This document shows positions 1 through 64,000 of a stretch of DNA of 64,000 bases, piece after piece (the first letter of the stretch is position 1; each line of letters opens with the position of its first letter). The translations under genes were made by a program, and so were the position numbers. The notes beneath the pieces are model-generated. The model was given only the letters and a program-made list of their open reading frames with translations, ran no database searches and had not been told where the DNA came from. This DNA is from a virus. Taxonomy: Duplodnaviria > Heunggongvirae > Uroviricota > Caudoviricetes. The DNA is taken from the IMG/VR virus record IMGVR_UViG_642973540_000001; one strand, given 5' to 3'.

Positions 1-5
1 AACAG

Positions 6-224
6 TCATTTCAAATTCCTTCTGTTAAGTAAATAGAGAATCTTGAGAAAAACTCTGTTTTCGTAAGCGGATAATACCACCTCTTCAGAATTCTTAGAGC
101 GACTGTAAAGGTCAATCATTATTCCACTGTACTCAGAGCACATGCGCCCAAAGGCCATGCGATAGATTTCATAATCTTCGTAGACCTCTTGGATGTCTGA
201 ACTTTTTAATGGGATATTCGACAT
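6..224 (-). CDS. hypothetical small protein (73 aa from ATG; track ORF extends to GTG at 233)
   Basis: ORF track 6..233; AGGTGA SD 5 nt before internal ATG (MSNIPLK...). Confidence 0.4.
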   Translation of the reverse strand: MSNIPLKSSDIQEVYEDYEIYRMAFGRMCSEYSGIMIDLYSRSKNSEEVVLSAYENRVFLKILYLLNRRNLK

Positions 225-233
225 TACAGTCAC

Positions 234-395
234 CTAAATAATCTTACCATAACCTTGAAAGAAACGGTATAGTGCCAGTTCGTCATCAGAATAATGCTCA
301 GAAAGGTAGCTACCGGACTTTTGGGGAGTCTGCTTAGGTACTCTGGCTTTCTTCTTGACGGGTTTGTTTAAAATTGGTTGAGTCATTAGTTAAAT
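234..395 (-). CDS. small Lys/Arg-rich protein (51 aa, below ORF-track cutoff)
   Basis: ATG at 393-395 (minus) preceded by AGGA SD; stop abuts next minus gene. Confidence 0.3.
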
Positions 396-740
396 CCTAA
401 TAATGCCTCGCCCTACAGCTATGGAGTATATTCTCATAGTATGGGGTCAAAGTCAAGCAATTTCTTAACAAATTTCATCGAAAATGACTGAAAATTCATG
501 GTTTTATGGCGTTTTTACCCAATTTTGGACGAAAAAGCTCAAATATATGGTGATTCCCTACTTTACAGGTCTCTTTTTGTGTGCTACACTCCGTTCTGTC
601 ATCTGAACAGGTTCTTTTTAAAGATTTCTTCTTATATTCTATTTGTTATCTATCTATGTCTAATTATCTCTTAAAAGCCTTTAAAGATAACTGTAAAGAC
701 GCACTCACGCCCACAAGCACACGCGAAGGGCAATAACTTC

Positions 741-768
741 TTGACAAAAACCCTATTCAGGTTAGAAT
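741..768 (+). promoter_or_regulatory. sigma70-like promoter TTGACA-N16-TAGAAT
   Basis: consensus -35/-10 read directly, upstream of gene at 805. Confidence 0.5.
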
Positions 769-804
769 TAATACTTGACAGAAGAATTAATTGAGGATTT
801 AATA

Positions 805-1170
805 ATGGCTAGAAAACATGCTGGTCAGTTCAGAAAGGGTCAATCTGGTAACCCTGCTGGAAGACCGCGAGGTAGCAGAAATAAATCTTCCCTTGTCAAA
901 GCGCAATTATTGCTTGACGACTCAAGTGAGATGTCTGTAAAGTTGTTCCGTGCTCTCGTCACAAGAGATGTAGCGCAACTTGCAGAGTTCGGTCTTTCAC
1001 CATCAGACGTAAACGTCAAAGCGATGATGGAAGCTGCAAAAATCATCCTTACGCAGTCGTCTTCAGAGATGAAAGCCCTTGCATCTGACAAGAAAAAGGA
1101 AGATGATGTACCGGAACAAAAAGATGATGCTCCAACTTTCCAGAATGTCGCAAGAATTGGTTCAAAATAA
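805..1170 (+). CDS. hypothetical protein with GNPAGRPRG motif (DUF5681-like)
   Basis: ORF 775..1170 (TTG); ATG at 805 with GAGGA SD; GNPxGRP motif typical of a phage family of unknown function. Confidence 0.55.
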   Translation: MARKHAGQFRKGQSGNPAGRPRGSRNKSSLVKAQLLLDDSSEMSVKLFRALVTRDVAQLAEFGLSPSDVNVKAMMEAAKIILTQSSSEMKALASDKKKEDDVPEQKDDAPTFQNVARIGSK

Positions 1171-1173
1171 TTG

Positions 1174-1202
1174 TTGACAGGTCTGAAACAAGCTGGTAAA
1201 TT
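1174..1202 (+). promoter_or_regulatory. sigma70-like promoter TTGACAGG-N17-TAAATT
   Basis: one of five near-identical TTGACAG(G) promoters in the tRNA array. Confidence 0.45.
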
Positions 1203-1246
1203 GGTATCTGTTCTGAGAGAGCTTCAGAGGTTTCACAGAAATCTGT

Positions 1247-1319
1247 GCGGGTGTGGTGTAAACGGGGAACATACATGGTTTTGCCCATGTGGATGAGGGT
1301 TCGAGTCCCTTCACCTGCT
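1247..1319 (+). tRNA. tRNA-like gene with non-canonical anticodon arm (6-bp stem ACATGG/CCATGT, 6-nt loop TTTTGC; TTG triplet)
   Basis: acceptor GCGGGTG/CACCTGC, T-arm GAGGG-TTCGAGT-CCCTT, CCA encoded; anticodon loop not 7 nt. Confidence 0.5.
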
Positions 1320-1408
1320 GCTCTGAAGGTAGCCTGATGAAAATCAGGAGCAAATAACACGAGGCGACAGAACGCGCCTACTCTCAGAAAAATAAGTTGA
1401 AAAACTTG

Positions 1409-1437
1409 TTGACAGATAGAAAGAAGCGAGTTATGAT
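1409..1437 (+). promoter_or_regulatory. sigma70-like promoter TTGACA-N17-TATGAT
   Basis: consensus hexamers. Confidence 0.5.
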
Positions 1438-1460
1438 AGCTTCATAGTTTTAGAAAACAT

Positions 1461-1535
1461 CTCCGTTTAGCTCAGTATGGATAGAGTAGGCCGTTTGGGG
1501 CGGTCGGGTCGAAGGTTCGAATCCTTCAACGGAGA
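1461..1535 (+). tRNA. tRNA-Pro (TGG)
   Basis: acceptor CTCCGTT/AACGGAG, anticodon loop TTTGGGG, T-loop TTCGAAT, CCA encoded. Confidence 0.8.
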
Positions 1536-1545
1536 CCAAATTTAT

Positions 1546-1617
1546 GTCGTAGAAGGCAAATGGTTAGCCACCTGACCTTCAATCAGTTGCTCGCGGGTTC
1601 GAATCCCGTCTACGACT
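1546..1617 (+). tRNA. tRNA-Glu (TTC) probable; C at position 33
   Basis: acceptor GTCGTAG/CTACGAC, loop CCTTCAA, T-arm GCGGG-TTCGAAT-CCCGT, CCA encoded. Confidence 0.6.
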
Positions 1618-1629
1618 CCAAAATAAAGT

Positions 1630-1658
1630 TTGACAGGTACTTTGAATTCTGTCAGTAT
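1630..1658 (+). promoter_or_regulatory. sigma70-like promoter TTGACAGG-N17-CAGTAT
   Basis: -35 consensus, weaker -10. Confidence 0.4.
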
Positions 1659-1732
1659 GGGTCAGTAGCTTAATTGGGAAAGCATCTCACTTGCAATGAG
1701 AAGGATGAGGGTTCAAGTCCCTCCTGTATCCA
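1659..1732 (+). tRNA. tRNA-Ala (TGC) with imperfect acceptor/T-arm junction
   Basis: anticodon arm TCTCA-CTTGCAA-TGAGA, D-stem GCTT/AAGC, T-arm GAGGG-TTCAAGT-CCCTC, G3-U70 possible, ACCA 3' end; two acceptor mismatches. Confidence 0.55.
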
Positions 1733-1913
1733 CCAAAACTTTAATGGTCTGGTCAAATTCTCCCTTAGAATCTTGACTGATAAACTCTCTGTAAGGATTC
1801 GCGGTTGCTTGCAGAGCTTTGGGATAGCATCTTCTAAGTCACGTGCTGAAGAATGCGAAATTGGAATGACCTTGCCGAAACGGTTAGTTTGTCCAGAGCC
1901 ATTAAAGTTTTAT

Positions 1914-1985
1914 AGCGGGATGGAGCAGTGGTAGCTTGCCAGTTTCATTATCTGGAGGTCGTAGGTTCGAATCCTACTCCCGCTT
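1914..1985 (+). tRNA. tRNA with CAT anticodon (Met or Ile-lysidine)
   Basis: acceptor AGCGGGA/TCCCGCT, loop TTCATTA, T-T at 31-39, T-arm GTAGG-TTCGAAT-CCTAC. Confidence 0.7.
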
Positions 1986-1996
1986 CCAAATTTAAA

Positions 1997-2069
1997 GGGT
2001 TTGAAGCACATATGGATGTGCGGCTGGCTGTTAACCAGATGGTAGTGGGTTCGAGTCCCACCTTTCCCG
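1997..2069 (+). tRNA. tRNA-Asn (GTT) with three T-T mismatches in acceptor stem
   Basis: acceptor GGGTTTG/CTTTCCC, D-stem GCAC/GTGC, loop CTGTTAA, T-arm GTGGG-TTCGAGT-CCCAC, CCA encoded. Confidence 0.6.
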
Positions 2070-2078
2070 CCAATTTAT

Positions 2079-2158
2079 GCGTCTATGGCAGAGATGGTCA
2101 ATGCAGCGGTCTGTAAAACCGCCCCGAAAGGTTACTGGTTCGAGTCCAGTTAGGCGCA
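2079..2158 (+). tRNA. tRNA-Tyr (GTA), type II
   Basis: acceptor GCGTCTA/TAGGCGC, anticodon arm GCGGT-CTGTAAA-ACCGC, long variable arm, CCA encoded. Confidence 0.85.
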
Positions 2159-2167
2159 CCAAACAAT

Positions 2168-2238
2168 TGCGAAGTAGTGAAATGGCATCATACTGGTTTC
2201 ATTATCCGGTGTAGGTAGTTCGAATCTACCCTTCGCAT
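2168..2238 (+). tRNA. tRNA with CAT anticodon (Met or Ile-lysidine)
   Basis: perfect acceptor TGCGAAG/CTTCGCA, loop TTCATTA, T-arm GGTAG-TTCGAAT-CTACC. Confidence 0.75.
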
Positions 2239-2320
2239 CCAAATTACTCAGTTTGGGTTGTTCTGAGTGACGTGTAGGGTATTACCCTTTAGAGCGTCGA
2301 ATCAAAGACTCCTTAAAGTT

Positions 2321-2394
2321 GGGGATGTGGCAGACTTGGTAATTGTACCGCACTGTCTATGCGGAATATGAGGGTTCAAATCCCTTCATCCTCG
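2321..2394 (+). tRNA. tRNA-Asp (GTC)
   Basis: acceptor GGGGATG/CATCCTC, anticodon arm CCGCA-CTGTCTA-TGCGG, T-loop TTCAAAT. Confidence 0.75.
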
Positions 2395-2624
2395 CCAATT
2401 TCACCGGAAAGACTTAAAGTCCAACTGGTAACTGCCGTCTGGTATATGCGGTGATTCTACTTTGTAGCGTTCCTCTTATGAGGTGAATGGATGTCTCCTT
2501 TCCAAAGCACATTTAGATGAAATATACAGGTCTACAGCTTTTACTTAAACGTTTCACCTCCTTGCGTTTAAGGTTTGGGCTACATAACTGAGTAGTCTCG
2601 CTCAGGGCGACAGAGAGACAAAAT

Positions 2625-2712
2625 GGAAGGGCAAATCGACTGGCGACGAAAACGGTCTTGAAAACCGCCGAGCGTTAATAGCGCCTTGAGGGTTCGACTC
2701 CCTCTCCTTCCG
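2625..2712 (+). tRNA. tRNA-Ser (TGA), type II
   Basis: acceptor GGAAGGG/TCCTTCC, loop CTTGAAA, long variable arm, T-arm GAGGG-TTCGACT-CCCTC, GCCA end. Confidence 0.75.
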
Positions 2713-2716
2713 CCAC

Positions 2717-2788
2717 GGTCTAATTAGCTTATATGGTAAAGCAACGGTCTGAAAAGCCGTGGAACAGGGTTCGAATCCCGATAGACCG
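2717..2788 (+). tRNA. tRNA-Phe (GAA)
   Basis: anticodon arm ACGGT-CTGAAAA-GCCGT, acceptor GGTCTAA/ATAGACC, CCA encoded. Confidence 0.75.
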
Positions 2789-2798
2789 CCAAATTCAA

Positions 2799-2871
2799 CG
2801 GTGTGTAACTCAATTGGCAGAGTGGGTGGCTTTTAACCACAGGGTTGCAGGTTCGATGCCTGTCACACCGA
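2799..2871 (+). tRNA. tRNA-Lys (TTT)
   Basis: acceptor CGGTGTG/CACACCG, D-stem ACTC/GAGT, loop CTTTTAA, T-arm GCAGG-TTCGATG-CCTGT. Confidence 0.8.
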
Positions 2872-2881
2872 CCAAACAAAT

Positions 2882-2955
2882 GGACTATTAACTCAACTGG
2901 TCAGAGTACCCGACTCTTAATCGGGAGGTTCAGGGTTCGACTCCCTGATAGTCTA
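2882..2955 (+). tRNA. tRNA-Lys (CTT)
   Basis: acceptor GGACTAT/ATAGTCT, anticodon arm CCCGA-CTCTTAA-TCGGG, T-arm CAGGG-TTCGACT-CCCTG. Confidence 0.75.
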
Positions 2956-2969
2956 CCAAATTTCTTAGT

Positions 2970-3042
2970 AGTGGTATGGCAGAGATGGTCATGCACTTCC
3001 TTCATACGGAAGATTACATCGGTTCAAGTCCGATTACCACTT
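2970..3042 (+). tRNA. tRNA with CAT anticodon (Met or Ile-lysidine); CCA not encoded
   Basis: perfect acceptor AGTGGTA/TACCACT, arm CTTCC-TTCATAC-GGAAG, T-arm ATCGG-TTCAAGT-CCGAT, 3' end followed by TCTA. Confidence 0.75.
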
Positions 3043-3056
3043 CTAAGAGATTTAAT

Positions 3057-3128
3057 TGTGGGTTAGCATAAATGGTAATGCAGACGGCTGATAACCGTCA
3101 GAAGAGGGTTCGATACCCTCACCTACGA
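3057..3128 (+). tRNA. tRNA-Ile (GAT)
   Basis: anticodon arm GACGG-CTGATAA-CCGTC, T-arm GAGGG-TTCGATA-CCCTC, CCA encoded. Confidence 0.8.
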
Positions 3129-3138
3129 CCAAACAATC

Positions 3139-3210
3139 GGGGTATGGAGTAATTGGCAACTCTACGGTTTTTGAGGCCGTCAGTTTTCGGTTCGAATCCG
3201 AATGCCCCCG
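3139..3210 (+). tRNA. tRNA-Gln (TTG)
   Basis: acceptor GGGGTAT vs ATGCCCC(C), loop TTTTGAG, T-loop TTCGAAT; one-nt irregularity at 3' acceptor. Confidence 0.7.
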
Positions 3211-3219
3211 CCAAAAAAT

Positions 3220-3293
3220 GCACCCTTAGAACAACTGGACAGTTCCGCTGTCTTCTAAACAGCTAGTTACAGGTTCGAGTCCTGTAGGGTGTG
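3220..3293 (+). tRNA. tRNA-Arg (TCT)
   Basis: acceptor GCACCCT/AGGGTGT, arm GCTGT-CTTCTAA-ACAGC, T-arm ACAGG-TTCGAGT-CCTGT. Confidence 0.8.
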
Positions 3294-3380
3294 CCAAAAA
3301 TGGGTGATTCTGCAACGGTGGAGCTAGGCCAGCTTTGAAGCCGTAAAATGGGAATGTGGTATCGACTTACGATAGTTGTT

Positions 3381-3465
3381 GAAAGTGATTTGTGAAGCCG
3401 GACTAACAGATTATGAGTAAATGGCGACAATACGTTGTAGAGAGGTTCGAATCCTTAATCACTCG
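3381..3465 (+). tRNA. tRNA-like element: canonical T-arm + acceptor 3' strand + CCA, but no recognisable anticodon arm; matching 5' acceptor strand GGGTGAT lies about 160 nt upstream (3302)
   Basis: AGAGG-TTCGAAT-CCTTA-ATCACTC-G-CCA at 3441-3468; 5' partner GGGTGAT at 3302-3308. Confidence 0.35.
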
Positions 3466-3476
3466 CCAAATTTAGG

Positions 3477-3505
3477 TTGACAGGTGAAACAAACTCCTGT
3501 AATCT
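3477..3505 (+). promoter_or_regulatory. sigma70-like promoter TTGACAGG-N17-TAATCT
   Basis: consensus hexamers. Confidence 0.5.
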
Positions 3506-3713
3506 TTACCGTAGTTTTCGTTGAGTATGCTTCTATTTTTATCATTTAAAATAAATGCAAATGATGCTCAATTTCTGGCAGTGGCGTAATAGCTAAACAC
3601 CAGTAGGGTCTTCCGACTCCCTATCACCGAATTCGGCGTAGAGTTGTCCCGTCTATGATTGCCAAACGGGGCTTCAACCTAAAAGGTTCTTACGAGAGTC
3701 TTTCAGATTGAAT

Positions 3714-3787
3714 GGCGTAATATCCCAATTGGCAGAGGAAGCAGGTTCAAACCCTGTTCAGTGTGGGTTCGACTCCCACTTACGCTA
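3714..3787 (+). tRNA. tRNA with CAA (Leu) anticodon but type-I (short variable loop) architecture
   Basis: acceptor GGCGTAA/TTACGCT, arm GCAGG-TTCAAAC-CCTGT, 5-nt variable loop, T-arm GTGGG-TTCGACT-CCCAC. Confidence 0.6.
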
Positions 3788-3919
3788 CCAGATTCAGATG
3801 TCTTTGTAATCGTCCCTGAAATGACGGGGCAATTAAGGAGGTGGTCTGTATCTCCTGACTGTCAGGATAACCAGTAGAGCGTTAACAACACTGAGAAGTG
3901 TGGTAACTCGCTTGATAAT

Positions 3920-3992
3920 GCAAGTATGATGTCAACTGGTAACATGGCGTCCTTCCAAGTCGCTCTTACGGGTTCGAATCCCGTTACTTGCT
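3920..3992 (+). tRNA. tRNA-Gly (TCC)
   Basis: perfect acceptor GCAAGTA/TACTTGC, D-stem ATGT/ACAT, loop CTTCCAA, T-arm ACGGG-TTCGAAT-CCCGT. Confidence 0.8.
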
Positions 3993-4001
3993 CCAAACAA
4001 T

Positions 4002-4074
4002 AGGGGATTAGTTTAACTGGCAAAATGTCGGCCTCCAAAACCGCACGTTGAGGGTTCGAATCCCTCATCCCCTG
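4002..4074 (+). tRNA. tRNA-Trp (CCA); weak anticodon stem; CCA not encoded
   Basis: perfect acceptor AGGGGAT/ATCCCCT, loop CTCCAAA as in E. coli tRNA-Trp, T-arm GAGGG-TTCGAAT-CCCTC. Confidence 0.7.
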
Positions 4075-4086
4075 TCAATTCAGAAT

Positions 4087-4158
4087 GCCTCCATCATATA
4101 AGGGCTATTATGCCTGTTTTGTAATCAGGTCATCGCGGTTCGAATCCGTGTGGGGGCA
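4087..4158 (+). tRNA. tRNA-Thr (TGT)
   Basis: acceptor GCCTCCA/TGGGGGC, loop TTTGTAA with T-T at 31-39, T-arm CGCGG-TTCGAAT-CCGTG. Confidence 0.75.
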
Positions 4159-4168
4159 CCAAAACTAT

Positions 4169-4241
4169 ACTCGTATAGCTCAGATGGTAGAGCGGCATCT
4201 TTACACGTTGCTGGTCAGGCGTTCGAGTCGCCTTGCGAGTA
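4169..4241 (+). tRNA. tRNA-Val (TAC)
   Basis: acceptor ACTCGTA/TGCGAGT, D-arm GCTC-AGATGGTAGA-GCGG, loop TTTACAC, T-arm AGGCG-TTCGAGT-CGCCT. Confidence 0.8.
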
Positions 4242-4250
4242 CCAAACAAT

Positions 4251-4325
4251 GGCTGTGTAGCCCAACTTGGCAGAGGCACTACGCTAAGAACGTATACAGT
4301 GAGAGTTCGAATCTCTCCACAGCTA
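4251..4325 (+). tRNA. tRNA, anticodon ambiguous (loop CTAAGAA reads AAG; Leu-like, type-I)
   Basis: acceptor GGCTGTG/CACAGCT, T-arm GAGAG-TTCGAAT-CTCTC, CCA encoded. Confidence 0.55.
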
Positions 4326-4334
4326 CCAAACAAT

Positions 4335-4408
4335 AGCCCTTTATCTTAAATGGATAGAGACTCAAGCTACGAACTTGAGAGGTTTGGGTTCGAATCCCAA
4401 AAGGGCTT
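4335..4408 (+). tRNA. tRNA-Arg (ACG)
   Basis: perfect acceptor AGCCCTT/AAGGGCT, arm TCAAG-CTACGAA-CTTGA, T-arm TTGGG-TTCGAAT-CCCAA. Confidence 0.85.
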
Positions 4409-4413
4409 CCAAT

Positions 4414-4487
4414 AGGATGTTCGTATAGTTGGCCTATTACACCGGACTCTGAATCCGGTTACGATGGTTCGAATCCATCACGTCCTG
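4414..4487 (+). tRNA. tRNA-Gln (CTG)
   Basis: acceptor AGGATGT/ACGTCCT, arm CCGGA-CTCTGAA-TCCGG, T-arm GATGG-TTCGAAT-CCATC. Confidence 0.8.
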
Positions 4488-4496
4488 CCAAACAAT

Positions 4497-4570
4497 AGGT
4501 GATTACCCCAATTGGCAGAGGGTAGGAGCTTAAACCTCCGATGTTGAGAGTTCGAATCTCTCATCACCTA
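4497..4570 (+). tRNA. tRNA with TAA (Leu) anticodon but type-I architecture
   Basis: perfect acceptor AGGTGAT/ATCACCT, arm AGGAG-CTTAAAC-CTCCG, 5-nt variable loop, T-arm GAGAG-TTCGAAT-CTCTC. Confidence 0.65.
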
Positions 4571-4575
4571 CCAAT

Positions 4576-4650
4576 GGAGTTGGTATCATAAATGGATAAT
4601 GACCCTGACTGTGAATCAGGTCTATGCGGGTTCGAATCCCGTCCTTCTCC
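4576..4650 (+). tRNA. tRNA-His (GTG) with G-1 and two T-T mismatches in acceptor stem
   Basis: G-1 + GAGTTGG/CCTTCTC + C73, D-stem TCAT/ATGA, arm CCTGA-CTGTGAA-TCAGG, T-arm GCGGG-TTCGAAT-CCCGT. Confidence 0.8.
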
Positions 4651-4659
4651 CCAAATTCT

Positions 4660-4749
4660 GGAAGATTAACCCTAAAAGGTAAGGGAAGTGTTTGCTAAAC
4701 ACTCAGTAACCGAGAAATCGGCGTACCAGTTCAAGTCTGGTATCTTCCT
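4660..4749 (+). tRNA. tRNA-Ser (GCT), type II
   Basis: perfect acceptor GGAAGAT/ATCTTCC, arm AGTGT-TTGCTAA-ACACT, long variable arm, T-arm ACCAG-TTCAAGT-CTGGT. Confidence 0.85.
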
Positions 4750-4769
4750 CCAATTCGTAAAGGTGTGAA

Positions 4770-5504
4770 ATGGCTGTAACAGACCAAACTAAGCAAATCT
4801 TCAGTTTAATGCAGTCTGGTAAGGCGTTCAAGAATCCTCTGGCAAGTGCTTCATCAGCCCTCTCATCAAATATCAGTTCCGGTACATCTGGAATGAACAC
4901 TTTGAAGAGCAACCTGACGAATCCAAATGCTCAGACAGCTTTACAGAATGCTGGCATTAACACAACGTTACTGACAAGTGGTGCAGGGGCTTTAACCTCA
5001 TCAGCTTCGACTGTTACAAGTCTGGTCAGTTACGGTCAAACCTCAGTCAATGAGTTCTCTCAGAGAATGCAGTTGGCAGAAGGTTACAAGAGTTCTTATG
5101 AATCTCTTACTGGTACTTCCGCAGGTTGTTCACCTTTCAACTCCGTAATGGGCGTTGTTCAGGGGATTGGACAGTCAGCGATGAATGCTTACAACACGGT
5201 GATGTCAAGTGTCAACTCTGCAATCTCCGCACTTAACGATGCTATTGCAAAAGGTCTTTCGACTATTCAGAACTTGGCAGCAGCAGCTTACGCGAAGATT
5301 AACGAGCTTATCACAAAAGCCAAAGAGTTTGCACAGAAGGTTGTCGATATGATTGCTGAAGAAGCAAGTCTGATTTCAGATTACCTGAAGACGCAAGCAA
5401 GTGCTTTTATGGCAAAGTACATGCCTGATTGGTTTAAAGACTCTTGTAAGAGTTCGGTCACAAATAATGTGGCAACTGATGAGTTGAAAGCAGCAGCGAA
5501 ATAA
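4770..5504 (+). CDS. hypothetical Ser/Thr/Ala-rich protein (244 aa)
   Basis: ORF track; AAAGGTG SD; first gene of structural operon. Confidence 0.6.
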   Translation: MAVTDQTKQIFSLMQSGKAFKNPLASASSALSSNISSGTSGMNTLKSNLTNPNAQTALQNAGINTTLLTSGAGALTSSASTVTSLVSYGQTSVNEFSQRMQLAEGYKSSYESLTGTSAGCSPFNSVMGVVQGIGQSAMNAYNTVMSSVNSAISALNDAIAKGLSTIQNLAAAAYAKINELITKAKEFAQKVVDMIAEEASLISDYLKTQASAFMAKYMPDWFKDSCKSSVTNNVATDELKAAAK

Positions 5505-5713
5505 TGGTGCGATGACTGAAACACAAATGGTGACCGTCTGCAAAACGGTAAAATGAGGGTGGGATTCCCTCTCGCATCTCCAATAAGTCCTCTTGAGAGT
5601 CAGGGTATCGCTACCTCTTGGCTCTTGGGAGGCAGCTTTCGAGTCATACTTAAAGTGTCTTTCCGAAGAGTTTTTGAGTATGTTTCGGCATACAGGCAGT
5701 TGCGGTTTCCTTT

Positions 5714-5738
5714 GTGGCGCTGGTCGCCACCTTTTTCC
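5714..5738 (+). terminator. rho-independent terminator-like hairpin GTGGCG-ctggt-CGCCAC + CTTTTTCC
   Basis: 6-bp GC stem followed by T-rich run. Confidence 0.5.
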
Positions 5739-5774
5739 TGACTGTCGGTAGTATGTACATTTCTCAACTATTTC

Positions 5775-5798
5775 GGAGGCTTTTAGCCTCCTTTTTTG
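5775..5798 (+). terminator. rho-independent terminator GGAGGC-tttta-GCCTCC-TTTTTT
   Basis: perfect stem + T6. Confidence 0.7.
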
Positions 5799-5814
5799 TT
5801 TCTGGAGTTTACCA

Positions 5815-5997
5815 ATGAACGAACAACAACTTAAAGAACTGCAACTGAAAGCTGAACTGTATGACCTGACTAAGGCTAATCAGGAGATGAGCGGAGTTAT
5901 TCGCAACGTCATTATCAGCCTTGCAACATCCCTGAAAGTGGATGCCAACGAATTCAACCTGCAACAACTGTTGGATAAGGTCTCAGAGGCTGTGTAA
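5815..5997 (+). CDS. small coiled-coil protein (60 aa) immediately upstream of terminase; possible small terminase-associated protein
   Basis: ORF track; GGAG SD; position. Confidence 0.5.
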   Translation: MNEQQLKELQLKAELYDLTKANQEMSGVIRNVIISLATSLKVDANEFNLQQLLDKVSEAV

Positions 5998-6029
5998 GCG
6001 TCTGTGAGCGATTATTTGGAGTAACCCTA

Positions 6030-7634
6030 ATGAACCTTACCGAAGTTAAACAGCAGCGTCTGAGGGACGTACAGGACGTTTTAGCGGGTAACCTGAGACT
6101 TGAACCAAGTGTTATCAAGATGCTTGCCAAGTACGGTAAACCTGTTGAAAAGCTATTGCCGTCACAAATTCTGACGCTGAGAAAATATACAGTCGAAGAA
6201 GTCGAACTTCTGATGAAGTTGCTGACGAACAAGAAGTTTATCGCTCCACAGCCCGGCTCTCAGGAAACCTTGCTGAACACCACAACAGACATTACACTGT
6301 ATGGTGGTGCTGCTGGTTCCGGTAAGACTGTGGCTATTCTGATGGATGCTCTTCAGCACAAAGACGACCCCAACTACTATGCAGTCTTCTTCCGAAAGAA
6401 CACAACGCAGCTTTCTGGTGGCTTGTGGCCTGCTGCGAAGAAACTTTACGGCATGTTTGGTGGTGTTCCTCATGAACAGAAAATGATTATCCAGTTCCCT
6501 TCTGGAGCGACTATCAAGTTCTCGTACATGGAGTTGGAAAAACACGCAGAAGCCCATCAGGGTATCGAATACTCAGCTATCTATTGGGATGAGTTCACAC
6601 ACTTCTCTCAGAGTCAGGTTGACTATCTGATGACCCGTATGCGTTCTGGTGCAGATGGTGACTCGTACATGAAATGTTCGATGAACCCCGAAAGAGACCA
6701 CTTTGTGTACTCATGGGTTGAGCCATTCCTTGATGAAGAGGGCTATCCAGATAATGAGAAGTGTGGTAGAACACGCTGGTTCGTTATTCAGGAAGGTGTC
6801 ATGTATTCAGATTGGGAAAGAGATGAGATTCTCAAACAGTTCCCTCTGGAGATTCCTCAAACCTACACATTTGTTTCTGGTACAATTGATGATAATCCAA
6901 TTCTGGACTTTATCGAACCGAAATATCGTGGTAGACTTGAAAACAATACACCTATCAACGTAGCTCGTCTGCGTTATGGTAACTGGAAAGCACGTGCTGA
7001 AGGTTCAAGTTATTTTGACAGAAGATGGTGTGAGATTGTAGAATCTGTTGACGAACCAGCCACACGTGTGAGAGCATGGGACTTGGCTGCTACATTACCA
7101 TCTGAACTTAACCCTGACCCTGACTGGACAGCAGGTGTTAAAATGGCTAAAGGGCAGAAGACTGGAACATTCTACGTTGAACACGTAAAACGATTCAGAG
7201 ACCGTCCAGCAGGAGTTGAAGAAGGAATTCTTGACACTGCACGGTTTGATACTGCTAAGGTTGAAATCTTCATCCCACAAGACCCAGGCGCAGCAGGTAA
7301 ATCATACGCTTCCGGTTTAATCCGCAAACTTGCATTAGCTGGTTTCAGAGCAAGAGCAAGAACGACTAACAAGGACAAGGTTACACGCTTTGCCCCGTTC
7401 TCTGCTATGGCTGAATCAGGACACGTCAAGGTTGTGAGAGGTGATTGGAACGATGCCTATTTCACAGAGCTTGAGGGCTTCACAGGCGATGGTAAACGCA
7501 AGGATGACCAAGTGGATGCCACCAGTGATGCTTTCCAAAGCCTCAACAGTAAAAGTGTATTGAAAGTCCCTTCAATGGATAACTCTCTGAACATGATGAG
7601 AGATAACCCGTTCGCTGGTATTAAAACCGTGTAG
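6030..7634 (+). CDS. terL: terminase large subunit
   Basis: Walker A YGGAAGSGKT, Walker B IYWDEF, C-terminal nuclease region; 534 aa. Confidence 0.9.
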   Translation: MNLTEVKQQRLRDVQDVLAGNLRLEPSVIKMLAKYGKPVEKLLPSQILTLRKYTVEEVELLMKLLTNKKFIAPQPGSQETLLNTTTDITLYGGAAGSGKTVAILMDALQHKDDPNYYAVFFRKNTTQLSGGLWPAAKKLYGMFGGVPHEQKMIIQFPSGATIKFSYMELEKHAEAHQGIEYSAIYWDEFTHFSQSQVDYLMTRMRSGADGDSYMKCSMNPERDHFVYSWVEPFLDEEGYPDNEKCGRTRWFVIQEGVMYSDWERDEILKQFPLEIPQTYTFVSGTIDDNPILDFIEPKYRGRLENNTPINVARLRYGNWKARAEGSSYFDRRWCEIVESVDEPATRVRAWDLAATLPSELNPDPDWTAGVKMAKGQKTGTFYVEHVKRFRDRPAGVEEGILDTARFDTAKVEIFIPQDPGAAGKSYASGLIRKLALAGFRARARTTNKDKVTRFAPFSAMAESGHVKVVRGDWNDAYFTELEGFTGDGKRKDDQVDATSDAFQSLNSKSVLKVPSMDNSLNMMRDNPFAGIKTV

Positions 7635-7639
7635 GAATA

Positions 7640-9088
7640 ATGACAATGGCTCAGAATGAAATTAATCCACCTCTGCCAGCCTTTCAAAAAGACGAGATGG
7701 GGTCTCTTGGACTCAAGGTAATCTCAGGTCGTCTGTTTGAAGAGCCACGTAGAAATCTCAGATTCCCTGAGAGTATCAAGACATTCCAGATTATGATGCG
7801 TGACCCTGCAATTGCAGCTTCAATTAACATTTTGAAGACTTTGGTCAGAAGAGTCAACTGGCGTTTCGATGCTCCAGAGGGATTTGATGCAAAGGACTAT
7901 GAGGAACGTATCAAGTTCTTTGAAACGCTGAAAGGCGATATGGACGTTGAGTGGGGTGACTTCATCAACTCAATTATGTCTATGTGCGTTTACGGATTCA
8001 GCCTCCATGAGAAGGTTTACAAGGTTCGTAAAGGCAAAAAGGGTAAGTACCCATCACGTTACAATGACAAACTGATTGGTTGGGCTAAACTCCCTATCCG
8101 TAGTCAGACAACTATCGACAAGTGGATTTTCGATGATGAAAACCGTGAGTTGATTGGTGCTCGTCAGAACTTGGGTCTTATTCCACACCTTGCAGGTTCA
8201 ACTGTCAAGAACTTCATTGAACTGCCACGCTCCAAATTCATGCTTTTCCGCTATGATGATGAGATTGGTAACCCTGAAGGTCGCTCACCGTTGCTGAACG
8301 CTTATGTGCCGTGGAAATACAAGGTGCAGATTGAAGAGTTCGAGGCAATGGGCGTGAGTCGAGATTTGGTTGGTATGCCTATGATTGGTCTTCCACCTGA
8401 ATATCTGGACAGAGATGCAGACCCTGAAAAGAAAGCCTTTGCAGCTTACTGTCAGAATATCATCAACGACATTAACGCCAACAACCGTGCTGGACTTCTG
8501 TTCCCACGTATGATTGACCCTGAATCGAAGATGGATATGTTCGAGTTCAAGCTGGTCAGTAAACAAGGTGCTAAGTCGTACAACACTGATGAAATCATTG
8601 ACAGATATTCAAAACAGATTATGATGTCATTCATGTCAGACGTTCTGGCAATGGGACAGAGTAAGTATGGTTCATACAGCTTGGCAGACTCGAAGACAAG
8701 TCTTCTTGCAATGTCAGTTGAAACCATTCTGCGTCAGATTCAAAACGTAATCAACAAAGATTTGATTCCTCAGACTTACTCACTCAACCAGTGGGATGAT
8801 GAAGAGCATGTACGAATCGTCTTTGAAGACATCGAGAAACCTGACCTTGAAAACATCGCTGCTTTCATCCAACGTTGTATCTCTGTAGGTGCAATGGAAG
8901 TTGATAAGAGCATGTCAACATATCTGCGTGGTCTTCTTGGTCTTCCTGAAGCTGATGAATCGGCTCCGGTATCTGAAAAGCTGTCTCCTAACAGCCAATC
9001 AAAAGCTGGTGAAGGTTACAAAACATCAGGTGAAGGGACAGCAAAGAGTCCATCAGGTCGTGATGAATCCGTTGCACGAAAAGGGTAA
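7640..9088 (+). CDS. portal protein
   Basis: 482 aa immediately after terL; synteny. Confidence 0.75.
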   Translation: MTMAQNEINPPLPAFQKDEMGSLGLKVISGRLFEEPRRNLRFPESIKTFQIMMRDPAIAASINILKTLVRRVNWRFDAPEGFDAKDYEERIKFFETLKGDMDVEWGDFINSIMSMCVYGFSLHEKVYKVRKGKKGKYPSRYNDKLIGWAKLPIRSQTTIDKWIFDDENRELIGARQNLGLIPHLAGSTVKNFIELPRSKFMLFRYDDEIGNPEGRSPLLNAYVPWKYKVQIEEFEAMGVSRDLVGMPMIGLPPEYLDRDADPEKKAFAAYCQNIINDINANNRAGLLFPRMIDPESKMDMFEFKLVSKQGAKSYNTDEIIDRYSKQIMMSFMSDVLAMGQSKYGSYSLADSKTSLLAMSVETILRQIQNVINKDLIPQTYSLNQWDDEEHVRIVFEDIEKPDLENIAAFIQRCISVGAMEVDKSMSTYLRGLLGLPEADESAPVSEKLSPNSQSKAGEGYKTSGEGTAKSPSGRDESVARKG

Positions 9089-9094
9089 TCGCTA

Positions 9095-9589
9095 ATGGCA
9101 GAAGATACCTTGACACTCAGCTTTAAAGTTCGTGTGTCAGACTATCGCCAAGAGCAATCATCAGAATCTGGTCAGTTGACTGTGAGTCAAGGAGTAAATA
9201 TCTTTGGCTCCGGTCAGACTGATGGGAAGAGTGGACAGATTACTTTATGCAGACATACTGACGTTTCATTGGCTGGTGAGGACTTTATCAGAGGTTCTTA
9301 TCATCCAGTGGTCAGTTTCCCATTTGGGAGTGCTATGAAGTTATCTTTCCAACTGTATGATTGTAAAGGTAAAAAGCTGGATGCACAGACCTTATCTGCT
9401 GCATACATCGCAATTGGTGAGTTGTCACACCCCGCTACTCTCAACTCAGATGGGACTATTTCATACTTATTTTTGAAAAGTGATTATAAAGTGCTTGTCA
9501 AAGGTCAGATTTATGATACAGTGTTATCTGTAGTGGATAGTCAAGGGAACAACTCAATCGTTTCCAAACAACTTATAAGGTTGGATTAA
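9095..9589 (+). CDS. hypothetical head-module protein
   Basis: ORF track, coupled to portal stop. Confidence 0.55.
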   Translation: MAEDTLTLSFKVRVSDYRQEQSSESGQLTVSQGVNIFGSGQTDGKSGQITLCRHTDVSLAGEDFIRGSYHPVVSFPFGSAMKLSFQLYDCKGKKLDAQTLSAAYIAIGELSHPATLNSDGTISYLFLKSDYKVLVKGQIYDTVLSVVDSQGNNSIVSKQLIRLD

Positions 9590-9921
9590 TGGCGCTAACC
9601 ACTTTCGCTAAAAATCTCATGTTGAGTGCTTTACCATCTCAGATGAAAGTCGCTCTTCATTCCTCAGACCCTTCGCCTGACCCTACAGCAAATATGGTCA
9701 CTTCGAAAATGGCAATCGTCTTTGGAACTGCACAAAACGGTCTGATTGCATCACAGGATTCAGTTATTTTTCAAATTCCTGCAAATTCTACGATTTCCCA
9801 CTTTACAATCTGGGATTCAAGTGATAGACTTGTTTTAAATGGTGAGTTAAACACTCCTGAGTTCTACGTTCAGGCTGGTGTGTACACTCTAAACGCTATC
9901 TCAATTGATTTGAACACATGA
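9589..9921 (+). CDS. hypothetical head-module protein
   Basis: ORF track, ATGA-type overlap with previous gene. Confidence 0.5.
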   Translation: MALTTFAKNLMLSALPSQMKVALHSSDPSPDPTANMVTSKMAIVFGTAQNGLIASQDSVIFQIPANSTISHFTIWDSSDRLVLNGELNTPEFYVQAGVYTLNAISIDLNT

Positions 9922-9928
9922 GGTCTGA

Positions 9929-11299
9929 ATGTCACATCAACTGTTCAGACTGGCGGCTCAAATTCAAAATAAACCCCTGTTAGCCACTGAGGATTTGGCT
10001 GCATCTGTAATGCTGTATATTAATCAGCGTATCTCAGGTGCTGTTGACCCAATGGCTGCTGTCAATGTCAAACCTGTCACAGGTCAAGCAGAACAATACG
10101 CATCTACCGTTCAAGACGGTGTAGCATTCCTGAACGTGTTCGGGGCGCTTTCACATCGTATGTCCGGTATTGAAGCTATGTGTACTGGTGGTCTGTCTTC
10201 TTATCAGGGATTGACAAGAGCATTCGATGAAGCTGTTGCTGACGCATCAGTTGACAAGATTGTTCTGATGATTGATTCAGGTGGTGGTGAAGCTGCTGGT
10301 TGTTTCGAACTTGCAAGACACATTAAAGAACACTCTAACGGTAAACCCGTTATCGCTTATGTCGATGAAAGAGCATGTTCAGCCGCGTATGCGCTGGCTT
10401 GTGCAGCAAGTGAAATTTACGCATCTCCTAATGCTGACGTTGGTTCAATTGGTGTAATCGTTATTCACCAAGAGTTCTCAAAAGCAATGGAGAAAGCAGG
10501 TGTCCAAACCAACATCATCAAAGCTGGTGAAGTTAAAGGTATGGGTAACCCATTCGAACCATTGTCTGACCAAGCTAAAGACTTGATTCAGAAATCGGTC
10601 GATAACTCTTACACTTCTTTTGTCAACCTCGTATCAAGTTCTCGCGGTATCTCTGCGGAAGCTGTTAAAGATACTGGTGCAAGAGTTTATGGAGCACAAG
10701 AGGCTCTTTCACTCAAGCTGATTGACGGCATCAAGACAACCGACGAATTCAAAGATTACCTCTTTGGTGGAAACGGTGCAAGTCTTAATGTTCCAAATCA
10801 ACCAGCGATTCAACAGGCTAACTCCGAGGAATTAGAAATGGATGCCGAAAAAGAAAAGGCTTATCAGGAACAGATTGCGGCTCTTCAGGCTCAGATTAAT
10901 CAGGGAGCAGACGCAAAGCTGCTTGATACCATGAAGCCACATGCAGACTCAATCGGTTTCGATGCTCAAATGGCTGTAGACACTATCAAGGCTCTTGGGT
11001 CTGAAAGTGATGCTGCTAAGTTTATGACTTCTGTTATCCATGCAGCGTCTGCCAAGATTGAAAGCGTTCAGGCTGAAGCCTCAGAGCGTATTGCAACCCT
11101 TGAAGCAGAAGTTGAGCAGACTCATGCTAAAGCTCTTGAAGCTCTTGAATCAAGTGCAGCAATGAATGAATCTGGTAAGGGTGGAGAAGCTCCAGTTCAG
11201 GAACCTGAACAGAACGCTGAACAGGCTGATGCTGATAAGAAAGCTGAAGCTCGCTCACAGGCTCTCGCAGCAGCGATTGCACAACTTAACAAAAACTGA
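9929..11299 (+). CDS. prohead protease (S49/SppA-ClpP fold) fused to C-terminal scaffold-like coiled coil
   Basis: MIDSGGGEAAG...ERACSAAYALACAASEIYASPNADVGSIGV motifs; Ala/Glu-rich helical C-terminus. Confidence 0.8.
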   Translation: MSHQLFRLAAQIQNKPLLATEDLAASVMLYINQRISGAVDPMAAVNVKPVTGQAEQYASTVQDGVAFLNVFGALSHRMSGIEAMCTGGLSSYQGLTRAFDEAVADASVDKIVLMIDSGGGEAAGCFELARHIKEHSNGKPVIAYVDERACSAAYALACAASEIYASPNADVGSIGVIVIHQEFSKAMEKAGVQTNIIKAGEVKGMGNPFEPLSDQAKDLIQKSVDNSYTSFVNLVSSSRGISAEAVKDTGARVYGAQEALSLKLIDGIKTTDEFKDYLFGGNGASLNVPNQPAIQQANSEELEMDAEKEKAYQEQIAALQAQINQGADAKLLDTMKPHADSIGFDAQMAVDTIKALGSESDAAKFMTSVIHAASAKIESVQAEASERIATLEAEVEQTHAKALEALESSAAMNESGKGGEAPVQEPEQNAEQADADKKAEARSQALAAAIAQLNKN

Positions 11300-11310
11300 G
11301 GAATACAATA

Positions 11311-11682
11311 ATGGCTTACGCTGGCTACATTAAAACTGGTACACGCGAAAAGTTGATGGACATCGTACTGTGGGAACAGATTTCTTCAAATGGCTTTAGC
11401 CGTGAATCTGTCGCACCTGCTGATGGTGTTGATTACGAAATCGGTGACCTTCTGAAGAGTGACGGTACTAAAGCTACCGCTGCTGGTGACATCTACGGTG
11501 TCTGCCTGAACAACTTCAAAGCTGCTGTTGGTCTGACTACTTCTGGTCAGGTGAACATCACCATGATTGTTCGTGAAGCAGAACTGAAATCAGGTGGAAT
11601 CAATCTGAATGGTATGACTGAAGCTGCTGTGGCAACCGCCCTGAAAGCTAAGGGTATCATCCTTGTTCCAACTGGTAAATAA
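11311..11682 (+). CDS. putative head decoration protein
   Basis: 123 aa between protease and capsid gene. Confidence 0.5.
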   Translation: MAYAGYIKTGTREKLMDIVLWEQISSNGFSRESVAPADGVDYEIGDLLKSDGTKATAAGDIYGVCLNNFKAAVGLTTSGQVNITMIVREAELKSGGINLNGMTEAAVATALKAKGIILVPTGK

Positions 11683-11704
11683 TTCTTTTTGAGAGGAAAT
11701 CAAA

Positions 11705-12811
11705 ATGTCTTTAACTCTTGCAAATGGCTCTCGCTTTCTGTTGGCTGACCTGACAGGCGATATTGCTAACATCCCTAACACTTACGGTTATGTCAACCAG
11801 CTTGACCTGTTCCGCTCAGTACCAACTTCTCAGACTTCTGTTCTGTTGGACATCACTGACTACGGTATCAGTCTGCTTGACCCTGTTGACCGTGATACTC
11901 GTAACGCTGAATCAAGTGCTCCAGAGTCACTTCGTCAGGTTGCGTTCCCACTGATTTACTTCAAGCACATTGAGTCAATCACACCTGAACAGGTGCAGGG
12001 AATCCGTCAGGCAGGTACTGCTGCTGAACTGACTACTGAAGCTATGGTTCGTGCTCGTAAGCTCCAGAAAATCCGTATGACTCACGACATTACTAAAGAG
12101 TTCTTGCTGATGCAAGCACTGAAAGGTAAAGTTGTCGATTCTAAAGGTTTCCTTTGGGCTGACATGTACCAGACCTTCGGCGTTGAGAAGAAGACTGTGT
12201 ACTTCGACCTTGAAAACCCTGATGCAGACATCGACGGTGCTATCGACGAACTGGTTGAGCACATGGAAGACACCGCTAACACTGGTGGTCTGACTAACGG
12301 CGAACAGATTATCGTTCTGGTTGACCGTGCGTTCTTCCGTAAGTTGACTGGTCATGCTAAAGTACGTGAAGCGTACATGGCGCAACAGGCAGTCTCTTCA
12401 TACGGTCTGATTACTGGTTCTCTGAAGACTGGTCGTTCAGATGGTGTTGCTACAGCGACTAACGAGTTCCCGTACCGTGGCGTTGTTTTCCGTCAGTACA
12501 ACGGTAAGTTCACTGACAAGCGTAACACTGTTCACAAGCTGGTTGGTATCAACGGCGTTGAAGATTCTGTTGGTGTTGGTCATGCGTTCCCTAACACTGC
12601 GATGTTGGGTGAAGCGAACGACCTGTACCAGATTTCATACGGCCCTGCTAACAAGATGGGTTACGTGAATACTCTTGGTCAGGACTTGTACGTGTTCGAA
12701 TACGCTAAAGACCGTGACGAAGGTACTGATTTCGAGGCTCATTCTTACATGATGCCAATCTGTACTCGTCCACAGTTGCTGGTCGATGTTCGCGCTGACA
12801 AGGCAAGCTAA
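11705..12811 (+). CDS. major capsid protein
   Basis: 368 aa after protease/scaffold; strong SD; synteny. Confidence 0.7.
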   Translation: MSLTLANGSRFLLADLTGDIANIPNTYGYVNQLDLFRSVPTSQTSVLLDITDYGISLLDPVDRDTRNAESSAPESLRQVAFPLIYFKHIESITPEQVQGIRQAGTAAELTTEAMVRARKLQKIRMTHDITKEFLLMQALKGKVVDSKGFLWADMYQTFGVEKKTVYFDLENPDADIDGAIDELVEHMEDTANTGGLTNGEQIIVLVDRAFFRKLTGHAKVREAYMAQQAVSSYGLITGSLKTGRSDGVATATNEFPYRGVVFRQYNGKFTDKRNTVHKLVGINGVEDSVGVGHAFPNTAMLGEANDLYQISYGPANKMGYVNTLGQDLYVFEYAKDRDEGTDFEAHSYMMPICTRPQLLVDVRADKAS

Positions 12812-12830
12812 GACTCTTCAGGAGGGTTAA

Positions 12831-13298
12831 ATGTATACGGGTAACCCAAGCACTAACCCTCTTGACAGAATCAGAATTCTTTGCACAGACACCGATAATG
12901 ATGACCTCATGATTGATGATTCTGTGCTGGAATTCTTCTATGTATCGAACGATAAGAACGAACGTAGAGCGGCTATTCAAGCACTTCGCTACATCTTAAT
13001 GCAGTTTGCTAAAATGGCTGACGAGAAAGTTGGTGGTGTCTATGAGCGAAACTCAGACCGCTTCGCCAACTTTAAATCGGCTCTTGACGACTTAGTTAAG
13101 AATGGCATTGTTGGGACACCTTATGCAGGTGGTATCAGCAAATGTGACATTGAATTGAGAAAATGTAATCCCGATTCTGTGAACAAGAGTGTTGAATACG
13201 GTGATGCTTTCAGCTATGGTGACAACCGTTGTGACGATAGGTTCTTTAACGGGAGTCCTAACCGAATGGTTATTGCTTTCGTAGACAAGGAATCATAA
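12831..13298 (+). CDS. head completion/connector protein
   Basis: ORF track; position. Confidence 0.5.
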   Translation: MYTGNPSTNPLDRIRILCTDTDNDDLMIDDSVLEFFYVSNDKNERRAAIQALRYILMQFAKMADEKVGGVYERNSDRFANFKSALDDLVKNGIVGTPYAGGISKCDIELRKCNPDSVNKSVEYGDAFSYGDNRCDDRFFNGSPNRMVIAFVDKES

Positions 13299-13784
13299 AT
13301 GGTAAAACGTGTCATCGGTGAGGGTAGAAATATCCTTATGAAAGCCGTCAAGAACATTGCAAAGTCAACTGTAAAGGTTGGCTTTTTTGCTGAACAAGGC
13401 AAGCACTACTCAGGTTTCTCTTATCCTGCGTTAATGTACCTTCATGAAGTTCATGGTATTCCAGCGTCTAACGGTAAAGTTTATCGTAGAGCGTTTGAAA
13501 CTGCTATGCAGATTGACAGGAAATTACTGATAGCGCAAGCTCAGAAGAATCTAAAACGTATGCTCTCAACAGGGCAGACTAACCCTGACCTCGTACTTTC
13601 TCAATTCGGGAAAGACTCTATCAAGTCTCTTAAAAAGGTCTTTGGTAATCCAAGTCTCCTGCCTCCGAACACACCTTCAACTATTAAATCGAAGGGTGGT
13701 AGAAATACGCCTCTGGTCGATACATCTGACCTTGTTGATAATCTGGCGTATAAGACTTCTAACCGTGGAGGATTGAGGAAATGA
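13299..13784 (+). CDS. head-tail connector protein
   Basis: ORF track; tightly coupled. Confidence 0.5.
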   Translation: MVKRVIGEGRNILMKAVKNIAKSTVKVGFFAEQGKHYSGFSYPALMYLHEVHGIPASNGKVYRRAFETAMQIDRKLLIAQAQKNLKRMLSTGQTNPDLVLSQFGKDSIKSLKKVFGNPSLLPPNTPSTIKSKGGRNTPLVDTSDLVDNLAYKTSNRGGLRK

Positions 13785-14167
13785 GACTACTAAGAAGACA
13801 CACTCTTCAAATTGTGAGAAAGACCTCAGAAGGTTACTACAACGAAAACGGACGTTGGGTTTCTGGTGAGGCATCTGTAACCGTTCCTATCCGAGGCAAT
13901 TTACAGCCTTACAATAACAGCCTTACTCAGAAAGTTCTACCAAAAGGTGTTGTTGCAACTGACGTGAGAATCCTCTATACAGTGGCACAACTCAGAACAT
14001 CTGATGAGGTTGCTTGGACGGAGGCTGACGTTCTCTTGTTGAATGACATTGAGTACGAATGCTTCAGTGTGATGGATTGGTCACAGCAGCTTGCACGAAC
14101 TTCTCACTATGAATATCTTTTCATCCGAAGAGATAAGATTAACCAAGTCCGTAATGCGAGTGAATAA
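13781..14167 (+). CDS. head-tail joining protein
   Basis: ORF track; ATGA overlap. Confidence 0.5.
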   Translation: MRLLRRHTLQIVRKTSEGYYNENGRWVSGEASVTVPIRGNLQPYNNSLTQKVLPKGVVATDVRILYTVAQLRTSDEVAWTEADVLLLNDIEYECFSVMDWSQQLARTSHYEYLFIRRDKINQVRNASE

Positions 14168-14775
14168 TGTCTTTGCTTAATCTCGAACAAATTGAAGACG
14201 GTGTTGTAAAATATGCTGTTGAGACAATTGGACAGTTGCTTGCAAAAGACAAAAACAAAAGACCCTTTGTCATTATTGAGAATCCATCGGACAACTCGAA
14301 TGATAAGGGTTTGAAGCCAGATATGCCATTTGTTTCTGTACGCTCAATCGGCGTCACAACACCTTATGGATTCTTGCTTGATGTTTTTGTTGACGAACAG
14401 GGAAGGACATGCTATCGTATTCCTTTCAAAGTGCAAATAAGAGTTACAGCTACTGGCAAGAACTCTTTTAGCATCATTTCAGACTTCAAGCAACGTCTTG
14501 AAATCTCATCACTTCGCGCACGTCTTACAGAATATACTGGTGGAGCAATCCTTGTTGACTCTGGTCAGATGCCGCAAAACTTTGACATGCTTCAAACAGA
14601 CTATGAGCCGTCTACTCCGCTTATTCTTGAATTAGCTGTGGATTCGATTCTGGTTGACTATGATTCAGGTGTCATTGAAAGAGTTATTGCAGACGGTGTT
14701 CTTCATTACGGTGAAGGTGATACCCAAGCTGTAGCTATCCATTTAGACGAACATACCCAAGATTATCGGGAGTAA
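14167..14775 (+). CDS. tail completion protein
   Basis: ORF track; precedes sheath gene. Confidence 0.5.
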   Translation: MSLLNLEQIEDGVVKYAVETIGQLLAKDKNKRPFVIIENPSDNSNDKGLKPDMPFVSVRSIGVTTPYGFLLDVFVDEQGRTCYRIPFKVQIRVTATGKNSFSIISDFKQRLEISSLRARLTEYTGGAILVDSGQMPQNFDMLQTDYEPSTPLILELAVDSILVDYDSGVIERVIADGVLHYGEGDTQAVAIHLDEHTQDYRE

Positions 14776-14779
14776 TAAA

Positions 14780-16138
14780 ATGGCTTACACTCCAATTGTA
14801 AACGTGGACATTACACTGAACACAACTGGCTCTACACGTGAAGGTTTCGGTCTTCCATTGTTCCTTGCGGGGCATGATGCGTTTGAAGAGCGTGTTCGTG
14901 GTTACACATCTCTGAGTGAACTCGGTGAAGACTTCACCTCAGACTCCGCAGTGTATGCGGCTGCACAGGCTCTTTGGGCGCAAACTCCAAAGGTAACTCA
15001 ACTGTACATCGGTCGTCGTAACTTGCAGTATTCTCTGGCAATCCCAACTATCGGTTCTGCTGGTGACAACTACACGTTAACTGTGACAACCAATAACGGT
15101 GTGGTTGGTTCATACTCTGCTACTGGCGCAACAAACAGTACGGCTCAGACTATTCTTCAGTCTCTGAAGACAAGTATTGATACCGATACCACTGTTTCAC
15201 CAACTGTGTCAACAACTCTGTCAGGTACTGGTGCTAACGCCGTGTTGCTTATCACTGCTAAGGATGCTGATGTAGACTTTGCACGTGTGACAACTTCAGG
15301 TACTAACATCGTTATCTCTTCAACTGCTTCTGATTCTGCTGAACAGGCTGTTAAGCGTGTTGAAGATTATACTAACGATTGGTACTTCATTGCAACTGAT
15401 GAACGTAACGAAACGTTTGTTAAGGCAATGGCAGCGGCTATTCAGTCTCGTACCAAGTTGTTCTTCACAGCAACCGACTCTACAGCGGCACTGAGTGGTA
15501 CAAACATCAGTTCTGCAACAGACATCGGGGCTTATCTGGCAACTAACAAGATGACTCGTACAGTTCTTGTATGGCATGATGACGCTGAAAGCCAATACCC
15601 TGAAATGGCTTACATCGCTTACGGTGCTCCGTATGATGCAGGTTCTATCGCGTGGGGTAACGCAGTTCTGACAGGTATTGACTACTCTCGTCAGCCTACT
15701 AACAACCGTCCTCTGAACTCTACTCAGAAAGCTGCACTGGAAGCACGTAACACAAACTACGTGGACTATGAAGGTGGTAATAGCGTTATGCGTAGCGGTA
15801 AGACTGTTGGTGGTGAGTGGATTGACATCATGCGTGGTCGTGATTGGTTGGAATCTGACTTGAAATCTTCACTGAGAGACTTGCTTATCAATCAGAAGGG
15901 TGGTAAGATTACTTATGATGACCGTGGTATCACACGTGTTCGTCAGGTGATTGAATCCTCTCTTCAGAGAGCCGTTAACCGTGAGTTCTTGTCTAGCTTC
16001 ACTGTCACAATGCCAAAAGCTGCTGACATTGATGTTGCTGATAAACGTGCTCGTTTACTTCAAGGTGTTAAGTTCAGTGGTATCATCGCTGGCGCAATCT
16101 TGACTGTAAACTTGCAGGGTACTCTTTCTTATGAATAA
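14780..16138 (+). CDS. contractile tail sheath protein (P2 FI-like)
   Basis: 452 aa followed by tube, chaperone, TMP. Confidence 0.7.
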   Translation: MAYTPIVNVDITLNTTGSTREGFGLPLFLAGHDAFEERVRGYTSLSELGEDFTSDSAVYAAAQALWAQTPKVTQLYIGRRNLQYSLAIPTIGSAGDNYTLTVTTNNGVVGSYSATGATNSTAQTILQSLKTSIDTDTTVSPTVSTTLSGTGANAVLLITAKDADVDFARVTTSGTNIVISSTASDSAEQAVKRVEDYTNDWYFIATDERNETFVKAMAAAIQSRTKLFFTATDSTAALSGTNISSATDIGAYLATNKMTRTVLVWHDDAESQYPEMAYIAYGAPYDAGSIAWGNAVLTGIDYSRQPTNNRPLNSTQKAALEARNTNYVDYEGGNSVMRSGKTVGGEWIDIMRGRDWLESDLKSSLRDLLINQKGGKITYDDRGITRVRQVIESSLQRAVNREFLSSFTVTMPKAADIDVADKRARLLQGVKFSGIIAGAILTVNLQGTLSYE

Positions 16139-16153
16139 CGGTGGTAATAAATA

Positions 16154-16609
16154 ATGTCTCTTTTTCAACAGTATTCTCCAAAGGACGTTGTTTGTAGCTG
16201 GAACGGGATTGCAATCACTGGTTTCGCACCTGATTCATTCCTGCGACTGCAAAGAACGTCTGCACTGGTAACTCCAGTGGTCGGAGCGGGTGGGGATGTT
16301 GCCCTGACAAGAAACGCTGATAAGACAGGTACAATCGAAATCGAGTTGATGCAGACTGCGACTTCGAACTTGCGACTTGCGGCTATCTATGCAGAGCAGC
16401 AGTTGATGGAACTGGAAGAGAATATCTCTTCAAACTTCGTAATCTACGACCCATCAGGTTCTGTACTCGCTACAGGGCGTAACGCATGGCTTCAGGAACT
16501 TCCACAGGTTGAGCTTGGTGCTGACCAGAACTCCAAAACTTGGACGTTTGGTTGTGAACACCTTGACTACACTGTGACGATTCCAGCTTCAGGCATTACG
16601 TCTGTTTAA
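16154..16609 (+). CDS. tail tube protein (P2 FII-like)
   Basis: 151 aa after sheath. Confidence 0.65.
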   Translation: MSLFQQYSPKDVVCSWNGIAITGFAPDSFLRLQRTSALVTPVVGAGGDVALTRNADKTGTIEIELMQTATSNLRLAAIYAEQQLMELEENISSNFVIYDPSGSVLATGRNAWLQELPQVELGADQNSKTWTFGCEHLDYTVTIPASGITSV

Positions 16610-16625
16610 CCTTCAAGGGGTCTCT

Positions 16626-16643
16626 AAGGAGGCTCCTTTTTTG
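16626..16643 (+). terminator. weak terminator hairpin AAGG-aggct-CCTT + T6 after tube gene
   Basis: short stem, T-run; likely attenuator. Confidence 0.4.
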
Positions 16644-16666
16644 TTTCTATCTAAGGAAATTTGCAA

Positions 16667-17077
16667 ATGAAAACCGTAAAGAAATCTATCAATGACCGTG
16701 AAGTAAGCATTACCTTACTTGGCCTGAAAGATGGTGTCAATATCTCTCTGAAAATTGCGCGTGTAGCTGCACCTGCTTATGGACAGCTTATTGAAGCGTT
16801 CAGTAAAATCAAAGATGGTAAGAAAGACATCCCGATTAAAGACATCGTTCTGAACTGTCTGGACGCTATGGATGAGATGGACGTGAACTCTGTTCTTGAA
16901 AAACTCTTCGATGGTATGTTGGTCGATGACCGCCCAATGACCCTTGACCAAGCGTTTGCTGGTAACTATGGATTCATGTTGGATTGTGTAATCTTCGCAG
17001 TTGAAAAGAACTTCTCAAGTTTTTTCGAAGCAAGCATTTTCAAAAACCTGTTTTCAGAGTCGGAGATGGAGCAGTAA
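16667..17077 (+). CDS. tail assembly chaperone (gpE/gpG analogue), zero-frame product
   Basis: ATG 16667 with AAGGAAAT SD (track used TTG 16661); between tube and TMP. Confidence 0.6.
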   Translation: MKTVKKSINDREVSITLLGLKDGVNISLKIARVAAPAYGQLIEAFSKIKDGKKDIPIKDIVLNCLDAMDEMDVNSVLEKLFDGMLVDDRPMTLDQAFAGNYGFMLDCVIFAVEKNFSSFFEASIFKNLFSESEMEQ

Positions 17078-17310
17078 AATGCCCCCGAACTGAAGCGGCT
17101 GTAGATGAAGGTTATAAACCTGATGAGGCGACTAAGTTCGCCTTATATCTTTATGGCAATGAAGACTGTAAAGAGACCTACAGCCAAATCTTGGAAATGG
17201 CGTTTGTTGATGCGTGTGACCTGAGAGAATTCCTCGAAGTGAAGTCTTCATATAAAGAAGAGCAAGCCTATTATGAATACGTCAGGAACAAAGGTAAAGT
17301 ACAGAGGTAA
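16667..17310 (+). CDS. tail assembly chaperone -1 frameshift fusion product (gpE'/gpGT analogue); slippery site T TTT TTC at 17020-17026
   Basis: -1 frame open 17005-17310, ends 4 nt before TMP ATG; heptamer fits X XXY YYZ. Confidence 0.5.
17020..17026 (+). promoter_or_regulatory. programmed -1 ribosomal frameshift slippery heptamer TTTTTTC
   Basis: seen in sequence in zero frame of chaperone gene. Confidence 0.5.
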
Positions 17311-17313
17311 TTA

Positions 17314-19536
17314 ATGGCTAAGTACACAGTTGATGAATTCGTAATTGAGCTAGGCTTCAATGAAAAGGTCATCAAAGGTTTGCAAAGAGTTGAAAAAACA
17401 GCTATGGCTGCTGCAACTCGAATTGAAAACCGCCTCAATAAAGCTGTGACGATTGATGGGAACAAGTCTAAGGCTGGTTTCGATAAGATTGTCCGTAATG
17501 CTCAGACTGCCGCTAACAGTGTGAACAGAGCCTTTTCTAAGAGCATGGACTTTGGAAATGCTGGTAAGGCATCCGTTAAGGGCGTAGAAACGGCTGCTAG
17601 GGCTTCTGCAAAGCGTATTAAGAAAGAGATGCAGGATGCCTTTAACGTTCGTGGTAATGGGCGTGGAGGCGGTTCTGGAGGCTCTGGAGGGGGTAGACCT
17701 CCGAGAGGTGGTAACGGTGGTGGTGCAGGTGGTTCATCGAACTCCGCAGCACGCTCTATCGAGAGAACCTACTCAAACAACTACTACTCTGGTCTGACAC
17801 GTAAACTTGAAAGTATGGGTGTTCGTGGTCAAGGACTTGCTGGTAAATTCCGTTCTGACATTACAGGTCTTCGTGATGAAGCCTTGAAAAACCCTTCTGC
17901 TAACTTAGCAAACTACAACATGCAAATCAAGGCATCTATTGACTCGATGAAGCGTTGGATTTCTGCTGAGAATGCTGAAGCTAAAGCAAGACGTGAACAG
18001 ACATGGCTTCTTGACAGAGCTAACTCATCCCTTACACAATGGATTGGTGGCTTCGCTTCACTGTATACGGTGATTGAAGGAATCAAGAAAGTTGTTGATG
18101 CAGGTGTGGCACGTCAGGGTCAAATGCTCTCTGCACAGGCTGTCTTCAAAGGTCAGGCTGGCGATGCTAAAACGTTCGCTGCTGGATTCTCTCAGCAGAT
18201 TGGACAGGGCTTCACAGAGACTATGAAGCAGTATACCGGATTTGCTGCGGGTGCTCAAAACGCACTTGGTTATCAGGGTACACAGGACTTCTATAAGAAC
18301 GCTGCAACGTTTGGTCGTATTCGTGGTCTGGATGCTGAACAGTTGAAAGGTATCATGGTTGCGTTCACTCAAATGGCTTCTAAGGGTCGTGTACAAGCTG
18401 AAGAACTTCGTGGACAGTTGGGTGACCGTTTGCCCGGTGCTGAACAGATGTTCGCAGATGCTTTGGGTGTAAACACTCAGCAACTTGACGCACTGATGAA
18501 AAATGGTAAACTCCTTGCGAAAGACGTTCTTCCTCGCGTTTCTGAACAGATGAAGAAGATGTCTGATGAGGTTGGTGGTCTTGACCGTGTTTCTCAAATG
18601 GCTGTAACTGGTATCGGTCGTGTAAACGCTGCTATTGAGAACAACCTTGTAAAAGCCTTTGACGGTGCTGAAAGTGGGCTTGGGGTATTCACAAGTGCTC
18701 TGGCTAATATGCTTTCAGACTCAACAGCAATCAGTGAAGCTATGGGTGGTATCTTCGGGGAAATCCTGAAAGTCGCTGGTAGTGGTATTGACCATGTTGA
18801 TGAGTGGGTAAGACACATCTCTGCGGCTCTTCTGAGAATGTCTGCTTGGTATGATGAACTGGACGATGGACAGAAGAAACTTATCAAGTCTGCGGCTGAT
18901 TTCGCAATCGCTGTTGGTGAAGTTCTTGTTGTTGTTAAGGCTCTTCGCGGTGTCACTGGTATTATCTCTGCGGTTCTTGGACTCAAGCAACTTGCAACAG
19001 GTGGTGCAGGGGCAGCAGGTGCAGGAGCGGGAGCAGCGGGGGCTGGTGCAGCAGGTGGTGGTATCATGGCAAGAATCTTAGGATTCGCTAAAGGTGCTCC
19101 AAAGGCAGCGGGGCCGATTGGTTGGGCGTTAATGGCTAAGGCTGGTGTAGACGCTTCAGGTGTTGAACAGAATTACCCAACGCTGTTTGGTAAGGATAAC
19201 CCTATTGCCAAAGGTCTTAACTGGTTGACCGACCCTAAAACGTTAGGTTATCAGCAAGGAGACTCCCTGACAAACAGTCCATTCACAAGGATGATGGGTT
19301 CACTTGGTGATTGGTTGTCAGGTAACAACGCACTTTCTCCACAGAACGGGTATAGCCCACAGAACATGTTTGCTGTTCCAAGTATGTACAACCCTGCACA
19401 GCAGACTGTACAGAACAATCAGCGAATGACGTTCAACATCAACCTTGACAGTCGTAAGATTGGTGAATATCAGACAGAAGTTGTAACTCACAACAACGAA
19501 GATGTCAACATTAACACAGAGCACATGGGGGATTAA
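17314..19536 (+). CDS. tail tape measure protein
   Basis: 740 aa, Gly-rich and (GA)n low-complexity segments, position after chaperones. Confidence 0.8.
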   Translation: MAKYTVDEFVIELGFNEKVIKGLQRVEKTAMAAATRIENRLNKAVTIDGNKSKAGFDKIVRNAQTAANSVNRAFSKSMDFGNAGKASVKGVETAARASAKRIKKEMQDAFNVRGNGRGGGSGGSGGGRPPRGGNGGGAGGSSNSAARSIERTYSNNYYSGLTRKLESMGVRGQGLAGKFRSDITGLRDEALKNPSANLANYNMQIKASIDSMKRWISAENAEAKARREQTWLLDRANSSLTQWIGGFASLYTVIEGIKKVVDAGVARQGQMLSAQAVFKGQAGDAKTFAAGFSQQIGQGFTETMKQYTGFAAGAQNALGYQGTQDFYKNAATFGRIRGLDAEQLKGIMVAFTQMASKGRVQAEELRGQLGDRLPGAEQMFADALGVNTQQLDALMKNGKLLAKDVLPRVSEQMKKMSDEVGGLDRVSQMAVTGIGRVNAAIENNLVKAFDGAESGLGVFTSALANMLSDSTAISEAMGGIFGEILKVAGSGIDHVDEWVRHISAALLRMSAWYDELDDGQKKLIKSAADFAIAVGEVLVVVKALRGVTGIISAVLGLKQLATGGAGAAGAGAGAAGAGAAGGGIMARILGFAKGAPKAAGPIGWALMAKAGVDASGVEQNYPTLFGKDNPIAKGLNWLTDPKTLGYQQGDSLTNSPFTRMMGSLGDWLSGNNALSPQNGYSPQNMFAVPSMYNPAQQTVQNNQRMTFNINLDSRKIGEYQTEVVTHNNEDVNINTEHMGD

Positions 19537-19539
19537 TCA

Positions 19540-20367
19540 ATGGCTGGTGCTATCACTACAGATAATTCGGCAACGTCTTATAAGGAAGATGGTACACCAA
19601 TCTATGATAACGCTACAGGTAAATCGGCTCATTATGCGAAGAAGGATGGGGTCTACTTTCACATTAAAGATGACCTCAGACTTCTGCTTTACCTTACCGC
19701 TAACACAGATATTGATATTGACAGTTCGATGAGCGTAACAGTTCAGCCTATGCAGTCAGGTGAGACAATCACAGATAACTATCTGAGAAGTCCTCGAATT
19801 GCAACTATCACTGGTGTAGTTGTCTCAACGGTTGAAGGAACAATCCTCACGCAGACCTATAACAAGAACGCAGAAGCCTTTACAGCAATTGCAGAACGCT
19901 GGAGAGACCAGAAGCGAATCTTAACATTAGTCTGTCCACACAAGCAAAGACTACAGAGCTGTGTCATCACCAAACTCAGTATGAAGAAGGATTCATCTAT
20001 TGAGAACGGTTTGAAAATCGTAGCAACTTTCCAAGAAGTAATCTTAAAGACGAACATTGGTAAGACTTCTATTAGTGCCTCTGGAAAGAGAGCGTCTAAG
20101 GCTGGTACAGCCACTAAGAAGCAGGTTGGTAACACTGCGACTACAACAGGTTCAAGTCCAAGTGCTTGTCAGGGTCTGAAGACTGCTTATGATAATGGTC
20201 TTGAAAAACTCAACTCAACACAGAAAAGGCTTCTTGCTAACTGTCTTGATAATAAGAGTTTCGGTACAAAGGGTACTTACTCTGCAACCGATGACAAGGC
20301 TGTGTCAGATTACTACAAGCGTCATGCAGGTAATCCAAATTCTGAAAAGGGTATTGGTACACGCTAA
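19540..20367 (+). CDS. tail protein (P2 gpU-like position)
   Basis: ORF track; synteny. Confidence 0.5.
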   Translation: MAGAITTDNSATSYKEDGTPIYDNATGKSAHYAKKDGVYFHIKDDLRLLLYLTANTDIDIDSSMSVTVQPMQSGETITDNYLRSPRIATITGVVVSTVEGTILTQTYNKNAEAFTAIAERWRDQKRILTLVCPHKQRLQSCVITKLSMKKDSSIENGLKIVATFQEVILKTNIGKTSISASGKRASKAGTATKKQVGNTATTTGSSPSACQGLKTAYDNGLEKLNSTQKRLLANCLDNKSFGTKGTYSATDDKAVSDYYKRHAGNPNSEKGIGTR

Positions 20368-20690
20368 TGTCAAACTATATTCCTGTCCCTGATAGTGAAT
20401 GGTCAACACAGACTGTGACCCTTGATAAAATCCCGTTCCTGCTTGAGCTAAGATTTAAGAGCCGTCAGGAGCGTTGGTATTTGACAATCAAGGACACTGA
20501 TGGTAACATTTTAATCAGTGAAGTTAAATGTGTTCCAAACACAACCTTAACAGGTCGATACGGTCTCCCTGAGATTTATGGAGACATCTTTGTAGAGCGA
20601 TTCTACGGAAGTTCCGAATATCCGACAAGAAATAACTTCGGTATCGGAAAAGAGTTCGGCCTCGTCTACCAACCCCTTGAAGAACAATAA
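20367..20690 (+). CDS. small tail/baseplate protein
   Basis: ORF track; ATGA overlap. Confidence 0.5.
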   Translation: MSNYIPVPDSEWSTQTVTLDKIPFLLELRFKSRQERWYLTIKDTDGNILISEVKCVPNTTLTGRYGLPEIYGDIFVERFYGSSEYPTRNNFGIGKEFGLVYQPLEEQ

Positions 20691-20699
20691 GGCTCTGAA

Positions 20700-21785
20700 A
20701 TGGCTGAGAAAAATACTTCAGCCTTTCGTGTCTACCAGTTGGCTGTAGGTGCTGAATCAATCGGCTTCGATAATCAGCCAACCGGACACGCGAAAGACAC
20801 AGAAAACCTTGTCTTCTTTACAGAGTTGCAATTCACAGCAAATATCTCGTATACTGACCAGAAGTCAAAAACTGGTACAGACGATACGACGATTGAAATG
20901 TACAACCTTGCTCCAGAGATGAGGGCGAGGTTTAAAGCTGTTGGTGCTACTGTAATGATTCGTGCAGGGTACGACGACATTTTCCCACGTAATGAAGACA
21001 CAGGTTATGTTGAGGTCGATTATGACGCTCTGCCTATTGTTTATCTTGGGACTGTGTTGTACAGTTACACGTATAAGAAAGGTGCAGATTTAATCACAAA
21101 ATTAATCTGTTCCAATGACAAACTCGAAAGGGCAACGACAAAGACCAGTATCGCATTCCCTGCTGGAGTGGCTAAGAAGACTGTTATTTCTAACCTGATG
21201 AAGACTCTTGACCTTGCGGTTATTGAATCTGACTTAGCTAACGTGACAGGAATCTACCACAATGGTTTTACAGTTTACGGTTCAGTATCTGATGCTTTGA
21301 CCAGAGTTTGTGAAGAAAATGGTCTCAAGTGGTTTACATTCAACAAACAGATTCGCGTAATCCCCGCTGAACCTACGGGCAGTGGTGAGGGTTGGGCTAT
21401 CGGAGCAAGCAACATCATCGGCTCTGTTGAGGGTTACTACAGACGAACCAGAAAGGCTTTAAAGACAACGACTACACCGACAAGCATTGGTGCAGCTTCA
21501 GAAGATACACAGACAACTGAATCATCAGGTTCTGTAGACTTCGCAGCTATGGCATCGGCTTCCGCATCAGGTGGTTCGGGTGGTAAAAGACCAAAAGTTA
21601 TCGTTGTTAAGACGGGTGTCCGAATCACTGTTCACCTTGACGGTCGTATTCGCTTAGGCGATACTGTTCAGCTTTCTGACTCAATTGACTTTGACGGTAC
21701 TTATCGTGTTAAAGGGATTGCTCACAATCTCGATTACACTGGTGACCGTTGGACAACAGAGTTGGATTTAGAGAAGGTTACTTAA
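20700..21785 (+). CDS. tail/baseplate hub protein (P2 gpD-like)
   Basis: 361 aa; position before spike. Confidence 0.55.
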   Translation: MAEKNTSAFRVYQLAVGAESIGFDNQPTGHAKDTENLVFFTELQFTANISYTDQKSKTGTDDTTIEMYNLAPEMRARFKAVGATVMIRAGYDDIFPRNEDTGYVEVDYDALPIVYLGTVLYSYTYKKGADLITKLICSNDKLERATTKTSIAFPAGVAKKTVISNLMKTLDLAVIESDLANVTGIYHNGFTVYGSVSDALTRVCEENGLKWFTFNKQIRVIPAEPTGSGEGWAIGASNIIGSVEGYYRRTRKALKTTTTPTSIGAASEDTQTTESSGSVDFAAMASASASGGSGGKRPKVIVVKTGVRITVHLDGRIRLGDTVQLSDSIDFDGTYRVKGIAHNLDYTGDRWTTELDLEKVT

Positions 21786-22429
21786 TGGCTTATGCAAGTC
21801 CCACTTCAAGGCTTGCGAACGTAATCTCTGGTTATCTTGACGAGTTTAAAAAGGAACTCTACACGGCACTTCCTGCTGTTGTGGAGTCCTATAACCCCAA
21901 GACACAATCAGCATCTGTTAGACCTCTCATTCAGGTTGACGAACTTCCTAACCCGCTCATTCATGGTGTACCTATCCAGTTCCCTTCTGGTGGTGGTGCA
22001 TCCTTGACATTCCCTGTGAAAGCTGGTGACCAGTGCTTGCTCATCTTCTCAATGCTTCCGATGGATGCTTGGATGTCAGGTGATGGTTCTATGAAGAAGG
22101 TCAATAACAGACGTTCGCATGACATCACAGATGCCTTTGCAATTGTCGGTGTCGGTACAAACAACAAGAACTTCAATCCAGACCCTGATAAGGTTCGTCT
22201 TCAGTATGGTGAATTAGTTTTCACTTTTGCAGAAGACGGTTCAGCAGTTTTAGAAGGTAGTCTGCATGTTACCAAAGACATCACCTCTGATGCAAACATT
22301 AGAGCAGAGAAAGAGATGTTCGCAAGTAATATCACAATGCACGACTCTGGCGTAGACTTCAACAGTCACGTCCACCACTATTACTGGACAGATGGTTCTG
22401 GTGAAGCTAACTCTCAAAAGGCACAGTAA
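21785..22429 (+). CDS. baseplate spike/hub protein (P2 gpV-like)
   Basis: ATG 21785 overlapping upstream stop (TAATG) with GAGAAGG SD; about 214 aa. Confidence 0.6.
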   Translation: MAYASPTSRLANVISGYLDEFKKELYTALPAVVESYNPKTQSASVRPLIQVDELPNPLIHGVPIQFPSGGGASLTFPVKAGDQCLLIFSMLPMDAWMSGDGSMKKVNNRRSHDITDAFAIVGVGTNNKNFNPDPDKVRLQYGELVFTFAEDGSAVLEGSLHVTKDITSDANIRAEKEMFASNITMHDSGVDFNSHVHHYYWTDGSGEANSQKAQ

Positions 22430-22845
22430 TGTCTACAGATTTCAAATTAAATCTCGGTGCTGGCTACATGAGAAAACTCGGTAACGATGTCATTTACATT
22501 GACCACGGAGACCTTGACATTGACGCAAACGGAAATATCAAGATTATTCCAGAGGATGACATTGTTACTCAGGTTGCTCAAAAGATTCACATCAGATGCT
22601 ATCTGAAACGTGGGGAACTCTTCTTCAACCTTGATGCAGGTTTCCCGTACATCCAAATCTCCAAGTATAAAAACTCGAAGTCAATCTTCGATAACTACAT
22701 GGAAGAATATCTTCTTGAAACTGAAGGTGTCGCAAGCATGACATCGTACAGTTCAACCCTTGACAACTTTACCAGACAGATTTCTGTGCAGTTTTCTGCA
22801 ACAACTCTTTCTGGTGAAACAGCAGAAGGTGAGGTTAACATTTAA
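22429..22845 (+). CDS. baseplate wedge protein gpW/gp25-like
   Basis: 138 aa; conserved position and gp25-like sequence character. Confidence 0.6.
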   Translation: MSTDFKLNLGAGYMRKLGNDVIYIDHGDLDIDANGNIKIIPEDDIVTQVAQKIHIRCYLKRGELFFNLDAGFPYIQISKYKNSKSIFDNYMEEYLLETEGVASMTSYSSTLDNFTRQISVQFSATTLSGETAEGEVNI

Positions 22846-24329
22846 TGGCTGGATTAACAAGCAGAGGATTGGTTACGCTGAGATACAGTGAGGTGGTGGA
22901 TAACATCAGCCAATACCTGTTTCAGAACCTCTCACAGAAACTCAACATTTCTGAAGATAGTGACTTGGGTATTTTACTTGCTGCAATCTGTACAGAAATT
23001 GCCGACCTTTGGGAAGCAACCAGTGCTGTTAACGACTCTACACGAATTGATAAAGCTGAAGGATTCAGCCTTGATGATTTGGTTGGCTTGAACGGTATTT
23101 ACCGTTATATTGCTATGCCAACTTCAGGTGTTGCAGAGTTTACTGGTGATGTTGGTACTGAGGTTCCTTCAACGACTACGTTGAGAACCACAACAGGTGC
23201 TATCTATTACCCGAAAGCGACTTTCACCATTTCTACAACATCTTGTGTTGAGACTAACGTTTCAATCAACAACCTGAGAGCAGGTGAATCGTATATTATC
23301 ATCATTGATAACGTTGAGTACAGCTACACAGCATTGACAGGTGATACCAAGTTGACTGTTCTTCAGAACTTGACAAAACTGATTAACAGTGGTCTAATTG
23401 CTGTTGCTACTTTGGATTCTTCCAACTTGAGTATGAATATTGCCAAAGATAAAGGCGACATCAACAAACGTACTCAGTCAATGGTTGTCACAACAACAAC
23501 GTACATGTCATTTGGTAAGACGACTGTACTTCAGTCTGTGGAGTCAGAAGACAATGGGTCTATTGCTGGATTTGCTGAAACTCTTCTTTACATTGACTCT
23601 CCTGTATCAGGTTTGGACTCTGTTTATAACAGATATGATTTCACCCTCGGAAGGGGTCGTGAAACTGATGAAGAGTTGCGAGAAAGATACTACGGGTCAT
23701 TGACTGTTACAGGTATCGGTACGCTTGATGCTATCGTGGCTGCTGTCAAGAAACTTAGTGGTGTGTCTGCCTGTCAAGGTGTCGAAAACGACACTGAGGT
23801 AATGGATAACACAACAGGTCTTCCAGCTAAATCTTTCCAGATTGTCGTAGTTGGTGGTAACAATAACGAGGTTGCTCAAGCCATTTGGGACACAAAACCT
23901 GCTGGTATTCGTGCATTCGGTACAGTTGTTGGTACAGCTTACGATGACAACGGTTATGACCACAAGGTTTACTTCTCTCGTCCAGACCCACGTTACGTGT
24001 TCGTCAAGGTTCGTTACTATATCGACTCGGAAGAAACCCTGTCTGTACAGGAAACAGCCCTTCCCGATGCTATCAAGAGTGCTATCCTGAAATACGGTGC
24101 AACTCTTTCAGTTGGTGGTGACGTTGTTCCTAACCGTATCTTACGCTACATCTACGAGAACGTTACAGGTATCGTTGTTGACTCTATCACAGTAGCACTT
24201 GCAGTGAACCAGCAGACACCTCCAGCAGCAGGGGATTACACTTCTGACCGTCTGAAGATTAGCTCTACTCAGTACACTGTTTGGGAAACTAACCAGTTCA
24301 CAACGACTGCGATTGATGAACCTGATTAA
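22845..24329 (+). CDS. baseplate J-like protein
   Basis: 494 aa after gpW-like gene. Confidence 0.65.
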   Translation: MAGLTSRGLVTLRYSEVVDNISQYLFQNLSQKLNISEDSDLGILLAAICTEIADLWEATSAVNDSTRIDKAEGFSLDDLVGLNGIYRYIAMPTSGVAEFTGDVGTEVPSTTTLRTTTGAIYYPKATFTISTTSCVETNVSINNLRAGESYIIIIDNVEYSYTALTGDTKLTVLQNLTKLINSGLIAVATLDSSNLSMNIAKDKGDINKRTQSMVVTTTTYMSFGKTTVLQSVESEDNGSIAGFAETLLYIDSPVSGLDSVYNRYDFTLGRGRETDEELRERYYGSLTVTGIGTLDAIVAAVKKLSGVSACQGVENDTEVMDNTTGLPAKSFQIVVVGGNNNEVAQAIWDTKPAGIRAFGTVVGTAYDDNGYDHKVYFSRPDPRYVFVKVRYYIDSEETLSVQETALPDAIKSAILKYGATLSVGGDVVPNRILRYIYENVTGIVVDSITVALAVNQQTPPAAGDYTSDRLKISSTQYTVWETNQFTTTAIDEPD

Positions 24330-24338
24330 GGTATATAA

Positions 24339-25187
24339 ATGGCTTACGAGAAAATTGAAAGCCTGACTACCCAAGCCCTCGACGACTATACACCCTCTCA
24401 ATTTAAAGAGAAGAACGTGTATAGTCAACTCCTTTCAGCAATTACCTCAGAACTTCAGAAGGTTGAAGACACCCTGTGGGACATGTATAAAAAGAAGGGG
24501 TTGAACACTGCCGAGGGTATTCAGCTTGACTATATCGGGGCATTACTTAATGTCCCTCGTCAAGTGGGATTGTCAGATGATGCTTACCGTCTGGAAATCT
24601 ACGCTCAGATTCTTATTCGTCGTGCTGATACAACAGCAGACAGTATCATGAAAGCTATGCAAGCCGTCCACTCAGTAGACACTTCACAGTTATGGGAACA
24701 TTACTCAGGTGTTATGACAGGTGGGGTTGTTGTTAAGGTTGTTACAAACGATTCTGTAGATGACGCTGCACGAATCCTGAATAACATCTCAGCAGCCACT
24801 ATCGGTTCAGCAGTAATCCTCAGAGATGAGAATAATGGCCTTGCATGGACTCCTGTTGAGATTCAGTCAGATGAACTTTACCTGACAGATGAAGACGAAA
24901 ACCGATTCATTACTAACGGTGCTCAGAACATTACTGTGACAACAAAATCCGGTACGACTGAAGAGAACCTTATTGGCTCTTTGGCTGACGAAGGTATGAA
25001 ACAGTACAACCTTGCAGTCGAAGTCGAAAAAGATGAGAAGATTGTAACAGGTGATTTTATTGTTCGCAAGAACAGCACTGATGGTACTTTAAAAATTGAG
25101 CAACCTGCCGCTCTTGGTGGTGTGTATGGTTACTTTGCAGAAGTCAGCCAGCTTCGTAGCGGTCAGACTAAAATTGAAGGAACTTGA
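24339..25187 (+). CDS. baseplate protein (P2 gpI-like position)
   Basis: ORF track; synteny. Confidence 0.55.
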
Positions 25188-25543
25188 TAATGGCAAGACC
25201 TAATGACCCTGTAGTATCGTGGGCTACAGCAGACGTTGATAATGAGGGTTCACAGCTTAAAGTTGCACCACCATCTGAGATTCAGGCAAGTGGACTTTTA
25301 AGGGGTGAGCCGATGGGTAGACAGTGGTTTAACTACACACTGAACAACCTGTCTCAGTATATTAAATATCTGGACTCTGTTGTCAACCCCACGAAAGGTA
25401 CTTCTACCGCAACTCACGAAATTCGTATGAGTGCTGTGCAGCGTTCTGATTGGGCTGCAAGTGGTTGGAAGCTGATTAAAACAGTAACTGATTCAGCAAC
25501 CTCAACAGGTTCTATCTATTACTATGAACACACTGGAGCGTAA
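25184..25543 (+). CDS. small tail fibre-associated protein
   Basis: ORF track; overlap coupling. Confidence 0.5.
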
Positions 25544-25546
25544 TGA

Positions 25547-26620
25547 ATGGCTGAAAGTAACATTCAGATTAACGCCTTGCCACAGGCAACGACACCGCTC
25601 TCTGATGCTGACATTTTCCACTGTAAGCAAGGTATCGTAGATAAGCGCGTAACTCTCGCTGACTTACTCTTCCCTCACTCAAGCCTGACCAACAACCCAC
25701 ATAATGTGACAAAGGCTCAGGTAGGTTTGGGTAATGTAACTAACGATGAACAGCTTGTCAAGGCTCAGAACTTAGGTGACCTCCCTAACGTGGAAATGGC
25801 ACAGCAGAACCTTAACGTTTATTCCAAAGAGGCTGTAGATAGTGTTGTACAAGCCCACATCAATGACAAGAACAACCCACACAATACGACCAAAAGTCAA
25901 GTTGGATTGGGAAACGTTGAGAACTACACCGTTGCCTTGTCTTATACGGACGCATCAGCGAACAAGTATGTTACAGCGAAAGTTGTAAACGACCTGTACA
26001 AGATGATTCAGGGGATGTACCCTATTGGTCACAGAATCTATACGGATAACTCTGCAAACCCTTCGACTTACATTCCAGTAGGTACTTGGGCGTTAACTGG
26101 TCAGGGTCGTGTCTCAGTTGGTTATGATGCTGGTAACAGTTCAAGACCTGCGGGTACAAAGTTTGGTTCATCAACTGTCACAATCGACGTTGCAAACCTT
26201 CCTGCGCACACTCACGGTGTCACTGTAACAGGTGGTAACCACAGCCACGGTGCTTCTGGTTCAACTACTGGTGCAGGTGCTCACAACCACGTAGCTTCAG
26301 GTAACACTGGATATGCTGGTGACCACAACCACACATACACGACAACTCGTCAGGGTGGGGGAAATCCGGGGAACCACGTTGGTCACGGTTCTAACGAGAT
26401 TCACTACACAAACGAAGCTACAGGCGTTGCAGGTGGACACACCCACTACGTTTCACTGGCTACGAACACTGTTGGTGACCATGCTCACGGACTGAACATC
26501 AACATCAACGCTTCAGGTAACTTGTCAATGTCTGGTACATCAAACCCTACAGGGTCTGGTCAGGCTCTGACTATCGAACAGCCGTCAGAAGTTGTTTATA
26601 TCTGGAAACGTGTATCTTAA
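25547..26620 (+). CDS. tail fibre protein with QVGLGNV phage-fibre repeats and His-rich HxH metal-binding-like repeats
   Basis: TKAQVGLGNVTN/TKSQVGLGNVEN repeats; HTHGVTVTGGNHSHG...HNHVA...DHNHTYTT. Confidence 0.7.
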   Translation: MAESNIQINALPQATTPLSDADIFHCKQGIVDKRVTLADLLFPHSSLTNNPHNVTKAQVGLGNVTNDEQLVKAQNLGDLPNVEMAQQNLNVYSKEAVDSVVQAHINDKNNPHNTTKSQVGLGNVENYTVALSYTDASANKYVTAKVVNDLYKMIQGMYPIGHRIYTDNSANPSTYIPVGTWALTGQGRVSVGYDAGNSSRPAGTKFGSSTVTIDVANLPAHTHGVTVTGGNHSHGASGSTTGAGAHNHVASGNTGYAGDHNHTYTTTRQGGGNPGNHVGHGSNEIHYTNEATGVAGGHTHYVSLATNTVGDHAHGLNININASGNLSMSGTSNPTGSGQALTIEQPSEVVYIWKRVS

Positions 26621-26623
26621 CAA

Positions 26624-26648
26624 GGGGACTCTTCGGAGTCCTTTTTAT
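26624..26648 (+). terminator. rho-independent terminator GGGGACTC-TTCG-GAGTCC-TTTTT (family copy 1)
   Basis: perfect stem with UUCG tetraloop and T-run. Confidence 0.75.
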
Positions 26649-26707
26649 TATTGCTTTTTACAGATTGCATGAGATAATGAAATATTGACCATGCAGAGGA
26701 ATTTTAA

Positions 26708-28216
26708 ATGGCAACTTATAGACTCCAAGACTTGCCAGAATTCACAGGAACTATTTTAGGCACTGACCTTGTTCTTGTAAAGATTCTGGCAAGAGATAGC
26801 ACAGGGACAGATACTGATGCTAAGATGACGGTCACAAACTTCCTGAAAGGTGTCAGCTTCGATACTTCGAAATTCGTTTTGAAGGGTGGAGACATCTTTG
26901 CAGGTGATATGACCATGAATAACACAGTCACCCTGAAAGGTCTTATGACAGGCTCGAAAGGTGCTGTAGGAATCGCTGTAATCAACGCTAACGACCAGTT
27001 GGTATTAGGTGATGATAAGGTTCCACTTGTACTGAAGTCTCTTGAGAACCCCGCATATTTGCGCTCAGACGGTACTCAGTTTTACCTGTACCACACAGGG
27101 AATAAACCTAACGCTACAGATGTTGGTGCAGTACCGACAACAAGAACAATTAACGGTCATGCCATGAATGCAAACGTTACATTGTCTGCATCTGATTTGG
27201 AAGGTATCGACCTGTATGTTCTCAAGTCTGCTGGATATACCAGAGTTAGCGGTGTTATGCAAGAAACTCTGACAATGAAAAACAACAGCTACTTAGCTGC
27301 TAAAAAGGCAGATGGAAGTGCTTCTGTTAATATCGTCAAAGTCAATGCTAACGATAACTTGGAAATCGGACAGTCAGATGCTTTCATGCTTCTGTACAGC
27401 AACGCTGATATTCAGGCTCAAATCAAAGGTTATAACCAGACTCTGCTTCACGATGGTAACTTCAGAACTTACATTAACCCTAATGAAAAACTGAAAGCGT
27501 ATATCCAGATGCAAGTGTTCGACACCGCAGGGACTTATACCATCACACCGGACTCACTGTCAACAGTGTTGAAGTTCCGTGTTGAGGGTGCTAATAAGTA
27601 CGACTTTGACGTTTCTCTGTCAAACATTACTGGTCACTACCAGACTGCTTCGATTGCGAACACCTCAAGTTATGGTAGCATTACTGTGACGGAAGGGGAA
27701 GAGTCAAACATCCTTGATGACAGAACAGGTAACGTTGTTAAAGCGGTTATTGCAAATGACGATGCAGGTTTCATCATCGGATTCTGGAACGAAACTTCTA
27801 AGAAGTCTCAATTCAAATCTATTGCTTACCGTGCAGATGGTGACTTTAACGCACGTGTGGAAGATAACGATGGTTGGTTGTGGTGGTGGATGCTGGACAA
27901 CACAAGCGGTGCATGGGTCAATAAGACCATCAATGCAAGTGATGCCACACTTTCAGGTTACCAACCTAATCATGGTGATACAGAGACCAGACCAACTGCA
28001 CCAAACTTCACAGATGGTGTCTCACAGATTAACATTCTGTTTGACAATAGCTCTGACACCAACTTAACCTTCTCTTACTACTGTGTCAACACATTGCCAC
28101 CAAAAGACGCTACAAAAATTGAAGTGGTTATTGGTGAGAACGGGTCAGTCTCTGCTAACTCTGACGTTACAGGCCGTATTGACCGTATCGTTGTTGAAGA
28201 ATTTGGAAGAATCTAA
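26708..28216 (+). CDS. tail fibre protein
   Basis: 502 aa; N-terminus ATYRLQDL similar to next gene; C-terminal domain shared with the gene at 28960. Confidence 0.65.
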   Translation: MATYRLQDLPEFTGTILGTDLVLVKILARDSTGTDTDAKMTVTNFLKGVSFDTSKFVLKGGDIFAGDMTMNNTVTLKGLMTGSKGAVGIAVINANDQLVLGDDKVPLVLKSLENPAYLRSDGTQFYLYHTGNKPNATDVGAVPTTRTINGHAMNANVTLSASDLEGIDLYVLKSAGYTRVSGVMQETLTMKNNSYLAAKKADGSASVNIVKVNANDNLEIGQSDAFMLLYSNADIQAQIKGYNQTLLHDGNFRTYINPNEKLKAYIQMQVFDTAGTYTITPDSLSTVLKFRVEGANKYDFDVSLSNITGHYQTASIANTSSYGSITVTEGEESNILDDRTGNVVKAVIANDDAGFIIGFWNETSKKSQFKSIAYRADGDFNARVEDNDGWLWWWMLDNTSGAWVNKTINASDATLSGYQPNHGDTETRPTAPNFTDGVSQINILFDNSSDTNLTFSYYCVNTLPPKDATKIEVVIGENGSVSANSDVTGRIDRIVVEEFGRI

Positions 28217-28225
28217 GGAATATCA

Positions 28226-28960
28226 ATGGCTACAACAAGTTACAGAATTCAAGACTTGAAGCAGTACACTGGTTCATTGTCTACCTCTGACTTCTTGTTA
28301 GTCAAGATTAAGAAGCGTACAGGTATGATTGGAGATGAGGATATGAAAATCTCCATGAACCTGTTCCTTGACCAACTCGCACAGGGATTCTTCCCTATTA
28401 CTGGTGGGGTTCTGAAAGGGAACCTCACTATTGCGAATGGCTATCTTCTTTCTCTTGCTGACAAGAATGACGTTGCAGTTTCTATCGGTAGCTTCACATC
28501 CGACAACAGGCTTCAGCTTGGTAACATCAACCGTGGTCTGACTCTGGTAACAATCTCAGATGTCCAGATTAAACGTGGTGCAAACAGCTATGAAGTTTAC
28601 CATGCAGGTAACCTGCCAAACGTCACAAAGATTGACAGCTACTACAACGCTGGATTTGTAGGGACGAGCCACTCAATCAACATGGGTCAGTACACAGATT
28701 ACCAGATGACTTTACAGAATCCAACAACTGCGTTAGACTTCTCTTCAGGCTTTGTTAAAAGGGCTGTTGAGACAATCACAATGTTGATTACTCAGGGTTC
28801 TGGTTCAAACAAAGTCACGTGGCCTGACAACATCAAATGGGCTAACGGTTATCCACCAACTCTTTCTTATAAAGCTGGTAAGACCGACATTATCACATTC
28901 ATCTCCTATGATTTGGGTGCGACTTGGTTAGGTCTTATGACAGCCGCTGGAGTAAGTTAA
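28226..28960 (+). CDS. tail fibre/adaptor protein
   Basis: 244 aa; N-terminus ATTSYRIQDL paralogous to 26708 gene. Confidence 0.6.
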   Translation: MATTSYRIQDLKQYTGSLSTSDFLLVKIKKRTGMIGDEDMKISMNLFLDQLAQGFFPITGGVLKGNLTIANGYLLSLADKNDVAVSIGSFTSDNRLQLGNINRGLTLVTISDVQIKRGANSYEVYHAGNLPNVTKIDSYYNAGFVGTSHSINMGQYTDYQMTLQNPTTALDFSSGFVKRAVETITMLITQGSGSNKVTWPDNIKWANGYPPTLSYKAGKTDIITFISYDLGATWLGLMTAAGVS

Positions 28961-31900
28961 TGACGCAAGTTAAGCAGACATCGGCACAGAGTGCCGTTAA
29001 TCAAGCTGTGAATTTGCTGAACGGTCATGAAGATTTTGTAGAGCGTAGTACGGGTCTCACTGTAGACCCACACGTTGACCACTACCTGCAAAACCCTGAT
29101 TACGTTCTGTCAAACAACAGACATTTCATTGCTGACACTATGGCAGAATATCAGCCAAATGGTGACGCAACAACAGAGGGACAGGCTTTACACGTCCTCG
29201 GATATTGCCATGCCTACATCGCTACAAAGAATCCAGTATTCCTTGACAAAGCGAAAAAGGCTTGGGATGCCTATATCAACTATTTCTACAAAGGTCAGGA
29301 AATCCCTTCCACACCATCTCGTTACATCTGTAACTGGATTATCAACGGGAAACAACCTACCCTTGCAGACTATCCAGTAAACCCCGAAGAGCCTACTCAG
29401 GGTGGATTCAAATGCGTCCCTATCGAGTTCACTAACGGTGTTGGTCGAATTCCTCATGGTGCTCCTTTTTGGGGTGAATACCTTGACTCTTGCACGTTTG
29501 CTCATCGTGGTCACATGACATGGGATGCTATCAACGGTTCTGTTCAGAAGATTCAAGAGAACGTGGACGGGAAGATTGATTGGCAGACTGTTTATGACCA
29601 GTACAGAATCTTAGGAACTCCAACCTATGATGACTTCTTTATGGACACCTTCACCAATGGAAGAGACACTTGGACAGGGTTCACAAGTACATCTGTCATT
29701 CCTACTGTAACAGGTGGCTGGATTAAACCTCCACGTGTTGATGATACAAACCCTGTCGGTATTCGTAAAGACAATATCACCTTTAATGGTGGCTCTTACG
29801 AGACTGTCAGACTGCGTATTAAGAAGACCGGAGACCCTGTTTGGGCTGGTGCTATCTGGTGGGTTAACGTTGGCGGTCGTGGTTGGGATGAGACACGTAA
29901 ATTCTCTATTCCAGAGCCTAAATTCGACGCTTCAGGTGTTGCAGAGATTGCAGTAAATCCCGGATGGAATGTGGATATTCGAACAATCCGTGTTGATGTC
30001 GGGGCAGCACTAACAGCAGATGAGTACGCAAAGAACTTCTTCGAGATTGACTACATCGGTGTCAGTCACAAAACTGGTGAAGGTATTGCAGAGCCGTGGT
30101 CATCACTTGCATGGATTGATTGGAAAGCCTATCTTGGCGATACTTACACAGTAAAATGGGGTGAGTCTAACCATGAAGAAACATTCCCTGTCCAGTGGCT
30201 TGTAGTGTGGACAAACAACAAAATTGGTATGGGTAAAGGCCCGAATGACCAGTTGTGGGATGGTGACATTATCGAAGAAAATCTTCCAGACTCTGATAAA
30301 GGCATGATTAAACTCCACGATGAGACCATTAATGGTGTATATCTGGTTAACTATGCTTCTAAAGTTCCTGTTGATTTTGGTGGTTACGAGTTTGCAAGAA
30401 ATGAGCCGTGGCACAACCGACCTGTTCATACACCCTTCTTAGGTGGTATCAACCAGCTTGGTAACGCAGCCGATGCTGAAGTTTGGTTCACAGATGCTTG
30501 TTATCTCCTGTACCGTATCACTGGTGAAGAGAAGTACAAAACTGCACTGGAAAGTGTATTCTTCACAGCGAACGAATATACAGAGATTGACTCAACTGAC
30601 AAGTTTTTCCGTCAAAGTCTTTCTGCTGAGACACCTTTTACGGATGCTATCAGTTATGGGTTCTCATACCCTGCCAGTACGACCGTGACTTATGACCGTG
30701 ATTCAGATGGTTATATCGTTGTCAACACAGACCAATCTTGCCAGACGTTCTTAGAACAGCAAGCAGTTGTTTTCCGTATCACTGATAAGTCGAAGCTGAG
30801 GCTCACTTATGGTGGTCAGACAGAAACTGGAAAAGCAATCGGTATGTCTGCTACATTGACTATCGGTTCAACAAAGGGTGACGATGACTCAGAGAACCGC
30901 TACAAGGTTACTCTCCCGAAGACTAATGACCCTGTGCCAAAAGTCTATGACATCGCACTTAGTCAACTTGCAAAGGCAACTGATGATACAACTGGTGAAG
31001 ACTACCTGATTGCTGACTCAAGGGCGGTTACCGATTACGGGAACTGTACATGGGAAGAAAGTTATGAAGATAATGTCTACGATGGTCGTACAGCGAACGT
31101 CATCAAGGCCAAGCTACCAACATCTGACGATGGTTTCATTATCGGTTTCTGGTTGACAGAGGAAGGTAAGGTTGATACCAAGTCAATTGTGTATCGTGCA
31201 GATTCCCCTGTGGTTGTTCGCATCACAGATGACAATGATTGGTACTGGTACTGGATTATTGGTGAGACATACGGTAAGTGGGTGAAAAGAACACTTGACC
31301 CGAAGAACTTGACACTGTATGCAACTCAGCCGAACCATAGTCCTGATGAGCCTTTACCAACAGAGGTTAAGTACACCAAGATTGAACAGATGAACATCTT
31401 CTTAGAGGATGACACAGCGACTGACAAAGAGTTCTCATACTACTGTGTCAACGATGTACCACCACTGTTCAAAGGTGATGACGGCTGGACTGTACTGTTC
31501 CGTGCTGCGTTGGCAGGAGATGAAGCATTCACCGCTGTAGTTGGTGACTGTACGATTCTTGACTACCGACACGATTCATTGGCATATTCGCCCGGAGTCA
31601 TTCCATTCTCGAATATTTACGGTGAAGGTACAAATCAGATTGGTGCATGGCACGGTATGCCTTACCCAGGCTATCAATACCCATTTATGTACACAATCCA
31701 TGTTACAGAAAAATATGCTGAAGAGCTTGCAAACCAGATTCAATTCTTGTACGATAGCCAAGAGGCTTACTATAAGCAAGTTGGAATTTTGGGGCCAGGA
31801 TGTGCAGCCTATATCTGGAACCGTTGGGATAACTATAAATATGGTACTCCTGACACATGGACAACGTATCATTGGGGTGATGGTAAGCCGTGGTCTGGTT

Positions 31901-32433
31901 ATCAGCCAAGAGCCTACAACGCTGCTGCAAGGGCTTGGTACGAACTCTCAGTGAGAGGTAAAACTGTTCCAAGAATCCTGAAAGAGTATGTCGAACGCTG
32001 GTCAACATGGTTGGTTTCTTTTGCAGAAAGATTTGGTGGTCACTCTCCAAATGATTTCCCAATTGCACCTGAACAGCCTGTCTGGATTGAGAACGACTTC
32101 ACCGCACACATGTGTGGACTCTGGTTAGCAGGGGCTTGCTACTCTCGTCTTGCTGGTTCTAAAGTTGAAGGATTAGATTACTTCATTGATAGCTGTGCAG
32201 GTGAGTTAGCAGAAGGGTTTACTATTGTGGCAGACCCAACAAAAGCCATTAACGGTGCTTGGTCTCCTGACCCACGTGTCTCTGGCGACAATGGAATGTC
32301 TTTTGGATTTTATACAGGTGAATGCTTCCGTGGATTGTCCCTGTACATTATCTATAAAAATCATGGAATTGGGTACGATTTCTACCAAGATTTAGCCGTG
32401 CCAGACCACTTCAAGGCGTCTATTAATGTTTAG
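28960..32433 (+). CDS. large tail fibre/tailspike protein (about 1157 aa)
   Basis: ATG 28960 (TAATG overlap, GGAG SD; track used TTG 28924); internal domain homologous to 26708 gene C-terminus. Confidence 0.65.
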   Translation: MTQVKQTSAQSAVNQAVNLLNGHEDFVERSTGLTVDPHVDHYLQNPDYVLSNNRHFIADTMAEYQPNGDATTEGQALHVLGYCHAYIATKNPVFLDKAKKAWDAYINYFYKGQEIPSTPSRYICNWIINGKQPTLADYPVNPEEPTQGGFKCVPIEFTNGVGRIPHGAPFWGEYLDSCTFAHRGHMTWDAINGSVQKIQENVDGKIDWQTVYDQYRILGTPTYDDFFMDTFTNGRDTWTGFTSTSVIPTVTGGWIKPPRVDDTNPVGIRKDNITFNGGSYETVRLRIKKTGDPVWAGAIWWVNVGGRGWDETRKFSIPEPKFDASGVAEIAVNPGWNVDIRTIRVDVGAALTADEYAKNFFEIDYIGVSHKTGEGIAEPWSSLAWIDWKAYLGDTYTVKWGESNHEETFPVQWLVVWTNNKIGMGKGPNDQLWDGDIIEENLPDSDKGMIKLHDETINGVYLVNYASKVPVDFGGYEFARNEPWHNRPVHTPFLGGINQLGNAADAEVWFTDACYLLYRITGEEKYKTALESVFFTANEYTEIDSTDKFFRQSLSAETPFTDAISYGFSYPASTTVTYDRDSDGYIVVNTDQSCQTFLEQQAVVFRITDKSKLRLTYGGQTETGKAIGMSATLTIGSTKGDDDSENRYKVTLPKTNDPVPKVYDIALSQLAKATDDTTGEDYLIADSRAVTDYGNCTWEESYEDNVYDGRTANVIKAKLPTSDDGFIIGFWLTEEGKVDTKSIVYRADSPVVVRITDDNDWYWYWIIGETYGKWVKRTLDPKNLTLYATQPNHSPDEPLPTEVKYTKIEQMNIFLEDDTATDKEFSYYCVNDVPPLFKGDDGWTVLFRAALAGDEAFTAVVGDCTILDYRHDSLAYSPGVIPFSNIYGEGTNQIGAWHGMPYPGYQYPFMYTIHVTEKYAEELANQIQFLYDSQEAYYKQVGILGPGCAAYIWNRWDNYKYGTPDTWTTYHWGDGKPWSGYQPRAYNAAARAWYELSVRGKTVPRILKEYVERWSTWLVSFAERFGGHSPNDFPIAPEQPVWIENDFTAHMCGLWLAGACYSRLAGSKVEGLDYFIDSCAGELAEGFTIVADPTKAINGAWSPDPRVSGDNGMSFGFYTGECFRGLSLYIIYKNHGIGYDFYQDLAVPDHFKASINV

Positions 32434-32484
32434 TGGTGGTTGACATATCGTTAATCTAGTGCTACCTTGTTAAATGACGGAACA

Positions 32485-32516
32485 GCCCACTGAGAGTTTT
32501 CTTAGTGGGCTTTTTA
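32485..32516 (+). terminator. rho-independent terminator GCCCACT-loop-AGTGGGC-TTTTT
   Basis: 7-bp stem + T5 right after tail gene stop. Confidence 0.75.
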
Positions 32517-32543
32517 TTATTGGTCAACAAAGAGGTAACGGTA

Positions 32544-32753
32544 ATGCCCTTCATCTTCGCGTTGCTTGGAAAGGGACTTGCCAGTTTCGGAGCAAAACTT
32601 CTTATTGCACTTTTCACAGAGCGCATGATTAAGCACGTTTTCTTCACACTAGCAAAGTACATCGCCAAGCGCACTCAGACTACTAAGGATGATGAGTTCT
32701 TGGATAAGTTAGAAAACATCTATGACAACCCTGACAATGGGGGAGCGCCGTAA
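32544..32753 (+). CDS. small membrane protein (holin-like), 69 aa
   Basis: ATG 32544 with AGAGG SD; N-terminal TM helix MPFIFALLGKGLASFGAKLLIALF. Confidence 0.5.
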   Translation: MPFIFALLGKGLASFGAKLLIALFTERMIKHVFFTLAKYIAKRTQTTKDDEFLDKLENIYDNPDNGGAP

Positions 32754-33088
32754 TGGAGATTAAGAGATTAATCGAAAACAACATCGCTGCAATCATCGTG
32801 GGGTGTTCATCAGTCTTCGCATCTTACTTGGCTGTGAATGTCAGACTTACTCAGATTGAAACGGTTCAGGTAGCTGACCATCAGAGAGTAAGTCAACTGG
32901 AAACGAAAGTCAACCAGTTAGAGATTAATCAGGAGAGTATGAAGGCTTATGCAGACGCATCTCAGAAGAACATTGATAAAATGGCTAACTCAGTTGACAA
33001 ACTTACAGAATCTGTTAATAACCTGTTCGGTATCGTATCAAGGTGGCAGGGGAAGTTTGAAGACACTAATCATGTCAATGGCAGGTAA
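32753..33088 (+). CDS. TM + coiled-coil protein (i-spanin/Rz-like or holin partner)
   Basis: N-terminal TM IAAIIVGCSSVFASYLAV then coiled coil; TAATG coupling. Confidence 0.5.
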   Translation: MEIKRLIENNIAAIIVGCSSVFASYLAVNVRLTQIETVQVADHQRVSQLETKVNQLEINQESMKAYADASQKNIDKMANSVDKLTESVNNLFGIVSRWQGKFEDTNHVNGR

Positions 33089-33094
33089 ATAAAT

Positions 33095-33122
33095 AGGCTC
33101 CTTTTTACGGGAGCCTTTTTTG
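33095..33122. terminator. bidirectional terminator AGGCTCC-tttttac-GGGAGCCT-TTTTTT between convergent operons
   Basis: 7-bp stem, T-run on plus and A-run before. Confidence 0.75.
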
Positions 33123-33128
33123 TATCTG

Positions 33129-34064
33129 TTAACCTACAGAGAGAGGGGCTTTTACAACTCCAGCATTCTGATAATCCTGAAGAGCATTTTTGAAGACTAG
33201 CCCATTCAGTTTAAGAACACTGTCCAGACTACTCAGGTCAAGATTGTCCAGTTTCAGTGTTGGTGCATCAAACTCTGGATTGTCCATCATCTGCATAACA
33301 GCAGGTACATGGTTCTCATAAATATGAGCATCACCAAATGAACCGATAACGTAACGAGCAGTGTAACCAGTCATCTGTGCCAGAATACGAAGCAGGAGCG
33401 CGTATGAGGCGATGTTGAACGGTAAGCCTAAGAATGTATCAACTGAACGCTGATACCAGCGCAAGTCCATATAGCCACCCTCAGACGCATACACTTGGAA
33501 GAACATGTGACAAGGTGGTAATGCACCGAGATTATTCGCAACCGCAACAGGGTTCCATGCAGAAACGATGTGATAGCGGCTTGCAGGGTTCTCTTTGATA
33601 CCTTCAATCAGACGTGTAATCTGGTCACAGGTTGTATCGCAGGACTCAAACTCACGCCACTGAGAACCGTAAATCATCCCCAAGTCTTCCTGAGCATCAA
33701 TCTTACGCAGTGTCTTTTCCTGCGACTCACCAGTTTGAACCTTACGAATAAGACTCTTAACAGCTTTGCTGTAACGCTCATAATCTGCTGTCCAGATGGT
33801 GTTCTGACCTTCATCAGAACCGAACTGATACATACGCAGGGAATGTAAGTCAGTCTTACCAGCCAAGAACCAGAGTAGTTCACCTGCAACCAGTGACATT
33901 GGTACAGACTTGCAGGTCAGTAACGGAAACTCTTTTCGCACATCAATACGCAGGTCTTCTGGAAAAGGAACACTGATAGTATTTCCAGAACGAGAGTGGC
34001 GAAGTTCCCCGTTAGACAGGATGTTTGCGGTAAACGCTTTGTATTGTTGGTCAATAGTGCTCAT
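33129..34064 (-). CDS. td: thymidylate synthase
   Basis: ThyA motifs LPPCH, NPASRYHIVSAWNP, GLPFNIASYALL, DLGMIYGSQWR. Confidence 0.92.
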   Translation of the reverse strand: MSTIDQQYKAFTANILSNGELRHSRSGNTISVPFPEDLRIDVRKEFPLLTCKSVPMSLVAGELLWFLAGKTDLHSLRMYQFGSDEGQNTIWTADYERYSKAVKSLIRKVQTGESQEKTLRKIDAQEDLGMIYGSQWREFESCDTTCDQITRLIEGIKENPASRYHIVSAWNPVAVANNLGALPPCHMFFQVYASEGGYMDLRWYQRSVDTFLGLPFNIASYALLLRILAQMTGYTARYVIGSFGDAHIYENHVPAVMQMMDNPEFDAPTLKLDNLDLSSLDSVLKLNGLVFKNALQDYQNAGVVKAPLSVG

Positions 34065-34621
34065 GATAATCCCTCAATGTAGTGATAGGTTGCTCCAGTT
34101 CCGTTTCTCAGCTTTTCAAAGTAAGCCAGATTCAGACAGAGCGGCATTTCGAAGTCGGTCATTATATCAGCTTGCTCATCACTGTCAAGGACTGTTACAT
34201 AGACCTCATTAGAGATTGCCAAAGACTCTCCGATAATACCTGCACCGCCAATTACAGCAACGCTGTTGTAGAAGCGTTCAGCCAGCTTGACAGCCATGTG
34301 AGTTTCATGGTGGAGGAAGTGAACATCCTTCCCATCAACCTTATAAGACACCATCTCACCAAACTCAATAGGCTGACCACAAGGAAGTTTTGTCGTCAAG
34401 ACTATAGCGTTTCTTTCCTTCAACGGAAGATGAATATCCAGTTGGTTAGGATGACGAGCCGCCAGAGAGTTGTAAGTAGACTTACCCATCAGCACTGTCC
34501 CGATGTTTTTTGTCAGGAAAGCGAAACGTTGTAAGTCTTCAGAATTTTTAGGCCACGGAAGGGAACCATCACGATTCCCGAACGCACCTACACTGTTCAC
34601 AGCATAGATTGTAGTTATCAT
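34061..34621 (-). CDS. frd: dihydrofolate reductase
   Basis: DHFR N-terminal IYAVN..GAFG..LPW, GKSTYNSL; ATGA overlap with td. Confidence 0.85.
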   Translation of the reverse strand: MITTIYAVNSVGAFGNRDGSLPWPKNSEDLQRFAFLTKNIGTVLMGKSTYNSLAARHPNQLDIHLPLKERNAIVLTTKLPCGQPIEFGEMVSYKVDGKDVHFLHHETHMAVKLAERFYNSVAVIGGAGIIGESLAISNEVYVTVLDSDEQADIMTDFEMPLCLNLAYFEKLRNGTGATYHYIEGLS

Positions 34622-35175
34622 TAAAACTCTAACCCCTTCACTTCAAGAATTTCGATAGACTTCAGCTTTTCCCATTTGTAAGCCTTTTTCGGGATTGGCT
34701 GTACTTCAACGAGAACTTTACATGCTTCTCGGAAAGCAGTCAAATCATTCAGCACGTCAATAACCAGTTGCTGATTGGTCAACTTCTTATTCTCACGCAG
34801 TTCACGTTCAAAACGTTCGATGATTTGGAGAAGACCGTAGACCACACCAACATTCAGACGTTTACGAAGACCTTTGTCCAGCTTCTGCCATTCATGCTCA
34901 TAACGCTGGTTGATGACATCAACTGCACGGTCATAGCCGATACCCACAGCATCCAGCCTTGCAATGAACATGTCGAACTCTTTACGGTCTTCAAGAGTCT
35001 GGTAAAGGTTCTCATTAGACCAAACCTCATTACGGTGATAAGAAGTGATGTTCTTCTTCGTAGTGGTCAGGTCAGATGTCAGGCTGCTGTGAAGGTATGG
35101 ACGACCAGAAAACTTGTCCACAATCACATAGTGTGGGTGAATCCCCAAATCTTTCAATGACTTATTCATAATCAC
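34621..35175 (-). CDS. hypothetical protein (184 aa)
   Basis: ORF track; coupled between ligase and frd. Confidence 0.55.
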   Translation of the reverse strand: MIMNKSLKDLGIHPHYVIVDKFSGRPYLHSSLTSDLTTTKKNITSYHRNEVWSNENLYQTLEDRKEFDMFIARLDAVGIGYDRAVDVINQRYEHEWQKLDKGLRKRLNVGVVYGLLQIIERFERELRENKKLTNQQLVIDVLNDLTAFREACKVLVEVQPIPKKAYKWEKLKSIEILEVKGLEF

Positions 35176-36265
35176 GCACCGTTAATCCTACAGGGAATTG
35201 AACACGACCCTTACGAGTCTCTTTCTGGTACTGAACAGTCAGGGGTTTACCAATGAACTCTTCAGGGTTGTCAGCCAGATACTGACGCTTCTCATGAGTT
35301 GTCTTCCAAGCACAACTGAAGCGTTTACCTTTAGATGATAAACAAACGAACTTACCGTGTCCACGTTTATCTTTCTCAACGTCAACAATGATGAATTCAC
35401 TGGTCAGCATCTTTTTGTGCTTAATCAGGAAGTACGAACGCTCGTTACAACCGTAGAATGAATCTGCTGCGATTGAACGGTACATTGCACCTTCGTATTT
35501 CTCAAGCACCCACTTGTCGTGCATCGCATCGAACTCTTCAAAGCTGTTAACGCGAGTTGACTCTACTACAACGATACGGAGATTGAAATCACACTCAAGC
35601 AGTGGGCTGGAGTTGATGATAGCACTACGCTCAGGCCAGTTCAGCGATGAGTCAATAATGTCATACCAGTAGAACATGAGAGTATCGCGTTCAGGGTTTT
35701 CTGCATCCTTAATCATGCTCACGATGTCTTCAAGGTCATAACCGTGTGCGTAGATTTCACCATCAAACTGTTCAACAGTCGGGTGTGACTTCAGCATAAA
35801 CTGGATTGACGGGATAAGCATGTTAGGCATCACATACTCTGTATTCTCACGTGAGTAAGCAGTGAAACCATTTTCAACAGAACTGTCACGCTTAATCCGG
35901 CAGCGTACACCGTCCAGCTTAGGCTGTGCATCAGCAGGGAAGATGAGATATTTCTTGTGAGAAATCTTCACAGCATCGTGTGCAAGCATCACACCATCTT
36001 TGACGACTGTTTCAGCTTCATCAAGATTCTCTGCGTAGCCTTTACGGTCAATCTGGTGGCGATACTTTGATTCCACTTCGAGAATGGCTTGCTGTTCAGG
36101 TGTTGTCTCGTTCTTCTTACCAGCGTTCTTACCTTCAGCCGTATAGCGTTCAGTCATCAGCTTACCACCGACCTTACCATATACGGTGACGACATCAGCA
36201 CCTTCTGCAAAGCACTGCCACTGGTTTACTGACTTGTTCTTGTTGCGTTTGAAGAGAGTTTTCAT
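35162..36265 (-). CDS. ATP-dependent DNA ligase
   Basis: adenylation motif I KLDGVR, 367 aa. Confidence 0.85.
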   Translation of the reverse strand: MKTLFKRNKNKSVNQWQCFAEGADVVTVYGKVGGKLMTERYTAEGKNAGKKNETTPEQQAILEVESKYRHQIDRKGYAENLDEAETVVKDGVMLAHDAVKISHKKYLIFPADAQPKLDGVRCRIKRDSSVENGFTAYSRENTEYVMPNMLIPSIQFMLKSHPTVEQFDGEIYAHGYDLEDIVSMIKDAENPERDTLMFYWYDIIDSSLNWPERSAIINSSPLLECDFNLRIVVVESTRVNSFEEFDAMHDKWVLEKYEGAMYRSIAADSFYGCNERSYFLIKHKKMLTSEFIIVDVEKDKRGHGKFVCLSSKGKRFSCAWKTTHEKRQYLADNPEEFIGKPLTVQYQKETRKGRVQFPVGLTVRDYE

Positions 36266-36282
36266 CGTGTGTCCTCAAGAGA

Positions 36283-36305
36283 AATAAAAGGACTCCGAAG
36301 AGTCC
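36283..36305 (-). terminator. minus-strand terminator GGACTC-TTCG-GAGTCC-TTTTATTT (family copy 2)
   Basis: reverse-complement of the conserved terminator, 7 nt downstream of 36312 gene. Confidence 0.7.
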
Positions 36306-36311
36306 ATTGGT

Positions 36312-36521
36312 TTATTTTAAGAATGCTTTAATCAGTTGGTAGAGAAAGACTACCATGAAACCTGATGCAAGACCCTCAATGATACCGAAGAAGATAATAA
36401 TGGTATCTGAAGCGAAACGCAACGGTCTTTTTGCAGCAAACTGTAAAAGTTTAAAACTATCGACTGCCAACCAGATAATACCGATTGCGATAGTTAGGCA
36501 GACCAAAATAGAACTAAGCAT
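36312..36521 (-). CDS. small membrane protein (69 aa)
   Basis: two hydrophobic helices; ORF track. Confidence 0.45.
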   Translation of the reverse strand: MLSSILVCLTIAIGIIWLAVDSFKLLQFAAKRPLRFASDTIIIFFGIIEGLASGFMVVFLYQLIKAFLK

Positions 36522-37782
36522 TTGAATCCTTTTGAATTTGTAAGTAACGAGTCAGTATTTTACCGACCTTTTCAACGTTTGATTTGTGAATCAACTGCTT
36601 CTTAGTCTGAATATTGTCAGTTTCTTTGATAGCCTCAACCACCTCTGGAGAGAGCTTTCTTGTTTGACTGACAGCTTCAGCAAGCATGTTCATCTGAAGA
36701 TACGGGACTTTCTGTAGTCTCGCGTTGGCATCAGAAACACACGTCATACAAAGCGCATTCACGATAGCTTGGTTATTGAACTGGTTATGTTCCTCTAACC
36801 ATAGCGCAAGTCGATTAGCGCGACGTACAAACATACCATGAACACGATGATGTTGCTCTGCACAGAACTGAGTAGCGACCCTGACAGACTTTGGAGCACC
36901 GATTCTCTCAACGAATGACAGTAGGTCTCTAACATCAGATTCGTGTCCATGAAGATTTCCACGCTCCGATAGAGTAAGTCTTTTACCCATGTCGTGACAT
37001 AAGATGCACAGGGACTGAGTGACCCTATCACCACTATTCCATCCATATTGCGGTAACTCCACTTCTTCGTAATGTTTCAATGCGAGAACGGTATGGTTCA
37101 GCACATCACCTTCAGGGTGGTATTTCTTAGGCTGTCTTACACCCTTCATTCCTGAGATTTCAGGGAACAAATTGAACTTACCACAAAGGCTAACAAACTT
37201 CCAGAAGTTTTCAGCAGATGCTGCTTTCTCAATCTCTTTCCAGATACGCTCTTTCGGGAGATGAGCAAGACAGTTAGCCTCAATCATTTGACGGAACAGT
37301 GCTTTCGTTTCAGGCTCAATGAACAGGTTATGACGTGCAGCGAATCTTAAACCTCTTAGAATTCGGAGAGGGTCTTCTTTAAAGCGGTCTGCATCAACCA
37401 CACGAAGGATTCTGTGTGCCAAGTCGTAACGGCTCATTGGATGAGCACAAATCAACTCATCAGTGTTTGCACCACCATTCACCACAGCAGATGCACAAGC
37501 ATTGATAGTGAAGTCACGACGAAGTAAATCCTCATCAAGTGTGACACCATCAGTCTCAACTTCGAAGTCGTTGTAACCTTCACCTGTTGAGTTCTCACGA
37601 CGAGCCATAGCAATCTCTGTACCGTCATCGGTGATGAATACAGGGAAAGCCTTTCCAACCTTTTTCAGTCCCAAATCAAGAAGCTGTTCTTCAGTGGCAT
37701 TAACGACCACAAAATCGTGGTCTGATGACGCTTTACCGAAGACTGCATCCCTGATTGAACCACCAACCAAGAAGAAGTCCAT
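36514..37782 (-). CDS. cca: tRNA nucleotidyltransferase (CCA-adding enzyme) with HD domain
   Basis: GGSIRD...DHDF head-domain motifs, HDMGK HD motif; start at MDFF (37782) 5 nt after upstream stop with GAGG SD. Confidence 0.8.
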   Translation of the reverse strand: MDFFLVGGSIRDAVFGKASSDHDFVVVNATEEQLLDLGLKKVGKAFPVFITDDGTEIAMARRENSTGEGYNDFEVETDGVTLDEDLLRRDFTINACASAVVNGGANTDELICAHPMSRYDLAHRILRVVDADRFKEDPLRILRGLRFAARHNLFIEPETKALFRQMIEANCLAHLPKERIWKEIEKAASAENFWKFVSLCGKFNLFPEISGMKGVRQPKKYHPEGDVLNHTVLALKHYEEVELPQYGWNSGDRVTQSLCILCHDMGKRLTLSERGNLHGHESDVRDLLSFVERIGAPKSVRVATQFCAEQHHRVHGMFVRRANRLALWLEEHNQFNNQAIVNALCMTCVSDANARLQKVPYLQMNMLAEAVSQTRKLSPEVVEAIKETDNIQTKKQLIHKSNVEKVGKILTRYLQIQKDSNA

Positions 37783-37789
37783 ATCAACC

Positions 37790-38140
37790 TCACTCAAACA
37801 GAATGCGCATGTCGTCTTTAGAGATTGCGAAGGTTGGGTAGATAGTCCCATCAACCTCAATTTCAATCTCGATGAAGGTTAAGCCGTGACGCTCACGGAA
37901 CAGAGTGTTAGCAATCTCATCACGTGCTTCTTGTGATTTCTTTCCAGATGCCAGTTTGAAGTTGGAGTAAGCCGAACCAACCTGCATAAAGCCGTTCTTA
38001 CGAGTGGCCTGATAGATTGGGTGTTTCTTACCTTCAAAGAACTTCAACAGGTTCTCACCCATCTTCTTTTCATTTGCGGTAGGCTTACCATAAAAGCACA
38101 TGGCATAGTTGTTGTGGAAAATCACATTTTCTTTCTTCAT
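37790..38140 (-). CDS. hypothetical protein (116 aa)
   Basis: ORF track; upstream of cca. Confidence 0.55.
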   Translation of the reverse strand: MKKENVIFHNNYAMCFYGKPTANEKKMGENLLKFFEGKKHPIYQATRKNGFMQVGSAYSNFKLASGKKSQEARDEIANTLFRERHGLTFIEIEIEVDGTIYPTFAISKDDMRILFE

Positions 38141-38213
38141 CTTAAAACCCTCTTTGTTGTTAATGTGTGTGTAATGTAACAGGAGTGGATTCTCAGGTCA
38201 AGAAAAATATGCA

Positions 38214-38239
38214 ATAAAAAAGGACTCCGAAGAGTCCCT
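38214..38239 (-). terminator. minus-strand terminator AAGGGACTC-TTCG-GAGTCCTT-TTTTTTATT (family copy 3)
   Basis: perfect stem, UUCG loop, T7 on minus. Confidence 0.7.
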
Positions 38240-38246
38240 TTATAAA

Positions 38247-39125
38247 TTACTGATTCTGTTGGGCTTTAATCAAGGCTGACATGTCGATAATCTGACCTTG
38301 CTGTTGACCCTGAACAAGGGGAAGATTGCCGCTCCACTTCTCTACCAGACGCAGTTGAATAACTGTCGGGTTCTGACGGAGAGCTTCACCCTGAATACGG
38401 ATTGCTTCAGCTTCACCTTGTGCTTTCAGGATTGCAGCGTCTTTTTCACCCTGTGCAGCATTCTTACGAGCATCGGCAGTTTGAACCGCAGTCAGTGCAG
38501 CTTGCTTCTGACGCTCTGTATGCTGCTGTTCAGAAATCTTCTGGTTCATCGACTCAACAACAGCTTTTGGTGGTAATGGGCTGCTTGTGAAGTAAATGTT
38601 CTCGATGATGATACCATACGGTGCAACCTGATTTGCAACGTCTGCTTTCACATCAATCAGAAGCTGAGTCTTACCAGAGCCGTACAACTCTTCAACGCTC
38701 AACTTAGAAGCATGACGGATAAATGCGTCACGAATCATGTTGTGCAGGTAGTTGTCCGTAATCTCATCAATACCCTGACGGTATTTCTGGAACAGGTCAA
38801 CAGCCTTGTTCGGGTCTACATGGTAAGCCAGACCAACGTTCACAGTCCACTCATCACCACCCTCTGAAGGTTGGATTTTGAAAGCCTGTGCGCCAGACCA
38901 TTCTTTGTTCTGAGTCGTTGTTGGGAACAGATACAGGTCATGACCCCAAGCAGTGAATTTCCAACCAAGACCGACACGCTGGATAGAATCCTTATCAGTG
39001 TCAGAGCCAGTTGTTTTCACGTACACACCGACATTGCCGGGAGTGACTTTGTTACAAGCGGTCAGTGACGTTGCACCGATAACCATTGCAGCAGCGATTA
39101 CGATATTCTTGAGCAGCTTTTTCAT
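38247..39125 (-). CDS. SPFH/band-7 (HflK/C-like) domain lipoprotein
   Basis: lipoprotein signal MKKLLKNIVIAAAMVIGATSLTAC; SPFH core and Ala/Gln-rich coiled coil KAQGEAEAIRIQGEAL. Confidence 0.75.
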   Translation of the reverse strand: MKKLLKNIVIAAAMVIGATSLTACNKVTPGNVGVYVKTTGSDTDKDSIQRVGLGWKFTAWGHDLYLFPTTTQNKEWSGAQAFKIQPSEGGDEWTVNVGLAYHVDPNKAVDLFQKYRQGIDEITDNYLHNMIRDAFIRHASKLSVEELYGSGKTQLLIDVKADVANQVAPYGIIIENIYFTSSPLPPKAVVESMNQKISEQQHTERQKQAALTAVQTADARKNAAQGEKDAAILKAQGEAEAIRIQGEALRQNPTVIQLRLVEKWSGNLPLVQGQQQGQIIDMSALIKAQQNQ

Positions 39126-39127
39126 TT

Positions 39128-39349
39128 TTACAGTTTCCTTTTAGAGGCGATTTCGCCAAGTCTTGCCATATTCTCTTCCATCTTAACAATGGCGGGTTCA
39201 ATGGCAACCATTAAAGAGTGCAACTCTACGAGAGTCTTCAAACCATCTGACACTTTACCAGTGTTGATGTCCTGTATCGCGTCGAGTAGGTGTATCTTAA
39301 TGTTGTCGGTCAGGGATGTCAATGCTTTTTCTTTCATTTCTTGACTCAT
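39128..39349 (-). CDS. small helical protein (start uncertain)
   Basis: ORF 39128..39445 overlaps next gene out of frame; candidate ATGs at 39349/39337. Confidence 0.3.
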   Translation of the reverse strand: MSQEMKEKALTSLTDNIKIHLLDAIQDINTGKVSDGLKTLVELHSLMVAIEPAIVKMEENMARLGEIASKRKL

Positions 39350-39548
39350 TTTTATAGAACTCAATATCCAGTAGTTCGTGAATGACACCTTTGATGCCCT
39401 GTTTAAGGAACACTTTCTCAGATGTCGGTAAAGTTGCGTTATCAATCAACGAGTTAAGACGAGAGTAGAGTTTCTTTCTGCGATTCTTAATCGTTGACTC
39501 ACTCGCGCCTCGTTGTGTTGCTAAGTGGTTTCTTCCACGATGTGTCAT
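39297..39548 (-). CDS. small DNA-binding protein with sigma-region-4/LuxR-like HTH
   Basis: HLATQRGASESTIKNRRKKL HTH; ATG 39548 overlapping upstream stop (ATGA); track used TTG 39563. Confidence 0.4.
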   Translation of the reverse strand: MTHRGRNHLATQRGASESTIKNRRKKLYSRLNSLIDNATLPTSEKVFLKQGIKGVIHELLDIEFYKNESRNERKSIDIPDRQH

Positions 39549-39754
39549 GCTTTCTTCTTCCAAACGTCTTTTGAGACTTTGAACAGGTTGTAAGAAAATA
39601 GCCCTAGTAAGGCAATCAGGAAGAGTCCCATGAAGAACTCAGTTGTGTAGACCTTAGACATGAAGTCTGGTAACTCGGTCACAACAAGAGTCCATAGCCA
39701 TAGCACAAATAGCCAGATTGCGGCAAGGATAAACTTAAACGTAGTCCGAATCAT
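39545..39754 (-). CDS. small two-TM membrane protein
   Basis: hydrophobic helices; ORF track. Confidence 0.5.
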   Translation of the reverse strand: MIRTTFKFILAAIWLFVLWLWTLVVTELPDFMSKVYTTEFFMGLFLIALLGLFSYNLFKVSKDVWKKKA

Positions 39755-40052
39755 TATCTGTTTCCTCTAAAAGGTGTAGTGGGTGATAACCTCGAATATC
39801 ATCACCAATGTTGTGATTCATCTCTGCGATACTCTTCTCAGAGAATCCTTCAAATACATGGAAGTCCTGACGACGAAGCACTTTGGATTTGCCAGCGTCA
39901 AAATAGACCCGCTTACCCATCATGCGACGAAACAGTTCTTCGTTGATAATAAAGATAGAATCATGACCGAAGCAATCCCATGAAACGACAATATCACGTG
40001 CCATTTCAACGTCACTCGGTACATCATCAGGGTCAATTACACTGTTCATCAT
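39735..40052 (-). CDS. hypothetical protein
   Basis: ORF track. Confidence 0.5.
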   Translation of the reverse strand: MMNSVIDPDDVPSDVEMARDIVVSWDCFGHDSIFIINEELFRRMMGKRVYFDAGKSKVLRRQDFHVFEGFSEKSIAEMNHNIGDDIRGYHPLHLLEETDNDSDYV

Positions 40053-40357
40053 TTTCCCATGAGTTGTGCTCTGAAACAGCGATTCTCATCAGCAAAGTTC
40101 CAGAATCTGTCTTTACAGTTAACCTTACCATGAGTCTTCGCATTAGAGCAAAAGATTTTATGGTAAGTCCTTTTCACAATCAGTTTACCACAGAAAGGGC
40201 AAGCGATGGTAGCACCAGTTTCAGCCGTCTTAGCACGGTTGTAGCGCACCTTCATCTTGTTTCTGGTTCGTTCGGTATCTTCCCAACGTTCTTGCCTTTC
40301 TTCTTCGGCAATCTCATCAGCGTAATCCCAAACTTCATCATCCATCCCGTAACCCAT
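40049..40357 (-). CDS. zinc-ribbon protein
   Basis: CPFCGK...C..A...C..K Cys cluster. Confidence 0.5.
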   Translation of the reverse strand: MGYGMDDEVWDYADEIAEEERQERWEDTERTRNKMKVRYNRAKTAETGATIACPFCGKLIVKRTYHKIFCSNAKTHGKVNCKDRFWNFADENRCFRAQLMGK

Positions 40358-40358
40358 A

Positions 40359-40616
40359 CTACAACTCTCCCACTTTCATCTTGGTAAGTGCAAGCCTTCC
40401 CTGTGGAGTTTCAAGAAGTTCAGCCTCAAGACATTCATCAATCCCTTGACTTCGCATGAACTCTTCATATTCAGAGTCAGAGATGAGAATCCAGCGGTAA
40501 TCATCACTCTTCCAAGTGTACTCTTCCAGTTCTGACCGGAAGCACCATGAGTCATCAGGCCAGACTACAATGTCATCTGGACTCAAGGGTTGAAACATAG
40601 CATTTTTCCGTTCCAT
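40359..40616 (-). CDS. hypothetical acidic protein
   Basis: ORF track. Confidence 0.5.
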   Translation of the reverse strand: MERKNAMFQPLSPDDIVVWPDDSWCFRSELEEYTWKSDDYRWILISDSEYEEFMRSQGIDECLEAELLETPQGRLALTKMKVGEL

Positions 40617-40849
40617 TGAACTACCTCCACAAATTGCATTTCATCCATAGCCAGAGCGATAGTACCTTCAAGGGTCTCAACACTCGTTCTGACCATATTC
40701 ACATCACCATGCTTCTCAAGGCCAAGTAGCTTGAAAGATGGTTTTGCACAGAGAATTGCTGCCATACGGATTGCCATACGACCAGCGTTTTTATTGTGAC
40801 GGATAAATCCTTCACGGTCTTTTACCCGAACTTCAAAAATCTTTTCCAT
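40583..40849 (-). CDS. hypothetical protein
   Basis: ORF track. Confidence 0.5.
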   Translation of the reverse strand: MEKIFEVRVKDREGFIRHNKNAGRMAIRMAAILCAKPSFKLLGLEKHGDVNMVRTSVETLEGTIALAMDEMQFVEVVQWNGKMLCFNP

Positions 40850-40901
40850 CGTCTACCTCGTTGTGTGTGAAGATACACATCCTTGTGCATCATGTCAACT
40901 G

Positions 40902-43592
40902 TTAGTGAACATCCAGCCAGTTCTTACCAACTTTACCAGTACCCGTTACCAAAGTCTCAGGCAGCAATCCAAGAGCTTTAGAGGCTGTACCGTACATCTC
41001 ATCAATAACTGCTTTAGCATCATGAACCATCTCGTTAGGGACTTCCCATGAGTTTTCATCGTGGTACGCACAAAGCAGTCTTGCACCGATAGCTGGTTTA
41101 CGACCGTTCAGTTTCATCAGACCTTTGTCAAGCATTTGACGGCAAGCCCAATTCACCGCTTCGTTCTGTACCTGAGCCTCGGAACCCATCAGAAGATAGT
41201 TCAGAATCTTATGAGGGCTGTTACACCACAGATAAGCCCCTGCAACGGTAATGAAGCCACCTTTACAGATTGGGTGAGTCTTACCAAAGACCTGACCAAG
41301 TGCTTTCTTAGTTGCCTTGAACTCATCTTCCAGACGGTCAAGCAGAGCCTTAATCTTAGGAAGACGTGTGAAGTATGTCTGTTTGATTCGAGCACCTTCC
41401 TCTGTAGTCTTCACTTTGATGGTCTTAGCAAACTTCTCATCACCACCACCGAACAGCAGACAGTAAATACCGTTCTTCGCTTTCTTACGACCGTTGCTAA
41501 TCTTGTGAATCAGGTCTTCATCCTGCGTTGCACGTGCAGTGATAATATCTGACTCTTCGTTCAGCGTAAACTGAATCGAGTTAAACGAGTGAGCATCAGT
41601 ACCAGTGTAGACAACGTACAAGTCGTTCTCTTCATCGTAGTTCAGGTACTTGTCAATCATCGGGTCAAGATACTTGTCCAGCTTAGAGCAGTAGTAGCGA
41701 CCGTCTTCTGTACGCTTAAACTCTACATCCTCTTTACCTTTCGTTACAGCGTAGGTGAAGTCAGGGTCACCCATGAAGTTACAAAGTAGCACAAGCTGTG
41801 CTGAGTTCATATCTACAGAGATAACGCTTGTACCTTCTTCACAGCCCCACACCTCACGCATCTGAGCACCATAGACAGCAGCAGATGAAGGGGTGTTTAC
41901 GATGCCCCACTGAGTCATACGACCAGTTGATGTACCGAACACTGTAGCACCTGCACTCATACGACCATCAGCACGAACCATGTTCAGCCAACCTTTCTCG
42001 TCGTGTTTAGGGTTTTCCAGTGTACGACGACGATGTTGTAAAGTGTTGTACTTCGCAATGTTCTGTCCAAGAGAACCGTTGATGGTCTCATAGGAACTTT
42101 CAGTCAGCTTTGGTGAAGTGCGTAAACGTGCGCTGTCCCATTCTGGCATAGAGCGGCGAAGTGTGTAATTGTACATCAGGTACTTGATACCGTCATGCTC
42201 AATCACTTCCAAGCCAAATTCATCTTTCCACTTGCGAGTGAACTTATTCAGACGAATCAGACGACCAGATTGTTTGTCACGACAAATCTTAGCATCTTTA
42301 CCATCTTTATCTTTCTTGTAGTTGTAGTCATCAGGAATCCAACCACACTTGTTCAGAAGGTAACCTTTCACCACGTCATGTTGTGACATAGTTGACTTTT
42401 CAAACGTGATACGTGTATGCGGTGCAGCAATGACACCATCGTAGCGGTTCGATTCCAGACCAAAGTGATTAACGGTGTGAGTATCGTACTCAAGACCTTC
42501 CGACTCACGCTTCAGAGCTTTCCACTGACAGTCTTTAGGTTTAGCTGTACCGTTCAACTCTTTACAAGCATCACGTGCTTCTTTCAAACTGCCAAAGATA
42601 GTCTTGACCACTTCACCTGTTACAACGTTCTCAACAGAGTAGGTCTTGATAATCTTCTTGTTAGTGGAACTGAATGTTGGTTTAGCCAGAGGCTTAATCT
42701 CAACACGCTTAGTCTCACCCTTACGCTTCATCATGCGATACTTAGTCGGTGGGTATTGAGTAATCTTGCGAACAGATTCATCGCCCAACTCATCAGCATA
42801 CGCAGACCAACCTTTAGCAAATTCTTCATAAGTGACTTTGCCTTTGTTCTTGATGGTCGGTGGCAGGTTCGGTTCAATCGCTTCAGCCAGCTTGACAATC
42901 TCTACATCGAGTTCATCAGCATACTTACGCATCAGTTCAACGTTAGCTTTCCAGCCATTGATGCCCTGCTGACCCATCCAGAAAGAGGTTTGTTTAGCAC
43001 GTTCATAGGTCTCTGTAGTGTCTACACCACATTCCTTGAGCATACGTTTCTCTTTGTCCAGCATACGCTTTGTACGGGCGTTGATTCGAATATCTTCAAC
43101 GACACGTGTAAGCATCTTACCGTCCCAAGTTGTCCAATCCTCAATCTCTGGCTTATGAACGCCACAACGAGCACCCCATGCAGCCAGACCATGAGCACCT
43201 TTATATCCACGTGGAGTAGGACGGTCATGCCACTGGACGCGCGACTGTACAAGTGAGTCTTGCCATTTGGCATCCCACGGCTTAACCGTGTGAATGTTGA
43301 ACAGGTCAGGTGCGATGTGGTTGAACACCCAATAGTCGTACTGGAAGAAGTTATGGATAACAACCTCTGCACAACGGTTCATCATGAACTCAATACCTTC
43401 ACGAAGACCACCTTTGATGTACTTAGTGTACGGGTGACCCATCGGTACAGGTTTATCAGTGAATACAAAGATTTGGTCATCTGTCTTAGACTTGTACTCA
43501 CAGAACGCCATAACGTGAACGTCATCAAACTCCATTAACAGGCCGTTTGTTTCCGAGTCACCTACAACGTGTAACAATTCTTGCTCAGGCAT
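40902..43592 (-). CDS. DNA polymerase, family A with 3'-5' exonuclease
   Basis: Exo I VVGDSETNGL; motif B RKKAKNGIYCLLFGG; motif C YHDE; 896 aa. Confidence 0.9.
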   Translation of the reverse strand: MPEQELLHVVGDSETNGLLMEFDDVHVMAFCEYKSKTDDQIFVFTDKPVPMGHPYTKYIKGGLREGIEFMMNRCAEVVIHNFFQYDYWVFNHIAPDLFNIHTVKPWDAKWQDSLVQSRVQWHDRPTPRGYKGAHGLAAWGARCGVHKPEIEDWTTWDGKMLTRVVEDIRINARTKRMLDKEKRMLKECGVDTTETYERAKQTSFWMGQQGINGWKANVELMRKYADELDVEIVKLAEAIEPNLPPTIKNKGKVTYEEFAKGWSAYADELGDESVRKITQYPPTKYRMMKRKGETKRVEIKPLAKPTFSSTNKKIIKTYSVENVVTGEVVKTIFGSLKEARDACKELNGTAKPKDCQWKALKRESEGLEYDTHTVNHFGLESNRYDGVIAAPHTRITFEKSTMSQHDVVKGYLLNKCGWIPDDYNYKKDKDGKDAKICRDKQSGRLIRLNKFTRKWKDEFGLEVIEHDGIKYLMYNYTLRRSMPEWDSARLRTSPKLTESSYETINGSLGQNIAKYNTLQHRRRTLENPKHDEKGWLNMVRADGRMSAGATVFGTSTGRMTQWGIVNTPSSAAVYGAQMREVWGCEEGTSVISVDMNSAQLVLLCNFMGDPDFTYAVTKGKEDVEFKRTEDGRYYCSKLDKYLDPMIDKYLNYDEENDLYVVYTGTDAHSFNSIQFTLNEESDIITARATQDEDLIHKISNGRKKAKNGIYCLLFGGGDEKFAKTIKVKTTEEGARIKQTYFTRLPKIKALLDRLEDEFKATKKALGQVFGKTHPICKGGFITVAGAYLWCNSPHKILNYLLMGSEAQVQNEAVNWACRQMLDKGLMKLNGRKPAIGARLLCAYHDENSWEVPNEMVHDAKAVIDEMYGTASKALGLLPETLVTGTGKVGKNWLDVH

Positions 43593-43630
43593 TTTCCGCT
43601 CCTTATTTAGTTATGAGCATGATACATGGT

Positions 43631-44107
43631 TTACCCATGACAAGCAAACTCACCGTGCAACTCTACACGACGAGTTCTAACAGCCGCTTCAGCAGCCTTT
43701 TTAGAGGTGTGATAACCACAGCCATACGTTTTACCAAACACCGTAACTCTGGCTCTCCAGCGTCCGGTTGACTCATCGTAAGAGACACCCTTGACACCTG
43801 ACTTGCTATCTGACCGAAGGGATGTGTTCCAACTGTTCATTGCACAGGTGGCCTCTCTAAGATTTCTCCAGCGGTTGTCATGCCTCTTGTGATTTTTATG
43901 GTCAATTATCTTTATCGGGTAATTTCCAGTGACGTAGTACCATGCCAGCAAGTGAGCACGATAAGTCTTACTGTTCACCTTGATTTGGATATATCCCGTT
44001 TTAGATAAATGTCCAGCAACCTCACCAGTTGACTTCCAAATGAATTCACCAGTTGATTTACGATATTTTAATAAACTCTTTAGTTCTGAATGAGTTAATT
44101 CACACAT
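43631..44107 (-). CDS. HNH homing endonuclease with AP2 DNA-binding domain
   Basis: HNH core ...AHLLAWYY...IDHKNHKRHDNRWRNL; AP2-like GVSYDESTGRWRARV..YGCGYHTSKKAAEAA. Confidence 0.8.
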   Translation of the reverse strand: MCELTHSELKSLLKYRKSTGEFIWKSTGEVAGHLSKTGYIQIKVNSKTYRAHLLAWYYVTGNYPIKIIDHKNHKRHDNRWRNLREATCAMNSWNTSLRSDSKSGVKGVSYDESTGRWRARVTVFGKTYGCGYHTSKKAAEAAVRTRRVELHGEFACHG

Positions 44108-44167
44108 GCTCCTATCCTCTTAATATTAACCTGTACATAGTATCACAGTCATCTATGAAAATAAACC

Positions 44168-44196
44168 TTGACACGCAATAAATATGGATGTACATT
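44168..44196 (+). promoter_or_regulatory. sigma70-like promoter TTGACA-N17-TACATT in AT-rich divergent region
   Basis: consensus hexamers. Confidence 0.4.
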
Positions 44197-44285
44197 CTTT
44201 TCGCCGTTCCTCTTAACAGATTCTTTAAAGAAAACTTCTATAGAAAACAATAAGTAACAATTAGATATAATAAGAGTCTTTACAG

Positions 44286-44315
44286 TTGACTTTAAAGAAC
44301 TGGATATGGTATGAT
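44286..44315 (+). promoter_or_regulatory. sigma70-like promoter TTGACT-N18-TATGAT upstream of 44345 operon
   Basis: consensus hexamers 30 nt before first gene. Confidence 0.45.
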
Positions 44316-44344
44316 TTTCCATCAGTTGATTATGGTGCAGATTC

Positions 44345-44752
44345 ATGAATAAATTAAATATACATCCGGTCTATCAAGATTTTATTAAATCTCTTGAAGC
44401 CGTATTAGCTTTGGAAAAGCAAGCACAGAAAGAGTATTCACATTGCCACGCTCAAATGGTTGATGTTCAGCATGAGATTGAATTGTCAGAGGGCTATGAA
44501 GACCTCTTGAAAGTGATTGTATTCGACCACTTGAAAGAAATCTCTCAAGAGCGCCGTAAGCACAAAGACACCTTGCTAATCTCTGACATGCTCCGTAAGA
44601 TGTTACGGGGTGGTATTGAGTTAGAAGACCTGTTAAGGCTCTTGGAAGACTCTGGTAAAGAGTGGAGTCGTCACTATACCCCACGTGCTGAGAAATCTCT
44701 GGATTTCCAGTCTCCTGAAAAACTTAGAGAAAGTAGGATTAATCGTGAGTAA
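44345..44752 (+). CDS. hypothetical early protein (135 aa)
   Basis: ORF track. Confidence 0.55.
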   Translation: MNKLNIHPVYQDFIKSLEAVLALEKQAQKEYSHCHAQMVDVQHEIELSEGYEDLLKVIVFDHLKEISQERRKHKDTLLISDMLRKMLRGGIELEDLLRLLEDSGKEWSRHYTPRAEKSLDFQSPEKLRESRINRE

Positions 44753-45359
44753 ATTCAAAAACCCTTTACTGATTCCCTGTCTCATCCTGAGTCAGATGGA
44801 TGTCATGCAGGAAGCGAATGAAATCATGGAGTTGCCTAAACTGTCTGAACAGAATGACTATTTAGACTACTTCATAGACCCTTCTAAGGGCATCCGTTAC
44901 TTCATGGCCTGTATGTATGGCATGACCGAATCCATCTTGAAAGATGATAAAGAGTGCTTCTGGAAAGAGTTTGCAAAAGTGATGAAGTCACCTGCAACCT
45001 TTGACGTTCCAGACTCTAAAACTCTGAACGGTCTGATTGATGAAGCGATGAAAGATTTCTTTGACGTTGCACCTCAAATTATTGGTGATTCCCCTGCAAA
45101 GGCTTTCACTGAAACGTGGTTTGATTCGGATTCTCAACCGGACTCTTACATCACTAAAGCGTATGCTATTGAGAGAATTACACCTTTCTTATTTGCTGCG
45201 ATTTATTGGTTGACAGACACTTCAGAGTCGCGTAGTCTTAGTACCTATCAGGAAGCAGTCGGACAATCTGACCTACTTGATAAGATTTACTCAATTATGG
45301 AGACTTCGAAAGTTTCCTCTTTAAAATACATCCAAAAGAAGGATAAGAACCATGACTAA
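44745..45359 (+). CDS. hypothetical protein (GTG start; track ORF extends to 44685)
   Basis: AGGA SD 8 nt before GTG overlapping upstream stop. Confidence 0.45.
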   Translation: MSKFKNPLLIPCLILSQMDVMQEANEIMELPKLSEQNDYLDYFIDPSKGIRYFMACMYGMTESILKDDKECFWKEFAKVMKSPATFDVPDSKTLNGLIDEAMKDFFDVAPQIIGDSPAKAFTETWFDSDSQPDSYITKAYAIERITPFLFAAIYWLTDTSESRSLSTYQEAVGQSDLLDKIYSIMETSKVSSLKYIQKKDKNHD

Positions 45360-46203
45360 CGAACAGCGCCTTGACCAGACTATGCAGCAGCTTCAGACCG
45401 AATTCAAAGGTGAGCTTCAAACGCTGACTGAGAAGTACGGTATCAAACCTTCTGGTAATCCAGAAGTCCCGTTCATGGTCACACTGGCTGCAACTGGTCT
45501 GCTGGAAGTTATCAGCAAAGGGACTGACACTCGCATCAAGTCTGACACCGACACTGAAACTGCTATGCAGACAGCATACGCAGAGATTGAAGAGTTGGGT
45601 GCTCGTAAAGGCATGATTGCCACTTGTCAGACGCTCTTTGCAGCATGGGGTCTGTGGGTTGCAGGTCAACCGTTCAACTACCCTGCACTCTTCGCAAAAT
45701 ACAGCGAAGCCCTGAAGAGCCTTGAAGAATCTGATGAGGTTCAGTATCAGACTCTGGTTCGTGAAACTCTGGCAAAAGCCAATGAAGCGACCGCAGCGTT
45801 TGTTGAACGCACCGATGCAGGTGACTATGATGAAACTCTGGCTGAACTGAATCAGTCTATGCAGGAGTTCTTCAAGCAAACTGAGAACTCTGACAAGTAT
45901 ACTGTCAGCCTGTCAGCAGCTTTGGTTCAGGTCTCTACAGAAGTGCTGGTACACAGTCACTATCTGATGAAAGAAGGTGTTGCACCAGACTTTGATACCT
46001 TCTGTGAGCAAGTTGCTCCAATGACAGCATTCCTGTTCGGGCAGACTCTGGAAATGGTCATGGACTACTGCATCAAGCGTGATATGCTTGCCAGCATTGG
46101 CGCTGAAGCCACTGACAAGTTCAACGCAGAGTTGGATGAGCTTTCTAAGCGTTACAGCGAAAAGGCTCGCTTCGAAGTTCAGAACGCTGGCCTGAGTCAG
46201 TAA
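45352..46203 (+). CDS. hypothetical acidic protein (283 aa)
   Basis: ORF track. Confidence 0.55.
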   Translation: MTNEQRLDQTMQQLQTEFKGELQTLTEKYGIKPSGNPEVPFMVTLAATGLLEVISKGTDTRIKSDTDTETAMQTAYAEIEELGARKGMIATCQTLFAAWGLWVAGQPFNYPALFAKYSEALKSLEESDEVQYQTLVRETLAKANEATAAFVERTDAGDYDETLAELNQSMQEFFKQTENSDKYTVSLSAALVQVSTEVLVHSHYLMKEGVAPDFDTFCEQVAPMTAFLFGQTLEMVMDYCIKRDMLASIGAEATDKFNAELDELSKRYSEKARFEVQNAGLSQ

Positions 46204-46220
46204 TCTGACTTAATCTTAAT

Positions 46221-46243
46221 AGCCCCTTAATTGGGGCTTTTTA
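46221..46243 (+). terminator. terminator AGCCCC-ttaatt-GGGGCT-TTTTT
   Basis: perfect 6-bp stem + T5. Confidence 0.65.
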
Positions 46244-46262
46244 GCCTACAAGGAAAATAACA

Positions 46263-47249
46263 ATGGTTAATCTGATTTTACTCAACGGTGCTGCTCGTTC
46301 CGGTAAAGATACCTGTGCAGCCCTCATGAAGAACATCTTCAAAGCAAATGGCCGTGAGGCTCAAATCATCCACTTCTATGACCCACTCAAAGATGCAGTT
46401 GACAATATGTTCGGCTTTGACCAGCGTCACAGAGATGGTGAGCTTAAAGAAACCCCTGTCATGATTCGTATGAATCCTCAACTGATGACTTTAGCAATCT
46501 ATGATACACTCGCCGCTCCAGATTCCCCATACAAAGATATGGATGAGCTTGAGATGAAAGCCCGTTGCTTGGCCTGTGACTTCATGGACTTGATTAAGTC
46601 TGATGAACACGCAAGCGAAGTTGAAAGTAGCTCTGCCCTGATTTCACCTCGCCGTCTGTACCAGTTGTACGGAACCGAAGTCATGCGTCACAGCTTCGAT
46701 AACAACATCTGGATTAACTTTGCTCACAATAAGTACAAGGTTGGTTTAGAAAGCAACAAAGTCACCATCATCAGTGATTTACGCTTTGACAACGAAGCAG
46801 AGTTCGGTAAGAATACACACGGCTTAATCCTGAAGGTGGTTAACCCTGATGTGATGACTTCACAAGTGACTCAGCATGTCTCTGAAGCTGGAATCTCAAA
46901 AGATTATCTGGATGGGACTATCTTCAACCGTCACGCAGATGGGCTTAAAGAGCTTGAGAAGAAACTTGTAGAAGTTCTTGATATGCACGGTGCAATCTCA
47001 CACGTAACACGTGTTGTTGATTTCCGTAAAGTTGACATCAGCTTACTCCCTTTGTCTGTGATTGCGGGTCGTCTGAATATTGCAAGACAGTGCCGTAGCT
47101 CGATTGAAGATGAGATGGAAAAGTCCATCCGTGAAGGTTGTCATGCTGCGTACTATCAGCAGTTGCATGATGATTGGAAAGAAGCTGATAAGATTGTGAA
47201 CGGTCTTCGTGACGAATACCTGAAAAGAACGAAGAGGATTAATGACTAA
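46263..47249 (+). CDS. deoxynucleoside monophosphate kinase (T4 gp1-like) with long C-terminal extension
   Basis: N-terminus LILLNGAARSGKDT matches T4 dNMP kinase P-loop LIFLSGVKRSGKDT. Confidence 0.7.
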   Translation: MVNLILLNGAARSGKDTCAALMKNIFKANGREAQIIHFYDPLKDAVDNMFGFDQRHRDGELKETPVMIRMNPQLMTLAIYDTLAAPDSPYKDMDELEMKARCLACDFMDLIKSDEHASEVESSSALISPRRLYQLYGTEVMRHSFDNNIWINFAHNKYKVGLESNKVTIISDLRFDNEAEFGKNTHGLILKVVNPDVMTSQVTQHVSEAGISKDYLDGTIFNRHADGLKELEKKLVEVLDMHGAISHVTRVVDFRKVDISLLPLSVIAGRLNIARQCRSSIEDEMEKSIREGCHAAYYQQLHDDWKEADKIVNGLRDEYLKRTKRIND

Positions 47250-49155
47250 TAAACGCTTTAAAGAGAAAGAAAAGGGTACATTCATCGGGCATACCGCTTG
47301 CCCGAAGTGTGGCTCTTCTGATGCAGGTTCGGTCTATCGTCACGATGACGGTAGCCATTCAATGACTTGTTTTGCTTGTGAAAAAGGTTTTCCCGAATGG
47401 GATGTGGAGAAAAATCAGATGTCCGAAAGAACTTACGATAAAGTAGAAAACACCAAACGTACCTTTGAAGGTTACGATATGGCAGCAGTCAAGGAAGACT
47501 TGGTAGCAATGGACTTACCAGACCGTGTTCTTCCTGAAGCACTACTTGAATCGTTTGGTGTCAAGGTTGATACAGATGGTAATGGTGAGATTTGCGCACA
47601 CTTCTACCCGACTTATAAGTTGGATAACGCAGGTGTCCCGTATCATGCTGGTTACCGTGTCCGTCACCGTTTCCCTGATGACTACAAGAAACCTGAGCTT
47701 CGTGGTAAGCTGAAGGACTTCTCCGGTGGTGTGGGTGATATTAGCGGTGAGCTTCAACTGTTCGGTTCACAGCGTCATCCAAAAGGCGGTAAGCGTCTGT
47801 TCATTTGGGAAGGTGAGATTGAAAGCATGACTGCTGATTTACTGACCAGCATGATTGTTGAGAAGAATCGCCGTAAGCACTATGCACACACCTCATTACC
47901 TTCTGGTGCAAACATCAAGGGTATTAAGGACAACTATCAGTACATCACATCGTTTGAAGAGATTTATATCTGTGCAGACAATGATGAAGCTGGTGCTAAG
48001 TTCATGCGTGAGGCTGCTCGTATTCTTCCGATTGAAAAGGTTCGTATCTTCCAATATCCAGAGAATGTCAAAGACCTCAGCGATTGGTGGAAAGGTAGCC
48101 AGAAGAAGCGTAAAGCTATGCTGGAAGAGTTTAAACATCGCCTTTACAATGCTGAACGTTACTGCCCTGCTGGTATCAAAAACTTTGCAGACGGCTTTGA
48201 CGCGATGAAGAATCGTGGTAAGGTTCCGCTTATCCCATTCCCTGAATCATTCGGTGACTTGAACGCACTGACTTTCGGTGGTTACGGTAAAGGTGAGATT
48301 ACAACGATTGCTGCTCCGTCATCTGTTGGTAAGTCTGCATTTACACGTGAAATGATTTATACAGCATTCACGCAGACCGATGAAAAGATTGGTGTCATTC
48401 CTTGTGAAGATACCTATGAAGAACTCATGGAAATGCTTTGCTCCGTTCACCTTAGCAAGCAGATTTCTGAGATTCCATACGATGAGCGTAATTGGGACGA
48501 AATCAAGGAAGCACACAAACAGCTTTCAGAAGGTCGTCGTATTAACATCGTTGACCATCAGGGTGCAATCGACCAAGATAACCTTCTTGAGTTTATTGAT
48601 TATCTGGTTGGTGCAATGGGCTGTGGCGTAATCATCCTTGACCCTGTTACACTGGCACTGTCAAAAGCAGAGACAGATGAAGAGGAAGTTCTCTCTGAGA
48701 TTCTTCGTCGTTGTAAGCGTCTTGGCTATGCTCATGTTAACGTCTGTCACGTTCGTAAGAACAGTGGTGGTCAAAAGGCTAACTCAGAAGGTGGTGACGT
48801 TGCAGAAGAGGATATTAAGGGTTCTGGTGCTTACTTCCAGATTTCTATGAATAACCTCATCCTGACTCGTAACAAGGTTGACTCTGACCGTGTTCGTAAG
48901 AACATCACTAAGATTAAGTTGACCAAATGTCGTCGTCATGGTAAAAGTACAGGCATTGCAGGTTACGCTTATTACGATGGTGAAACTGGTCGTCTTGTTC
49001 GTGCAGCAGGTGCTGGAGAAGAGCTTGACACGGCGATGGAAAACATTAAAATGCAATACGGTATCGAGGATGAAGAGGACGTATCAAGTTCTGACGCATC
49101 TCAGTTAGGTTTCGATGCACCTGACGATGATGACATTCCTTTCCGTACTGAGTAA
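47242..49155 (+). CDS. bifunctional DNA primase/helicase (T7 gp4-like)
   Basis: zinc ribbon CPKCGS..CFAC, TOPRIM ICADNDEAG, DnaB-like Walker A SSVGKSAF, acidic C-tail ending DDDIPFRTE. Confidence 0.85.
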   Translation: MTNKRFKEKEKGTFIGHTACPKCGSSDAGSVYRHDDGSHSMTCFACEKGFPEWDVEKNQMSERTYDKVENTKRTFEGYDMAAVKEDLVAMDLPDRVLPEALLESFGVKVDTDGNGEICAHFYPTYKLDNAGVPYHAGYRVRHRFPDDYKKPELRGKLKDFSGGVGDISGELQLFGSQRHPKGGKRLFIWEGEIESMTADLLTSMIVEKNRRKHYAHTSLPSGANIKGIKDNYQYITSFEEIYICADNDEAGAKFMREAARILPIEKVRIFQYPENVKDLSDWWKGSQKKRKAMLEEFKHRLYNAERYCPAGIKNFADGFDAMKNRGKVPLIPFPESFGDLNALTFGGYGKGEITTIAAPSSVGKSAFTREMIYTAFTQTDEKIGVIPCEDTYEELMEMLCSVHLSKQISEIPYDERNWDEIKEAHKQLSEGRRINIVDHQGAIDQDNLLEFIDYLVGAMGCGVIILDPVTLALSKAETDEEEVLSEILRRCKRLGYAHVNVCHVRKNSGGQKANSEGGDVAEEDIKGSGAYFQISMNNLILTRNKVDSDRVRKNITKIKLTKCRRHGKSTGIAGYAYYDGETGRLVRAAGAGEELDTAMENIKMQYGIEDEEDVSSSDASQLGFDAPDDDDIPFRTE

Positions 49156-49173
49156 AATGTTTTAAAAAAGTTG

Positions 49174-49202
49174 TTGCAATGGGTGGGTAGGCTTGATAAG
49201 AT
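49174..49202 (+). promoter_or_regulatory. sigma70-like promoter TTGCAA-N17-TAAGAT
   Basis: near-consensus hexamers upstream of 49258 gene. Confidence 0.45.
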
Positions 49203-49257
49203 ACTCACCTCTTTTAAGAAGTACAAAATTGAATAACCCATAGAAGGAAACTGACAA

Positions 49258-50121
49258 ATGTCTAAAGCTGAATCTCAACTGGTAGTTCTGAAACCTCTGT
49301 CTGTTAAAGGCAAAGAAGTTCCACGTTATGCACTGAAAGACGTGTGGTTCTACTTCCTGAACACCATGCCTCAACTGAACAAGGGTAAACGCGAAGACGC
49401 CAGTTTCCCAATGAAGAACCGTACCTTCAGCGTTTCTGTTCTGGCTGACCGTAAGACTGCGGTTGCGTTCAAGAAGAAGTTCACCGATTGCAAAATCGAA
49501 ACTGTTGACGCAGAAGAGTTCGAAGAGAAGTTCAAGTGTGAGCCACCATTTGAAGCTGAAACTTACAGCATCATCAAACTGGCGCGTCACGCATCTTATC
49601 CAGATGGTTCATTCTTCCTCGGTGCTCACGGTCTTGATGTGTTCGTACTGGAAGGTCGTAAGCCTGTTGGCGTAGCGATGAAGAAAATCAAAGCTAAACC
49701 ACACGCTGACCACGAAGAACGCAAAGATTATGACGGTATCGTTCCTAATCTGGCTATCGGTAACGGCTCGTTCGGTACTATCATCTGTGAAGAGTATACC
49801 TATACCTTCGAAGGTGCTCAGAAAACCAAACCGATTCACCAGCAGGTTTACATCTCTGACTTGGTGGCATACGAAGGCGGTTCTTCTGTTGACCGTGGCC
49901 TTGAAGCTGATGAACTGTCAGAACTCGGATTCGATGAGCCTGTACAGAGTGGTGAAATCATCGAAGAAGAAGCGAAAGGTGCTTCTACTGATAAGTCTTC
50001 AAACAAATCAGCAAATGATGCTGGTAATGATGATGACGGCGACGATGACAACGACATCCCACAGTACGGTGATGACGATGACGGCGACGACGATGACGAT
50101 GTACCGTTCAAAACCGAATAA
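49258..50121 (+). CDS. putative ssDNA-binding protein with acidic C-terminal tail (DDDDDVPFKTE)
   Basis: position between helicase and FEN; poly-Asp tail ending VPF like SSB/gp2.5 tails. Confidence 0.5.
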   Translation: MSKAESQLVVLKPLSVKGKEVPRYALKDVWFYFLNTMPQLNKGKREDASFPMKNRTFSVSVLADRKTAVAFKKKFTDCKIETVDAEEFEEKFKCEPPFEAETYSIIKLARHASYPDGSFFLGAHGLDVFVLEGRKPVGVAMKKIKAKPHADHEERKDYDGIVPNLAIGNGSFGTIICEEYTYTFEGAQKTKPIHQQVYISDLVAYEGGSSVDRGLEADELSELGFDEPVQSGEIIEEEAKGASTDKSSNKSANDAGNDDDGDDDNDIPQYGDDDDGDDDDDVPFKTE

Positions 50122-50140
50122 TAACGGTTAACTAATCAAG

Positions 50141-50169
50141 GGGTATGGGGTTTTCCCTGTACCCTTTTT
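50141..50169 (+). terminator. terminator hairpin GGGTATGGGG-tttt-CCCTGTACCC-TTTTT
   Basis: 10-bp stem with wobble pairs + T5. Confidence 0.6.
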
Positions 50170-50189
50170 CATTTCAAGAGGAATCTAAA

Positions 50190-51263
50190 ATGGCTTTAAC
50201 CGATGCTGAGAAGCATAATAAATTCACCCTTTCAAAAATTCCTGCTACTGTAAAGCTGGCCTACTTTGACTCTGACCCAATCGCCTATCGTGGTGCATTT
50301 GCTGTAGAGAAGACTAAGTATCGCTTTACCAACTCAGAGACCTTTGAAGAGTCTCCCCCATTCCTGAGTGCCAAAGATGCTAAGTCTTGGCTTGATGGTC
50401 AGCAAGACATCGCAGAGTCAATCGGTATCGAGTTCCGCAAACAAGATTGGGTTCGCTATGACTGGAAAGAACCTCTCTCAGTCGAAGAGGCAATCAAGGC
50501 TACACAGGACGTTCTTCAGGCTTATATCAAGGCTTCTGGTGTCCATGAAGATGACTGGATGGGCTTCTTGACCCAACGTGGTGTTGAGAAAACGAAAGAC
50601 TTGCCGGGACTTGAACACCAATATCAAGGTAACCGCTCAGGGTTTACACCAACCCATCTTGACGCAACTCGTCAGCATCTTATTGACAAGTCACAGATGC
50701 ACTTACTGTCTGATGGATTTGAGGCTGATGCCGCTGTAATCGCAATGGGTGAACGTAAAGGTAAACGTGCAGTTATCCTGTCACTTGATAAAGATTTACG
50801 TCAGTTGATGGGTGGTTACATGCTTGACATGTCCTATGACAAAGCCCCTCTCATCTTCAACACAGTTGATAACCCTCTTGGTGATGTCTGGCGATGTCCT
50901 ATCAAGTCAAAGCCTAAGCAGCCCCCTAAGTATGTTGGTTGTGGCTTCAAATGGCTTTGCTATCAGGCATTAGCTGGTGACCCTTCAGATGGTTACTACG
51001 GTATCTCTGGAGTTGGTGGTGCAGCGATTATCAAACTTCTTGATGAGTGTGAAACAATTCACCAGTGCTTAGACGCAATCTATGCCCTCTACAAGAAGAA
51101 GTTCCCTGAAGGGTACACTTACACCTCTTGGGACGGTACAGAGCAGCACAGGACTCCTGAAGAGCTTATGACGCAGCATTTCATGTTACCTTATCAGGAA
51201 CGCAGCATGGATGATGTATTCTCCTTTGAAAAATATGGTTGGAGTTTTAATATGAATGGATAA
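50190..51263 (+). CDS. flap endonuclease / 5'-3' exonuclease (T5 D15 / T4 RNase H family)
   Basis: GFEADAAVIA and ILSLDKDLRQL motifs, H3TH GISGVGGAAI; ATG 50190 with AAGAGGAA SD (track start 50145 lies inside terminator). Confidence 0.8.
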   Translation: MALTDAEKHNKFTLSKIPATVKLAYFDSDPIAYRGAFAVEKTKYRFTNSETFEESPPFLSAKDAKSWLDGQQDIAESIGIEFRKQDWVRYDWKEPLSVEEAIKATQDVLQAYIKASGVHEDDWMGFLTQRGVEKTKDLPGLEHQYQGNRSGFTPTHLDATRQHLIDKSQMHLLSDGFEADAAVIAMGERKGKRAVILSLDKDLRQLMGGYMLDMSYDKAPLIFNTVDNPLGDVWRCPIKSKPKQPPKYVGCGFKWLCYQALAGDPSDGYYGISGVGGAAIIKLLDECETIHQCLDAIYALYKKKFPEGYTYTSWDGTEQHRTPEELMTQHFMLPYQERSMDDVFSFEKYGWSFNMNG

Positions 51264-51771
51264 GCTACCCCGTTACGGTCATTGGGTGTCTCTCTGCGGA
51301 GAGATTAACCCTGAGAAACTTTTCGGTTTCGTCTATGTCGTCTACAACAAGGCGCATAACAGATTTTACATCGGAAAGAAACAATTCTTTTCAGTTACTA
51401 AGAAAAAAATTGTTGGAAAAGTCAGAAGAAAGACTTGCATCAAGGATTCAGATTGGCTAAGATACTTAACATCTTCTGAGTACGTTAAGAAGGATATTGA
51501 AGAGCTTGGAAAAGATAACTTCGAGTTCTTTATCATCGAAACGTATGAAACGAAGTCAGGGTTAGTATACGCTGAAGCGAACCTTCAACATAAGTTTGAT
51601 GTGATGCAAAAAGCTGTTGACTCTGATGTTCGAAAGTTTTACAATGCAAATGTTGCTGCTATCAAGTTCCTCGTAAAAGAGATTAAACCTGTAGCAGCTA
51701 AAAGAATCAAACAACTCATTGAATATAAAGAGGCTCAACATGTTCGCAATTCTGAAAAAACTGTTCTCTGA
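51256..51771 (+). CDS. GIY-YIG homing endonuclease
   Basis: FVYVVYNKAHNRFYIGKK GIY-YIG core; basic C-terminal DNA-binding region. Confidence 0.7.
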   Translation: MDKLPRYGHWVSLCGEINPEKLFGFVYVVYNKAHNRFYIGKKQFFSVTKKKIVGKVRRKTCIKDSDWLRYLTSSEYVKKDIEELGKDNFEFFIIETYETKSGLVYAEANLQHKFDVMQKAVDSDVRKFYNANVAAIKFLVKEIKPVAAKRIKQLIEYKEAQHVRNSEKTVL

Positions 51772-52006
51772 CGTAAAGAAAGTGGAACAGCCAATCCATA
51801 CCCGTATCGACAATGCAGTATCAAAGCTGATTGACACCGTAGGTGAGGAACTGTCCCACGCCAAGCAGGAACTGTCTCAGGTTGACGATGCAATTGCCGC
51901 TCTCATGTCCCGCCGTGCAACTCTGGCATTCAACCTTGAAGCCGCTAAAGAGAAACACGCAGCCCTGCATCTGGTTACTGGCAAACAGTACGAAGATGTA
52001 GAATAA
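51740..52006 (+). CDS. small coiled-coil protein (88 aa)
   Basis: ATG 51740 with GAGG SD; track ORF from 51719. Confidence 0.45.
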   Translation: MFAILKKLFSDVKKVEQPIHTRIDNAVSKLIDTVGEELSHAKQELSQVDDAIAALMSRRATLAFNLEAAKEKHAALHLVTGKQYEDVE

Positions 52007-52018
52007 TAATTAAAAGTT

Positions 52019-52045
52019 TGGGGAGTAACCCTCCCCTTCTTTCTT
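52019..52045 (+). terminator. terminator GGGGAG-taac-CCTCCCC-TTCTTTCTTT
   Basis: GC stem + T-rich tail. Confidence 0.55.
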
Positions 52046-52066
52046 TGAAGAAATGTTGAGGTGTTA

Positions 52067-52813
52067 ATGTATGTAACTACTAAAAATCCTGTCCATCTTT
52101 GGAACATCCGTGCTGGTCTGAATGCTGCAAAGCGTTACTCACCTGAATACTGGAAAGCATTAGAGAATCAGGCTGAACGAATGATGGAAGAGTTGAAAGA
52201 GACTATCCAAGCTATTCGTGAGCGTGATGCGTTGGGTCTGATTGACGGTCAGGTTGACATGGACTTCGTTCTGCAAGGTTTCACTTACCTTTCGCAGTTT
52301 GACCATGAAGCAGCACTGAACCGTGTATGTGACAATAACGATTTGAAAATCACGACTGATGCTGGTACAGCACTTCGTTGGTTGGATGAGCATTCTGAAA
52401 AAGACCCTCAGACTGCATACGAAATTGTCTCAACAGAAGTTAATGGTGTTACTCATTACAGCGTTCACCGCTTGAGTGACAACAAGGTGATTAAGCCTCT
52501 TAACCATCCTACAGTAACACTGTACGACTTGGTAGCAGGTAACACCGAAATCTTTGTAGCGTCTAAAGAGTCATGCACTCAGTGCAAGTCTATCATCAAG
52601 ACACTGGAAGACCTCGGTTATGTATTCACCGTTCTTGACCTTGACAACTCAGAAGCAGATAAAGAGTTTGCTGATGAAGTTGGTATTGACATCGGCTGTG
52701 TAGCGTTCTTTAACGGCGAGTCTGTCTCAAAGATTTCAGTTGGTTCAGGTCATGATAAAGAGTTTGTAAGTAACTGGTTGAAAGGGGTAGGTGCTAATGG
52801 AAAAGCTGATTGA
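52067..52813 (+). CDS. putative MazG-like NTP pyrophosphohydrolase fused to glutaredoxin-like C-terminal domain (CTQC)
   Basis: N-terminal EE-rich helices; C-terminus IFVASKESCTQCKSIIKTLEDLGY thioredoxin-fold motif. Confidence 0.4.
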   Translation: MYVTTKNPVHLWNIRAGLNAAKRYSPEYWKALENQAERMMEELKETIQAIRERDALGLIDGQVDMDFVLQGFTYLSQFDHEAALNRVCDNNDLKITTDAGTALRWLDEHSEKDPQTAYEIVSTEVNGVTHYSVHRLSDNKVIKPLNHPTVTLYDLVAGNTEIFVASKESCTQCKSIIKTLEDLGYVFTVLDLDNSEADKEFADEVGIDIGCVAFFNGESVSKISVGSGHDKEFVSNWLKGVGANGKAD

Positions 52814-53132
52814 TGGATTGAAAAATCCTAACCACTGCACCTACAGTGTGTCACTCTCTGTGCTGATGCGTGACCCTCTGGTAAAAGATGTACCAGACCT
52901 TCTGGCAAGTTACCAAACTGATTTGCTGAAAGCTGTTCTGTACAAGTACGGATTCAACCTTGACAAGGGCATTGTCTTTGAAGAGTGTGAACACCGTAAC
53001 TGTTTCGGTGAGCGCGTAACCTGTGCTCTGTTTAAAGGTCAAGAAAGGGTAGATACACGATGGGTAACACTGAAAAGACACTGGTTGACTCGGAAGTCGT
53101 CGTTGGCACTGATAAATTCGGTCGAGAGTTAA
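52791..53132 (+). CDS. hypothetical protein
   Basis: ORF track. Confidence 0.45.
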   Translation: MLMEKLIDGLKNPNHCTYSVSLSVLMRDPLVKDVPDLLASYQTDLLKAVLYKYGFNLDKGIVFEECEHRNCFGERVTCALFKGQERVDTRWVTLKRHWLTRKSSLALINSVES

Positions 53133-53335
53133 AGGTTGGAGATTTAGTCTTCTACCCTCGCGTCATCGAATCGAAAGGTGCTCGTTCAGAAATGGGCTTC
53201 AGCACTGTAAAAGGTAAGAATCGTGGTTATATTCAATTGACTTCATCTTACCGTGGAATCAGCCCTTCATCGCTGGTTAAGGTCACGGAGAGCTTCCGTC
53301 GAGCCTACGAAGATGGTACAATCTTCACCTACTAA
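53060..53335 (+). CDS. hypothetical protein
   Basis: ORF track. Confidence 0.45.
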   Translation: MGNTEKTLVDSEVVVGTDKFGRELKVGDLVFYPRVIESKGARSEMGFSTVKGKNRGYIQLTSSYRGISPSSLVKVTESFRRAYEDGTIFTY

Positions 53336-53341
53336 TCTCAA

Positions 53342-53364
53342 GGGACTCTTCGGAGTCCTTTTTA
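53342..53364 (+). terminator. terminator GGGACTC-TTCG-GAGTCC-TTTTT (family copy 4)
   Basis: exact repeat. Confidence 0.8.
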
Positions 53365-53379
53365 ATCTGGAATGAAATA

Positions 53380-53472
53380 ATGAATAAAACAATCCTCGCT
53401 GTAATGGTTCCCCTCCTGATTCAATATCAGATTCTTAGCAACAAATTCAAAGCACAACTTGAGGCAAAATAA
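53380..53472 (+). CDS. 30-aa hydrophobic leader-type mini-ORF overlapping nrdA start (TAATG)
   Basis: ATG 53380 ... TAA 53470-72; no clear SD. Confidence 0.25.
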   Translation: MNKTILAVMVPLLIQYQILSNKFKAQLEAK

Positions 53473-55706
53473 TGATTCGTAATGTAAAGAAATCCGATGG
53501 TACTGTACAACCTTTTGACCCGTCACGTCTGAACCGTTGGGCTGAGTGGGCTGCTAACTATGGTGTTGATTGGTCTGAAATTGCTGTAGATGCTGTTAAG
53601 CGTTGTCATGACGGCTGTACAACCTCTGACCTTCAGTGGGCTATGATTGAAGCGTGTATCGACCGTCAGACTCAGGCTCATGCGAACATGGCTGGTCGTC
53701 TTCTGATTGGTAACGTCTACAAAGAAGCCTTTGGTGGTTTCCGTAAGATTCCAACTCTCACAGACTTCTACGACAAAATGCGTACTCTGAACCTGTGGGA
53801 AGACATGGGCTACTCAGATTCTGAGTTGGACTATCTCGGACTTCAAATCAACCACTACAAAGACCTGAATTACGGTTATGCAGTTGTTAAACAGTTCCGT
53901 GACAAATACGCTATCAAGGATGCCTTGACCAAACGTGTTTATGAATCACCACAGTTTATGTTCATGGGTATGGCTCTGGCAGTGATGCAGAATCAGCCAA
54001 AGGACAGACGTATTCAGGATGTTATCAAGCTGTATGAATATCTGTCTGACCTGAAGATTAACGCACCGACTCCTTACCTGAACGGCCTCCGTTCTAAGAA
54101 GAGTGGCTATGCCTCATGCTGTGTGATTAAGGGTGACGACACCGCAGAGTCAATCGGTATTGCTGAACACATTGCCTACACCATGACTTGTAAGCAAGCT
54201 GGTATCGGTATTCTGTTGCAGACTCGCTCTAAAGGTGATGGTGTCCGTAACAAGACGATTGTTCATCAGGGTAAGACTCCTTACTTTGCTTGCATTAACA
54301 CGGCTGTCAAGGCTAACAAGCAACAGACACGTGGTGGTTCTGCAACAGTTGGCTACACCATTCTTGACCCTGAGATTGATGACCTGCTGCGACTCAACAA
54401 CCCTGTGACACCTCCACAGAAACAGTTGAAGTTCATGGACTATCAGGTTGGTATCAATGAGTCATTCCTTCGTCGCGTTGATAAAGATGATGAATGGATG
54501 CTGGTATCATTCAAAGATGCACCTGAACTGCACAAGCGTATGTACGGCTCTTATGAGTTGTTCGAGGTTGAGTATGACCGTGTGATGCGCAATCCAGACA
54601 TCAAGAAGAAGATGGTCAGTGCTCGTAAGCTGAGTAAAGTCTTCCTGAAAAACCGTTATGAAACTGGTCGTGTCTATCCGTTCTTCACCGATAACATGAA
54701 CACTCATACACCGTTTGAAGATACTATCTGGAACTCAAACCTGTGCATGGAAATCTGTCTGCCTACAAAGGCGTTTAAGAGCATGGCAGAACTTTATAAC
54801 CCATCGGTCAAGGCTGAAGGTGAAATCGCTCTGTGCTTCCTCTCAAGCATCGTAGCGGGGCGTGTCAAACCGGAAGAGTATGAAGAAGTTGCTTACTACA
54901 CACTTCTGATGATTGACAACGTAATGGACATCATGGAATATCCTTATGAAGCACTGAAGAAGTCGGCTCAGTATCGTCGTTCAGTCGGTGTCGGTATCAC
55001 CAACCTTGCTCACTATCTGGCAAGTAACTTTACCAACTACTCTTCTCCGAAGGGTAAGCGTATGATGCACAACTTAGCAGAGCTTCACAGCTATTCGCTT
55101 CACCGTGCAAGTCTGCGTCTGGCTAAAGAACGTGGTGTTTGTGAAGGTATGGAAGTGTCGAAGTATCGCAATGGCTGGACTCCACTTGAAGATTACTCTC
55201 AAGAGGTTGACAACATTGTTGACTCAACTCTTCAGTTTGATTGGCTCCAGCTTCACAAGGACATCAAAGCTAACGGTGGTATTCGTCACAGTGTGCTTGA
55301 AGCGTTCATGCCTAATGAGAGTTCTTCTCTGGCAACGAACACGACGAACGGTCTGTACCCTGTACGTGAACTGAAGATGTTCAAGAAGTCTCCACAAGGC
55401 TCTGTCTTCTTCCTTGCACCAGACTCTGAAGTGATTGGTGATGTCTATCAGTCAGCTTGGGATGTACCAGAGAAGGATATGATTGAGTGTTACGCAATCT
55501 TCCAGAAGTTCACTGGTCAGGCAATCTCTGCTGATTTCTATATGGACTATCACAAAACTGGTAATAAGGTTTCTGCCAAGACTGCACTGAAGAGCTTGAT
55601 TTACGCTCACAGGCTTGGTATGAAGACCCAATACTACATGAACAGTCGTGTTGGTGTTGGTGAATCTTCACTGAAAGAAATGGCTTGCGAAGGCTGTTCA
55701 CTTTAA
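53472..55706 (+). CDS. nrdA: ribonucleotide reductase class Ia alpha subunit
   Basis: N-terminal ATP-cone, 744 aa, RNR catalytic core. Confidence 0.92.
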   Translation: MIRNVKKSDGTVQPFDPSRLNRWAEWAANYGVDWSEIAVDAVKRCHDGCTTSDLQWAMIEACIDRQTQAHANMAGRLLIGNVYKEAFGGFRKIPTLTDFYDKMRTLNLWEDMGYSDSELDYLGLQINHYKDLNYGYAVVKQFRDKYAIKDALTKRVYESPQFMFMGMALAVMQNQPKDRRIQDVIKLYEYLSDLKINAPTPYLNGLRSKKSGYASCCVIKGDDTAESIGIAEHIAYTMTCKQAGIGILLQTRSKGDGVRNKTIVHQGKTPYFACINTAVKANKQQTRGGSATVGYTILDPEIDDLLRLNNPVTPPQKQLKFMDYQVGINESFLRRVDKDDEWMLVSFKDAPELHKRMYGSYELFEVEYDRVMRNPDIKKKMVSARKLSKVFLKNRYETGRVYPFFTDNMNTHTPFEDTIWNSNLCMEICLPTKAFKSMAELYNPSVKAEGEIALCFLSSIVAGRVKPEEYEEVAYYTLLMIDNVMDIMEYPYEALKKSAQYRRSVGVGITNLAHYLASNFTNYSSPKGKRMMHNLAELHSYSLHRASLRLAKERGVCEGMEVSKYRNGWTPLEDYSQEVDNIVDSTLQFDWLQLHKDIKANGGIRHSVLEAFMPNESSSLATNTTNGLYPVRELKMFKKSPQGSVFFLAPDSEVIGDVYQSAWDVPEKDMIECYAIFQKFTGQAISADFYMDYHKTGNKVSAKTALKSLIYAHRLGMKTQYYMNSRVGVGESSLKEMACEGCSL

Positions 55707-55760
55707 GTATACTTCAAGGGTCGGTTAAGTCCGACCCAACTTTTTTAAGAGGAAACTAAG

Positions 55761-56858
55761 ATGTCTTCAACCGTATTCAACCATAAGAATGACGCATACC
55801 TTACCGCTTCATACCCTCTTTTCATGGGTCAGCCTCTGGCTATGTATGACTCAATGAACAAGATTTACCCTGAACTCTTTGACCTGTACAAACAGCAGAA
55901 AGCACAAGACTGGTCAGAGGATGAAGTGAACCTTGAGAACTCACGTATTGATTTCCAGACTGCTGCTAAGTCTGAGATTGAAGTGTGCATTGAGAACCTT
56001 CTGTGGCAGTGGGAAGCAGACTCCCGTGTTTCACGTAACATCATCACACTGCTTGCACCATTCATCAGTAACAATGAGTTTGCTGCTATGGTGACCAAAC
56101 AGACAGAGATTGAAAACCTCCATGCTCTGACCTATTCAGAGATTGTCCGTCAGTGTATCAGTGACCCTACTGAGATGATTAAACGTGTCATGGACAATCA
56201 GGCCGTTCTTGACCGCTCATCAACCATTGATGATGTTATGGCAGAGCTTGAGATTCTTGGTGCTAAGAAGCGTCTTGGCTATGAACTGGATGATGAACAT
56301 ATTCGTCAGACACTGATTAAGTTCATGGTGAGCATTCTGGCTCTGGAAGGTCTGGAGTTTATTGCAAGTTTCGCATGTACCTTTGCTCTGGCTCAACGTG
56401 GCTTGTTCATGGGTGTTGCACAGCTTGTTCAGAAAATCATGCTTGACGAAATCCTTCACTCTAAGATGGACTTCGCAGCACTTGACATTCTGCTGAAAGA
56501 CCCTGTTTGGTTCCAATCCTATCAGAACTGTAAAGGTGACGTTCAACGCATCCTTGATGAGGTGATGGAGAACGAATCCAATTGGGCTGATTATATTTTC
56601 AGCGAAGGTCGTTCAGTTGTTGGTCTGAACCCAACATTACTGAAAGAATGGGTTTACTATTCTGCTAAACCATTGTATGATTTCTTAAATCTGGATTACA
56701 ACTATCCAGTTGTTGTGAAGAACCCACTGCCGTACATGGACAAGTGGATGAACATTGATTCACAGCAGAATGCTAACCAAGAGCAGGATAACAGTCAGTA
56801 CCTGCTGAACACTATGGTTAACGATGACGAAGACGGAAAAGGCTTAGGAGCTTACTAA
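55761..56858 (+). CDS. nrdB: ribonucleotide reductase beta subunit
   Basis: 365 aa ferritin-like di-iron protein directly after nrdA. Confidence 0.9.
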   Translation: MSSTVFNHKNDAYLTASYPLFMGQPLAMYDSMNKIYPELFDLYKQQKAQDWSEDEVNLENSRIDFQTAAKSEIEVCIENLLWQWEADSRVSRNIITLLAPFISNNEFAAMVTKQTEIENLHALTYSEIVRQCISDPTEMIKRVMDNQAVLDRSSTIDDVMAELEILGAKKRLGYELDDEHIRQTLIKFMVSILALEGLEFIASFACTFALAQRGLFMGVAQLVQKIMLDEILHSKMDFAALDILLKDPVWFQSYQNCKGDVQRILDEVMENESNWADYIFSEGRSVVGLNPTLLKEWVYYSAKPLYDFLNLDYNYPVVVKNPLPYMDKWMNIDSQQNANQEQDNSQYLLNTMVNDDEDGKGLGAY

Positions 56859-57106
56859 TGAGTTTTATTGTTTATGGCAAAGATGCTTGCCCTAATTGTG
56901 ACAAGGCTGTTGCGATGCTGAATATGCGTGGTCAGCAGTTTGTAATGAAGAAACTTGATAAGGACTATCAGGTGCAGGAGCTGTGGGACGTAGCGGGTGA
57001 ACCTGTTCGTATGCTTCCATACATTGTGGAAGTTGATGAAGGTTCTGGTAATTTAATCAACAAGATTGGCTCTGTGGACAACCTGACCAAACGTCTGATG
57101 GAGTAA
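56858..57106 (+). CDS. glutaredoxin/NrdH-like redoxin (CPNC)
   Basis: MSFIVYGKDACPNCDKAV thioredoxin-fold N-terminus; coupled to nrdB. Confidence 0.75.
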   Translation: MSFIVYGKDACPNCDKAVAMLNMRGQQFVMKKLDKDYQVQELWDVAGEPVRMLPYIVEVDEGSGNLINKIGSVDNLTKRLME

Positions 57107-57124
57107 TCTTTCTCAGAGGTGTGA

Positions 57125-57343
57125 ATGGAAATTGCTTTCTTTCTGTGGCTTGTTGGTGTGGTTGTTTTGTCAGTGGTTGCTGGCATCTCAACCTTCTATA
57201 GCAATGTCAAGTATGGGTTGAAGAAGACCCATGTTGATTCCTCAGATGTAGTCTGCATTGCATTCTGGTACATTGTAGTTGTCATCTATGTGGTGAAGCT
57301 GGTCGCAAGCTGGCTTTACTTGCTAAGACGAAAAGGAAATTGA
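57125..57343 (+). CDS. small two-TM membrane protein
   Basis: hydrophobic helices. Confidence 0.45.
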   Translation: MEIAFFLWLVGVVVLSVVAGISTFYSNVKYGLKKTHVDSSDVVCIAFWYIVVVIYVVKLVASWLYLLRRKGN

Positions 57344-57621
57344 TAATGGGTAAGACGATTCGCCGTAAGAACTTGAAAGGTAAGGAAGACTGGTTCCAGC
57401 ATCCAGACCGTAAAGAAGGTCATGGTCATGCTGTGTATCATGGTGATAAACTGAAACGCATGAGTGGCATCTCTTCAGGTGTCAAAGAACGTCAGCATGA
57501 GATTCAACGCCAGACGAATCGTCAGCTATCCGCTAAGGCCATGATTGGTGAAGATGTCATTCCAGACAACACTGACCGTCATAGCAAGCGTTTATCAAAC
57601 CAGTGCTACACGTACTCGTAA
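57340..57621 (+). CDS. hypothetical basic protein
   Basis: ORF track. Confidence 0.45.
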   Translation: MIMGKTIRRKNLKGKEDWFQHPDRKEGHGHAVYHGDKLKRMSGISSGVKERQHEIQRQTNRQLSAKAMIGEDVIPDNTDRHSKRLSNQCYTYS

Positions 57622-57629
57622 CAACTCAA

Positions 57630-57652
57630 GGGACTCTTCGGAGTCCTTTTTT
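57630..57652 (+). terminator. terminator GGGACTC-TTCG-GAGTCC-TTTTTT (family copy 5)
   Basis: exact repeat. Confidence 0.8.
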
Positions 57653-57704
57653 ATTATATAAAACAGTAACTTAGAAATTAATTCAAAAACTTTTAAAATA
57701 GTTG

Positions 57705-57733
57705 TTGACCACCATAACCGATTTCTATACTAT
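57705..57733 (+). promoter_or_regulatory. sigma70-like promoter TTGACC-N17-TACTAT
   Basis: hexamers 50 nt upstream of 57785 gene. Confidence 0.45.
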
Positions 57734-57784
57734 TACTCACGTCAACAAGACATACGAAAATATAAACATTAAGGAAACCGAGAA

Positions 57785-58894
57785 ATGACTACTGAAAACG
57801 TTAACGCCGAAACCGAAGTTAAAGATGCAGCTACCACTCAGACTGATGCAAAAGCTGAAGCACTGCTGAAAGCTGAAGCCCTGAAAACTGCAATCACTGA
57901 TGCTGTAACCGCTCCTAACGGTGCAACCATTGACGAAATCGTTGCATCTGCACAGGCAACTCAGAAAGCAATCAAACCTGTTCTGGCTGGTCTGGTTGAA
58001 GATGGTGTTATTGGTATCGCCAAAGGTGTTACCCGCGCTGCTGATAAGGGTGACGGTAAAGTCGGTAAAGCACAGCCTGTCTACATCGACATCGCACGTG
58101 TCAATACCTTCCTGACCTTCCCTGAACTGCCGCAGGTTGTTACTCAGAAACTTGGTAGCATCCTGAAACTGCGTCCAGCAGTAAACCAGCGTGAGACTGA
58201 ATCACGTCTGAAGAAAGAGCACTTGAACGGTGTTGCATCTGCTACTCAGCACGTCTTCCGTATCGGTGTATACGATGACAAGACCGCTGTAATTCTGGAT
58301 GGTAACAGCCGTATTGCAGCTTACAAAGCTGGCAACCTGTTCTTCGAGAACGATGATGAGACTCCAGTAATTCTGGAAATCTACAAACTTCGTGACGTTG
58401 AACACGAAAAAGAACTTTACCATGAGTTTGACTCCACCTTCTCTGTGATGTCTTCTCGTGACTTGGACTTCCAAGCGAAAGCTGAACTGGACACCTCAGC
58501 AGCGCCAATCAGTAAGACTATGACGAAATCTATCAAGTCTGCTGTGTCTTACGCAACTGGTAAGGCTGTGAAGGTCGGTGTAGGTATCTACGATGATGTC
58601 AAAGATGAGATTTTCTTCCTTGACGGCATCCTGAAAAACTACGAGCCAGAGAAAGCAATTGACGGTGCAATCCTGAGCGCGATGCTGAAGCTGACCAAAG
58701 AGAAGGGTATCGAAGACCCAATGGAAGACTTTATCGGTGATGTTCTGCTGTCACTGACTGAAGGTCAGGGTGTTCTGGTCAAACCTGAAGCAACACTGGC
58801 TGCTGTACTGCGTGTTAACACTAACCGCACTTACGGTTCAGCACGTGCAACCACCATCTTTGATGCAATGGTTGAAGATTTCGAAGCACGTTAA
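57785..58894 (+). CDS. hypothetical protein with Ala/Thr/Lys-rich N-terminus and ParB/Srx-like motif (VILDGNSRIAAY)
   Basis: own promoter and flanking terminators (monocistronic); DGxxR motif. Confidence 0.55.
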   Translation: MTTENVNAETEVKDAATTQTDAKAEALLKAEALKTAITDAVTAPNGATIDEIVASAQATQKAIKPVLAGLVEDGVIGIAKGVTRAADKGDGKVGKAQPVYIDIARVNTFLTFPELPQVVTQKLGSILKLRPAVNQRETESRLKKEHLNGVASATQHVFRIGVYDDKTAVILDGNSRIAAYKAGNLFFENDDETPVILEIYKLRDVEHEKELYHEFDSTFSVMSSRDLDFQAKAELDTSAAPISKTMTKSIKSAVSYATGKAVKVGVGIYDDVKDEIFFLDGILKNYEPEKAIDGAILSAMLKLTKEKGIEDPMEDFIGDVLLSLTEGQGVLVKPEATLAAVLRVNTNRTYGSARATTIFDAMVEDFEAR

Positions 58895-58912
58895 TCTGTA
58901 ACTAATCCAATC

Positions 58913-58935
58913 GGGACTCTTCGGAGTCCCTTTTT
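58913..58935 (+). terminator. terminator GGGACTC-TTCG-GAGTCCC-TTTTT (family copy 6)
   Basis: exact repeat. Confidence 0.8.
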
Positions 58936-58942
58936 ATTTGAG

Positions 58943-59209
58943 GTGTCTATGTCTCGTCAGTATCTGTTTTACAAACCACGTCAAAGTCTGTACTATGTAA
59001 TGTCAGGTGACGCCAAAATCAAAGGTGATGATGGTGAATGGCACAACGGTAAAGTCTATGTTGCAATTGATGGTTGCCAGTGCTATTGTCGTCCTGACAG
59101 TATGTTCGAAGAAGACAAATGGGAGTTTCTGACACATGAACAAGCAAGAGATTACTACCGTCGATATTACGGAGACCTCAACACCCCACGTGGTTCAAAT
59201 ATCATTTAA
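58943..59209 (+). CDS. hypothetical Cys-containing protein (88 aa)
   Basis: ORF track; overlapping alternative ORF 59136..59327 not resolved. Confidence 0.45.
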   Translation: MSMSRQYLFYKPRQSLYYVMSGDAKIKGDDGEWHNGKVYVAIDGCQCYCRPDSMFEEDKWEFLTHEQARDYYRRYYGDLNTPRGSNII

Positions 59210-59336
59210 GGGTGAAACGTGGTTTGAATATCTGGATGAGATGCGGGAAAGAACCTACATCAAGTTTGATTCAGAGAGTTCAGCACGAAGAGGTTTAAGA
59301 ATCTATTGCAATTCTCTCGCAGGTTAGTTAGTATGA

Positions 59337-59359
59337 GGACTCTTAATTGAGTCCTTTTT
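59337..59359 (+). terminator. terminator variant GGACTC-TTAATT-GAGTCC-TTTTT
   Basis: same stem as family, different loop. Confidence 0.7.
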
Positions 59360-59375
59360 CATTTCTGGAGATTGT

Positions 59376-59888
59376 ATGTACTCAGAAGCTGTAGCAGTAA
59401 TCATGACAGTTGTCAACCTTGACTTTCAAGACCGTGAAGACTTTCTGTTCAGTCATAAGTATGACCGTCAGAACTCTAACTGGATGAAACTGAACCACGA
59501 AGGGTTGACACGCAAAAAGATTATTGCACGTTACTTCCCACACTACACAGTTGACAATCTCTACGAACACTGCTTCTTCAAAAACTTCATCACAGTCATC
59601 AATGAAGAGTTTGGTTTAGAGAAGAATCACCAGTTCACTTTAGGTCATCACATCCCATTGAACAAGGGTGGTGCTCACCATGTAAGCAACTGGTTTATCC
59701 AGACGAAGAAGGATAACCAGATTCAGGGTGATAACTTACCAGACTGTCCACTGATGAGCTATGACGAACAAATTGATTACCTGTTCAATCATCTGTTGAA
59801 TCACTCAACAATCAACGGTATGCACAGTGAGAGGTTCATCAAGTACGCTTTAAAATACTCAGGAGTTTACAATGAAAGCAGTCTATAA
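59376..59888 (+). CDS. HNH endonuclease
   Basis: HHIPLNKGGAHHVSNWFIQTKKDN HNH motif. Confidence 0.7.
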   Translation: MYSEAVAVIMTVVNLDFQDREDFLFSHKYDRQNSNWMKLNHEGLTRKKIIARYFPHYTVDNLYEHCFFKNFITVINEEFGLEKNHQFTLGHHIPLNKGGAHHVSNWFIQTKKDNQIQGDNLPDCPLMSYDEQIDYLFNHLLNHSTINGMHSERFIKYALKYSGVYNESSL

Positions 59889-60168
59889 CTTTGTCTGTAA
59901 AGTCAATCCGTGGTGGTTCTTCAACAAAGAAGACCTGTCACCGAAACGCTGTCCAGATTGTCTGTCCAAAAGTTTTTACAGTGTTGCAAAAGACGTGTCA
60001 GATTATCTTCTTTTAGAAGCAGAATACCGTTGCAACTGTTGTGATAGTGTCGTACAGTATTGGTCATACGGGAACTTTGACCCCGCTTACCTTCCTCCGA
60101 AAGGACGTGAAGAACATCGTCAAAGACAAAATGAAATGATAACATTTGGAGAAGTCCCACATGATTAG
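59872..60168 (+). CDS. zinc-ribbon protein (CPDC...CNCC)
   Basis: two Cys pairs. Confidence 0.5.
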   Translation: MKAVYNFVCKVNPWWFFNKEDLSPKRCPDCLSKSFYSVAKDVSDYLLLEAEYRCNCCDSVVQYWSYGNFDPAYLPPKGREEHRQRQNEMITFGEVPHD

Positions 60169-61006
60169 TTTAGCTGTGAACCATCAGAACGTAGCTGTAT
60201 CACGAACCGTCTTCCCTGCTGGAGAGGTTGGAGTCAGCCTTGATGTTATGGGTCTGAAGAAAGCCTTGAACGGTAGCAATACGATTGAGGTTGCAATCCA
60301 CACTCAGGGTTATGAGCCGAACATGCTTATCACCATCATGCAGATTAAAGAGGCACTGAATCAGTTCTTCTTACCTTACATGGTGAAGCCTCGTTACATC
60401 CTCATGCTGGCCTACATGCCGTTCTCTCGCTATGACCGTCACATGTATCGCGGTGATGCTTTCGGTCTGAAGGTCTTTGCTCAGGTTATCAACAGCATGA
60501 ACTTTGACATGGTTGTTACTCTGGATGCACACAGTGACGTGACAGCCGCTGTAATCAACAACCTGTACAACATCCCTCAAGTGGATGCACTGATGACTCA
60601 CCGTTTCTTACGCGACTATGATGTAGTTGTCGCACCAGATGCAGGTGCAGAGAAGAAAGCAACCGCTGCTGCAAAAGCTATGCAGTGTGAGTTAGCGACT
60701 CTGGTCAAACATCGTAACGTGATGACTGGCGAAATCACTGGTATGGGTCTGTCAACTGGTATTGTCAAGAATCAGAATTGCCTGATTGTAGATGATTTGT
60801 GTGATGGTGGTGCTACGTTTGTACACGCTGCTGCAAAACTTTTCACTCTCGGTGCAAAATCTGTTGACTTGTATGTGACTCACGGAGTATTCTCTAAGGG
60901 TACTGAAGTTCTGCGAAATGCAGGGATTGAGAACATTTACACCACGAACTCCTTCGAACAGGAAGGTAACGGTGTCAACTTTGTCGGCTACGGCTCACTT
61001 ATTTAA
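60161..61006 (+). CDS. prs: ribose-phosphate pyrophosphokinase-like enzyme (Prs/ADPR-PP synthetase family)
   Basis: DAHSD and PRPP-binding LIVDDLCDGGATF motifs; ATG 60161 with GGAGAAG SD. Confidence 0.85.
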   Translation: MISLAVNHQNVAVSRTVFPAGEVGVSLDVMGLKKALNGSNTIEVAIHTQGYEPNMLITIMQIKEALNQFFLPYMVKPRYILMLAYMPFSRYDRHMYRGDAFGLKVFAQVINSMNFDMVVTLDAHSDVTAAVINNLYNIPQVDALMTHRFLRDYDVVVAPDAGAEKKATAAAKAMQCELATLVKHRNVMTGEITGMGLSTGIVKNQNCLIVDDLCDGGATFVHAAAKLFTLGAKSVDLYVTHGVFSKGTEVLRNAGIENIYTTNSFEQEGNGVNFVGYGSLI

Positions 61007-61019
61007 TAGGAAACTGAAC

Positions 61020-62849
61020 ATGAACAATACACTGATTGCCACCCTGATTTGCGATGCGTACAAGTCCGGTCATAAATTCCAATACCCTGCGGGGCTGGAT
61101 TCACTGTTCCTGAACATTACTCCACGTAATGCTAAGTATTTCCCAGGCGGCACAGACGTTGTTGCGAACTTCGGTTCAACTGCTTTCCGTGACACTTGGC
61201 TGGTCAAGTTCTGGAACGAGCATTTCTTTGACCTTCCAAAAGATGTTGTCATGGAAATTCATGAGATGTACATGGACGGTGTACTTGGTAAAGGTACTCT
61301 GACACATGACCACATCGCAGCACTGCATGACTTAGGCTACCTGCCAATCATTGTTCGTGCTTTACCGGAAGGGACTGTATCACCTGTCAAGGTTCCTGTG
61401 ATGACCATTGAAACGACTCACAAAGACTTTGCATGGGTTGGTGGTTACCTTGAAGACCTGTTCAGTTCTAACCTGTGGAAGGTTATGACCATTGCAACCA
61501 TCGCAATGAAGTATCGTGTTCTTCTGGAGCGTTTCGCTGAAGAAACTGGTGTTGATAAAGGCTTCGTTGATTATCAGGCTCATGACTTTGCCCTTCGTGG
61601 TATGTCAGGTGTTCATGATGACATTCAGCACAACATCGGTCATCTGGCATTCTTCAAAGGGACTGACTCATTCCCTGCGACTTGGGCTATCAAGCAGTTT
61701 TATGGTGATGTCAAGGTTAGTGACATTGCAGGTTCTGTTCCAGCAACTGAACACAGCGTTACCTGTGCAAACATTGCTGTTGAAGCAAGTCAAATGGTTC
61801 TGGCATCTGGTGAGTTAGGTGATGGTAATCCACAGTCGAAAGCAGCACTGCTGGCTAAAGCGGAACAGAATTTCTTCCACCGTCTGCTGACTGAGGTCTA
61901 TCCAACTGGTATTCTGTCAGTAGTTGGTGACACTAACAACTGGTATGATACAGTGACTACCAAAGTACGTGAATTGAAAGATGTCATCATGAAGCGTGAA
62001 GGTAAACTGGTTCTCCGTCCTGACTCTGGTATTCCAGAGCATATCGTGGCAGGTTACCGCTGCATCGAGATTGAGAACGCTAAGGCTGTCATTGCTGAAG
62101 AGTACAAGTCAGGCCGTCTTGGTTGGGCTTCAGTTCTGGAAAGCAACCTTGCTGACATCAAAGAGTTGACCATTGATAAGTTGACTGCAAATGATTGTCA
62201 GATTATCAAAAACGCTGGCTTTGAAGTGGTGGTCGATGCTGAAGACTTTGACGGTGCATACTGTGTCTTCCTTGATGAGAAGATTGCAAAACCATCTGTC
62301 AAGGTTGGTCGCTACGTTCAGATTGAGGTTCTGGAAGGTGCTGTAGAATCTCTGTGGAAAATCTTTGGTGGTGATGTCACAACTAAAGGCTACAAGGTTC
62401 TGGATGAGCATATCGGCCTGATTTACGGTGACTCAATCACTCTGGAACGTGCAGGGAACATCTTGCAACGACTGAAAGAGCGTGGATTCGCAAGCTGTAA
62501 CGTTGTGTTCGGTGTAGGTTCATTCACTTACCAGATGATTACACGTGACTCTCTCAGCTTTGCTATCAAGGCGACTGTGGCGACTGTGGACGGTATCAAC
62601 TACCCACTGTCAAAAGACCCAATCACCGATGACGGCACTAAGAAGTCTGCAACTGGTTACATCATCGTTCGTGATACCGGAACAGGTGAACCGCTGCACA
62701 TGGTTGATGGTCTGAGTCGTCAAGCATACGACAACCTGAACCAGCAAGGTTTGAATGAACTCCGTGTGATTTTTGCAGACGGTGAGTCAATCAACTACGA
62801 TGAGAACATTCTCACAATCCGTGACAAGTTCTTGAAAAACATGAAGTAA
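61020..62849 (+). CDS. nadV: nicotinamide phosphoribosyltransferase-like enzyme (NAMPT/NadV family)
   Basis: 609 aa, NAMPT-family sequence from MNNTLIATLICDAYKSGH; 14 nt after prs-like stop. Confidence 0.85.
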   Translation: MNNTLIATLICDAYKSGHKFQYPAGLDSLFLNITPRNAKYFPGGTDVVANFGSTAFRDTWLVKFWNEHFFDLPKDVVMEIHEMYMDGVLGKGTLTHDHIAALHDLGYLPIIVRALPEGTVSPVKVPVMTIETTHKDFAWVGGYLEDLFSSNLWKVMTIATIAMKYRVLLERFAEETGVDKGFVDYQAHDFALRGMSGVHDDIQHNIGHLAFFKGTDSFPATWAIKQFYGDVKVSDIAGSVPATEHSVTCANIAVEASQMVLASGELGDGNPQSKAALLAKAEQNFFHRLLTEVYPTGILSVVGDTNNWYDTVTTKVRELKDVIMKREGKLVLRPDSGIPEHIVAGYRCIEIENAKAVIAEEYKSGRLGWASVLESNLADIKELTIDKLTANDCQIIKNAGFEVVVDAEDFDGAYCVFLDEKIAKPSVKVGRYVQIEVLEGAVESLWKIFGGDVTTKGYKVLDEHIGLIYGDSITLERAGNILQRLKERGFASCNVVFGVGSFTYQMITRDSLSFAIKATVATVDGINYPLSKDPITDDGTKKSATGYIIVRDTGTGEPLHMVDGLSRQAYDNLNQQGLNELRVIFADGESINYDENILTIRDKFLKNMK

Positions 62850-62857
62850 TTTACAAA

Positions 62858-62880
62858 GGGACTCTTCGGAGTCCTTTTTT
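62858..62880 (+). terminator. terminator GGGACTC-TTCG-GAGTCC-TTTTTT (family copy 7)
   Basis: exact repeat. Confidence 0.8.
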
Positions 62881-62890
62881 ATTTTATGTG

Positions 62891-62920
62891 TTGACAACGC
62901 TATACCGAATCGCTTAAAGT
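62891..62920 (+). promoter_or_regulatory. promoter-like TTGACA-N17/18-TTAAAGT
   Basis: perfect -35, weak -10. Confidence 0.35.
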
Positions 62921-62960
62921 AATCACATCGAAACGAAACAACAACCACTGAGGAAATATC

Positions 62961-63422
62961 ATGAATCGTCGTATCACTGCTGTATCGAAAGACTTCTACA
63001 ATCGTCGTATGGGTGAACTGGTAAAGCAATTCCCTAACGTGTTCAACAAGTCTCTCCCTATGCCGCTGGCGATTGGTGTTCACAAAGTTCTTGCAGAGCA
63101 GACTGACTTCACTCGTAAAGAAATCAATGCGCTGCTTTCAGTATGGACTCGTCGTCATGAGTATGTCTGTGCAGCCGTCACTCACGGTTTCCGTGTAGAC
63201 CTTAACGGTGAGTTCGTTGAAGAAATCTCAGAAGAGCATCTGTATGGCTTCAGCCGTGCGTTTGACAATCTGACCAAAAAGCAGAAAGCTGGATTCACTC
63301 GTCGCTGGAACCGTGCTGATACCACTGACCAGTTTGTCTGTGAACCGTTTGAATGCTACGTTGAAGCAAAGGTTGAAGAGCCTGTGCAAACCGAAGAGGT
63401 ATGTCAAGAATGCCTGATTTAA
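62961..63422 (+). CDS. ProQ/FinO-domain RNA-binding protein homologue (153 aa) with C-terminal Cys-rich tail
   Basis: aligns with E. coli ProQ N-terminal domain: FPNVF..PLAIGV..L..W..YV..GFRVDLNGE; GAGGAAA SD. Confidence 0.75.
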   Translation: MNRRITAVSKDFYNRRMGELVKQFPNVFNKSLPMPLAIGVHKVLAEQTDFTRKEINALLSVWTRRHEYVCAAVTHGFRVDLNGEFVEEISEEHLYGFSRAFDNLTKKQKAGFTRRWNRADTTDQFVCEPFECYVEAKVEEPVQTEEVCQECLI

Positions 63423-63751
63423 AGATGCAGTCGTTCAATATCAATGCTCACTTCGTGATTGAAGAAGCGGAGATTGATAAGGCTATCGAAGCACTGGAAT
63501 TACTTGCAGAGCATCATAGCAACCGTTCAAGTTGGGAACCTTTATCTGAAGAATCAACGGTGACAATTGTCATCACGGTTAAGGGTTGTGAAGATACAAT
63601 GGCTTGGTCTCAGAAGCTGCAAAAGCAGTCAAGAGGAACCTTGAAAGCGTATCTGAAAGATGCCCGACAAAGAGATGGTATCAAGTTCGCAAGCACTTCA
63701 CGAATCCGTGGTCAGGTTGTGTTTGAACCATCAATAATTTTCTACTCATAA
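63401..63751 (+). CDS. hypothetical protein (start ambiguous: 63401/63410/63425)
   Basis: ORF track; overlaps ProQ-like stop. Confidence 0.4.
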   Translation: MSRMPDLKMQSFNINAHFVIEEAEIDKAIEALELLAEHHSNRSSWEPLSEESTVTIVITVKGCEDTMAWSQKLQKQSRGTLKAYLKDARQRDGIKFASTSRIRGQVVFEPSIIFYS

Positions 63752-63761
63752 GGTAAGGCGA

Positions 63762-63926
63762 ATGGACGTTCACACTGGTCTTAACATCTTACTGGTTCTG
63801 GTTATTGTGGGCGGTCTATTAGCTGCCAAGTACCGTGTAGACTCATGCTGTAAGCATTGTGATGGTACAGGCGTTAAAGATGGTTGTGTATGTCCATTCT
63901 GTCAAGGAACCGGAGAAGATGATTGA
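63762..63926 (+). CDS. 54-aa membrane-anchored DnaJ-type zinc-finger mini-protein (CxxCxGxG x2)
   Basis: AAGG SD; TM helix then CKHCDGTG...CPFCQGTG. Confidence 0.4.
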   Translation: MDVHTGLNILLVLVIVGGLLAAKYRVDSCCKHCDGTGVKDGCVCPFCQGTGEDD

Positions 63927-63959
63927 CAGTTAGCTGTCAACTATTTTAGAATACGTTTC

Positions 63960-63978
63960 GGGGAGGGCTTCTCCCCTT
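63960..63978 (+). terminator. hairpin GGGGAG-ggctt-CTCCCC (weak terminator, short T tail)
   Basis: GC stem, only TT after. Confidence 0.3.
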
Positions 63979-64000
63979 AACCTTAAAGGATAAATCCGAC

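Follow-up and report, generated by a model that had tools for sequence, protein, structure and literature searches.

Can a tRNA whose acceptor stem opposes U with U at two or three consecutive positions still be a working tRNA, and how would such a stem arise? The question is raised by the tRNA-Asn(GUU) and tRNA-His(GUG) genes in a stretch of phage DNA of 64,000 nucleotides, which was analysed as a whole (the window). Bases 1200-5600 of the window were 100% identical to Erwinia phage phiEa21-4 (NC_011811; Ounavirinae, genus Kolesnikvirus), and the G+C content of the window was 44%. Both genes lie in a tRNA array, which is delimited as follows.

1174..5791, + strand: tRNA array holding the tRNA-Asn and tRNA-His genes, with approximately 30 tRNA or tRNA-like genes (ARAGORN and Rfam model)
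1174-1202 and 1409-1437, + strand: predicted sigma-70-like promoters upstream in the array
5775-5791, + strand: terminator-like hairpin closing the array

The tRNA and tRNA-like genes of the array extend from approximately 1247 to approximately 5582 on the + strand and cover all 20 amino acids, provided that tRNA-Asn and tRNA-His are counted. The spacers around the two genes are short: 8 and 6 nt flank tRNA-Asn, and 2 nt precede and 6 nt follow tRNA-His (counted from G-1). The Rfam scores of the tRNAs in the cluster ranged from 40.7 to 68.2 bits. An element at 3302-3468 was considered as an intron-containing tRNA and rejected, as it was supported by neither ARAGORN nor Rfam.

Anatomy and stability of the two tRNAs

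The two genes and their U·U runs were located as follows.

1997..2072, + strand: tRNA-Asn(GUU) with encoded CCA (direct reading, ARAGORN, Rfam RF00005 at 43.3 bits)
2000..2002, + strand: 5' side of the tRNA-Asn U·U run, at positions 4-6; no variation among 8 aligned genomes
2063..2065, + strand: 3' side of the tRNA-Asn U·U run, at positions 67-69; 5-7 nt before CCA
4576..4653, + strand: tRNA-His(GUG) with encoded G-1 and CCA (direct reading, ARAGORN, Rfam at 47.6 bits)
4580..4581, + strand: 5' side of the U·U tandem in tRNA-His, at positions 4-5
4645..4646, + strand: 3' side of the U·U tandem in tRNA-His, at positions 68-69

In tRNA-Asn, the 5' acceptor strand GGGTTTG (1997-2003) faces the 3' strand CTTTCCC (2062-2068), which is followed by the discriminator G73 (2069) and CCA (2070-2072). 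The resulting pairs are G1-C72, G2-C71, G3-C70, U4·U69, U5·U68, U6·U67 and G7-C66, with T-T oppositions at 2000/2065 (4-69), 2001/2064 (5-68) and 2002/2063 (6-67). In tRNA-His, G-1 (4576) precedes the 5' strand GAGTTGG (4577-4583), and the 3' strand CCTTCTC (4643-4649) is followed by C73 (4650) and CCA (4651-4653). Here the pairs are G1-C72, A2-U71, G3-C70, U4·U69, U5·U68, G6-C67 and G7-C66, and the T-T oppositions lie at 4580/4646 (4-69) and 4581/4645 (5-68). Standard acceptor pairs (Watson-Crick or G·U) thus number four of seven in tRNA-Asn and five of seven, plus G-1:C73, in tRNA-His, so that neither stem reaches seven.

The first-pass annotation had described three consecutive T-T oppositions in tRNA-Asn and two, together with G-1, in tRNA-His, and both descriptions were confirmed by direct reading, ARAGORN and the Rfam covariance model. 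It had placed tRNA-Asn at 1997-2069; the start was correct, but 2069 is the discriminator and the encoded CCA extends the gene to 2072. It had also called every other arm canonical. This was nearly so: in both genes the D, anticodon and T stems are paired, the T loop is of the TTCRANT type, the D loop contains GG, and CCA is encoded. The exceptions were in tRNA-Asn, where G27 opposes A43 and position 8 is A instead of U; both are family-wide traits of phage tRNA-Asn. Non-standard pairs were confined to acceptor positions 4-6 and the family-wide 27-43 opposition, and the T stem was 100% paired, in the family as well as in the present allele. The T·T oppositions that had been noted at 31-39 in the genes at 1914, 2168 and 4087 were present. 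Additional T·T oppositions occur at 30-40 in the Gly gene at 3920 and the Val gene at 4169.

The published identity sets consist of the anticodon and G73 for tRNA-Asn, and of G-1:C73 and the anticodon for tRNA-His (PMC9976931). All of these elements were present, namely GUU and G73 in the former and G-1:C73 and GUG in the latter. Neither gene carried uncompensated changes or indels over several arms, or had lost loop nucleotides, as expected of a pseudogene.

The annotation had proposed inspecting the covariance scores, and had staked its reading on there being no alternative fold with Watson-Crick pairing in the acceptor stem. When the genes were examined using cmscan with the Rfam tRNA covariance model RF00005, the scores (given above) exceeded the gathering score of 29, and both genes were aligned in the standard register at full length, with model positions 1-71 matched and a posterior probability of '*' throughout. 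cmscan marked precisely the U·U pairs as non-standard. Given the canonical register assigned by the model, the inspection of the flanks and the minimum free energy (MFE) fold, a different register or fold that would restore Watson-Crick pairing to the acceptor stem was ruled out. In the MFE fold of tRNA-Asn, the acceptor helix was retained around a 3x3 U loop.

The calculated acceptor stem energy was -9.1 kcal/mol for tRNA-Asn and -11.7 kcal/mol for tRNA-His, compared with -12.8 to -18.5 kcal/mol for the regular stems of the array and approximately -16 kcal/mol for repaired stems. By nearest-neighbour energies, the stem of tRNA-Asn was approximately 7 kcal/mol and that of tRNA-His approximately 4.5 kcal/mol weaker than the repaired versions, and both were still favourable. 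Within the array, tRNA-Asn had the second-weakest acceptor stem and the third-lowest covariance score.

Conservation and ancestry of the mismatched stems

The U·U acceptor stems are fixed across the genus. The tRNA-Asn region was found with the same stem in 35 of 35 Kolesnikvirus records (18 identical, 17 differing by one base), representing approximately 30 isolates from Erwinia, Salmonella, Hafnia and Cronobacter; thus, there was no sporadic loss or decay of the gene among close relatives. The U·U positions of both tRNAs were invariant across 8 aligned genomes, and the acceptor stem of tRNA-His was identical in all 8. Only 2 of 76 sites of tRNA-Asn varied, one being a T/A change in the D loop and the other a C70 to T change (2066) in phage Prophecy. 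The latter, which is the sole acceptor substitution of either tRNA within the genus, creates G3·U70 and weakens the stem further, to -6.6 kcal/mol. In tRNA-His, 1 of 78 sites varied across 7 genomes, an uncompensated T-stem change in Prophecy. Variable sites amounted to 12.7% in the neighbouring CDS.

Even so, this conservation was abandoned as proof of function. It is weak evidence, because the non-coding spacer at 1736-1913 was as invariant as the tRNA genes (1 of 178 sites variable) and because whole alleles of the Asp, Thr, Arg-TCT, Pro and Glu tRNA genes have been swapped between genomes. In the same genomes, compensatory double changes were found in nearby tRNAs (Tyr 2-71, the Met T stem, Lys 6-67, the Ile anticodon stem and the Gly T stem), and pairing is therefore under selection in the array. 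The only copy of tRNA-Asn that looked decayed was that of Ep030, an UNVERIFIED record with G-to-T and C-to-A singletons throughout; it was rejected as a sign of decay since the record is error-ridden.

Orthologues of both tRNAs were gathered from viral contigs using their invariant D arms as search patterns. The Felix O1-like (Ounavirinae) and T5-like (Demerecviridae) phages possess arrays of the same kind, with orthologous tRNA-Asn and tRNA-His in which the D arms are invariant. Across these families the cloverleaf covaried: changes on both sides were seen in 12 of 21 pairs of tRNA-Asn and 14 of 22 pairs of tRNA-His, neither score was reached in 500 shuffles, and the signal collapsed in slid controls. 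Comparison of orthologues at 4-6/67-69, which the first-pass annotation had recommended, showed that related phages pair these positions in tRNA-Asn, with compensatory changes between lineages at 4-69, 5-68 and 6-67; the Kolesnikvirus allele was the sole unpaired sequence at each of the three.

The nearest outgroup stems of tRNA-Asn are GGGTGAG/CTTGCCC, with U·G, G·U and A-U at positions 4-6, and GGGTTAG/CTGGCCC, with U·G, U·G and A-U. Therefore, the GGG/CCC clamp with a weak middle is older than the mismatches. Further, a single change in a weak pair of the kind that the closest relatives carry there (U·G, G·U or A-U) is enough to produce each U·U. Intermediate or reverted tRNA-Asn stems were sought in metagenomes using two patterns; the first gave no matches and the second gave two, both of the known outgroup types.

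In the tRNA-His family, in which 10 distinct sequences were compared, U69 was conserved. The pair at 4-69 was G·U in 5 sequences, A-U in 2, G-C in T5, and U·U in SUSP1 and Kolesnikvirus, and the acceptor stem of T5 tRNA-His was Watson-Crick throughout. Kolesnikvirus tRNA-His encodes G-1, whereas most of its relatives do not.

The array contains one more acceptor helix of this irregular kind.

1659..1735, + strand: tRNA-Ala(UGC), third irregular acceptor helix of the array (ARAGORN; 0 of 77 sites variable)

In phiEa21-4, this tRNA forms seven acceptor pairs, including G3·U70, only if U1727 bulges from the 3' strand, and it retains A73 and CCA. Its orthologues carry tandem U5·U68 and U6·U67 (SUSP1 and mistaenkt), U6·U67 (Sf14) or C6·U67 and U7·U66 (Wc4), and U6·U67 is common to Felix O1-like phages and contigs of T5-like size. 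G3·U70 and A73 were retained in every case.

Mismatches in phage acceptor stems

ARAGORN was run on 141 sequence records, which yielded 1586 tRNAs with 645 unique sequences and 393 distinct acceptor haplotypes. Because the survey counts are phylogenetically non-independent, they are read as effect sizes only. At acceptor positions 2-7, 58 of 2,358 cells (2.5%) were mismatched among the 393 haplotypes, and 2.0% among the 645 unique sequences. U·U accounted for 37 of the 78 acceptor mismatches of the unique sequences (47%), whereas models in which standard pairs undergo single substitutions, either uniform or A+T-biased, predict 7-9%. Among the haplotypes, 25 mismatched cells were U·U and 33 were of other kinds, and an excess of U·U was likewise found in the T and anticodon stems. 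Mismatches were also clustered: 11 adjacent pairs were observed among the 393 haplotypes compared with 1.2 expected, a number reached in none of 5000 shuffles.

The tRNA-Trp genes were the most informative case. The acceptor stem is ATTCCTA/TAGGTTT in T5-like phages and ATTGGCG/CGCCTTT in a contig of 116 kb (L026), so that tandem U2·U71 and U3·U70 were kept while positions 4-7 covaried completely. Therefore, U·U persists in phage acceptor stems that are demonstrably selected to stay paired. U·U acceptor pairs are accordingly shared with the Felix O1-like and T5-like arrays, in the form of U6·U67 and the SUSP1 tandem of tRNA-Ala, U4·U69 of SUSP1 tRNA-His and the T5-like tRNA-Trp tandem, whereas the triple U·U of tRNA-Asn and the 4-69 and 5-68 tandem of tRNA-His were found only in Kolesnikvirus. 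The former was the only real run of three mismatches in the survey. The Kolesnikvirus tRNA-Asn and tRNA-His are thus the extreme case of a wider habit in large virulent phages.

Low-scoring or 'pseudo' tRNA calls have already been noted in Felix O1, with a Cove score of 38.7 for tRNA-Asn (PMC3185647). In the literature on phiEa21-4/Kolesnikvirus, Felix O1 and T5, we found no description of the U·U acceptor feature. As far as our literature search found, the excess of U·U, the clustering of mismatches and the tRNA-Trp tandem that withstood covariation are apparently undescribed.

Origin and use of the U·U stems

We lean towards the view that both are working tRNAs carrying tolerated U·U mismatches, which arose by A+T-biased drift while selection eliminated more harmful mismatches. 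The genes would be transcribed within the polycistronic array and then processed, and judging from their sequences the host AsnRS and HisRS most probably aminoacylate them. In a genome of 44% G+C, A+T-biased mutation would keep converting weak pairs. As phage tRNAs may be needed for less than 1 hour and would be expressed from strong promoters, selection could tolerate some loss of helix stability, while still purging mismatches that distort the A-form helix or touch identity elements. U·U sits within an A-form helix. Such selection would leave mainly U·U, enclosed by G-C clamps (1-3 and 6/7) and placed away from 73, 1-72 and the anticodon. Further, runs of U·U may accumulate because a second U·U costs little beside one already present.

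The statement of the first-pass annotation that these genes are not degraded pseudogenes gained indirect support from the paired stems, canonical T loop, CCA, identity elements, packed array and genus-wide invariance. Its claim that the helices were deliberately weakened did not, since each U·U is one substitution from a pair that was already weak in the relatives, and U·U is the mismatch that generally survives in phage stems.

The acceptor stems of A+T-rich mitochondrial tRNAs commonly contain U·U mismatches (mitogenome papers). The tRNAs of A+T-rich animal mitochondria likewise combine an A+T-biased genome with tolerated U·U in the stems of tRNAs that are still used. In contrast, mitochondrial tRNAs are served by dedicated, co-evolved synthetases and have often lost whole arms, whereas those of Kolesnikvirus form a full bacterial-type cloverleaf and would meet host cytoplasmic enzymes.

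Several points weigh against simple tolerance. The triple U·U was unique in the survey, and tRNA-Asn may therefore exceed what is tolerated. In Prophecy, the stem of tRNA-Asn is weakened still more, and tRNA-His has its uncompensated T-stem change. In addition, CCACCA tagging and decay act on tRNAs in which a GG 5' end is combined with an unstable acceptor stem. Wilusz and colleagues reportedly described this tagging in 2011 for tRNAs with an unstable acceptor stem and a GG 5' end. Another report records CCACCA tags in E. coli (PMC5824355). Both the tRNA-Asn and tRNA-His genes begin with GG and resemble such substrates in having acceptor stems destabilised by mismatches. However, the substrates of tagging are defective tRNAs bound for decay, whereas the Kolesnikvirus tRNAs are fixed in the lineage and their other functional features are intact.

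Alternatively, one or both genes, tRNA-Asn especially, may be dead for decoding and persist as RNase P punctuation that releases the Met, Tyr, Leu and Ser tRNAs, which we consider unlikely overall but plausible for tRNA-Asn. Since spacers of just 2-8 nt flank the two genes, cleavage at these elements would define the ends of their neighbours. The low rank of tRNA-Asn in the array in both stem energy and covariance score, the further weakening in Prophecy, the omission of tRNA-Asn from the tRNAscan-based RefSeq annotation and the presence of tRNA-Asn and tRNA-His in the hosts themselves are all consistent with this explanation. However, a processing spacer would need no intact anticodon loop and stem, G73 or G-1:C73, all of which are present and intact here, and the other arms have not accumulated uncompensated change despite divergence from relatives at many paired positions. 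Further, coverage of the 20 amino acids requires both genes.

The mismatches might also be adaptive, as the first-pass annotation suggested in proposing that they help to evade host nucleases that target the acceptor stem. In this explanation, U·U was selected because it removes a double-stranded, C-rich 3' target, and thereby shields the tRNA supply from acceptor-nicking nucleases or other factors that read the helix. In a 2026 paper, retron Eco2 was shown to nick acceptor stems through its TOPRIM domain; the cut falls 6-7 nt before CCA, where the stem is double-stranded and C-rich, and the tRNA-His of E. coli and of T5 are among the substrates (PMC12916289). The idea has a real precedent, because the U·U runs sit at the Eco2 nick site: they occupy 67-69 in tRNA-Asn, 68-69 in tRNA-His and 67-68 in SUSP1 tRNA-Ala, and the T5 tRNA-His that is cut is Watson-Crick paired along its whole acceptor stem. 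Escape from anticodon nucleases by sequence change is established for phage tRNAs (PMC11555353), and the persistence of the T5-like tRNA-Trp tandem through covariation suggests retention.

Other observations went against this explanation. tRNA-Asn and tRNA-Ala are not among the reported Eco2 substrates (PMC12916289), and the tRNA-Trp tandem lies at 70-71, not at 67-68. If phage tRNAs evaded Eco2 in this manner, paired C should have been purged from 3' strand positions 66-69; no such purge was seen among the 393 phage acceptor haplotypes. On the contrary, the wobble pair 5'U·3'G dominated (35 versus 13 at 4-69, and 37 versus 4 at 6-67), which is the opposite of 3' C removal. Only 2-3 of the approximately 30 tRNAs of the array are affected, and we know of no such acceptor-stem nuclease in Erwinia. 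The phage tRNAs that escape nucleases (T5 tRNA-Tyr and retron Eco7; tRNA-Lys and PrrC or PARIS) likewise differ from the host copy where the defence nuclease acts (PMC11555353, PMC12916289). However, the known escapes concern nucleases of the anticodon loop, anticodon stem or D loop, or rely on overexpression, and none has been reported to act through acceptor-stem mismatches. Another nuclease of tRNA-Asn, CdiA-CT EC869, which cuts at 71-72, was considered and has no bearing on the U·U run, because what it requires is a weak U1-A72 pair together with G73, and positions 4-6 play no part. Selection for evasion is thus distinctly improbable, and it is equally doubtful that U·U keeps tRNA-Asn and tRNA-His (in relatives, tRNA-Ala and tRNA-Trp) usable under an acceptor-nicking defence by making 67-69 neither C-rich nor double-stranded. 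If it did, acceptor U·U tandems would be a general and unrecognised signature of counter-defence in the tRNA arrays of large virulent phages.

It is very improbable that the weakened helix changes tRNA identity, either by shifting the synthetase that charges the tRNA or by making it the substrate of a phage enzyme. Nothing direct points to such a change, beyond the fact that acceptor pairs are identity elements in some systems, such as G3·U70 of tRNA-Ala. The altered synthetase discrimination raised by the first-pass annotation is unlikely because the U·U pairs fall outside both identity sets: these exclude 4-6/67-69 and are intact (PMC9976931), and pairs 1-72, 2-71 and 3-70 are all standard (G-C or A-U). 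Finally, an error of sequencing or assembly in a single record, of the sort seen in the singletons of Ep030, was refuted by the agreement to within one base of the tRNA-Asn region in 35 records from many laboratories and by the identical tRNA-His stem in 8 of 8 genomes.

Tolerated mismatches in working tRNAs, the reading that we favour, bear on annotation and on translation. The tRNA-Asn gene is absent from the RefSeq record and unannotated in many sister records, although 14 sister records give it as tRNA-Asn. If the two tRNAs are charged and used, bacterial translation can work with an acceptor helix in which three U·U pairs follow one another. The two tRNAs would then be a useful natural example for tRNA engineering, and would help to show how far recognition by RNase P, synthetases, EF-Tu and quality control extends.

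Phage tRNA-Asn, tRNA-His and tRNA-Trp

The tRNA-Asn gene at 1997-2072 corresponds to positions 22572-22647 of the phiEa21-4 record, in which it lacks annotation in both the GenBank and RefSeq versions. The annotation is likewise missing in 21 of 35 Kolesnikvirus records. Alignment of the phage tRNA-Asn family revealed A8 throughout, in contrast to the near-universal U8, and G27·A43 in all 18 distinct sequences. Sequences of the Felix O1, Moogle or Susp type additionally carry G7·A66. Every member of the family possesses G1-C72, whereas tRNA-Asn of E. coli possesses U1-A72. Note that U1-A72 and G73 are found in tRNA-Gln as well as in tRNA-Asn, and that CdiA-CT EC869 cleaves a G1-C72 variant of tRNA-Gln inefficiently (PMC9071432).

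When the phage tRNA-His genes were aligned (L004:8730-8806, L005:7610-7686 and L002:7790-7865, T5 [L090] and others; L-numbers denote the compared viral records), G-1 was not encoded in 8 of the 10 distinct sequences, which have T or A at position -1 opposite C73. These include the T5-like, Felix O1-like, SUSP1, Sf14 and Wc4 genes; G-1 is encoded in Kolesnikvirus and in L092. G-1 is a requirement of HisRS, and the majority of tRNA-His genes in this phage family lack it.

Tandem U·U oppositions were also found in tRNA-Trp. In T5-like phages (L087:7373-7449), U2·U71 and U3·U70 adjoin A1-U72, and the 221-nt region around the L087 gene has matches in 439 phage records. The same tandem is present in tRNA-Trp of a 116-kb contig (L026:5289-5363), in which positions 4-7 have fully covaried.

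Atypical and missed genes of the array

The following features of the window lie within the tRNA array on the plus strand.

1247-1319, plus strand: tRNA-like gene whose anticodon loop, TTTTGC, has six bases; labeled 'tRNA-OTHER' in RefSeq
1546-1620, plus strand: tRNA-Glu(UUC), 53.7 bits with Rfam; not called by ARAGORN
1659-1735, plus strand: tRNA-Ala(UGC) with G3·U70, A73 and CCA
3302-3468, plus strand: element combining a T arm with an acceptor-like stem (GGGTGAT/ATCACTC), the latter followed by G and CCA
5506-5582, plus strand: tRNA-Cys-like gene whose T loop, TGGGATT, is aberrant; 41.8 bits with Rfam

The acceptor stem of tRNA-Ala forms seven regular pairs only when U1727 of the 3' strand is bulged out; without the bulge it contains two mismatches, as in the ARAGORN output. 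This gene did not vary among 8 genomes. The orthologues of other genera have no bulge and instead carry U·U or C·U at positions 5-7.

Because of its six-base loop, the gene at 1247-1319 was given a two-base 'anticodon' by ARAGORN. It scored 50.2 bits with Rfam and is conserved genus-wide (6 of 73 sites variable). In the element at 3302-3468, the acceptor-like stem and T arm enclose an insert of ~110 nt. ARAGORN did not call this element, whether or not introns were allowed, and it had no match in Rfam; its fold z-score was -0.95, and it is kept within the genus (16 of 167 sites variable). The tRNA-Cys-like gene starts directly 3' of the stop codon of CDS 4782-5505. A weak YrlA-like Rfam match (21 bits, E = 0.65) was seen at 4110-4225.

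Flanking genes and variation within the genus

In Suspvirus and Mooglevirus, a 1.4-kb gene is located directly upstream of the tRNA array (L003:2513-3928, L004:2509-3924, L005:2504-3919). It is annotated as 'RNA-binding protein' in SUSP1 and Sf14, with DUF2828 noted in the Sf14 record, and as 'hypothetical protein' in mistaenkt. No counterpart was present upstream of the array of phiEa21-4.

When window positions 2321-2397, 4087-4161, 3220-3296 and 1461-1620 were compared with six Kolesnikvirus records (L008-L013), the Asp, Thr and Arg-TCT tRNA genes, and also Pro and Glu in Prophecy, differed at 36-71% of sites between genomes that are elsewhere 95-99% identical. Divergence of this extent shows that whole alleles of these Kolesnikvirus tRNA genes have been swapped. 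HNH endonuclease genes are inserted in the arrays of Prophecy and Ep030. In Ep030 (OQ603357.1, UNVERIFIED), G-to-T and C-to-A singletons are scattered over all tRNA genes and spacers; this pattern looks like sequencing damage rather than biology, and the record is unsuitable for conservation arguments.

Within the array, the long non-tRNA spacers at 1736-1913 (1 of 178 sites variable) and 3469-3713 (7 of 245) are nearly invariant genus-wide and vary less than many tRNA genes of the array. These spacers may hold the gene for a small RNA or a peptide.

Follow-up and report, generated by a model that had tools for sequence, protein, structure and literature searches.

A very probable -1 programmed ribosomal frameshift in the tail assembly chaperone gene of Erwinia phage phiEa21-4

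Background

Does the chaperone gene that lies between the tail tube and tape measure genes of Erwinia phage phiEa21-4 specify one protein or two? This phage is a Felix O1-like myovirus (Ounavirinae, Kolesnikvirus) and a biocontrol candidate against fire blight. An original prediction, made from the letters of a 64,000-nt stretch of DNA (hereafter the window; IMG/VR record IMGVR_UViG_642973540_000001), held that ribosomes change into the -1 frame near the end of this gene and thereby extend its product.

In phage lambda, the slippery heptamer of the corresponding gene pair is G_GGA_AAG. The two lambda chaperones, gpG and gpGT, have a common N-terminus and are kept in a fixed ratio by a low-level -1 shift, the same logic as that proposed here for phiEa21-4; the tape measure is bound through the G part and the major tail/tube protein through the T part, and mature virions contain neither chaperone (PMC5009743). 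In the contractile-tailed phage P2 (Peduovirinae), gpE and gpE+E' result from a -1 shift on TTTTTTG with no downstream RNA structure (PMC3091744). In the literature that we searched, the fusion protein has been demonstrated experimentally in no Felix O1-like phage, phiEa21-4 included, and no frameshift report was found for phiEa21-4 itself. Here we report a computational analysis of the locus, from which we conclude that its two overlapping reading frames very probably specify a gpG/gpGT-type tail assembly chaperone pair made by -1 programmed ribosomal frameshifting.

Results and discussion

The tail module of phiEa21-4

Positions 16100-17400 of the window match phiEa21-4 over their full length with 100% identity (megablast; EU710883.1 / NC_011811.1), and window positions are obtained by subtracting 20576 from those of the NC_011811.1 record. 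The contractile-tail module runs in the order sheath, tube, chaperone, tape measure and then baseplate genes, so that the chaperone pair occupies the place between the tube and tape-measure genes that is characteristic of the gpG/gpGT class. The features on which the analysis is built are the following.

14780..16138, + strand: tail sheath gp57 (phrog_205 tail sheath, E=1.9e-108; annotated as tail sheath in NC_011811.1)
16154..16609, + strand: tail tube gp58, directly 5' of the chaperone (PF11681 KPP10_Orf10, E=5e-8; phrog_280, E=2.8e-44)
16615..16648, + strand: terminator-like hairpin and T-run in the tube/chaperone interval (10-bp stem followed by TTTTGTTTCT; consensus scan)
16653..16657, + strand: probable RBS AAGGA, 9 nt 5' of the ATG at 16667 (sequence reading; an RBS is annotated at the equivalent place in phage Mordin)
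16667..17077, + strand: zero-frame G-type tail assembly chaperone gp59, 136 aa (PF21822, phrog_1613; NC_011811.1 37243..37653)
17005..17077, + strand: 73-nt overlap in which both the zero and the -1 frame are open (frame reading); the shift must fall here
17020..17026, + strand: slippery heptamer T_TTT_TTC, the only in-phase X_XXY_YYZ in the gp59 gene
17026..17310, + strand: T-type extension in the -1 frame, 94 aa plus TAA (phrog_4963; tblastn conservation)
17314..19536, + strand: tape measure protein gp60 (PF20155 TMP_3, E=2.6e-18; phrog_4036, 1165.7 bits, E-value reported as 0)

The counterpart of gp58 in phage Omen is annotated as 'tail tube protein', and gp60 is presumed to be the client of G and GT. 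The hairpin at 16615..16648 coincides with a 'terminator' annotated at the same tube/chaperone position in Mordin, Meda and Michonne, and because of it the chaperone and tape-measure genes may be transcribed less than those for the sheath and the tube.

Geometry of the two reading frames

The gp59 ORF extends from the ATG at 16667 to a TAA at 17075-17077. The -1 frame is closed upstream by a TGA (17002-17004); from 17005 it runs without a stop as far as a TAA at 17308-17310, which 3 nt separate from the tape-measure ATG at 17314. The heptamer consists of six T (17020-17025) and a C (17026), is read in the zero frame as AGT TTT TTC, and thus sits in zero-frame phase within the overlap, as in the gpG/gpGT class. 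No further in-phase X_XXY_YYZ was found in the overlap; C_AAA_AAC at 17041-17047 was considered as a slip site and set aside as not canonical.

A shift at the heptamer would yield a GT product described by join(16667..17026,17026..17310), corresponding to join(37243..37602,37602..37886) in NC_011811.1. This protein of 214 aa would have 120 N-terminal residues in common with G, followed by a 94-aa T domain that reads RSKHFQKPVF...NKGKVQR. The second ORF has no start of its own at the overlap, another trait of the class: the -1 frame contains no ATG, GTG or TTG 5' of 17191, and the earliest start-like codons (TTG 17191 and ATG 17197) have 55 codons of the extension 5' of them. Since no start precedes 17191, the T extension is missing from the ORF list, just as the original prediction had explained. 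The positions that it gave for the end of the gene, the open -1 frame, the heptamer and the stop near the tape-measure ATG all hold on re-reading, and this two-frame arrangement with its phased heptamer can be read directly from the window.

Coding evidence for the extension

Both parts of the putative fusion belong to chaperone families. The G protein matches PF21822 Phage_TAC_15 with 74.9 bits against a cut-off of 22 (E=1e-20), residues 9-123 covering positions 1-124 of the 127 in the profile, and it also matches phrog_1613 (E=2.4e-39). The extension matches phrog_4963 'tail assembly chaperone' (E=1.7e-20), with residues 23-98 aligned to positions 4-78 of 79. In addition, tblastn recovered the 94-aa extension in 297 phage records, at a coverage of at least 80% in all and from the first residue after the heptamer, with an identity of about 46-50% in Felixounavirus, Mooglevirus and Suspvirus and of 30% in Pectobacterium phage Arno162.

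The substitution pattern of the extension is that of a translated frame. In codon alignments of the -1 frame confined to the part 3' of the G stop, differences at codon positions 1/2/3 were 4/5/16 between phiEa21-4 and MM7, 8/5/23 between Felix O1 and SUSP1, and 10/6/21 between Felix O1 and Mordin. On this comparative evidence, purifying selection acts on the extension as read in the -1 frame.

These data bear on the simplest alternative, namely that there is no second product and that the open -1 frame is a matter of chance, the relic of a decayed gene, or an apparent split of one gene caused by a sequencing indel. Protein evidence for a second product is nil, and the original annotators left 17078-17313 non-coding, both of which would fit this explanation. 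An open frame of this length is, however, rarely reached by chance: only 19 of 20,000 dinucleotide-preserving shuffles left the frame free of stops over the 76 codons past the G stop (a probability of about 0.001), and in nine of the window's large genes no -1 frame stays open for more than 58 codons. The chance background was taken from these shuffles and off-frame run lengths; a window-wide count of -1 ORFs that run across stops was discarded as background because it is contaminated by neighbouring genes that lie in the -1 frame. Neither chance nor decay agrees with the phrog_4963 match or with the substitution pattern described above, and the recurrence of the two-frame layout in 297 independent records and in 43 of 43 IMG/VR loci (see below) rules out a sequencing error. 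This alternative is effectively refuted, and we regard it as having next to no probability. The 236-nt 'gap' that it would leave is itself the largest among the tail genes, the other gaps listed for the module being at most 87 nt and mostly below 25 nt.

A second alternative accepts that T is translated and dispenses with the frameshift: T would be a separate gene with an internal start and a translation of its own, in the way that ORF66 of Felix O1 and gp060 of phiEa104 are annotated. Stand-alone T ORFs have indeed been called in Felix O1, SUSP1, Sf14, phiEa104, Omen and Fifi318; several records carry a 'tail assembly chaperone' ORF of 37-79 aa in the same frame, and Felix O1 and others are annotated with a separate T gene of 75-79 aa beginning at an internal ATG. 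The phrog_4963 profile, with its 79 positions, was evidently built largely from such calls. Against this stands the conservation of what precedes the internal starts. A start at TTG 17191 or ATG 17197 would leave untranslated 55 codons that are conserved and biased to third-position change, the position of the candidate internal start varies by clade, with no start in Kolesnikvirus at the position used in Felix O1, and protein similarity begins right after the heptamer in the 297 records. The invariant C-K of a CKE[TS] motif lies 5' of the first possible phiEa21-4 start codon; with no start in the -1 frame until 17191, the 55 conserved codons that include this C-K can be reached by a change of frame only. 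Translation of T as an independent gene is therefore highly improbable, and a frame change within the overlap is the reading that we pursue.

Other searches added little. No NCBIfam model matched the fusion or its T part, and among PDB sequences there was no hit at E<=1 to a profile built from six GT fusions. A search of a large protein database with the fusion, made with a word index and hence insensitive, returned only eight G proteins of 136-142 aa from close relatives, with no match to the fusion or to T. This yield of G proteins alone fits the absence of a joined CDS from the six Kolesnikvirus records that we inspected (see below) and says little beyond that.

Conservation of the slippery site

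If the frame changes by slippage, the heptamer is expected to be preserved along with the extension. It was kept in phase, as AGTTTTTTCGA, in all of the 15 loci that we fetched (eight distinct phages, at least four genera), where the -1 ORF comprises 92-94 codons and ends at the tape-measure start or a few bases from it. A scan of IMG/VR, in which the search peptide patterns were placed 5' of the Phe-Phe site and so carried no bias to the heptamer, gave an in-phase TTTTTTC inside the overlap in 43 of 43 related loci. The -1 extension in these loci measures 80-103 codons, the value of 80 coming from one locus that runs off its contig and the others lying at 83-103. Among them are contigs of 57-65% GC in which G is just 24-31% identical. 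The conservation of the -1 ORF in related phages, on which the original prediction had been made to depend, thus extends to the 297 phage records and to every one of the 43 IMG/VR loci.

The site stands out from its surroundings. In the alignment of the G-T region from eight representatives, invariant columns make up 23% overall and rise to a maximum of 81% over the 21 nt around 17022; the 12-mer at 17017-17028 does not vary at all. In about 250 records from outside Kolesnikvirus, a sensitive blastn search with the 647-nt query gave alignments to 17009-17049 and to no other part. As in the gpG/gpGT class, the two-frame layout and the slip site are kept while the proteins diverge. One high-GC clade has replaced the Ser (AGT) before Phe-Phe by Asp (GAT) and has kept the T at the third position, which is the first base of the heptamer; this retention despite the amino acid change indicates selection on the nucleotides themselves.

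Conservation at the nucleotide level in a homopolymeric T6 could also be expected if the slip were made by RNA polymerase. Addition of one U on the run would give an edited mRNA in which the T frame is read without any ribosomal event, the downstream frame being the same as after a -1 ribosomal shift, and productive cases of transcriptional slippage are documented in bacteria (PMC5009743). The documented bacterial runs are, however, of 9 A or T (PMC5009743), and that of phiEa21-4 has 6 T. Moreover, the X_XXY_YYZ phasing and the trailing C, both present in 43 of 43 loci, matter to tRNA re-pairing and are irrelevant to the polymerase; an SD-like element is present in most relatives at a distance shown to stimulate ribosomal -1 shifts (PMC4066793); and the TTTTTTG site of P2 is treated as translational. 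We consider transcriptional slippage very unlikely and retain slippage on the ribosome as the explanation of the frame change.

Stimulatory elements

Programmed -1 sites of the dnaX/IS911 type combine an upstream SD with a downstream hairpin, and phiEa21-4 has in common with them the X_XXY_YYZ heptamer. It has neither of the two stimulators. The 100 nt that follow the heptamer (17027-17126) fold no better than their shuffles (MFE z=-0.87), and RNAalifold returned 0 pairs for the eight representatives, with no conserved structure 3' of the heptamer; phiEa21-4 is thus not assigned to the structure-stimulated class, defined by a hairpin or pseudoknot 5-9 nt downstream. A terminator-like hairpin at 17123-17146 was considered as a stimulator and rejected, since about 100 nt separate it from the slip site, a distance too great for such a role.

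Upstream, a spacing of 6-17 nt was taken by Sharma et al. as experimentally stimulatory for an SD (PMC4066793). An SD-like GGAGG or GAGG lies 14 nt 5' of the heptamer in 14 of the 18 distinct contexts found in relatives, so that most relatives of phiEa21-4 have the element within this range. In phiEa21-4 itself, GAGG, GGAG, AGGA, GGNGG and AGGKG are all missing from the 30 nt upstream, and the site does not fall in the SD-stimulated class either. The element is likewise missing from MM7 and from the Hafnia SarahDanielle-like clade, with GAAAAG or GAAGCG in its place; the upstream context of phiEa21-4 reads GAAAAG, that of Felix O1 GGAGGC.

The phiEa21-4 heptamer appears, from its sequence context, to act alone. 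Heptamers of the form H_HH.U_UU.Y rank with the most efficient ones in E. coli; U_UU.U_UU.C, when tested in that host, gave more than 0.1% frameshifting without stimulators (PMC4066793). As no SD-like element is present in phiEa21-4, its frameshift efficiency could be low. The phage possesses a tRNA-Phe(GAA) gene of its own at 2717-2791, encoding the species that fills both ribosomal sites in the slip. One might imagine that the frameshift signal is tuned differently between clades, the abundance or modification of the phage tRNA-Phe offsetting the missing SD and setting the G:GT ratio. This would be a case of a phage-encoded tRNA controlling a programmed frameshift, and we think it improbable.

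Proposed mechanism

The original prediction had assigned the locus to the gpG/gpGT (P2 E/E') arrangement, and this assignment finds support in the position of the gene pair, the Phage_TAC_15 and phrog_4963 matches, the heptamer present in 43 of 43 loci, the purifying selection on the extension and the annotated orthologues described below. Slippage on the ribosome, its efficiency, the binding partners, and the production and ratio of the two proteins are what we infer from this evidence. Most ribosomes would stay in the zero frame, terminate at its TAA (17077) and release the 136-aa G. A minority would slip back by one nucleotide with the UUU-UUC of T_TTT_TTC in the P and A sites; both tRNA-Phe(GAA) would then re-pair to UUU-UUU, and reading on in the -1 frame as far as its stop codon (TAA, 17310) would give the 214-aa GT. 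Given that no stimulator was found in phiEa21-4, it is presumed that the heptamer, unaided, fixes the ratio at a low value. If the pair behaves as lambda gpG/gpGT and P2 E/E+E' do, many copies of G and few of GT may coat the tape measure gp60, with the G part making the contact; the T domain may recruit the tube protein gp58, upon which polymerisation of the tube would start; and both chaperones, each presumably required for tail assembly as in lambda, would be gone before the virion is completed.

The two model systems differ from phiEa21-4 in several respects. Like phiEa21-4, P2 is a myovirus with the pair located between the tube and tape-measure genes, and both slip sites are T6-based, the last base of the heptamer being C in phiEa21-4 and G in P2. 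The P2 products are smaller (91 and 142 aa, against 136 and 214 aa), and no sequence-family link was detected between the two phages, the only Pfam match being to Phage_TAC_15. Lambda is a siphovirus with a different heptamer and no detectable sequence similarity, and the roles suggested for the phiEa21-4 proteins are drawn from it by analogy.

Counterparts in other phages and status of the annotation

Closer counterparts are found in the Felix O1-like phages. A two-piece join CDS of the orthologue is annotated in the Citrobacter phages Mordin and Michonne and in Salmonella phage Meda. The Michonne record bears the note 'ribosomal slippage (47149)', and position 47149 maps to 17023 of the window, inside the same T6 run, so that the phiEa21-4 heptamer is, by alignment, orthologous to an annotated slippage site; the note in Meda reads 'Tape measure chaperone frameshift product', and the Mordin join carries no note. 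The papers announcing the Moogle and Michonne genomes also describe a chaperone frameshift, with reference to Xu et al. 2004 (PMC4319497, PMC4591319).

Michonne, Mordin, Moogle and Meda have in common with phiEa21-4 the gene pair, the heptamer AGTTTTTTCGA and the synteny sheath-tube-terminator-chaperone-tape measure; in Michonne, Mordin and Meda the core AGTTTTTTCGA[AG]GCAAGCATTTTCAAAA is identical and the slip position is the same. The proteins themselves have drifted apart, G and T of phiEa21-4 being just about 40-50% identical to those of the four phages, and the fusion measures 212-213 aa in the Felix O1-like counterparts and 214 aa in phiEa21-4. The -1 stop, which lies 3 nt before the tape-measure ATG in phiEa21-4, overlaps that ATG in the Felix O1-like counterparts. 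The four phages also have the GGAGG 14 nt 5' of the motif that phiEa21-4 lacks.

The frameshift is therefore already known in the family, and the gap is in the annotation of the inspected Kolesnikvirus records. All six of these (phiEa21-4, phiEa104, Omen, MM7, Fifi318 and Roscha1) lack the join, and three of the six present just a fragment of 37-39 aa that begins at an internal TTG or ATG. The original prediction had called the frameshift unannotated, which is correct for phiEa21-4, where NC_011811.1 lists gp59 and gp60 and no joined CDS, and incorrect for the subfamily, given the joins in Mordin, Michonne and Meda.

The phiEa21-4 result leaves the understanding of tail assembly and of recoding unchanged. 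It adds one more well-documented case in which T_TTT_TTC is fixed across the very divergent Phage_TAC_15 family, even at 65% GC, and shows that some clades do without the upstream SD-like element. Its value lies mainly in annotation: without the 214-aa GT, the inspected Kolesnikvirus records show either a false gap of 236 nt or a meaningless fragment of 37-39 aa, and a complete list of structural genes is of some use for a phage that is a candidate for fire blight biocontrol. The correct feature for NC_011811.1 would be join(37243..37602,37602..37886).

Conservation and signals around the proposed slip site

When the 647-nt query comprising the chaperone gene G (gp59) and its -1-frame extension T was searched by sensitive blastn, the sole part alignable to approximately 250 records of Felixounavirus, Mooglevirus and Suspvirus was a 41-nt stretch (17009-17049), with 90-93% identity. 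This stretch spans the proposed slip site, T_TTT_TTC (17020-17026), and the sequence just 3' of it. The 20 nt following the heptamer (GAAGCAAGCATTTTCAAAAR) are dual-coding, and are not the same in Arno162 or in more distant relatives.

In most relatives a Shine-Dalgarno-like (SD-like) element, GGAGG or GAGG, lies 18-14 nt 5' of the heptamer, a position equivalent to 17002-17006 of the window, as exemplified by two related phage loci:

L007, 1177-1181: SD-like element
L004, 1194-1198: SD-like element

No SD-like element is present at the corresponding site of phiEa21-4, MM7 and SarahDanielle-like phages, and this suggests that frameshift efficiency is tuned clade by clade.

On T_TTT_TTC, the P and A sites would both be filled by one tRNA species, tRNA-Phe(GAA), and such a tRNA is encoded by the phage:

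2717-2791: tRNA-Phe(GAA)

Its Rfam tRNA score (40.7 bits) is the lowest among 26 hits, and its anticodon loop, CUGAAAA, is ordinary-looking, with A36-A37-A38 present. That the phage tRNA-Phe is linked to frameshift efficiency is speculation.

Annotation of the T frame in related phages

Three Kolesnikvirus loci carry in their records a 37-39 aa ORF annotated as "tail assembly chaperone":

L002, 1598-1711: internal-start ORF in the T frame
L003, 1598-1711: internal-start ORF in the T frame
L059, 1392-1511: internal-start ORF in the T frame

The window equivalent of this ORF, which in several Kolesnikvirus records begins at an internal TTG or ATG, is 17191/17197-17310. The annotated product amounts to the T domain's C-terminal fragment; its designation is an artefact of naming by homology with the frameshift left out.

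Other elements of the window

A terminator-like hairpin is located between the tube and chaperone genes:

16615-16648: hairpin with a 10-bp stem, followed by a T-run

Its counterpart is labelled "terminator" in the records of Mordin, Meda and Michonne, and the hairpin may keep the chaperone and tape-measure genes at a lower expression level than the sheath and tube genes.

One other tRNA gene and one tRNA-like gene were noted:

1546-1617: tRNA (Rfam, 53.7 bits), tRNA-Glu in NC_011811.1
1247-1319: tRNA-like gene (ARAGORN), "tRNA-OTHER" in NC_011811.1

The former is missing from the ARAGORN output, though found with Rfam. The latter scores 50.2 bits against the Rfam tRNA model, and ARAGORN assigns it a two-base anticodon, "tt", corresponding to a 6-nt anticodon loop, UUUUGC, flanked by CAUGG and CCAUG.

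Follow-up and report, generated by a model that had tools for sequence, protein, structure and literature searches.

A putative intrinsic terminator hairpin reused at twelve sites of Erwinia phage phiEa21-4 and kept constant across Kolesnikvirus

Our analysis suggests that a single hairpin repeated through the genome of Erwinia phage phiEa21-4 (Kolesnikvirus) is a Rho-independent (intrinsic) terminator, a single standard element present 12 times and once more as a variant, whose sequence is kept constant throughout the genus; we put the probability of this reading at roughly 0.8. The DNA analysed, a stretch of 64,000 nucleotides referred to below as the window, is part of this phage genome (84,576 bp in full). 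The 16-mer core of the hairpin, GGACTCTTCGGAGTCC, has seven exact matches in the window, five on the plus strand and two on the minus strand, against an expected count of 0, with no match in any of 100 dinucleotide-preserving shuffles. A search at 3 mismatches added a single match, at 9036, which is unrelated. The whole genome holds 12 exact copies and one loop variant, and the core is the most repeated of all its 16-mers. A sequence-only reading of the same DNA had described seven identical UUCG-tetraloop hairpins on both strands and one loop variant at 59337, and both descriptions hold, the variant being present as GGACTC-TTAATT-GAGTCC. Its strand calls were right, since the TTCG loop and T-run lie on the coding strand every time, and its coordinates agree with ours when one or two flanking bases (in minus-strand copies, the A-run) are counted in. 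The other window terminators that it had called unrelated (5775, 32484, 33095, 46221, 50138 and 52020) exist, and their stems are unrelated.

The repeated terminator of phiEa21-4 is already known and annotated in GenBank: in EU710883/NC_011811, 11 of the 12 exact copies are labelled "regulatory: terminator", and the exact copy at 58914 and the loop variant at 59337 carry no annotation. The abstract of Lehman et al. 2009 reportedly describes a rho-independent terminator of exactly conserved sequence scattered over this genome, and its copy number is said to be 24, compared with the 12 exact copies and one variant counted here; 24 would equal 12 copies counted on both strands. What is new here is that the sequence is frozen across Kolesnikvirus far past the needs of terminator structure, that its positions predate it, and that the phage encodes a FinO-domain protein of the class that binds such 3' ends.

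Table 1. Copies of the repeated hairpin and the gp115 gene. Positions are those of the window unless marked as record positions.
Feature	Position	Core and T-run	Strand	Annotation or match
Copy after tail-fibre gene gp69	26623..26647	26626-26641, then T5	+	EU710883 "terminator"
Copy, intra-operon	36284..36308	36290-36305, then T4	-	annotated terminator
Copy after gp81 (SPFH domain)	38216..38240	38222-38237, then T6	-	
Copy between gp102 and downstream nrdA	53340..53364	start 53343	+	
Copy after gp107	57628..57652	start 57631	+	
Copy after gp108, 7-bp stem GGGACTC/GAGTCCC	58911..58935	start 58914	+	
Loop variant after gp110, stem GGACTC/GAGTCC, TTAATT loop	59334..59360		+	
Copy after nadV	62856..62880	start 62859	+	
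gp115, 153-aa ProQ/FinO-domain protein	62961..63422		+	Pfam PF04352
Three copies upstream of the window	record 3921, 6675, 7944		+	exact match
Two copies upstream of the window	record 18803, 19327		-	exact match

The element consists of a 6-7-bp stem with 4-5 G-C pairs, a 4-nt loop and a run of T4-6. In the RNA, a 6-bp GGACUC/GAGUCC stem ends in a C(UUCG)G tetraloop, and A-U and G-U pairs contributed by the A-rich 5' flank lengthen the stem by 2-4 pairs, to 9-10 pairs. The UUCG loop is closed by a C-G pair in 12 of the 13 copies, and the remaining copy, the variant, has a TTAATT hexaloop. The 5' flanks start with TAA and continue as A-rich linkers, mostly ending in AG; likeness between copies ends after the hairpin and T-run, and about 23 nt are shared. 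The core has a predicted free energy of -8.7 kcal/mol and the extended hairpin one of -12.8 kcal/mol, at the weak end of the range predicted for phiEa21-4 terminators (-11 to -20), which is consistent with partial termination. An efficient terminator would be expected to have a stem longer than 6 bp, which counts against the terminator reading.

All 13 copies, the variant included, are co-oriented with their gene and start 5-12 nt past its stop codon, and a run of four to six T follows. This arrangement identifies them as probable intrinsic terminators, as the sequence-only reading had proposed; anatomy, orientation and the GenBank labels all support that proposal. Eight of the 13 are followed by the next ATG within 19-26 nt, and their T-run leads straight into the next ribosome-binding site. 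The copy at 36290 begins 6 nt past the stop of a 69-aa ORF (36312-36521) that has no annotation in EU710883, and it is intra-operon because the ATG of the DNA ligase gene lies only 24 nt downstream; the copy at 58914 is intra-operon for the same reason (next ATG 19 nt downstream), and the variant has its next ATG after 21 nt. The other five stand before gaps of 66-138 nt that hold sigma70-like promoter sites, and these sites are not alike among themselves. Within the window they lie at 26657-26686 behind the copy at 26626 (next start codon 66 nt downstream), at 38201-38173 behind 38222 (TTGACC-17-TACATT), at 57705-57733 behind 57631, upstream of gp108 (TTGACC-17-TACTAT), and at 62891-62920 behind 62859, leading into the ProQ/FinO gene (TTGACA-18-TAAAGT).

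We propose a model for how these elements may work. Host RNA polymerase would read them as Rho-independent terminators, and the five copies with a sigma70-like promoter next would end transcription units. The eight intra-operon copies run into the next ribosome-binding site and so would have to be leaky, acting as attenuators that let a fraction of polymerases pass. Because the hairpin starts only 5-12 nt past the stop codon, a terminating ribosome should cover its 5' arm, and termination efficiency may thus be gated by how tightly translation trails transcription. According to PMC4824070, the translating ribosome strongly represses a terminator placed a few bp after a gene. The hairpin may also block 3'-exonucleases, in terminated and in processed transcripts alike. 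The sequences directly show anatomy, orientation, placement and conservation; termination, read-through, ribosome gating and the role in RNA stability are what we infer from them. A literature search for Term-seq or RNA-seq data on Kolesnikvirus found none. Generic terminator function leaves unexplained the 12-fold reuse of the same 16 nt, given the varied stems of relatives, and also why the variant retains the stem with an altered loop.

Phage M7, about 88% identical to phiEa21-4 over the genome, shares all 13 sites letter for letter, the variant among them. In one comparison of the two phages, 0 of 210 nt differ in the hairpins, 2 of 78 in the first 6 nt of their tails and 12-14% in the flanks; in another, 0 of 212 nt changed in the hairpins, compared with 12 of 229 nt (5%) in the other strong terminators. 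Counted by hairpin, 0 of 13 copies and 8 of 12 other strong terminators are altered; the Fisher test of this family against the other terminators gives p = 0.004 and counts a T-tail insertion as one change in the family. In a survey of a 50,697-record phage collection, in which 60 of 974 matching records were listed, the element has 12 copies each in phiEa21-4, M7 and Coenus, all three Kolesnikvirus among the matches listed, and at most 4 in every other phage among them. Felix O1 and Moogle have terminators with other stems at several of the orthologous positions, for instance Felix O1 t111 (GAGCCTC-TTCG-GAGGCTC) and Moogle GGGGTCTC-TTCG-GAGACCC opposite the copy at 53343, and their largest family of identical terminators is 2 of 16-17; some of the positions have no terminator at all in other genera. 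These comparisons indicate unusually tight conservation of the sequence across Kolesnikvirus, beyond the demands of terminator structure, and place the positions as older than the sequence that now fills them. The earlier suggestion of recent spread is not supported, given the letter-perfect sites in M7, the 12 copies in Coenus and the differently sequenced orthologous terminators of Felix O1 and Moogle. Ordinary selection on terminator structure would not suffice for such constancy, which would need either purifying selection at the sequence level or homogenisation among copies. Selection for a specific RNA 3' end, as suggested before, is compatible with the numbers (0/212 against 12/229, with about 12% change in the flanks), and concerted evolution is an alternative to it.

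The "ProQ-like protein" to which the sequence-only reading had pointed is real. gp115 matches Pfam PF04352 (ProQ/FinO) with 66.1 bits (cut-off 27, E 3.3e-18), its PDB sequence matches are RocC, FinO and ProQ, and its AlphaFold2 model has a pLDDT of 87.5. The top 26 Foldseek hits of this model in the PDB are all RocC, FinO, Lpp1663 or NMB1681 (probability 1.0 each; target-normalised TM-score up to 0.75). G39, Y68 and R78, the equivalents of RocC Gly52, Tyr87 and Arg97 in the 3'-end pocket, are invariant in an alignment of 25 relatives. Across the RNA-contact positions (RocC Gly52, Ser70 N-cap, Lys71, Arg75, Tyr87 and Arg97), gp115 has the conserved residues G39, T51, R52, Y68 and R78, and it carries Asn where RocC has Arg75. 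By predicted fold and pocket residues, gp115 is a genuine FinO-domain protein and a candidate for binding the terminator hairpin and U-tail in trans. A review notes that phage-encoded FinO-domain homologues exist (PMC9977716), and our literature search found no study of one from a lytic phage.

The gp115 gene next to one copy offers a possible lead on why the sequence is frozen. We consider it unlikely, however, that hairpin and U-tail are a dedicated gp115 binding site, that gp115 caps phage transcript 3' ends against 3'-exonucleases and polyadenylation or modulates termination, and that the sequence is frozen because gp115 tells this hairpin from host terminators. Terminator hairpins that end in a U-tail are known ligands of FinO domains (PMC9674577, PMC7367173); the 3' tail has at least 4 U, about 5 nt being preferred, and A-rich 5' flanks are enriched among the ligands of ProQ (PMC7367173). 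The repeated element has a hairpin base, a 3' U-tail of at least 4 nt (T4-6 here) and an A-rich 5' flank, the known determinants of binding (PMC7367173, PMC9674577), and in these it resembles the terminator ligands of the FinP/FinO and RocR/RocC systems and the 3'-UTR ligands of ProQ. The 3'-nucleotide pocket of gp115 is intact (PMC9674577). Its gene lies directly behind the copy at 62859 and a conserved promoter; the variant retains the stem, the part that FinO domains contact, and not the loop; and within Ounavirinae, FinO gene and uniform terminator occur together in Kolesnikvirus, with Felix O1 and Moogle lacking both. In PMC12086684, ProQ is described as inhibiting poly(A) polymerase and thereby preventing mRNA degradation. 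Against this, the FinO domain in the RocC-RocR structure touches the phosphate backbone and the 3' ribose but no bases, so an identical hairpin sequence is not required for FinO binding: known FinO-domain proteins recognise mostly backbone and shape rather than sequence. The Asn at the Arg75 position, the single evolutionary event behind the co-occurrence in Ounavirinae and the intra-operon copies, which would seldom be 3' ends, also weigh against it. A specific partnership is unproven because phages 7-11 and ECBP2 encode gp115 relatives and have no repeated or uniform terminator. We hold it quite improbable that Kolesnikvirus runs a private mRNA 3'-end system in which gp115 specifically recognises hairpin and U-tail, in which phage RNAs are marked for shielding from host 3'-exonucleases and poly(A) polymerase or read-through is tuned, and which is why 12 terminators are frozen genus-wide while relatives without the protein vary their stems. 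If gp115 and the hairpin are partners, they would offer a simple natural system (12 identical sites, one protein) for studying FinO-domain RNA specificity and a model for transcript protection or tuning in lytic phages.

Homogenisation is a possible, if doubtful, source of the identity: gene conversion, or a short regulatory cassette that has spread and now flanks exchangeable gene modules in the manner of the PeSL promoter/terminator cassettes of T4-type phages, would then take the place of sequence selection. For a family that evolves as one unit, finding all 16 nt unchanged at roughly 12% divergence is unremarkable (0.88^16 is about 0.13). Copies stand where other genera have unrelated terminators or none, which implies replacement and gain, and they bracket lineage-specific genes (gp108 between 57631 and 58914; the gp79-gp80 block between 36290 and 38222). 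A precedent is documented (PMC2839356, PMC4122927) in the PeSLs (promoter-early stem-loops), dispersed and highly similar elements with a terminator stem-loop that flank variable genes, and the family shares with them the promoters behind 5 of 13 copies and a modest enrichment at mosaic boundaries: 9 of 13 junctions separate genes shared with Felix O1/Moogle from Kolesnikvirus-specific or rearranged ones, compared with 38 of 100 other junctions (odds ratio 3.7, p = 0.04). However, this enrichment is weak and partly expected for any terminator. PeSLs combine terminator and promoter with enough common sequence for homologous recombination, whereas likeness here stops after some 23 nt, with no common promoter or flank to drive exchange. 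PeSLs have also been seen next to indels that separate close relatives. None of the copies here coincides with an indel: the genomes of phiEa21-4 and M7 are collinear throughout, and the indel that sets Tian and others apart is a homing-endonuclease (HNH) gene located elsewhere. The copy number of 12 in three species-level lineages (among the matches listed) also speaks against spread. The family does not fit a PeSL-type cassette proper, given the missing composite promoter and the absence of copies at indel or gene-swap borders between the close relatives compared. The earlier idea that the copies serve as repeats for recombination fares no better, the phiEa21-4/M7 collinearity and the Tian indel giving no evidence of it. 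A REP/MITE-like mobile palindrome does not fit either, since every copy points the same way as its gene and the number is 12 in three lineages (among the matches listed); no transposase family was found among 40 phage proteins scanned. It is very improbable that the palindrome serves as a double-stranded DNA site for a nuclease, a methylase or a nicking or packaging factor, with its resemblance to a terminator being secondary. The stem does hold two inverted GAGTC (GANTC) motifs, and HNH and GIY-YIG endonucleases are among the proteins of the phage. A palindromic stem would serve in either orientation, yet the asymmetric loop and the T-run keep to the coding strand in every copy, each 5-12 nt past a stop codon; over the whole genome GAGTC occurs about as often as expected (198 observed, 184 expected), the half-site spacing differs in the variant, and the orthologous sites of relatives are ordinary terminators.

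The terminator reading also has a precedent in phage T4, whose hyperstable C(UUCG)G hairpins act as terminators and mRNA 3' stabilisers. Tuerk et al. 1988 reportedly found them in intercistronic regions and terminators of that phage. The likeness lies in the UUCG tetraloop closed by C-G, the siting between genes and the U-run that often follows. Stems differ between sites in T4, Felix O1, Moogle, 7-11 and ECBP2, whereas stem, loop and closing pairs are identical at 12 sites of phiEa21-4. The element may represent a compact, moderately strong and naturally reused terminator part for Enterobacterales. T4-type phages carry near-identical hairpins, such as the one at T4 130332-130358, which matches the query at 25 of 27 positions.

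Over its final 12 kb, the window matches Erwinia phage phiEa21-4 (EU710883 / NC_011811; Ounavirinae, Kolesnikvirus) at 100% identity, and as a whole it corresponds to record positions 20577-84576, so that subtracting 20576 from a record coordinate gives the window coordinate. The 16-mer GGACTCTTCGGAGTCC, which marks the house terminator (a letter-identical GGACTC-TTCG-GAGTCC hairpin with a T-run), has seven exact matches in the window, five on the plus and two on the minus strand, and none in 100 dinucleotide-preserving shuffles of the window. This confirms the sequence-only reading, which had described seven identical TTCG terminators on both strands. A three-mismatch search of the window added only one site, which is unrelated. 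The loop variant, which keeps the house stem but has a TTAATT loop, is also present, and the other terminators named in that reading exist and are unrelated in sequence to the house hairpin, as it had stated. Further copies lie outside the window: over the complete phiEa21-4 genome, the count is 12 exact copies plus the variant (13 elements), and GGACTCTTCGGAGTCC is the most repeated 16-mer of this genome.

Features in the window, in window coordinates
Feature	Position	Strand	Remark
House terminator	26626	+	exact match
House terminator	36290	-	exact match; intra-operon
House terminator	38222	-	exact match
House terminator	53343	+	exact match
House terminator	57631	+	exact match
House terminator	58914	+	exact match; intra-operon
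Loop variant	59337	+	by sequence; intra-operon
House terminator	62859	+	exact match
Sigma70-like site	26657-26686	+	after house copy
Sigma70-like site	38201-38173	-	after house copy
Sigma70-like site	53446-53473	+	after house copy; weak
Sigma70-like site	57705-57733	+	after house copy
Sigma70-like site	62891-62920	+	after house copy
Promoter-like site	63923-63952	+	TTGACA-18-TAGAAT, 11/12
Other terminator	33095-33116	both	GGCTCC-TTTTTAC-GGGAGCC
Other terminator	46221-46244		AGCCCC-TTAATT-GGGGCT
tRNA cluster	1247-4650	+	26 genes
69-aa ATG ORF	36312-36521	-	unannotated in EU710883
gp79	36514-37782	-	CCA-adding enzyme / poly(A) polymerase family (PF01743, PF12627)
gp81	38247-39125	-	SPFH/Band 7 domain
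gp90	43631-44107	-	HNH endonuclease and AP2 DNA-binding domain
gp98	51256-51771	+	SegE-like GIY-YIG endonuclease domain
gp100	52067-52813	+	weak PRA-PH (MazG-like) and glutaredoxin matches
gp115	62961-63422		153 aa; ProQ/FinO

The house terminator is a genuine and clearly defined feature under strong conservation, yet it is already known. The GenBank record carries a 'regulatory: terminator' feature on 11 of the 12 exact copies, leaving the copy at 58914 and the variant unmarked. The abstract of Lehman et al. 2009 (AEM 75:2139) reportedly presents the phage as the first in which one rho-independent terminator recurs across the genome in precisely conserved form, with a copy number said to be 24 versus the 12 counted here; 24 equals 12 on both strands. 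Five papers and reviews that cite the phiEa21-4 genome paper do not mention the terminators. New here are the freezing of the sequence across the genus to a degree that structure does not require, old terminator positions occupied by a lineage-specific sequence, and a FinO-domain protein, verified here, whose gene lies next to one house copy. As found, this is of moderate-to-low interest, which would rise if a protein-terminator partnership were demonstrated.

In 13 of 13 elements, the TTCG loop and T-run are found on the coding strand of the neighbouring genes, the hairpin starting 5-12 nt after the stop codon and followed directly by T4-6. The bases 5' of the stem are A-rich and end in AG in most copies, and A-U and G-U pairing by this flank can lengthen the 6-bp stem to 9-10 pairs. 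ViennaRNA predicts -8.7 kcal/mol for the house core, falling to -12.8 when the stem is extended, compared with -11 to -20 for the other phiEa21-4 terminators and -12.0 for the GGCUCC-UUCG hairpin of Felix O1. By these energies, the house hairpin ranks among the weaker terminators of this phage and is thus not the most stable option available. By placement, the elements form two classes. In the intra-operon class (8/13), the stem lies 19-26 nt from the next start codon and the Shine-Dalgarno sequence abuts the T-run. No promoter fits into this space, and the genes downstream thus depend on read-through. In the unit-boundary class (5/13), a gap of 66-138 nt holds a sigma70-like site.

We propose that the house elements are intrinsic terminators of moderate strength reused as a standard part, in which the promoter-followed copies would act as full stops and the intra-operon copies as attenuators. 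By analogy, the hairpin should also shield upstream RNA from 3'-exonucleases; Tuerk et al. in 1988 reportedly proposed that CUUCGG hairpins stabilise T4 RNA in this way. Since the hairpin starts so close to the stop codon, a terminating ribosome should overlap its 5' arm. In a study of tR2, termination was nearly abolished when the terminator stood a few bp after a gene (PMC4824070), and the two together suggest translation-gated read-through. Termination, attenuation, gating and RNA stabilisation are all steps that we infer from sequence.

The genomes of phiEa21-4 and Kolesnikvirus M7 are collinear, with about 86-88% identity, and M7 carries all 13 elements letter-perfect, variant included. 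The house hairpins show 0/210 differences from M7 and the first 6 nt of the T-tail 2/78, against 27/195 (13.8%) in the 15 nt upstream and 62/520 (11.9%) downstream. A second script gave 0/212 differences with 0/13 hairpins changed, versus 12/229 (5.2%) with 8/12 changed for the other strong terminators as control (Fisher p = 0.004, a test that tallies an extra T at record 18803, in the tail and outside the hairpin, as a house change). At the ordinary-terminator rate, 0 changes in 212 nt has a probability of ~1e-5, which argues that the house copies are under extra constraint or are homogenised. When 50,697 phage records were searched by short-query BLAST, there were 12 places each in phiEa21-4, M7 and Coenus and at most 4 in every other record, mostly T4-type near-matches, among the 60 of 974 matching records listed.

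Outside the genus, several of the orthologous sites in Felix O1 and Moogle also hold a terminator (those following the endolysin, nadV and tail-fibre genes, and those preceding nrdA and the gp111 and gp109 homologues), with stems unlike the house stem (PMC3185647 Table 2 for Felix O1): GGCTCC-TTCG-GGAGCC, GAGCCTC-TTCG-GAGGCTC, GGGGTCTC-TTCG-GAGACCC, GAGGCTCC-TACG-GGAGCC and GGGAAC-TGTAAAG-GTTCCC. Some house sites, such as the gp38/endolysin gap, hold no terminator in these two phages. One terminator finder, applied alike to every genome, gave 25 strong terminators with a largest identical family of 12 in phiEa21-4, 24 and 12 in M7, 17 and 2 in Felix O1, and 16 and 2 (two such families) in Moogle; phage 7-11 (14) and ECBP2 (16) had none repeated. 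The positions are thus old and the uniform sequence is Kolesnikvirus-specific, which leaves the suggested recent spread of identical copies unsupported. Almost all of the listed IMG/VR matches to the 16-mer were single-copy and in unrelated contigs, and a 21-mer scan of species genomes gave 28 matches, all single-copy, so no bacterial genome there uses the element repeatedly.

Two side observations concern other hairpins. Besides the house variant (59337-59354), the TTAATT hexaloop occurs in the terminator at 46221 and in GCCTCC-TTAATT-GGGGGC of Felix O1 and Moogle, the rest of these hairpins being different. M7 and Felix O1 (t79/t80) share, letter for letter, the bidirectional terminator at 33095, which stands at the convergent junction of gp74 and thymidylate synthase, and Moogle has it almost unchanged; it is the sole terminator seen with cross-genus sequence conservation.

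The identity of the copies could instead stem from concerted evolution or a cassette origin, which we regard as possible but doubtful. House junctions more often separate genes shared with Felix O1/Moogle from lineage-specific or rearranged ones (9/13) than other same-strand junctions do (38/100; odds ratio 3.7, p = 0.04), and copies flank lineage-specific genes on both sides (gp108; the gp79-gp80 block), an arrangement reminiscent of PeSL cassettes in T4-type phages (PMC2839356, PMC4122927). However, similarity between copies stops at the T-run and no copy has an indel between phiEa21-4 and M7; the indel of ~490 bp that Tian and others show lies between prs and nadV and is an HNH gene. With no rearrangement or indel at any copy, recombination at the house repeats, as the sequence-only reading had envisaged, was rejected. 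A recognition site at the DNA level, formed by the two inverted GAGTC motifs of the stem, is unlikely: GAGTC is about as frequent as expected (198 observed vs 184) and the element always follows the orientation of the gene, and the GAGTC/GANTC idea was dropped on these grounds.

The postulated ProQ-like protein does exist. In a Pfam scan of 40 poorly annotated window proteins, gp115, encoded 3' of the house copy at 62859, matched ProQ/FinO (PF04352, E 3.3e-18, 66 bits against a cut-off of 27). Its PDB sequence matches are RocC, FinO, ProQ and NMB1681, and FinO-domain structures were the only matches of an alignment-based AlphaFold2 model (pLDDT 87.5; a single-sequence model at pLDDT 40 was not used). 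In the RocC-RocR complex, Gly52, Tyr87 and Arg97 form the 3' nucleotide pocket and an N-cap helix (Ser70, Lys71, Arg75) grips the hairpin backbone (PMC9674577). G39, Y68 and R78 of gp115 are invariant among 25 relatives; in its N-cap, T51 and R52 are present, with Asn where RocC has Arg75. Several newer Kolesnikvirus records name the gene 'proQ' or 'ProQ/FINO family'. A word-indexed homologue search returned near-identical proteins only. By tblastn against GenBank phages, relatives turned up in all Kolesnikvirus records, the Salmonella 7-11 group, phiEco32-like coliphages, Aeromonas LAh phages and Shewanella KASIA, and none in Felixounavirus, Mooglevirus or Suspvirus. A gp115-family profile likewise found none in six-frame ORFs of Felix O1 and Moogle (best E 0.8-1.3; positive controls 1e-35 to 1e-54). 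In phage 7-11, two ORFs match this profile, strongly (E 4e-54) and weakly (E 9e-7), and the main homologue, of 234 aa, has an additional C-terminal region.

FinO domains require a hairpin base and at least 4 U, favouring ~5-nt tails, and A-rich 5' flanks are usual in ProQ ligands (PMC7367173); the house element has all these features. Within Ounavirinae, the protein and the uniform terminator also co-occur, since Kolesnikvirus has both and Felix O1/Moogle lack gp115 relatives. It is tempting to regard gp115 as the specific partner that explains the uniformity. However, known FinO contacts are to the backbone rather than to bases, and 7-11 and ECBP2 encode a FinO protein without a repeated terminator; a general link between a FinO gene and terminator uniformity in phages was rejected on this ground. 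Binding of the house terminator by gp115 is plausible from these sequence features; specificity is unproven, and we consider a specific partnership improbable.

Felix O1 and Moogle lack gp79, which has house terminators on both sides. It adds a second RNA 3'-end enzyme to a phage that also encodes the FinO protein and 26 tRNA genes; the tRNA genes scored above the Rfam gathering threshold, and an Rfam scan of the window returned tRNAs only. The 69-aa ORF fills the space that separates gp79 from the DNA ligase gene, and its end lies 6 nt before the house copy at 36290; no Pfam family matches it, and M7 has coding-looking sequence at the corresponding position. The Pfam assignments of gp81, gp90, gp98 and gp100 go beyond the original annotation. 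At the window end, upstream of rIIA in the permuted genome, the -35 hexamer of the strong promoter-like site lies within the 18-nt palindrome TTGACAGTTAGCTGTCAA. A single copy of the house terminator, flanks included (AAAAGGGACTCTTCGGAGTCCTTTTTTATTT), is present in a 747-kb contig of E. amylovora CEB_12 (JBNONK010000001; L163 4025-4045). It lies directly 3' of a tape-measure-like gene of 694 aa, which over 560 bp shares 82% identity with the tape measure of Kolesnikvirus; this may be a divergent relative or prophage-like element. In the sister genus, Citrobacter phage Moogle carries eight copies of a 16-mer unrelated to the house element, AATCCTAAACTGGAGA, which ends in a Shine-Dalgarno-like GGAGA and represents a different dispersed regulatory repeat.
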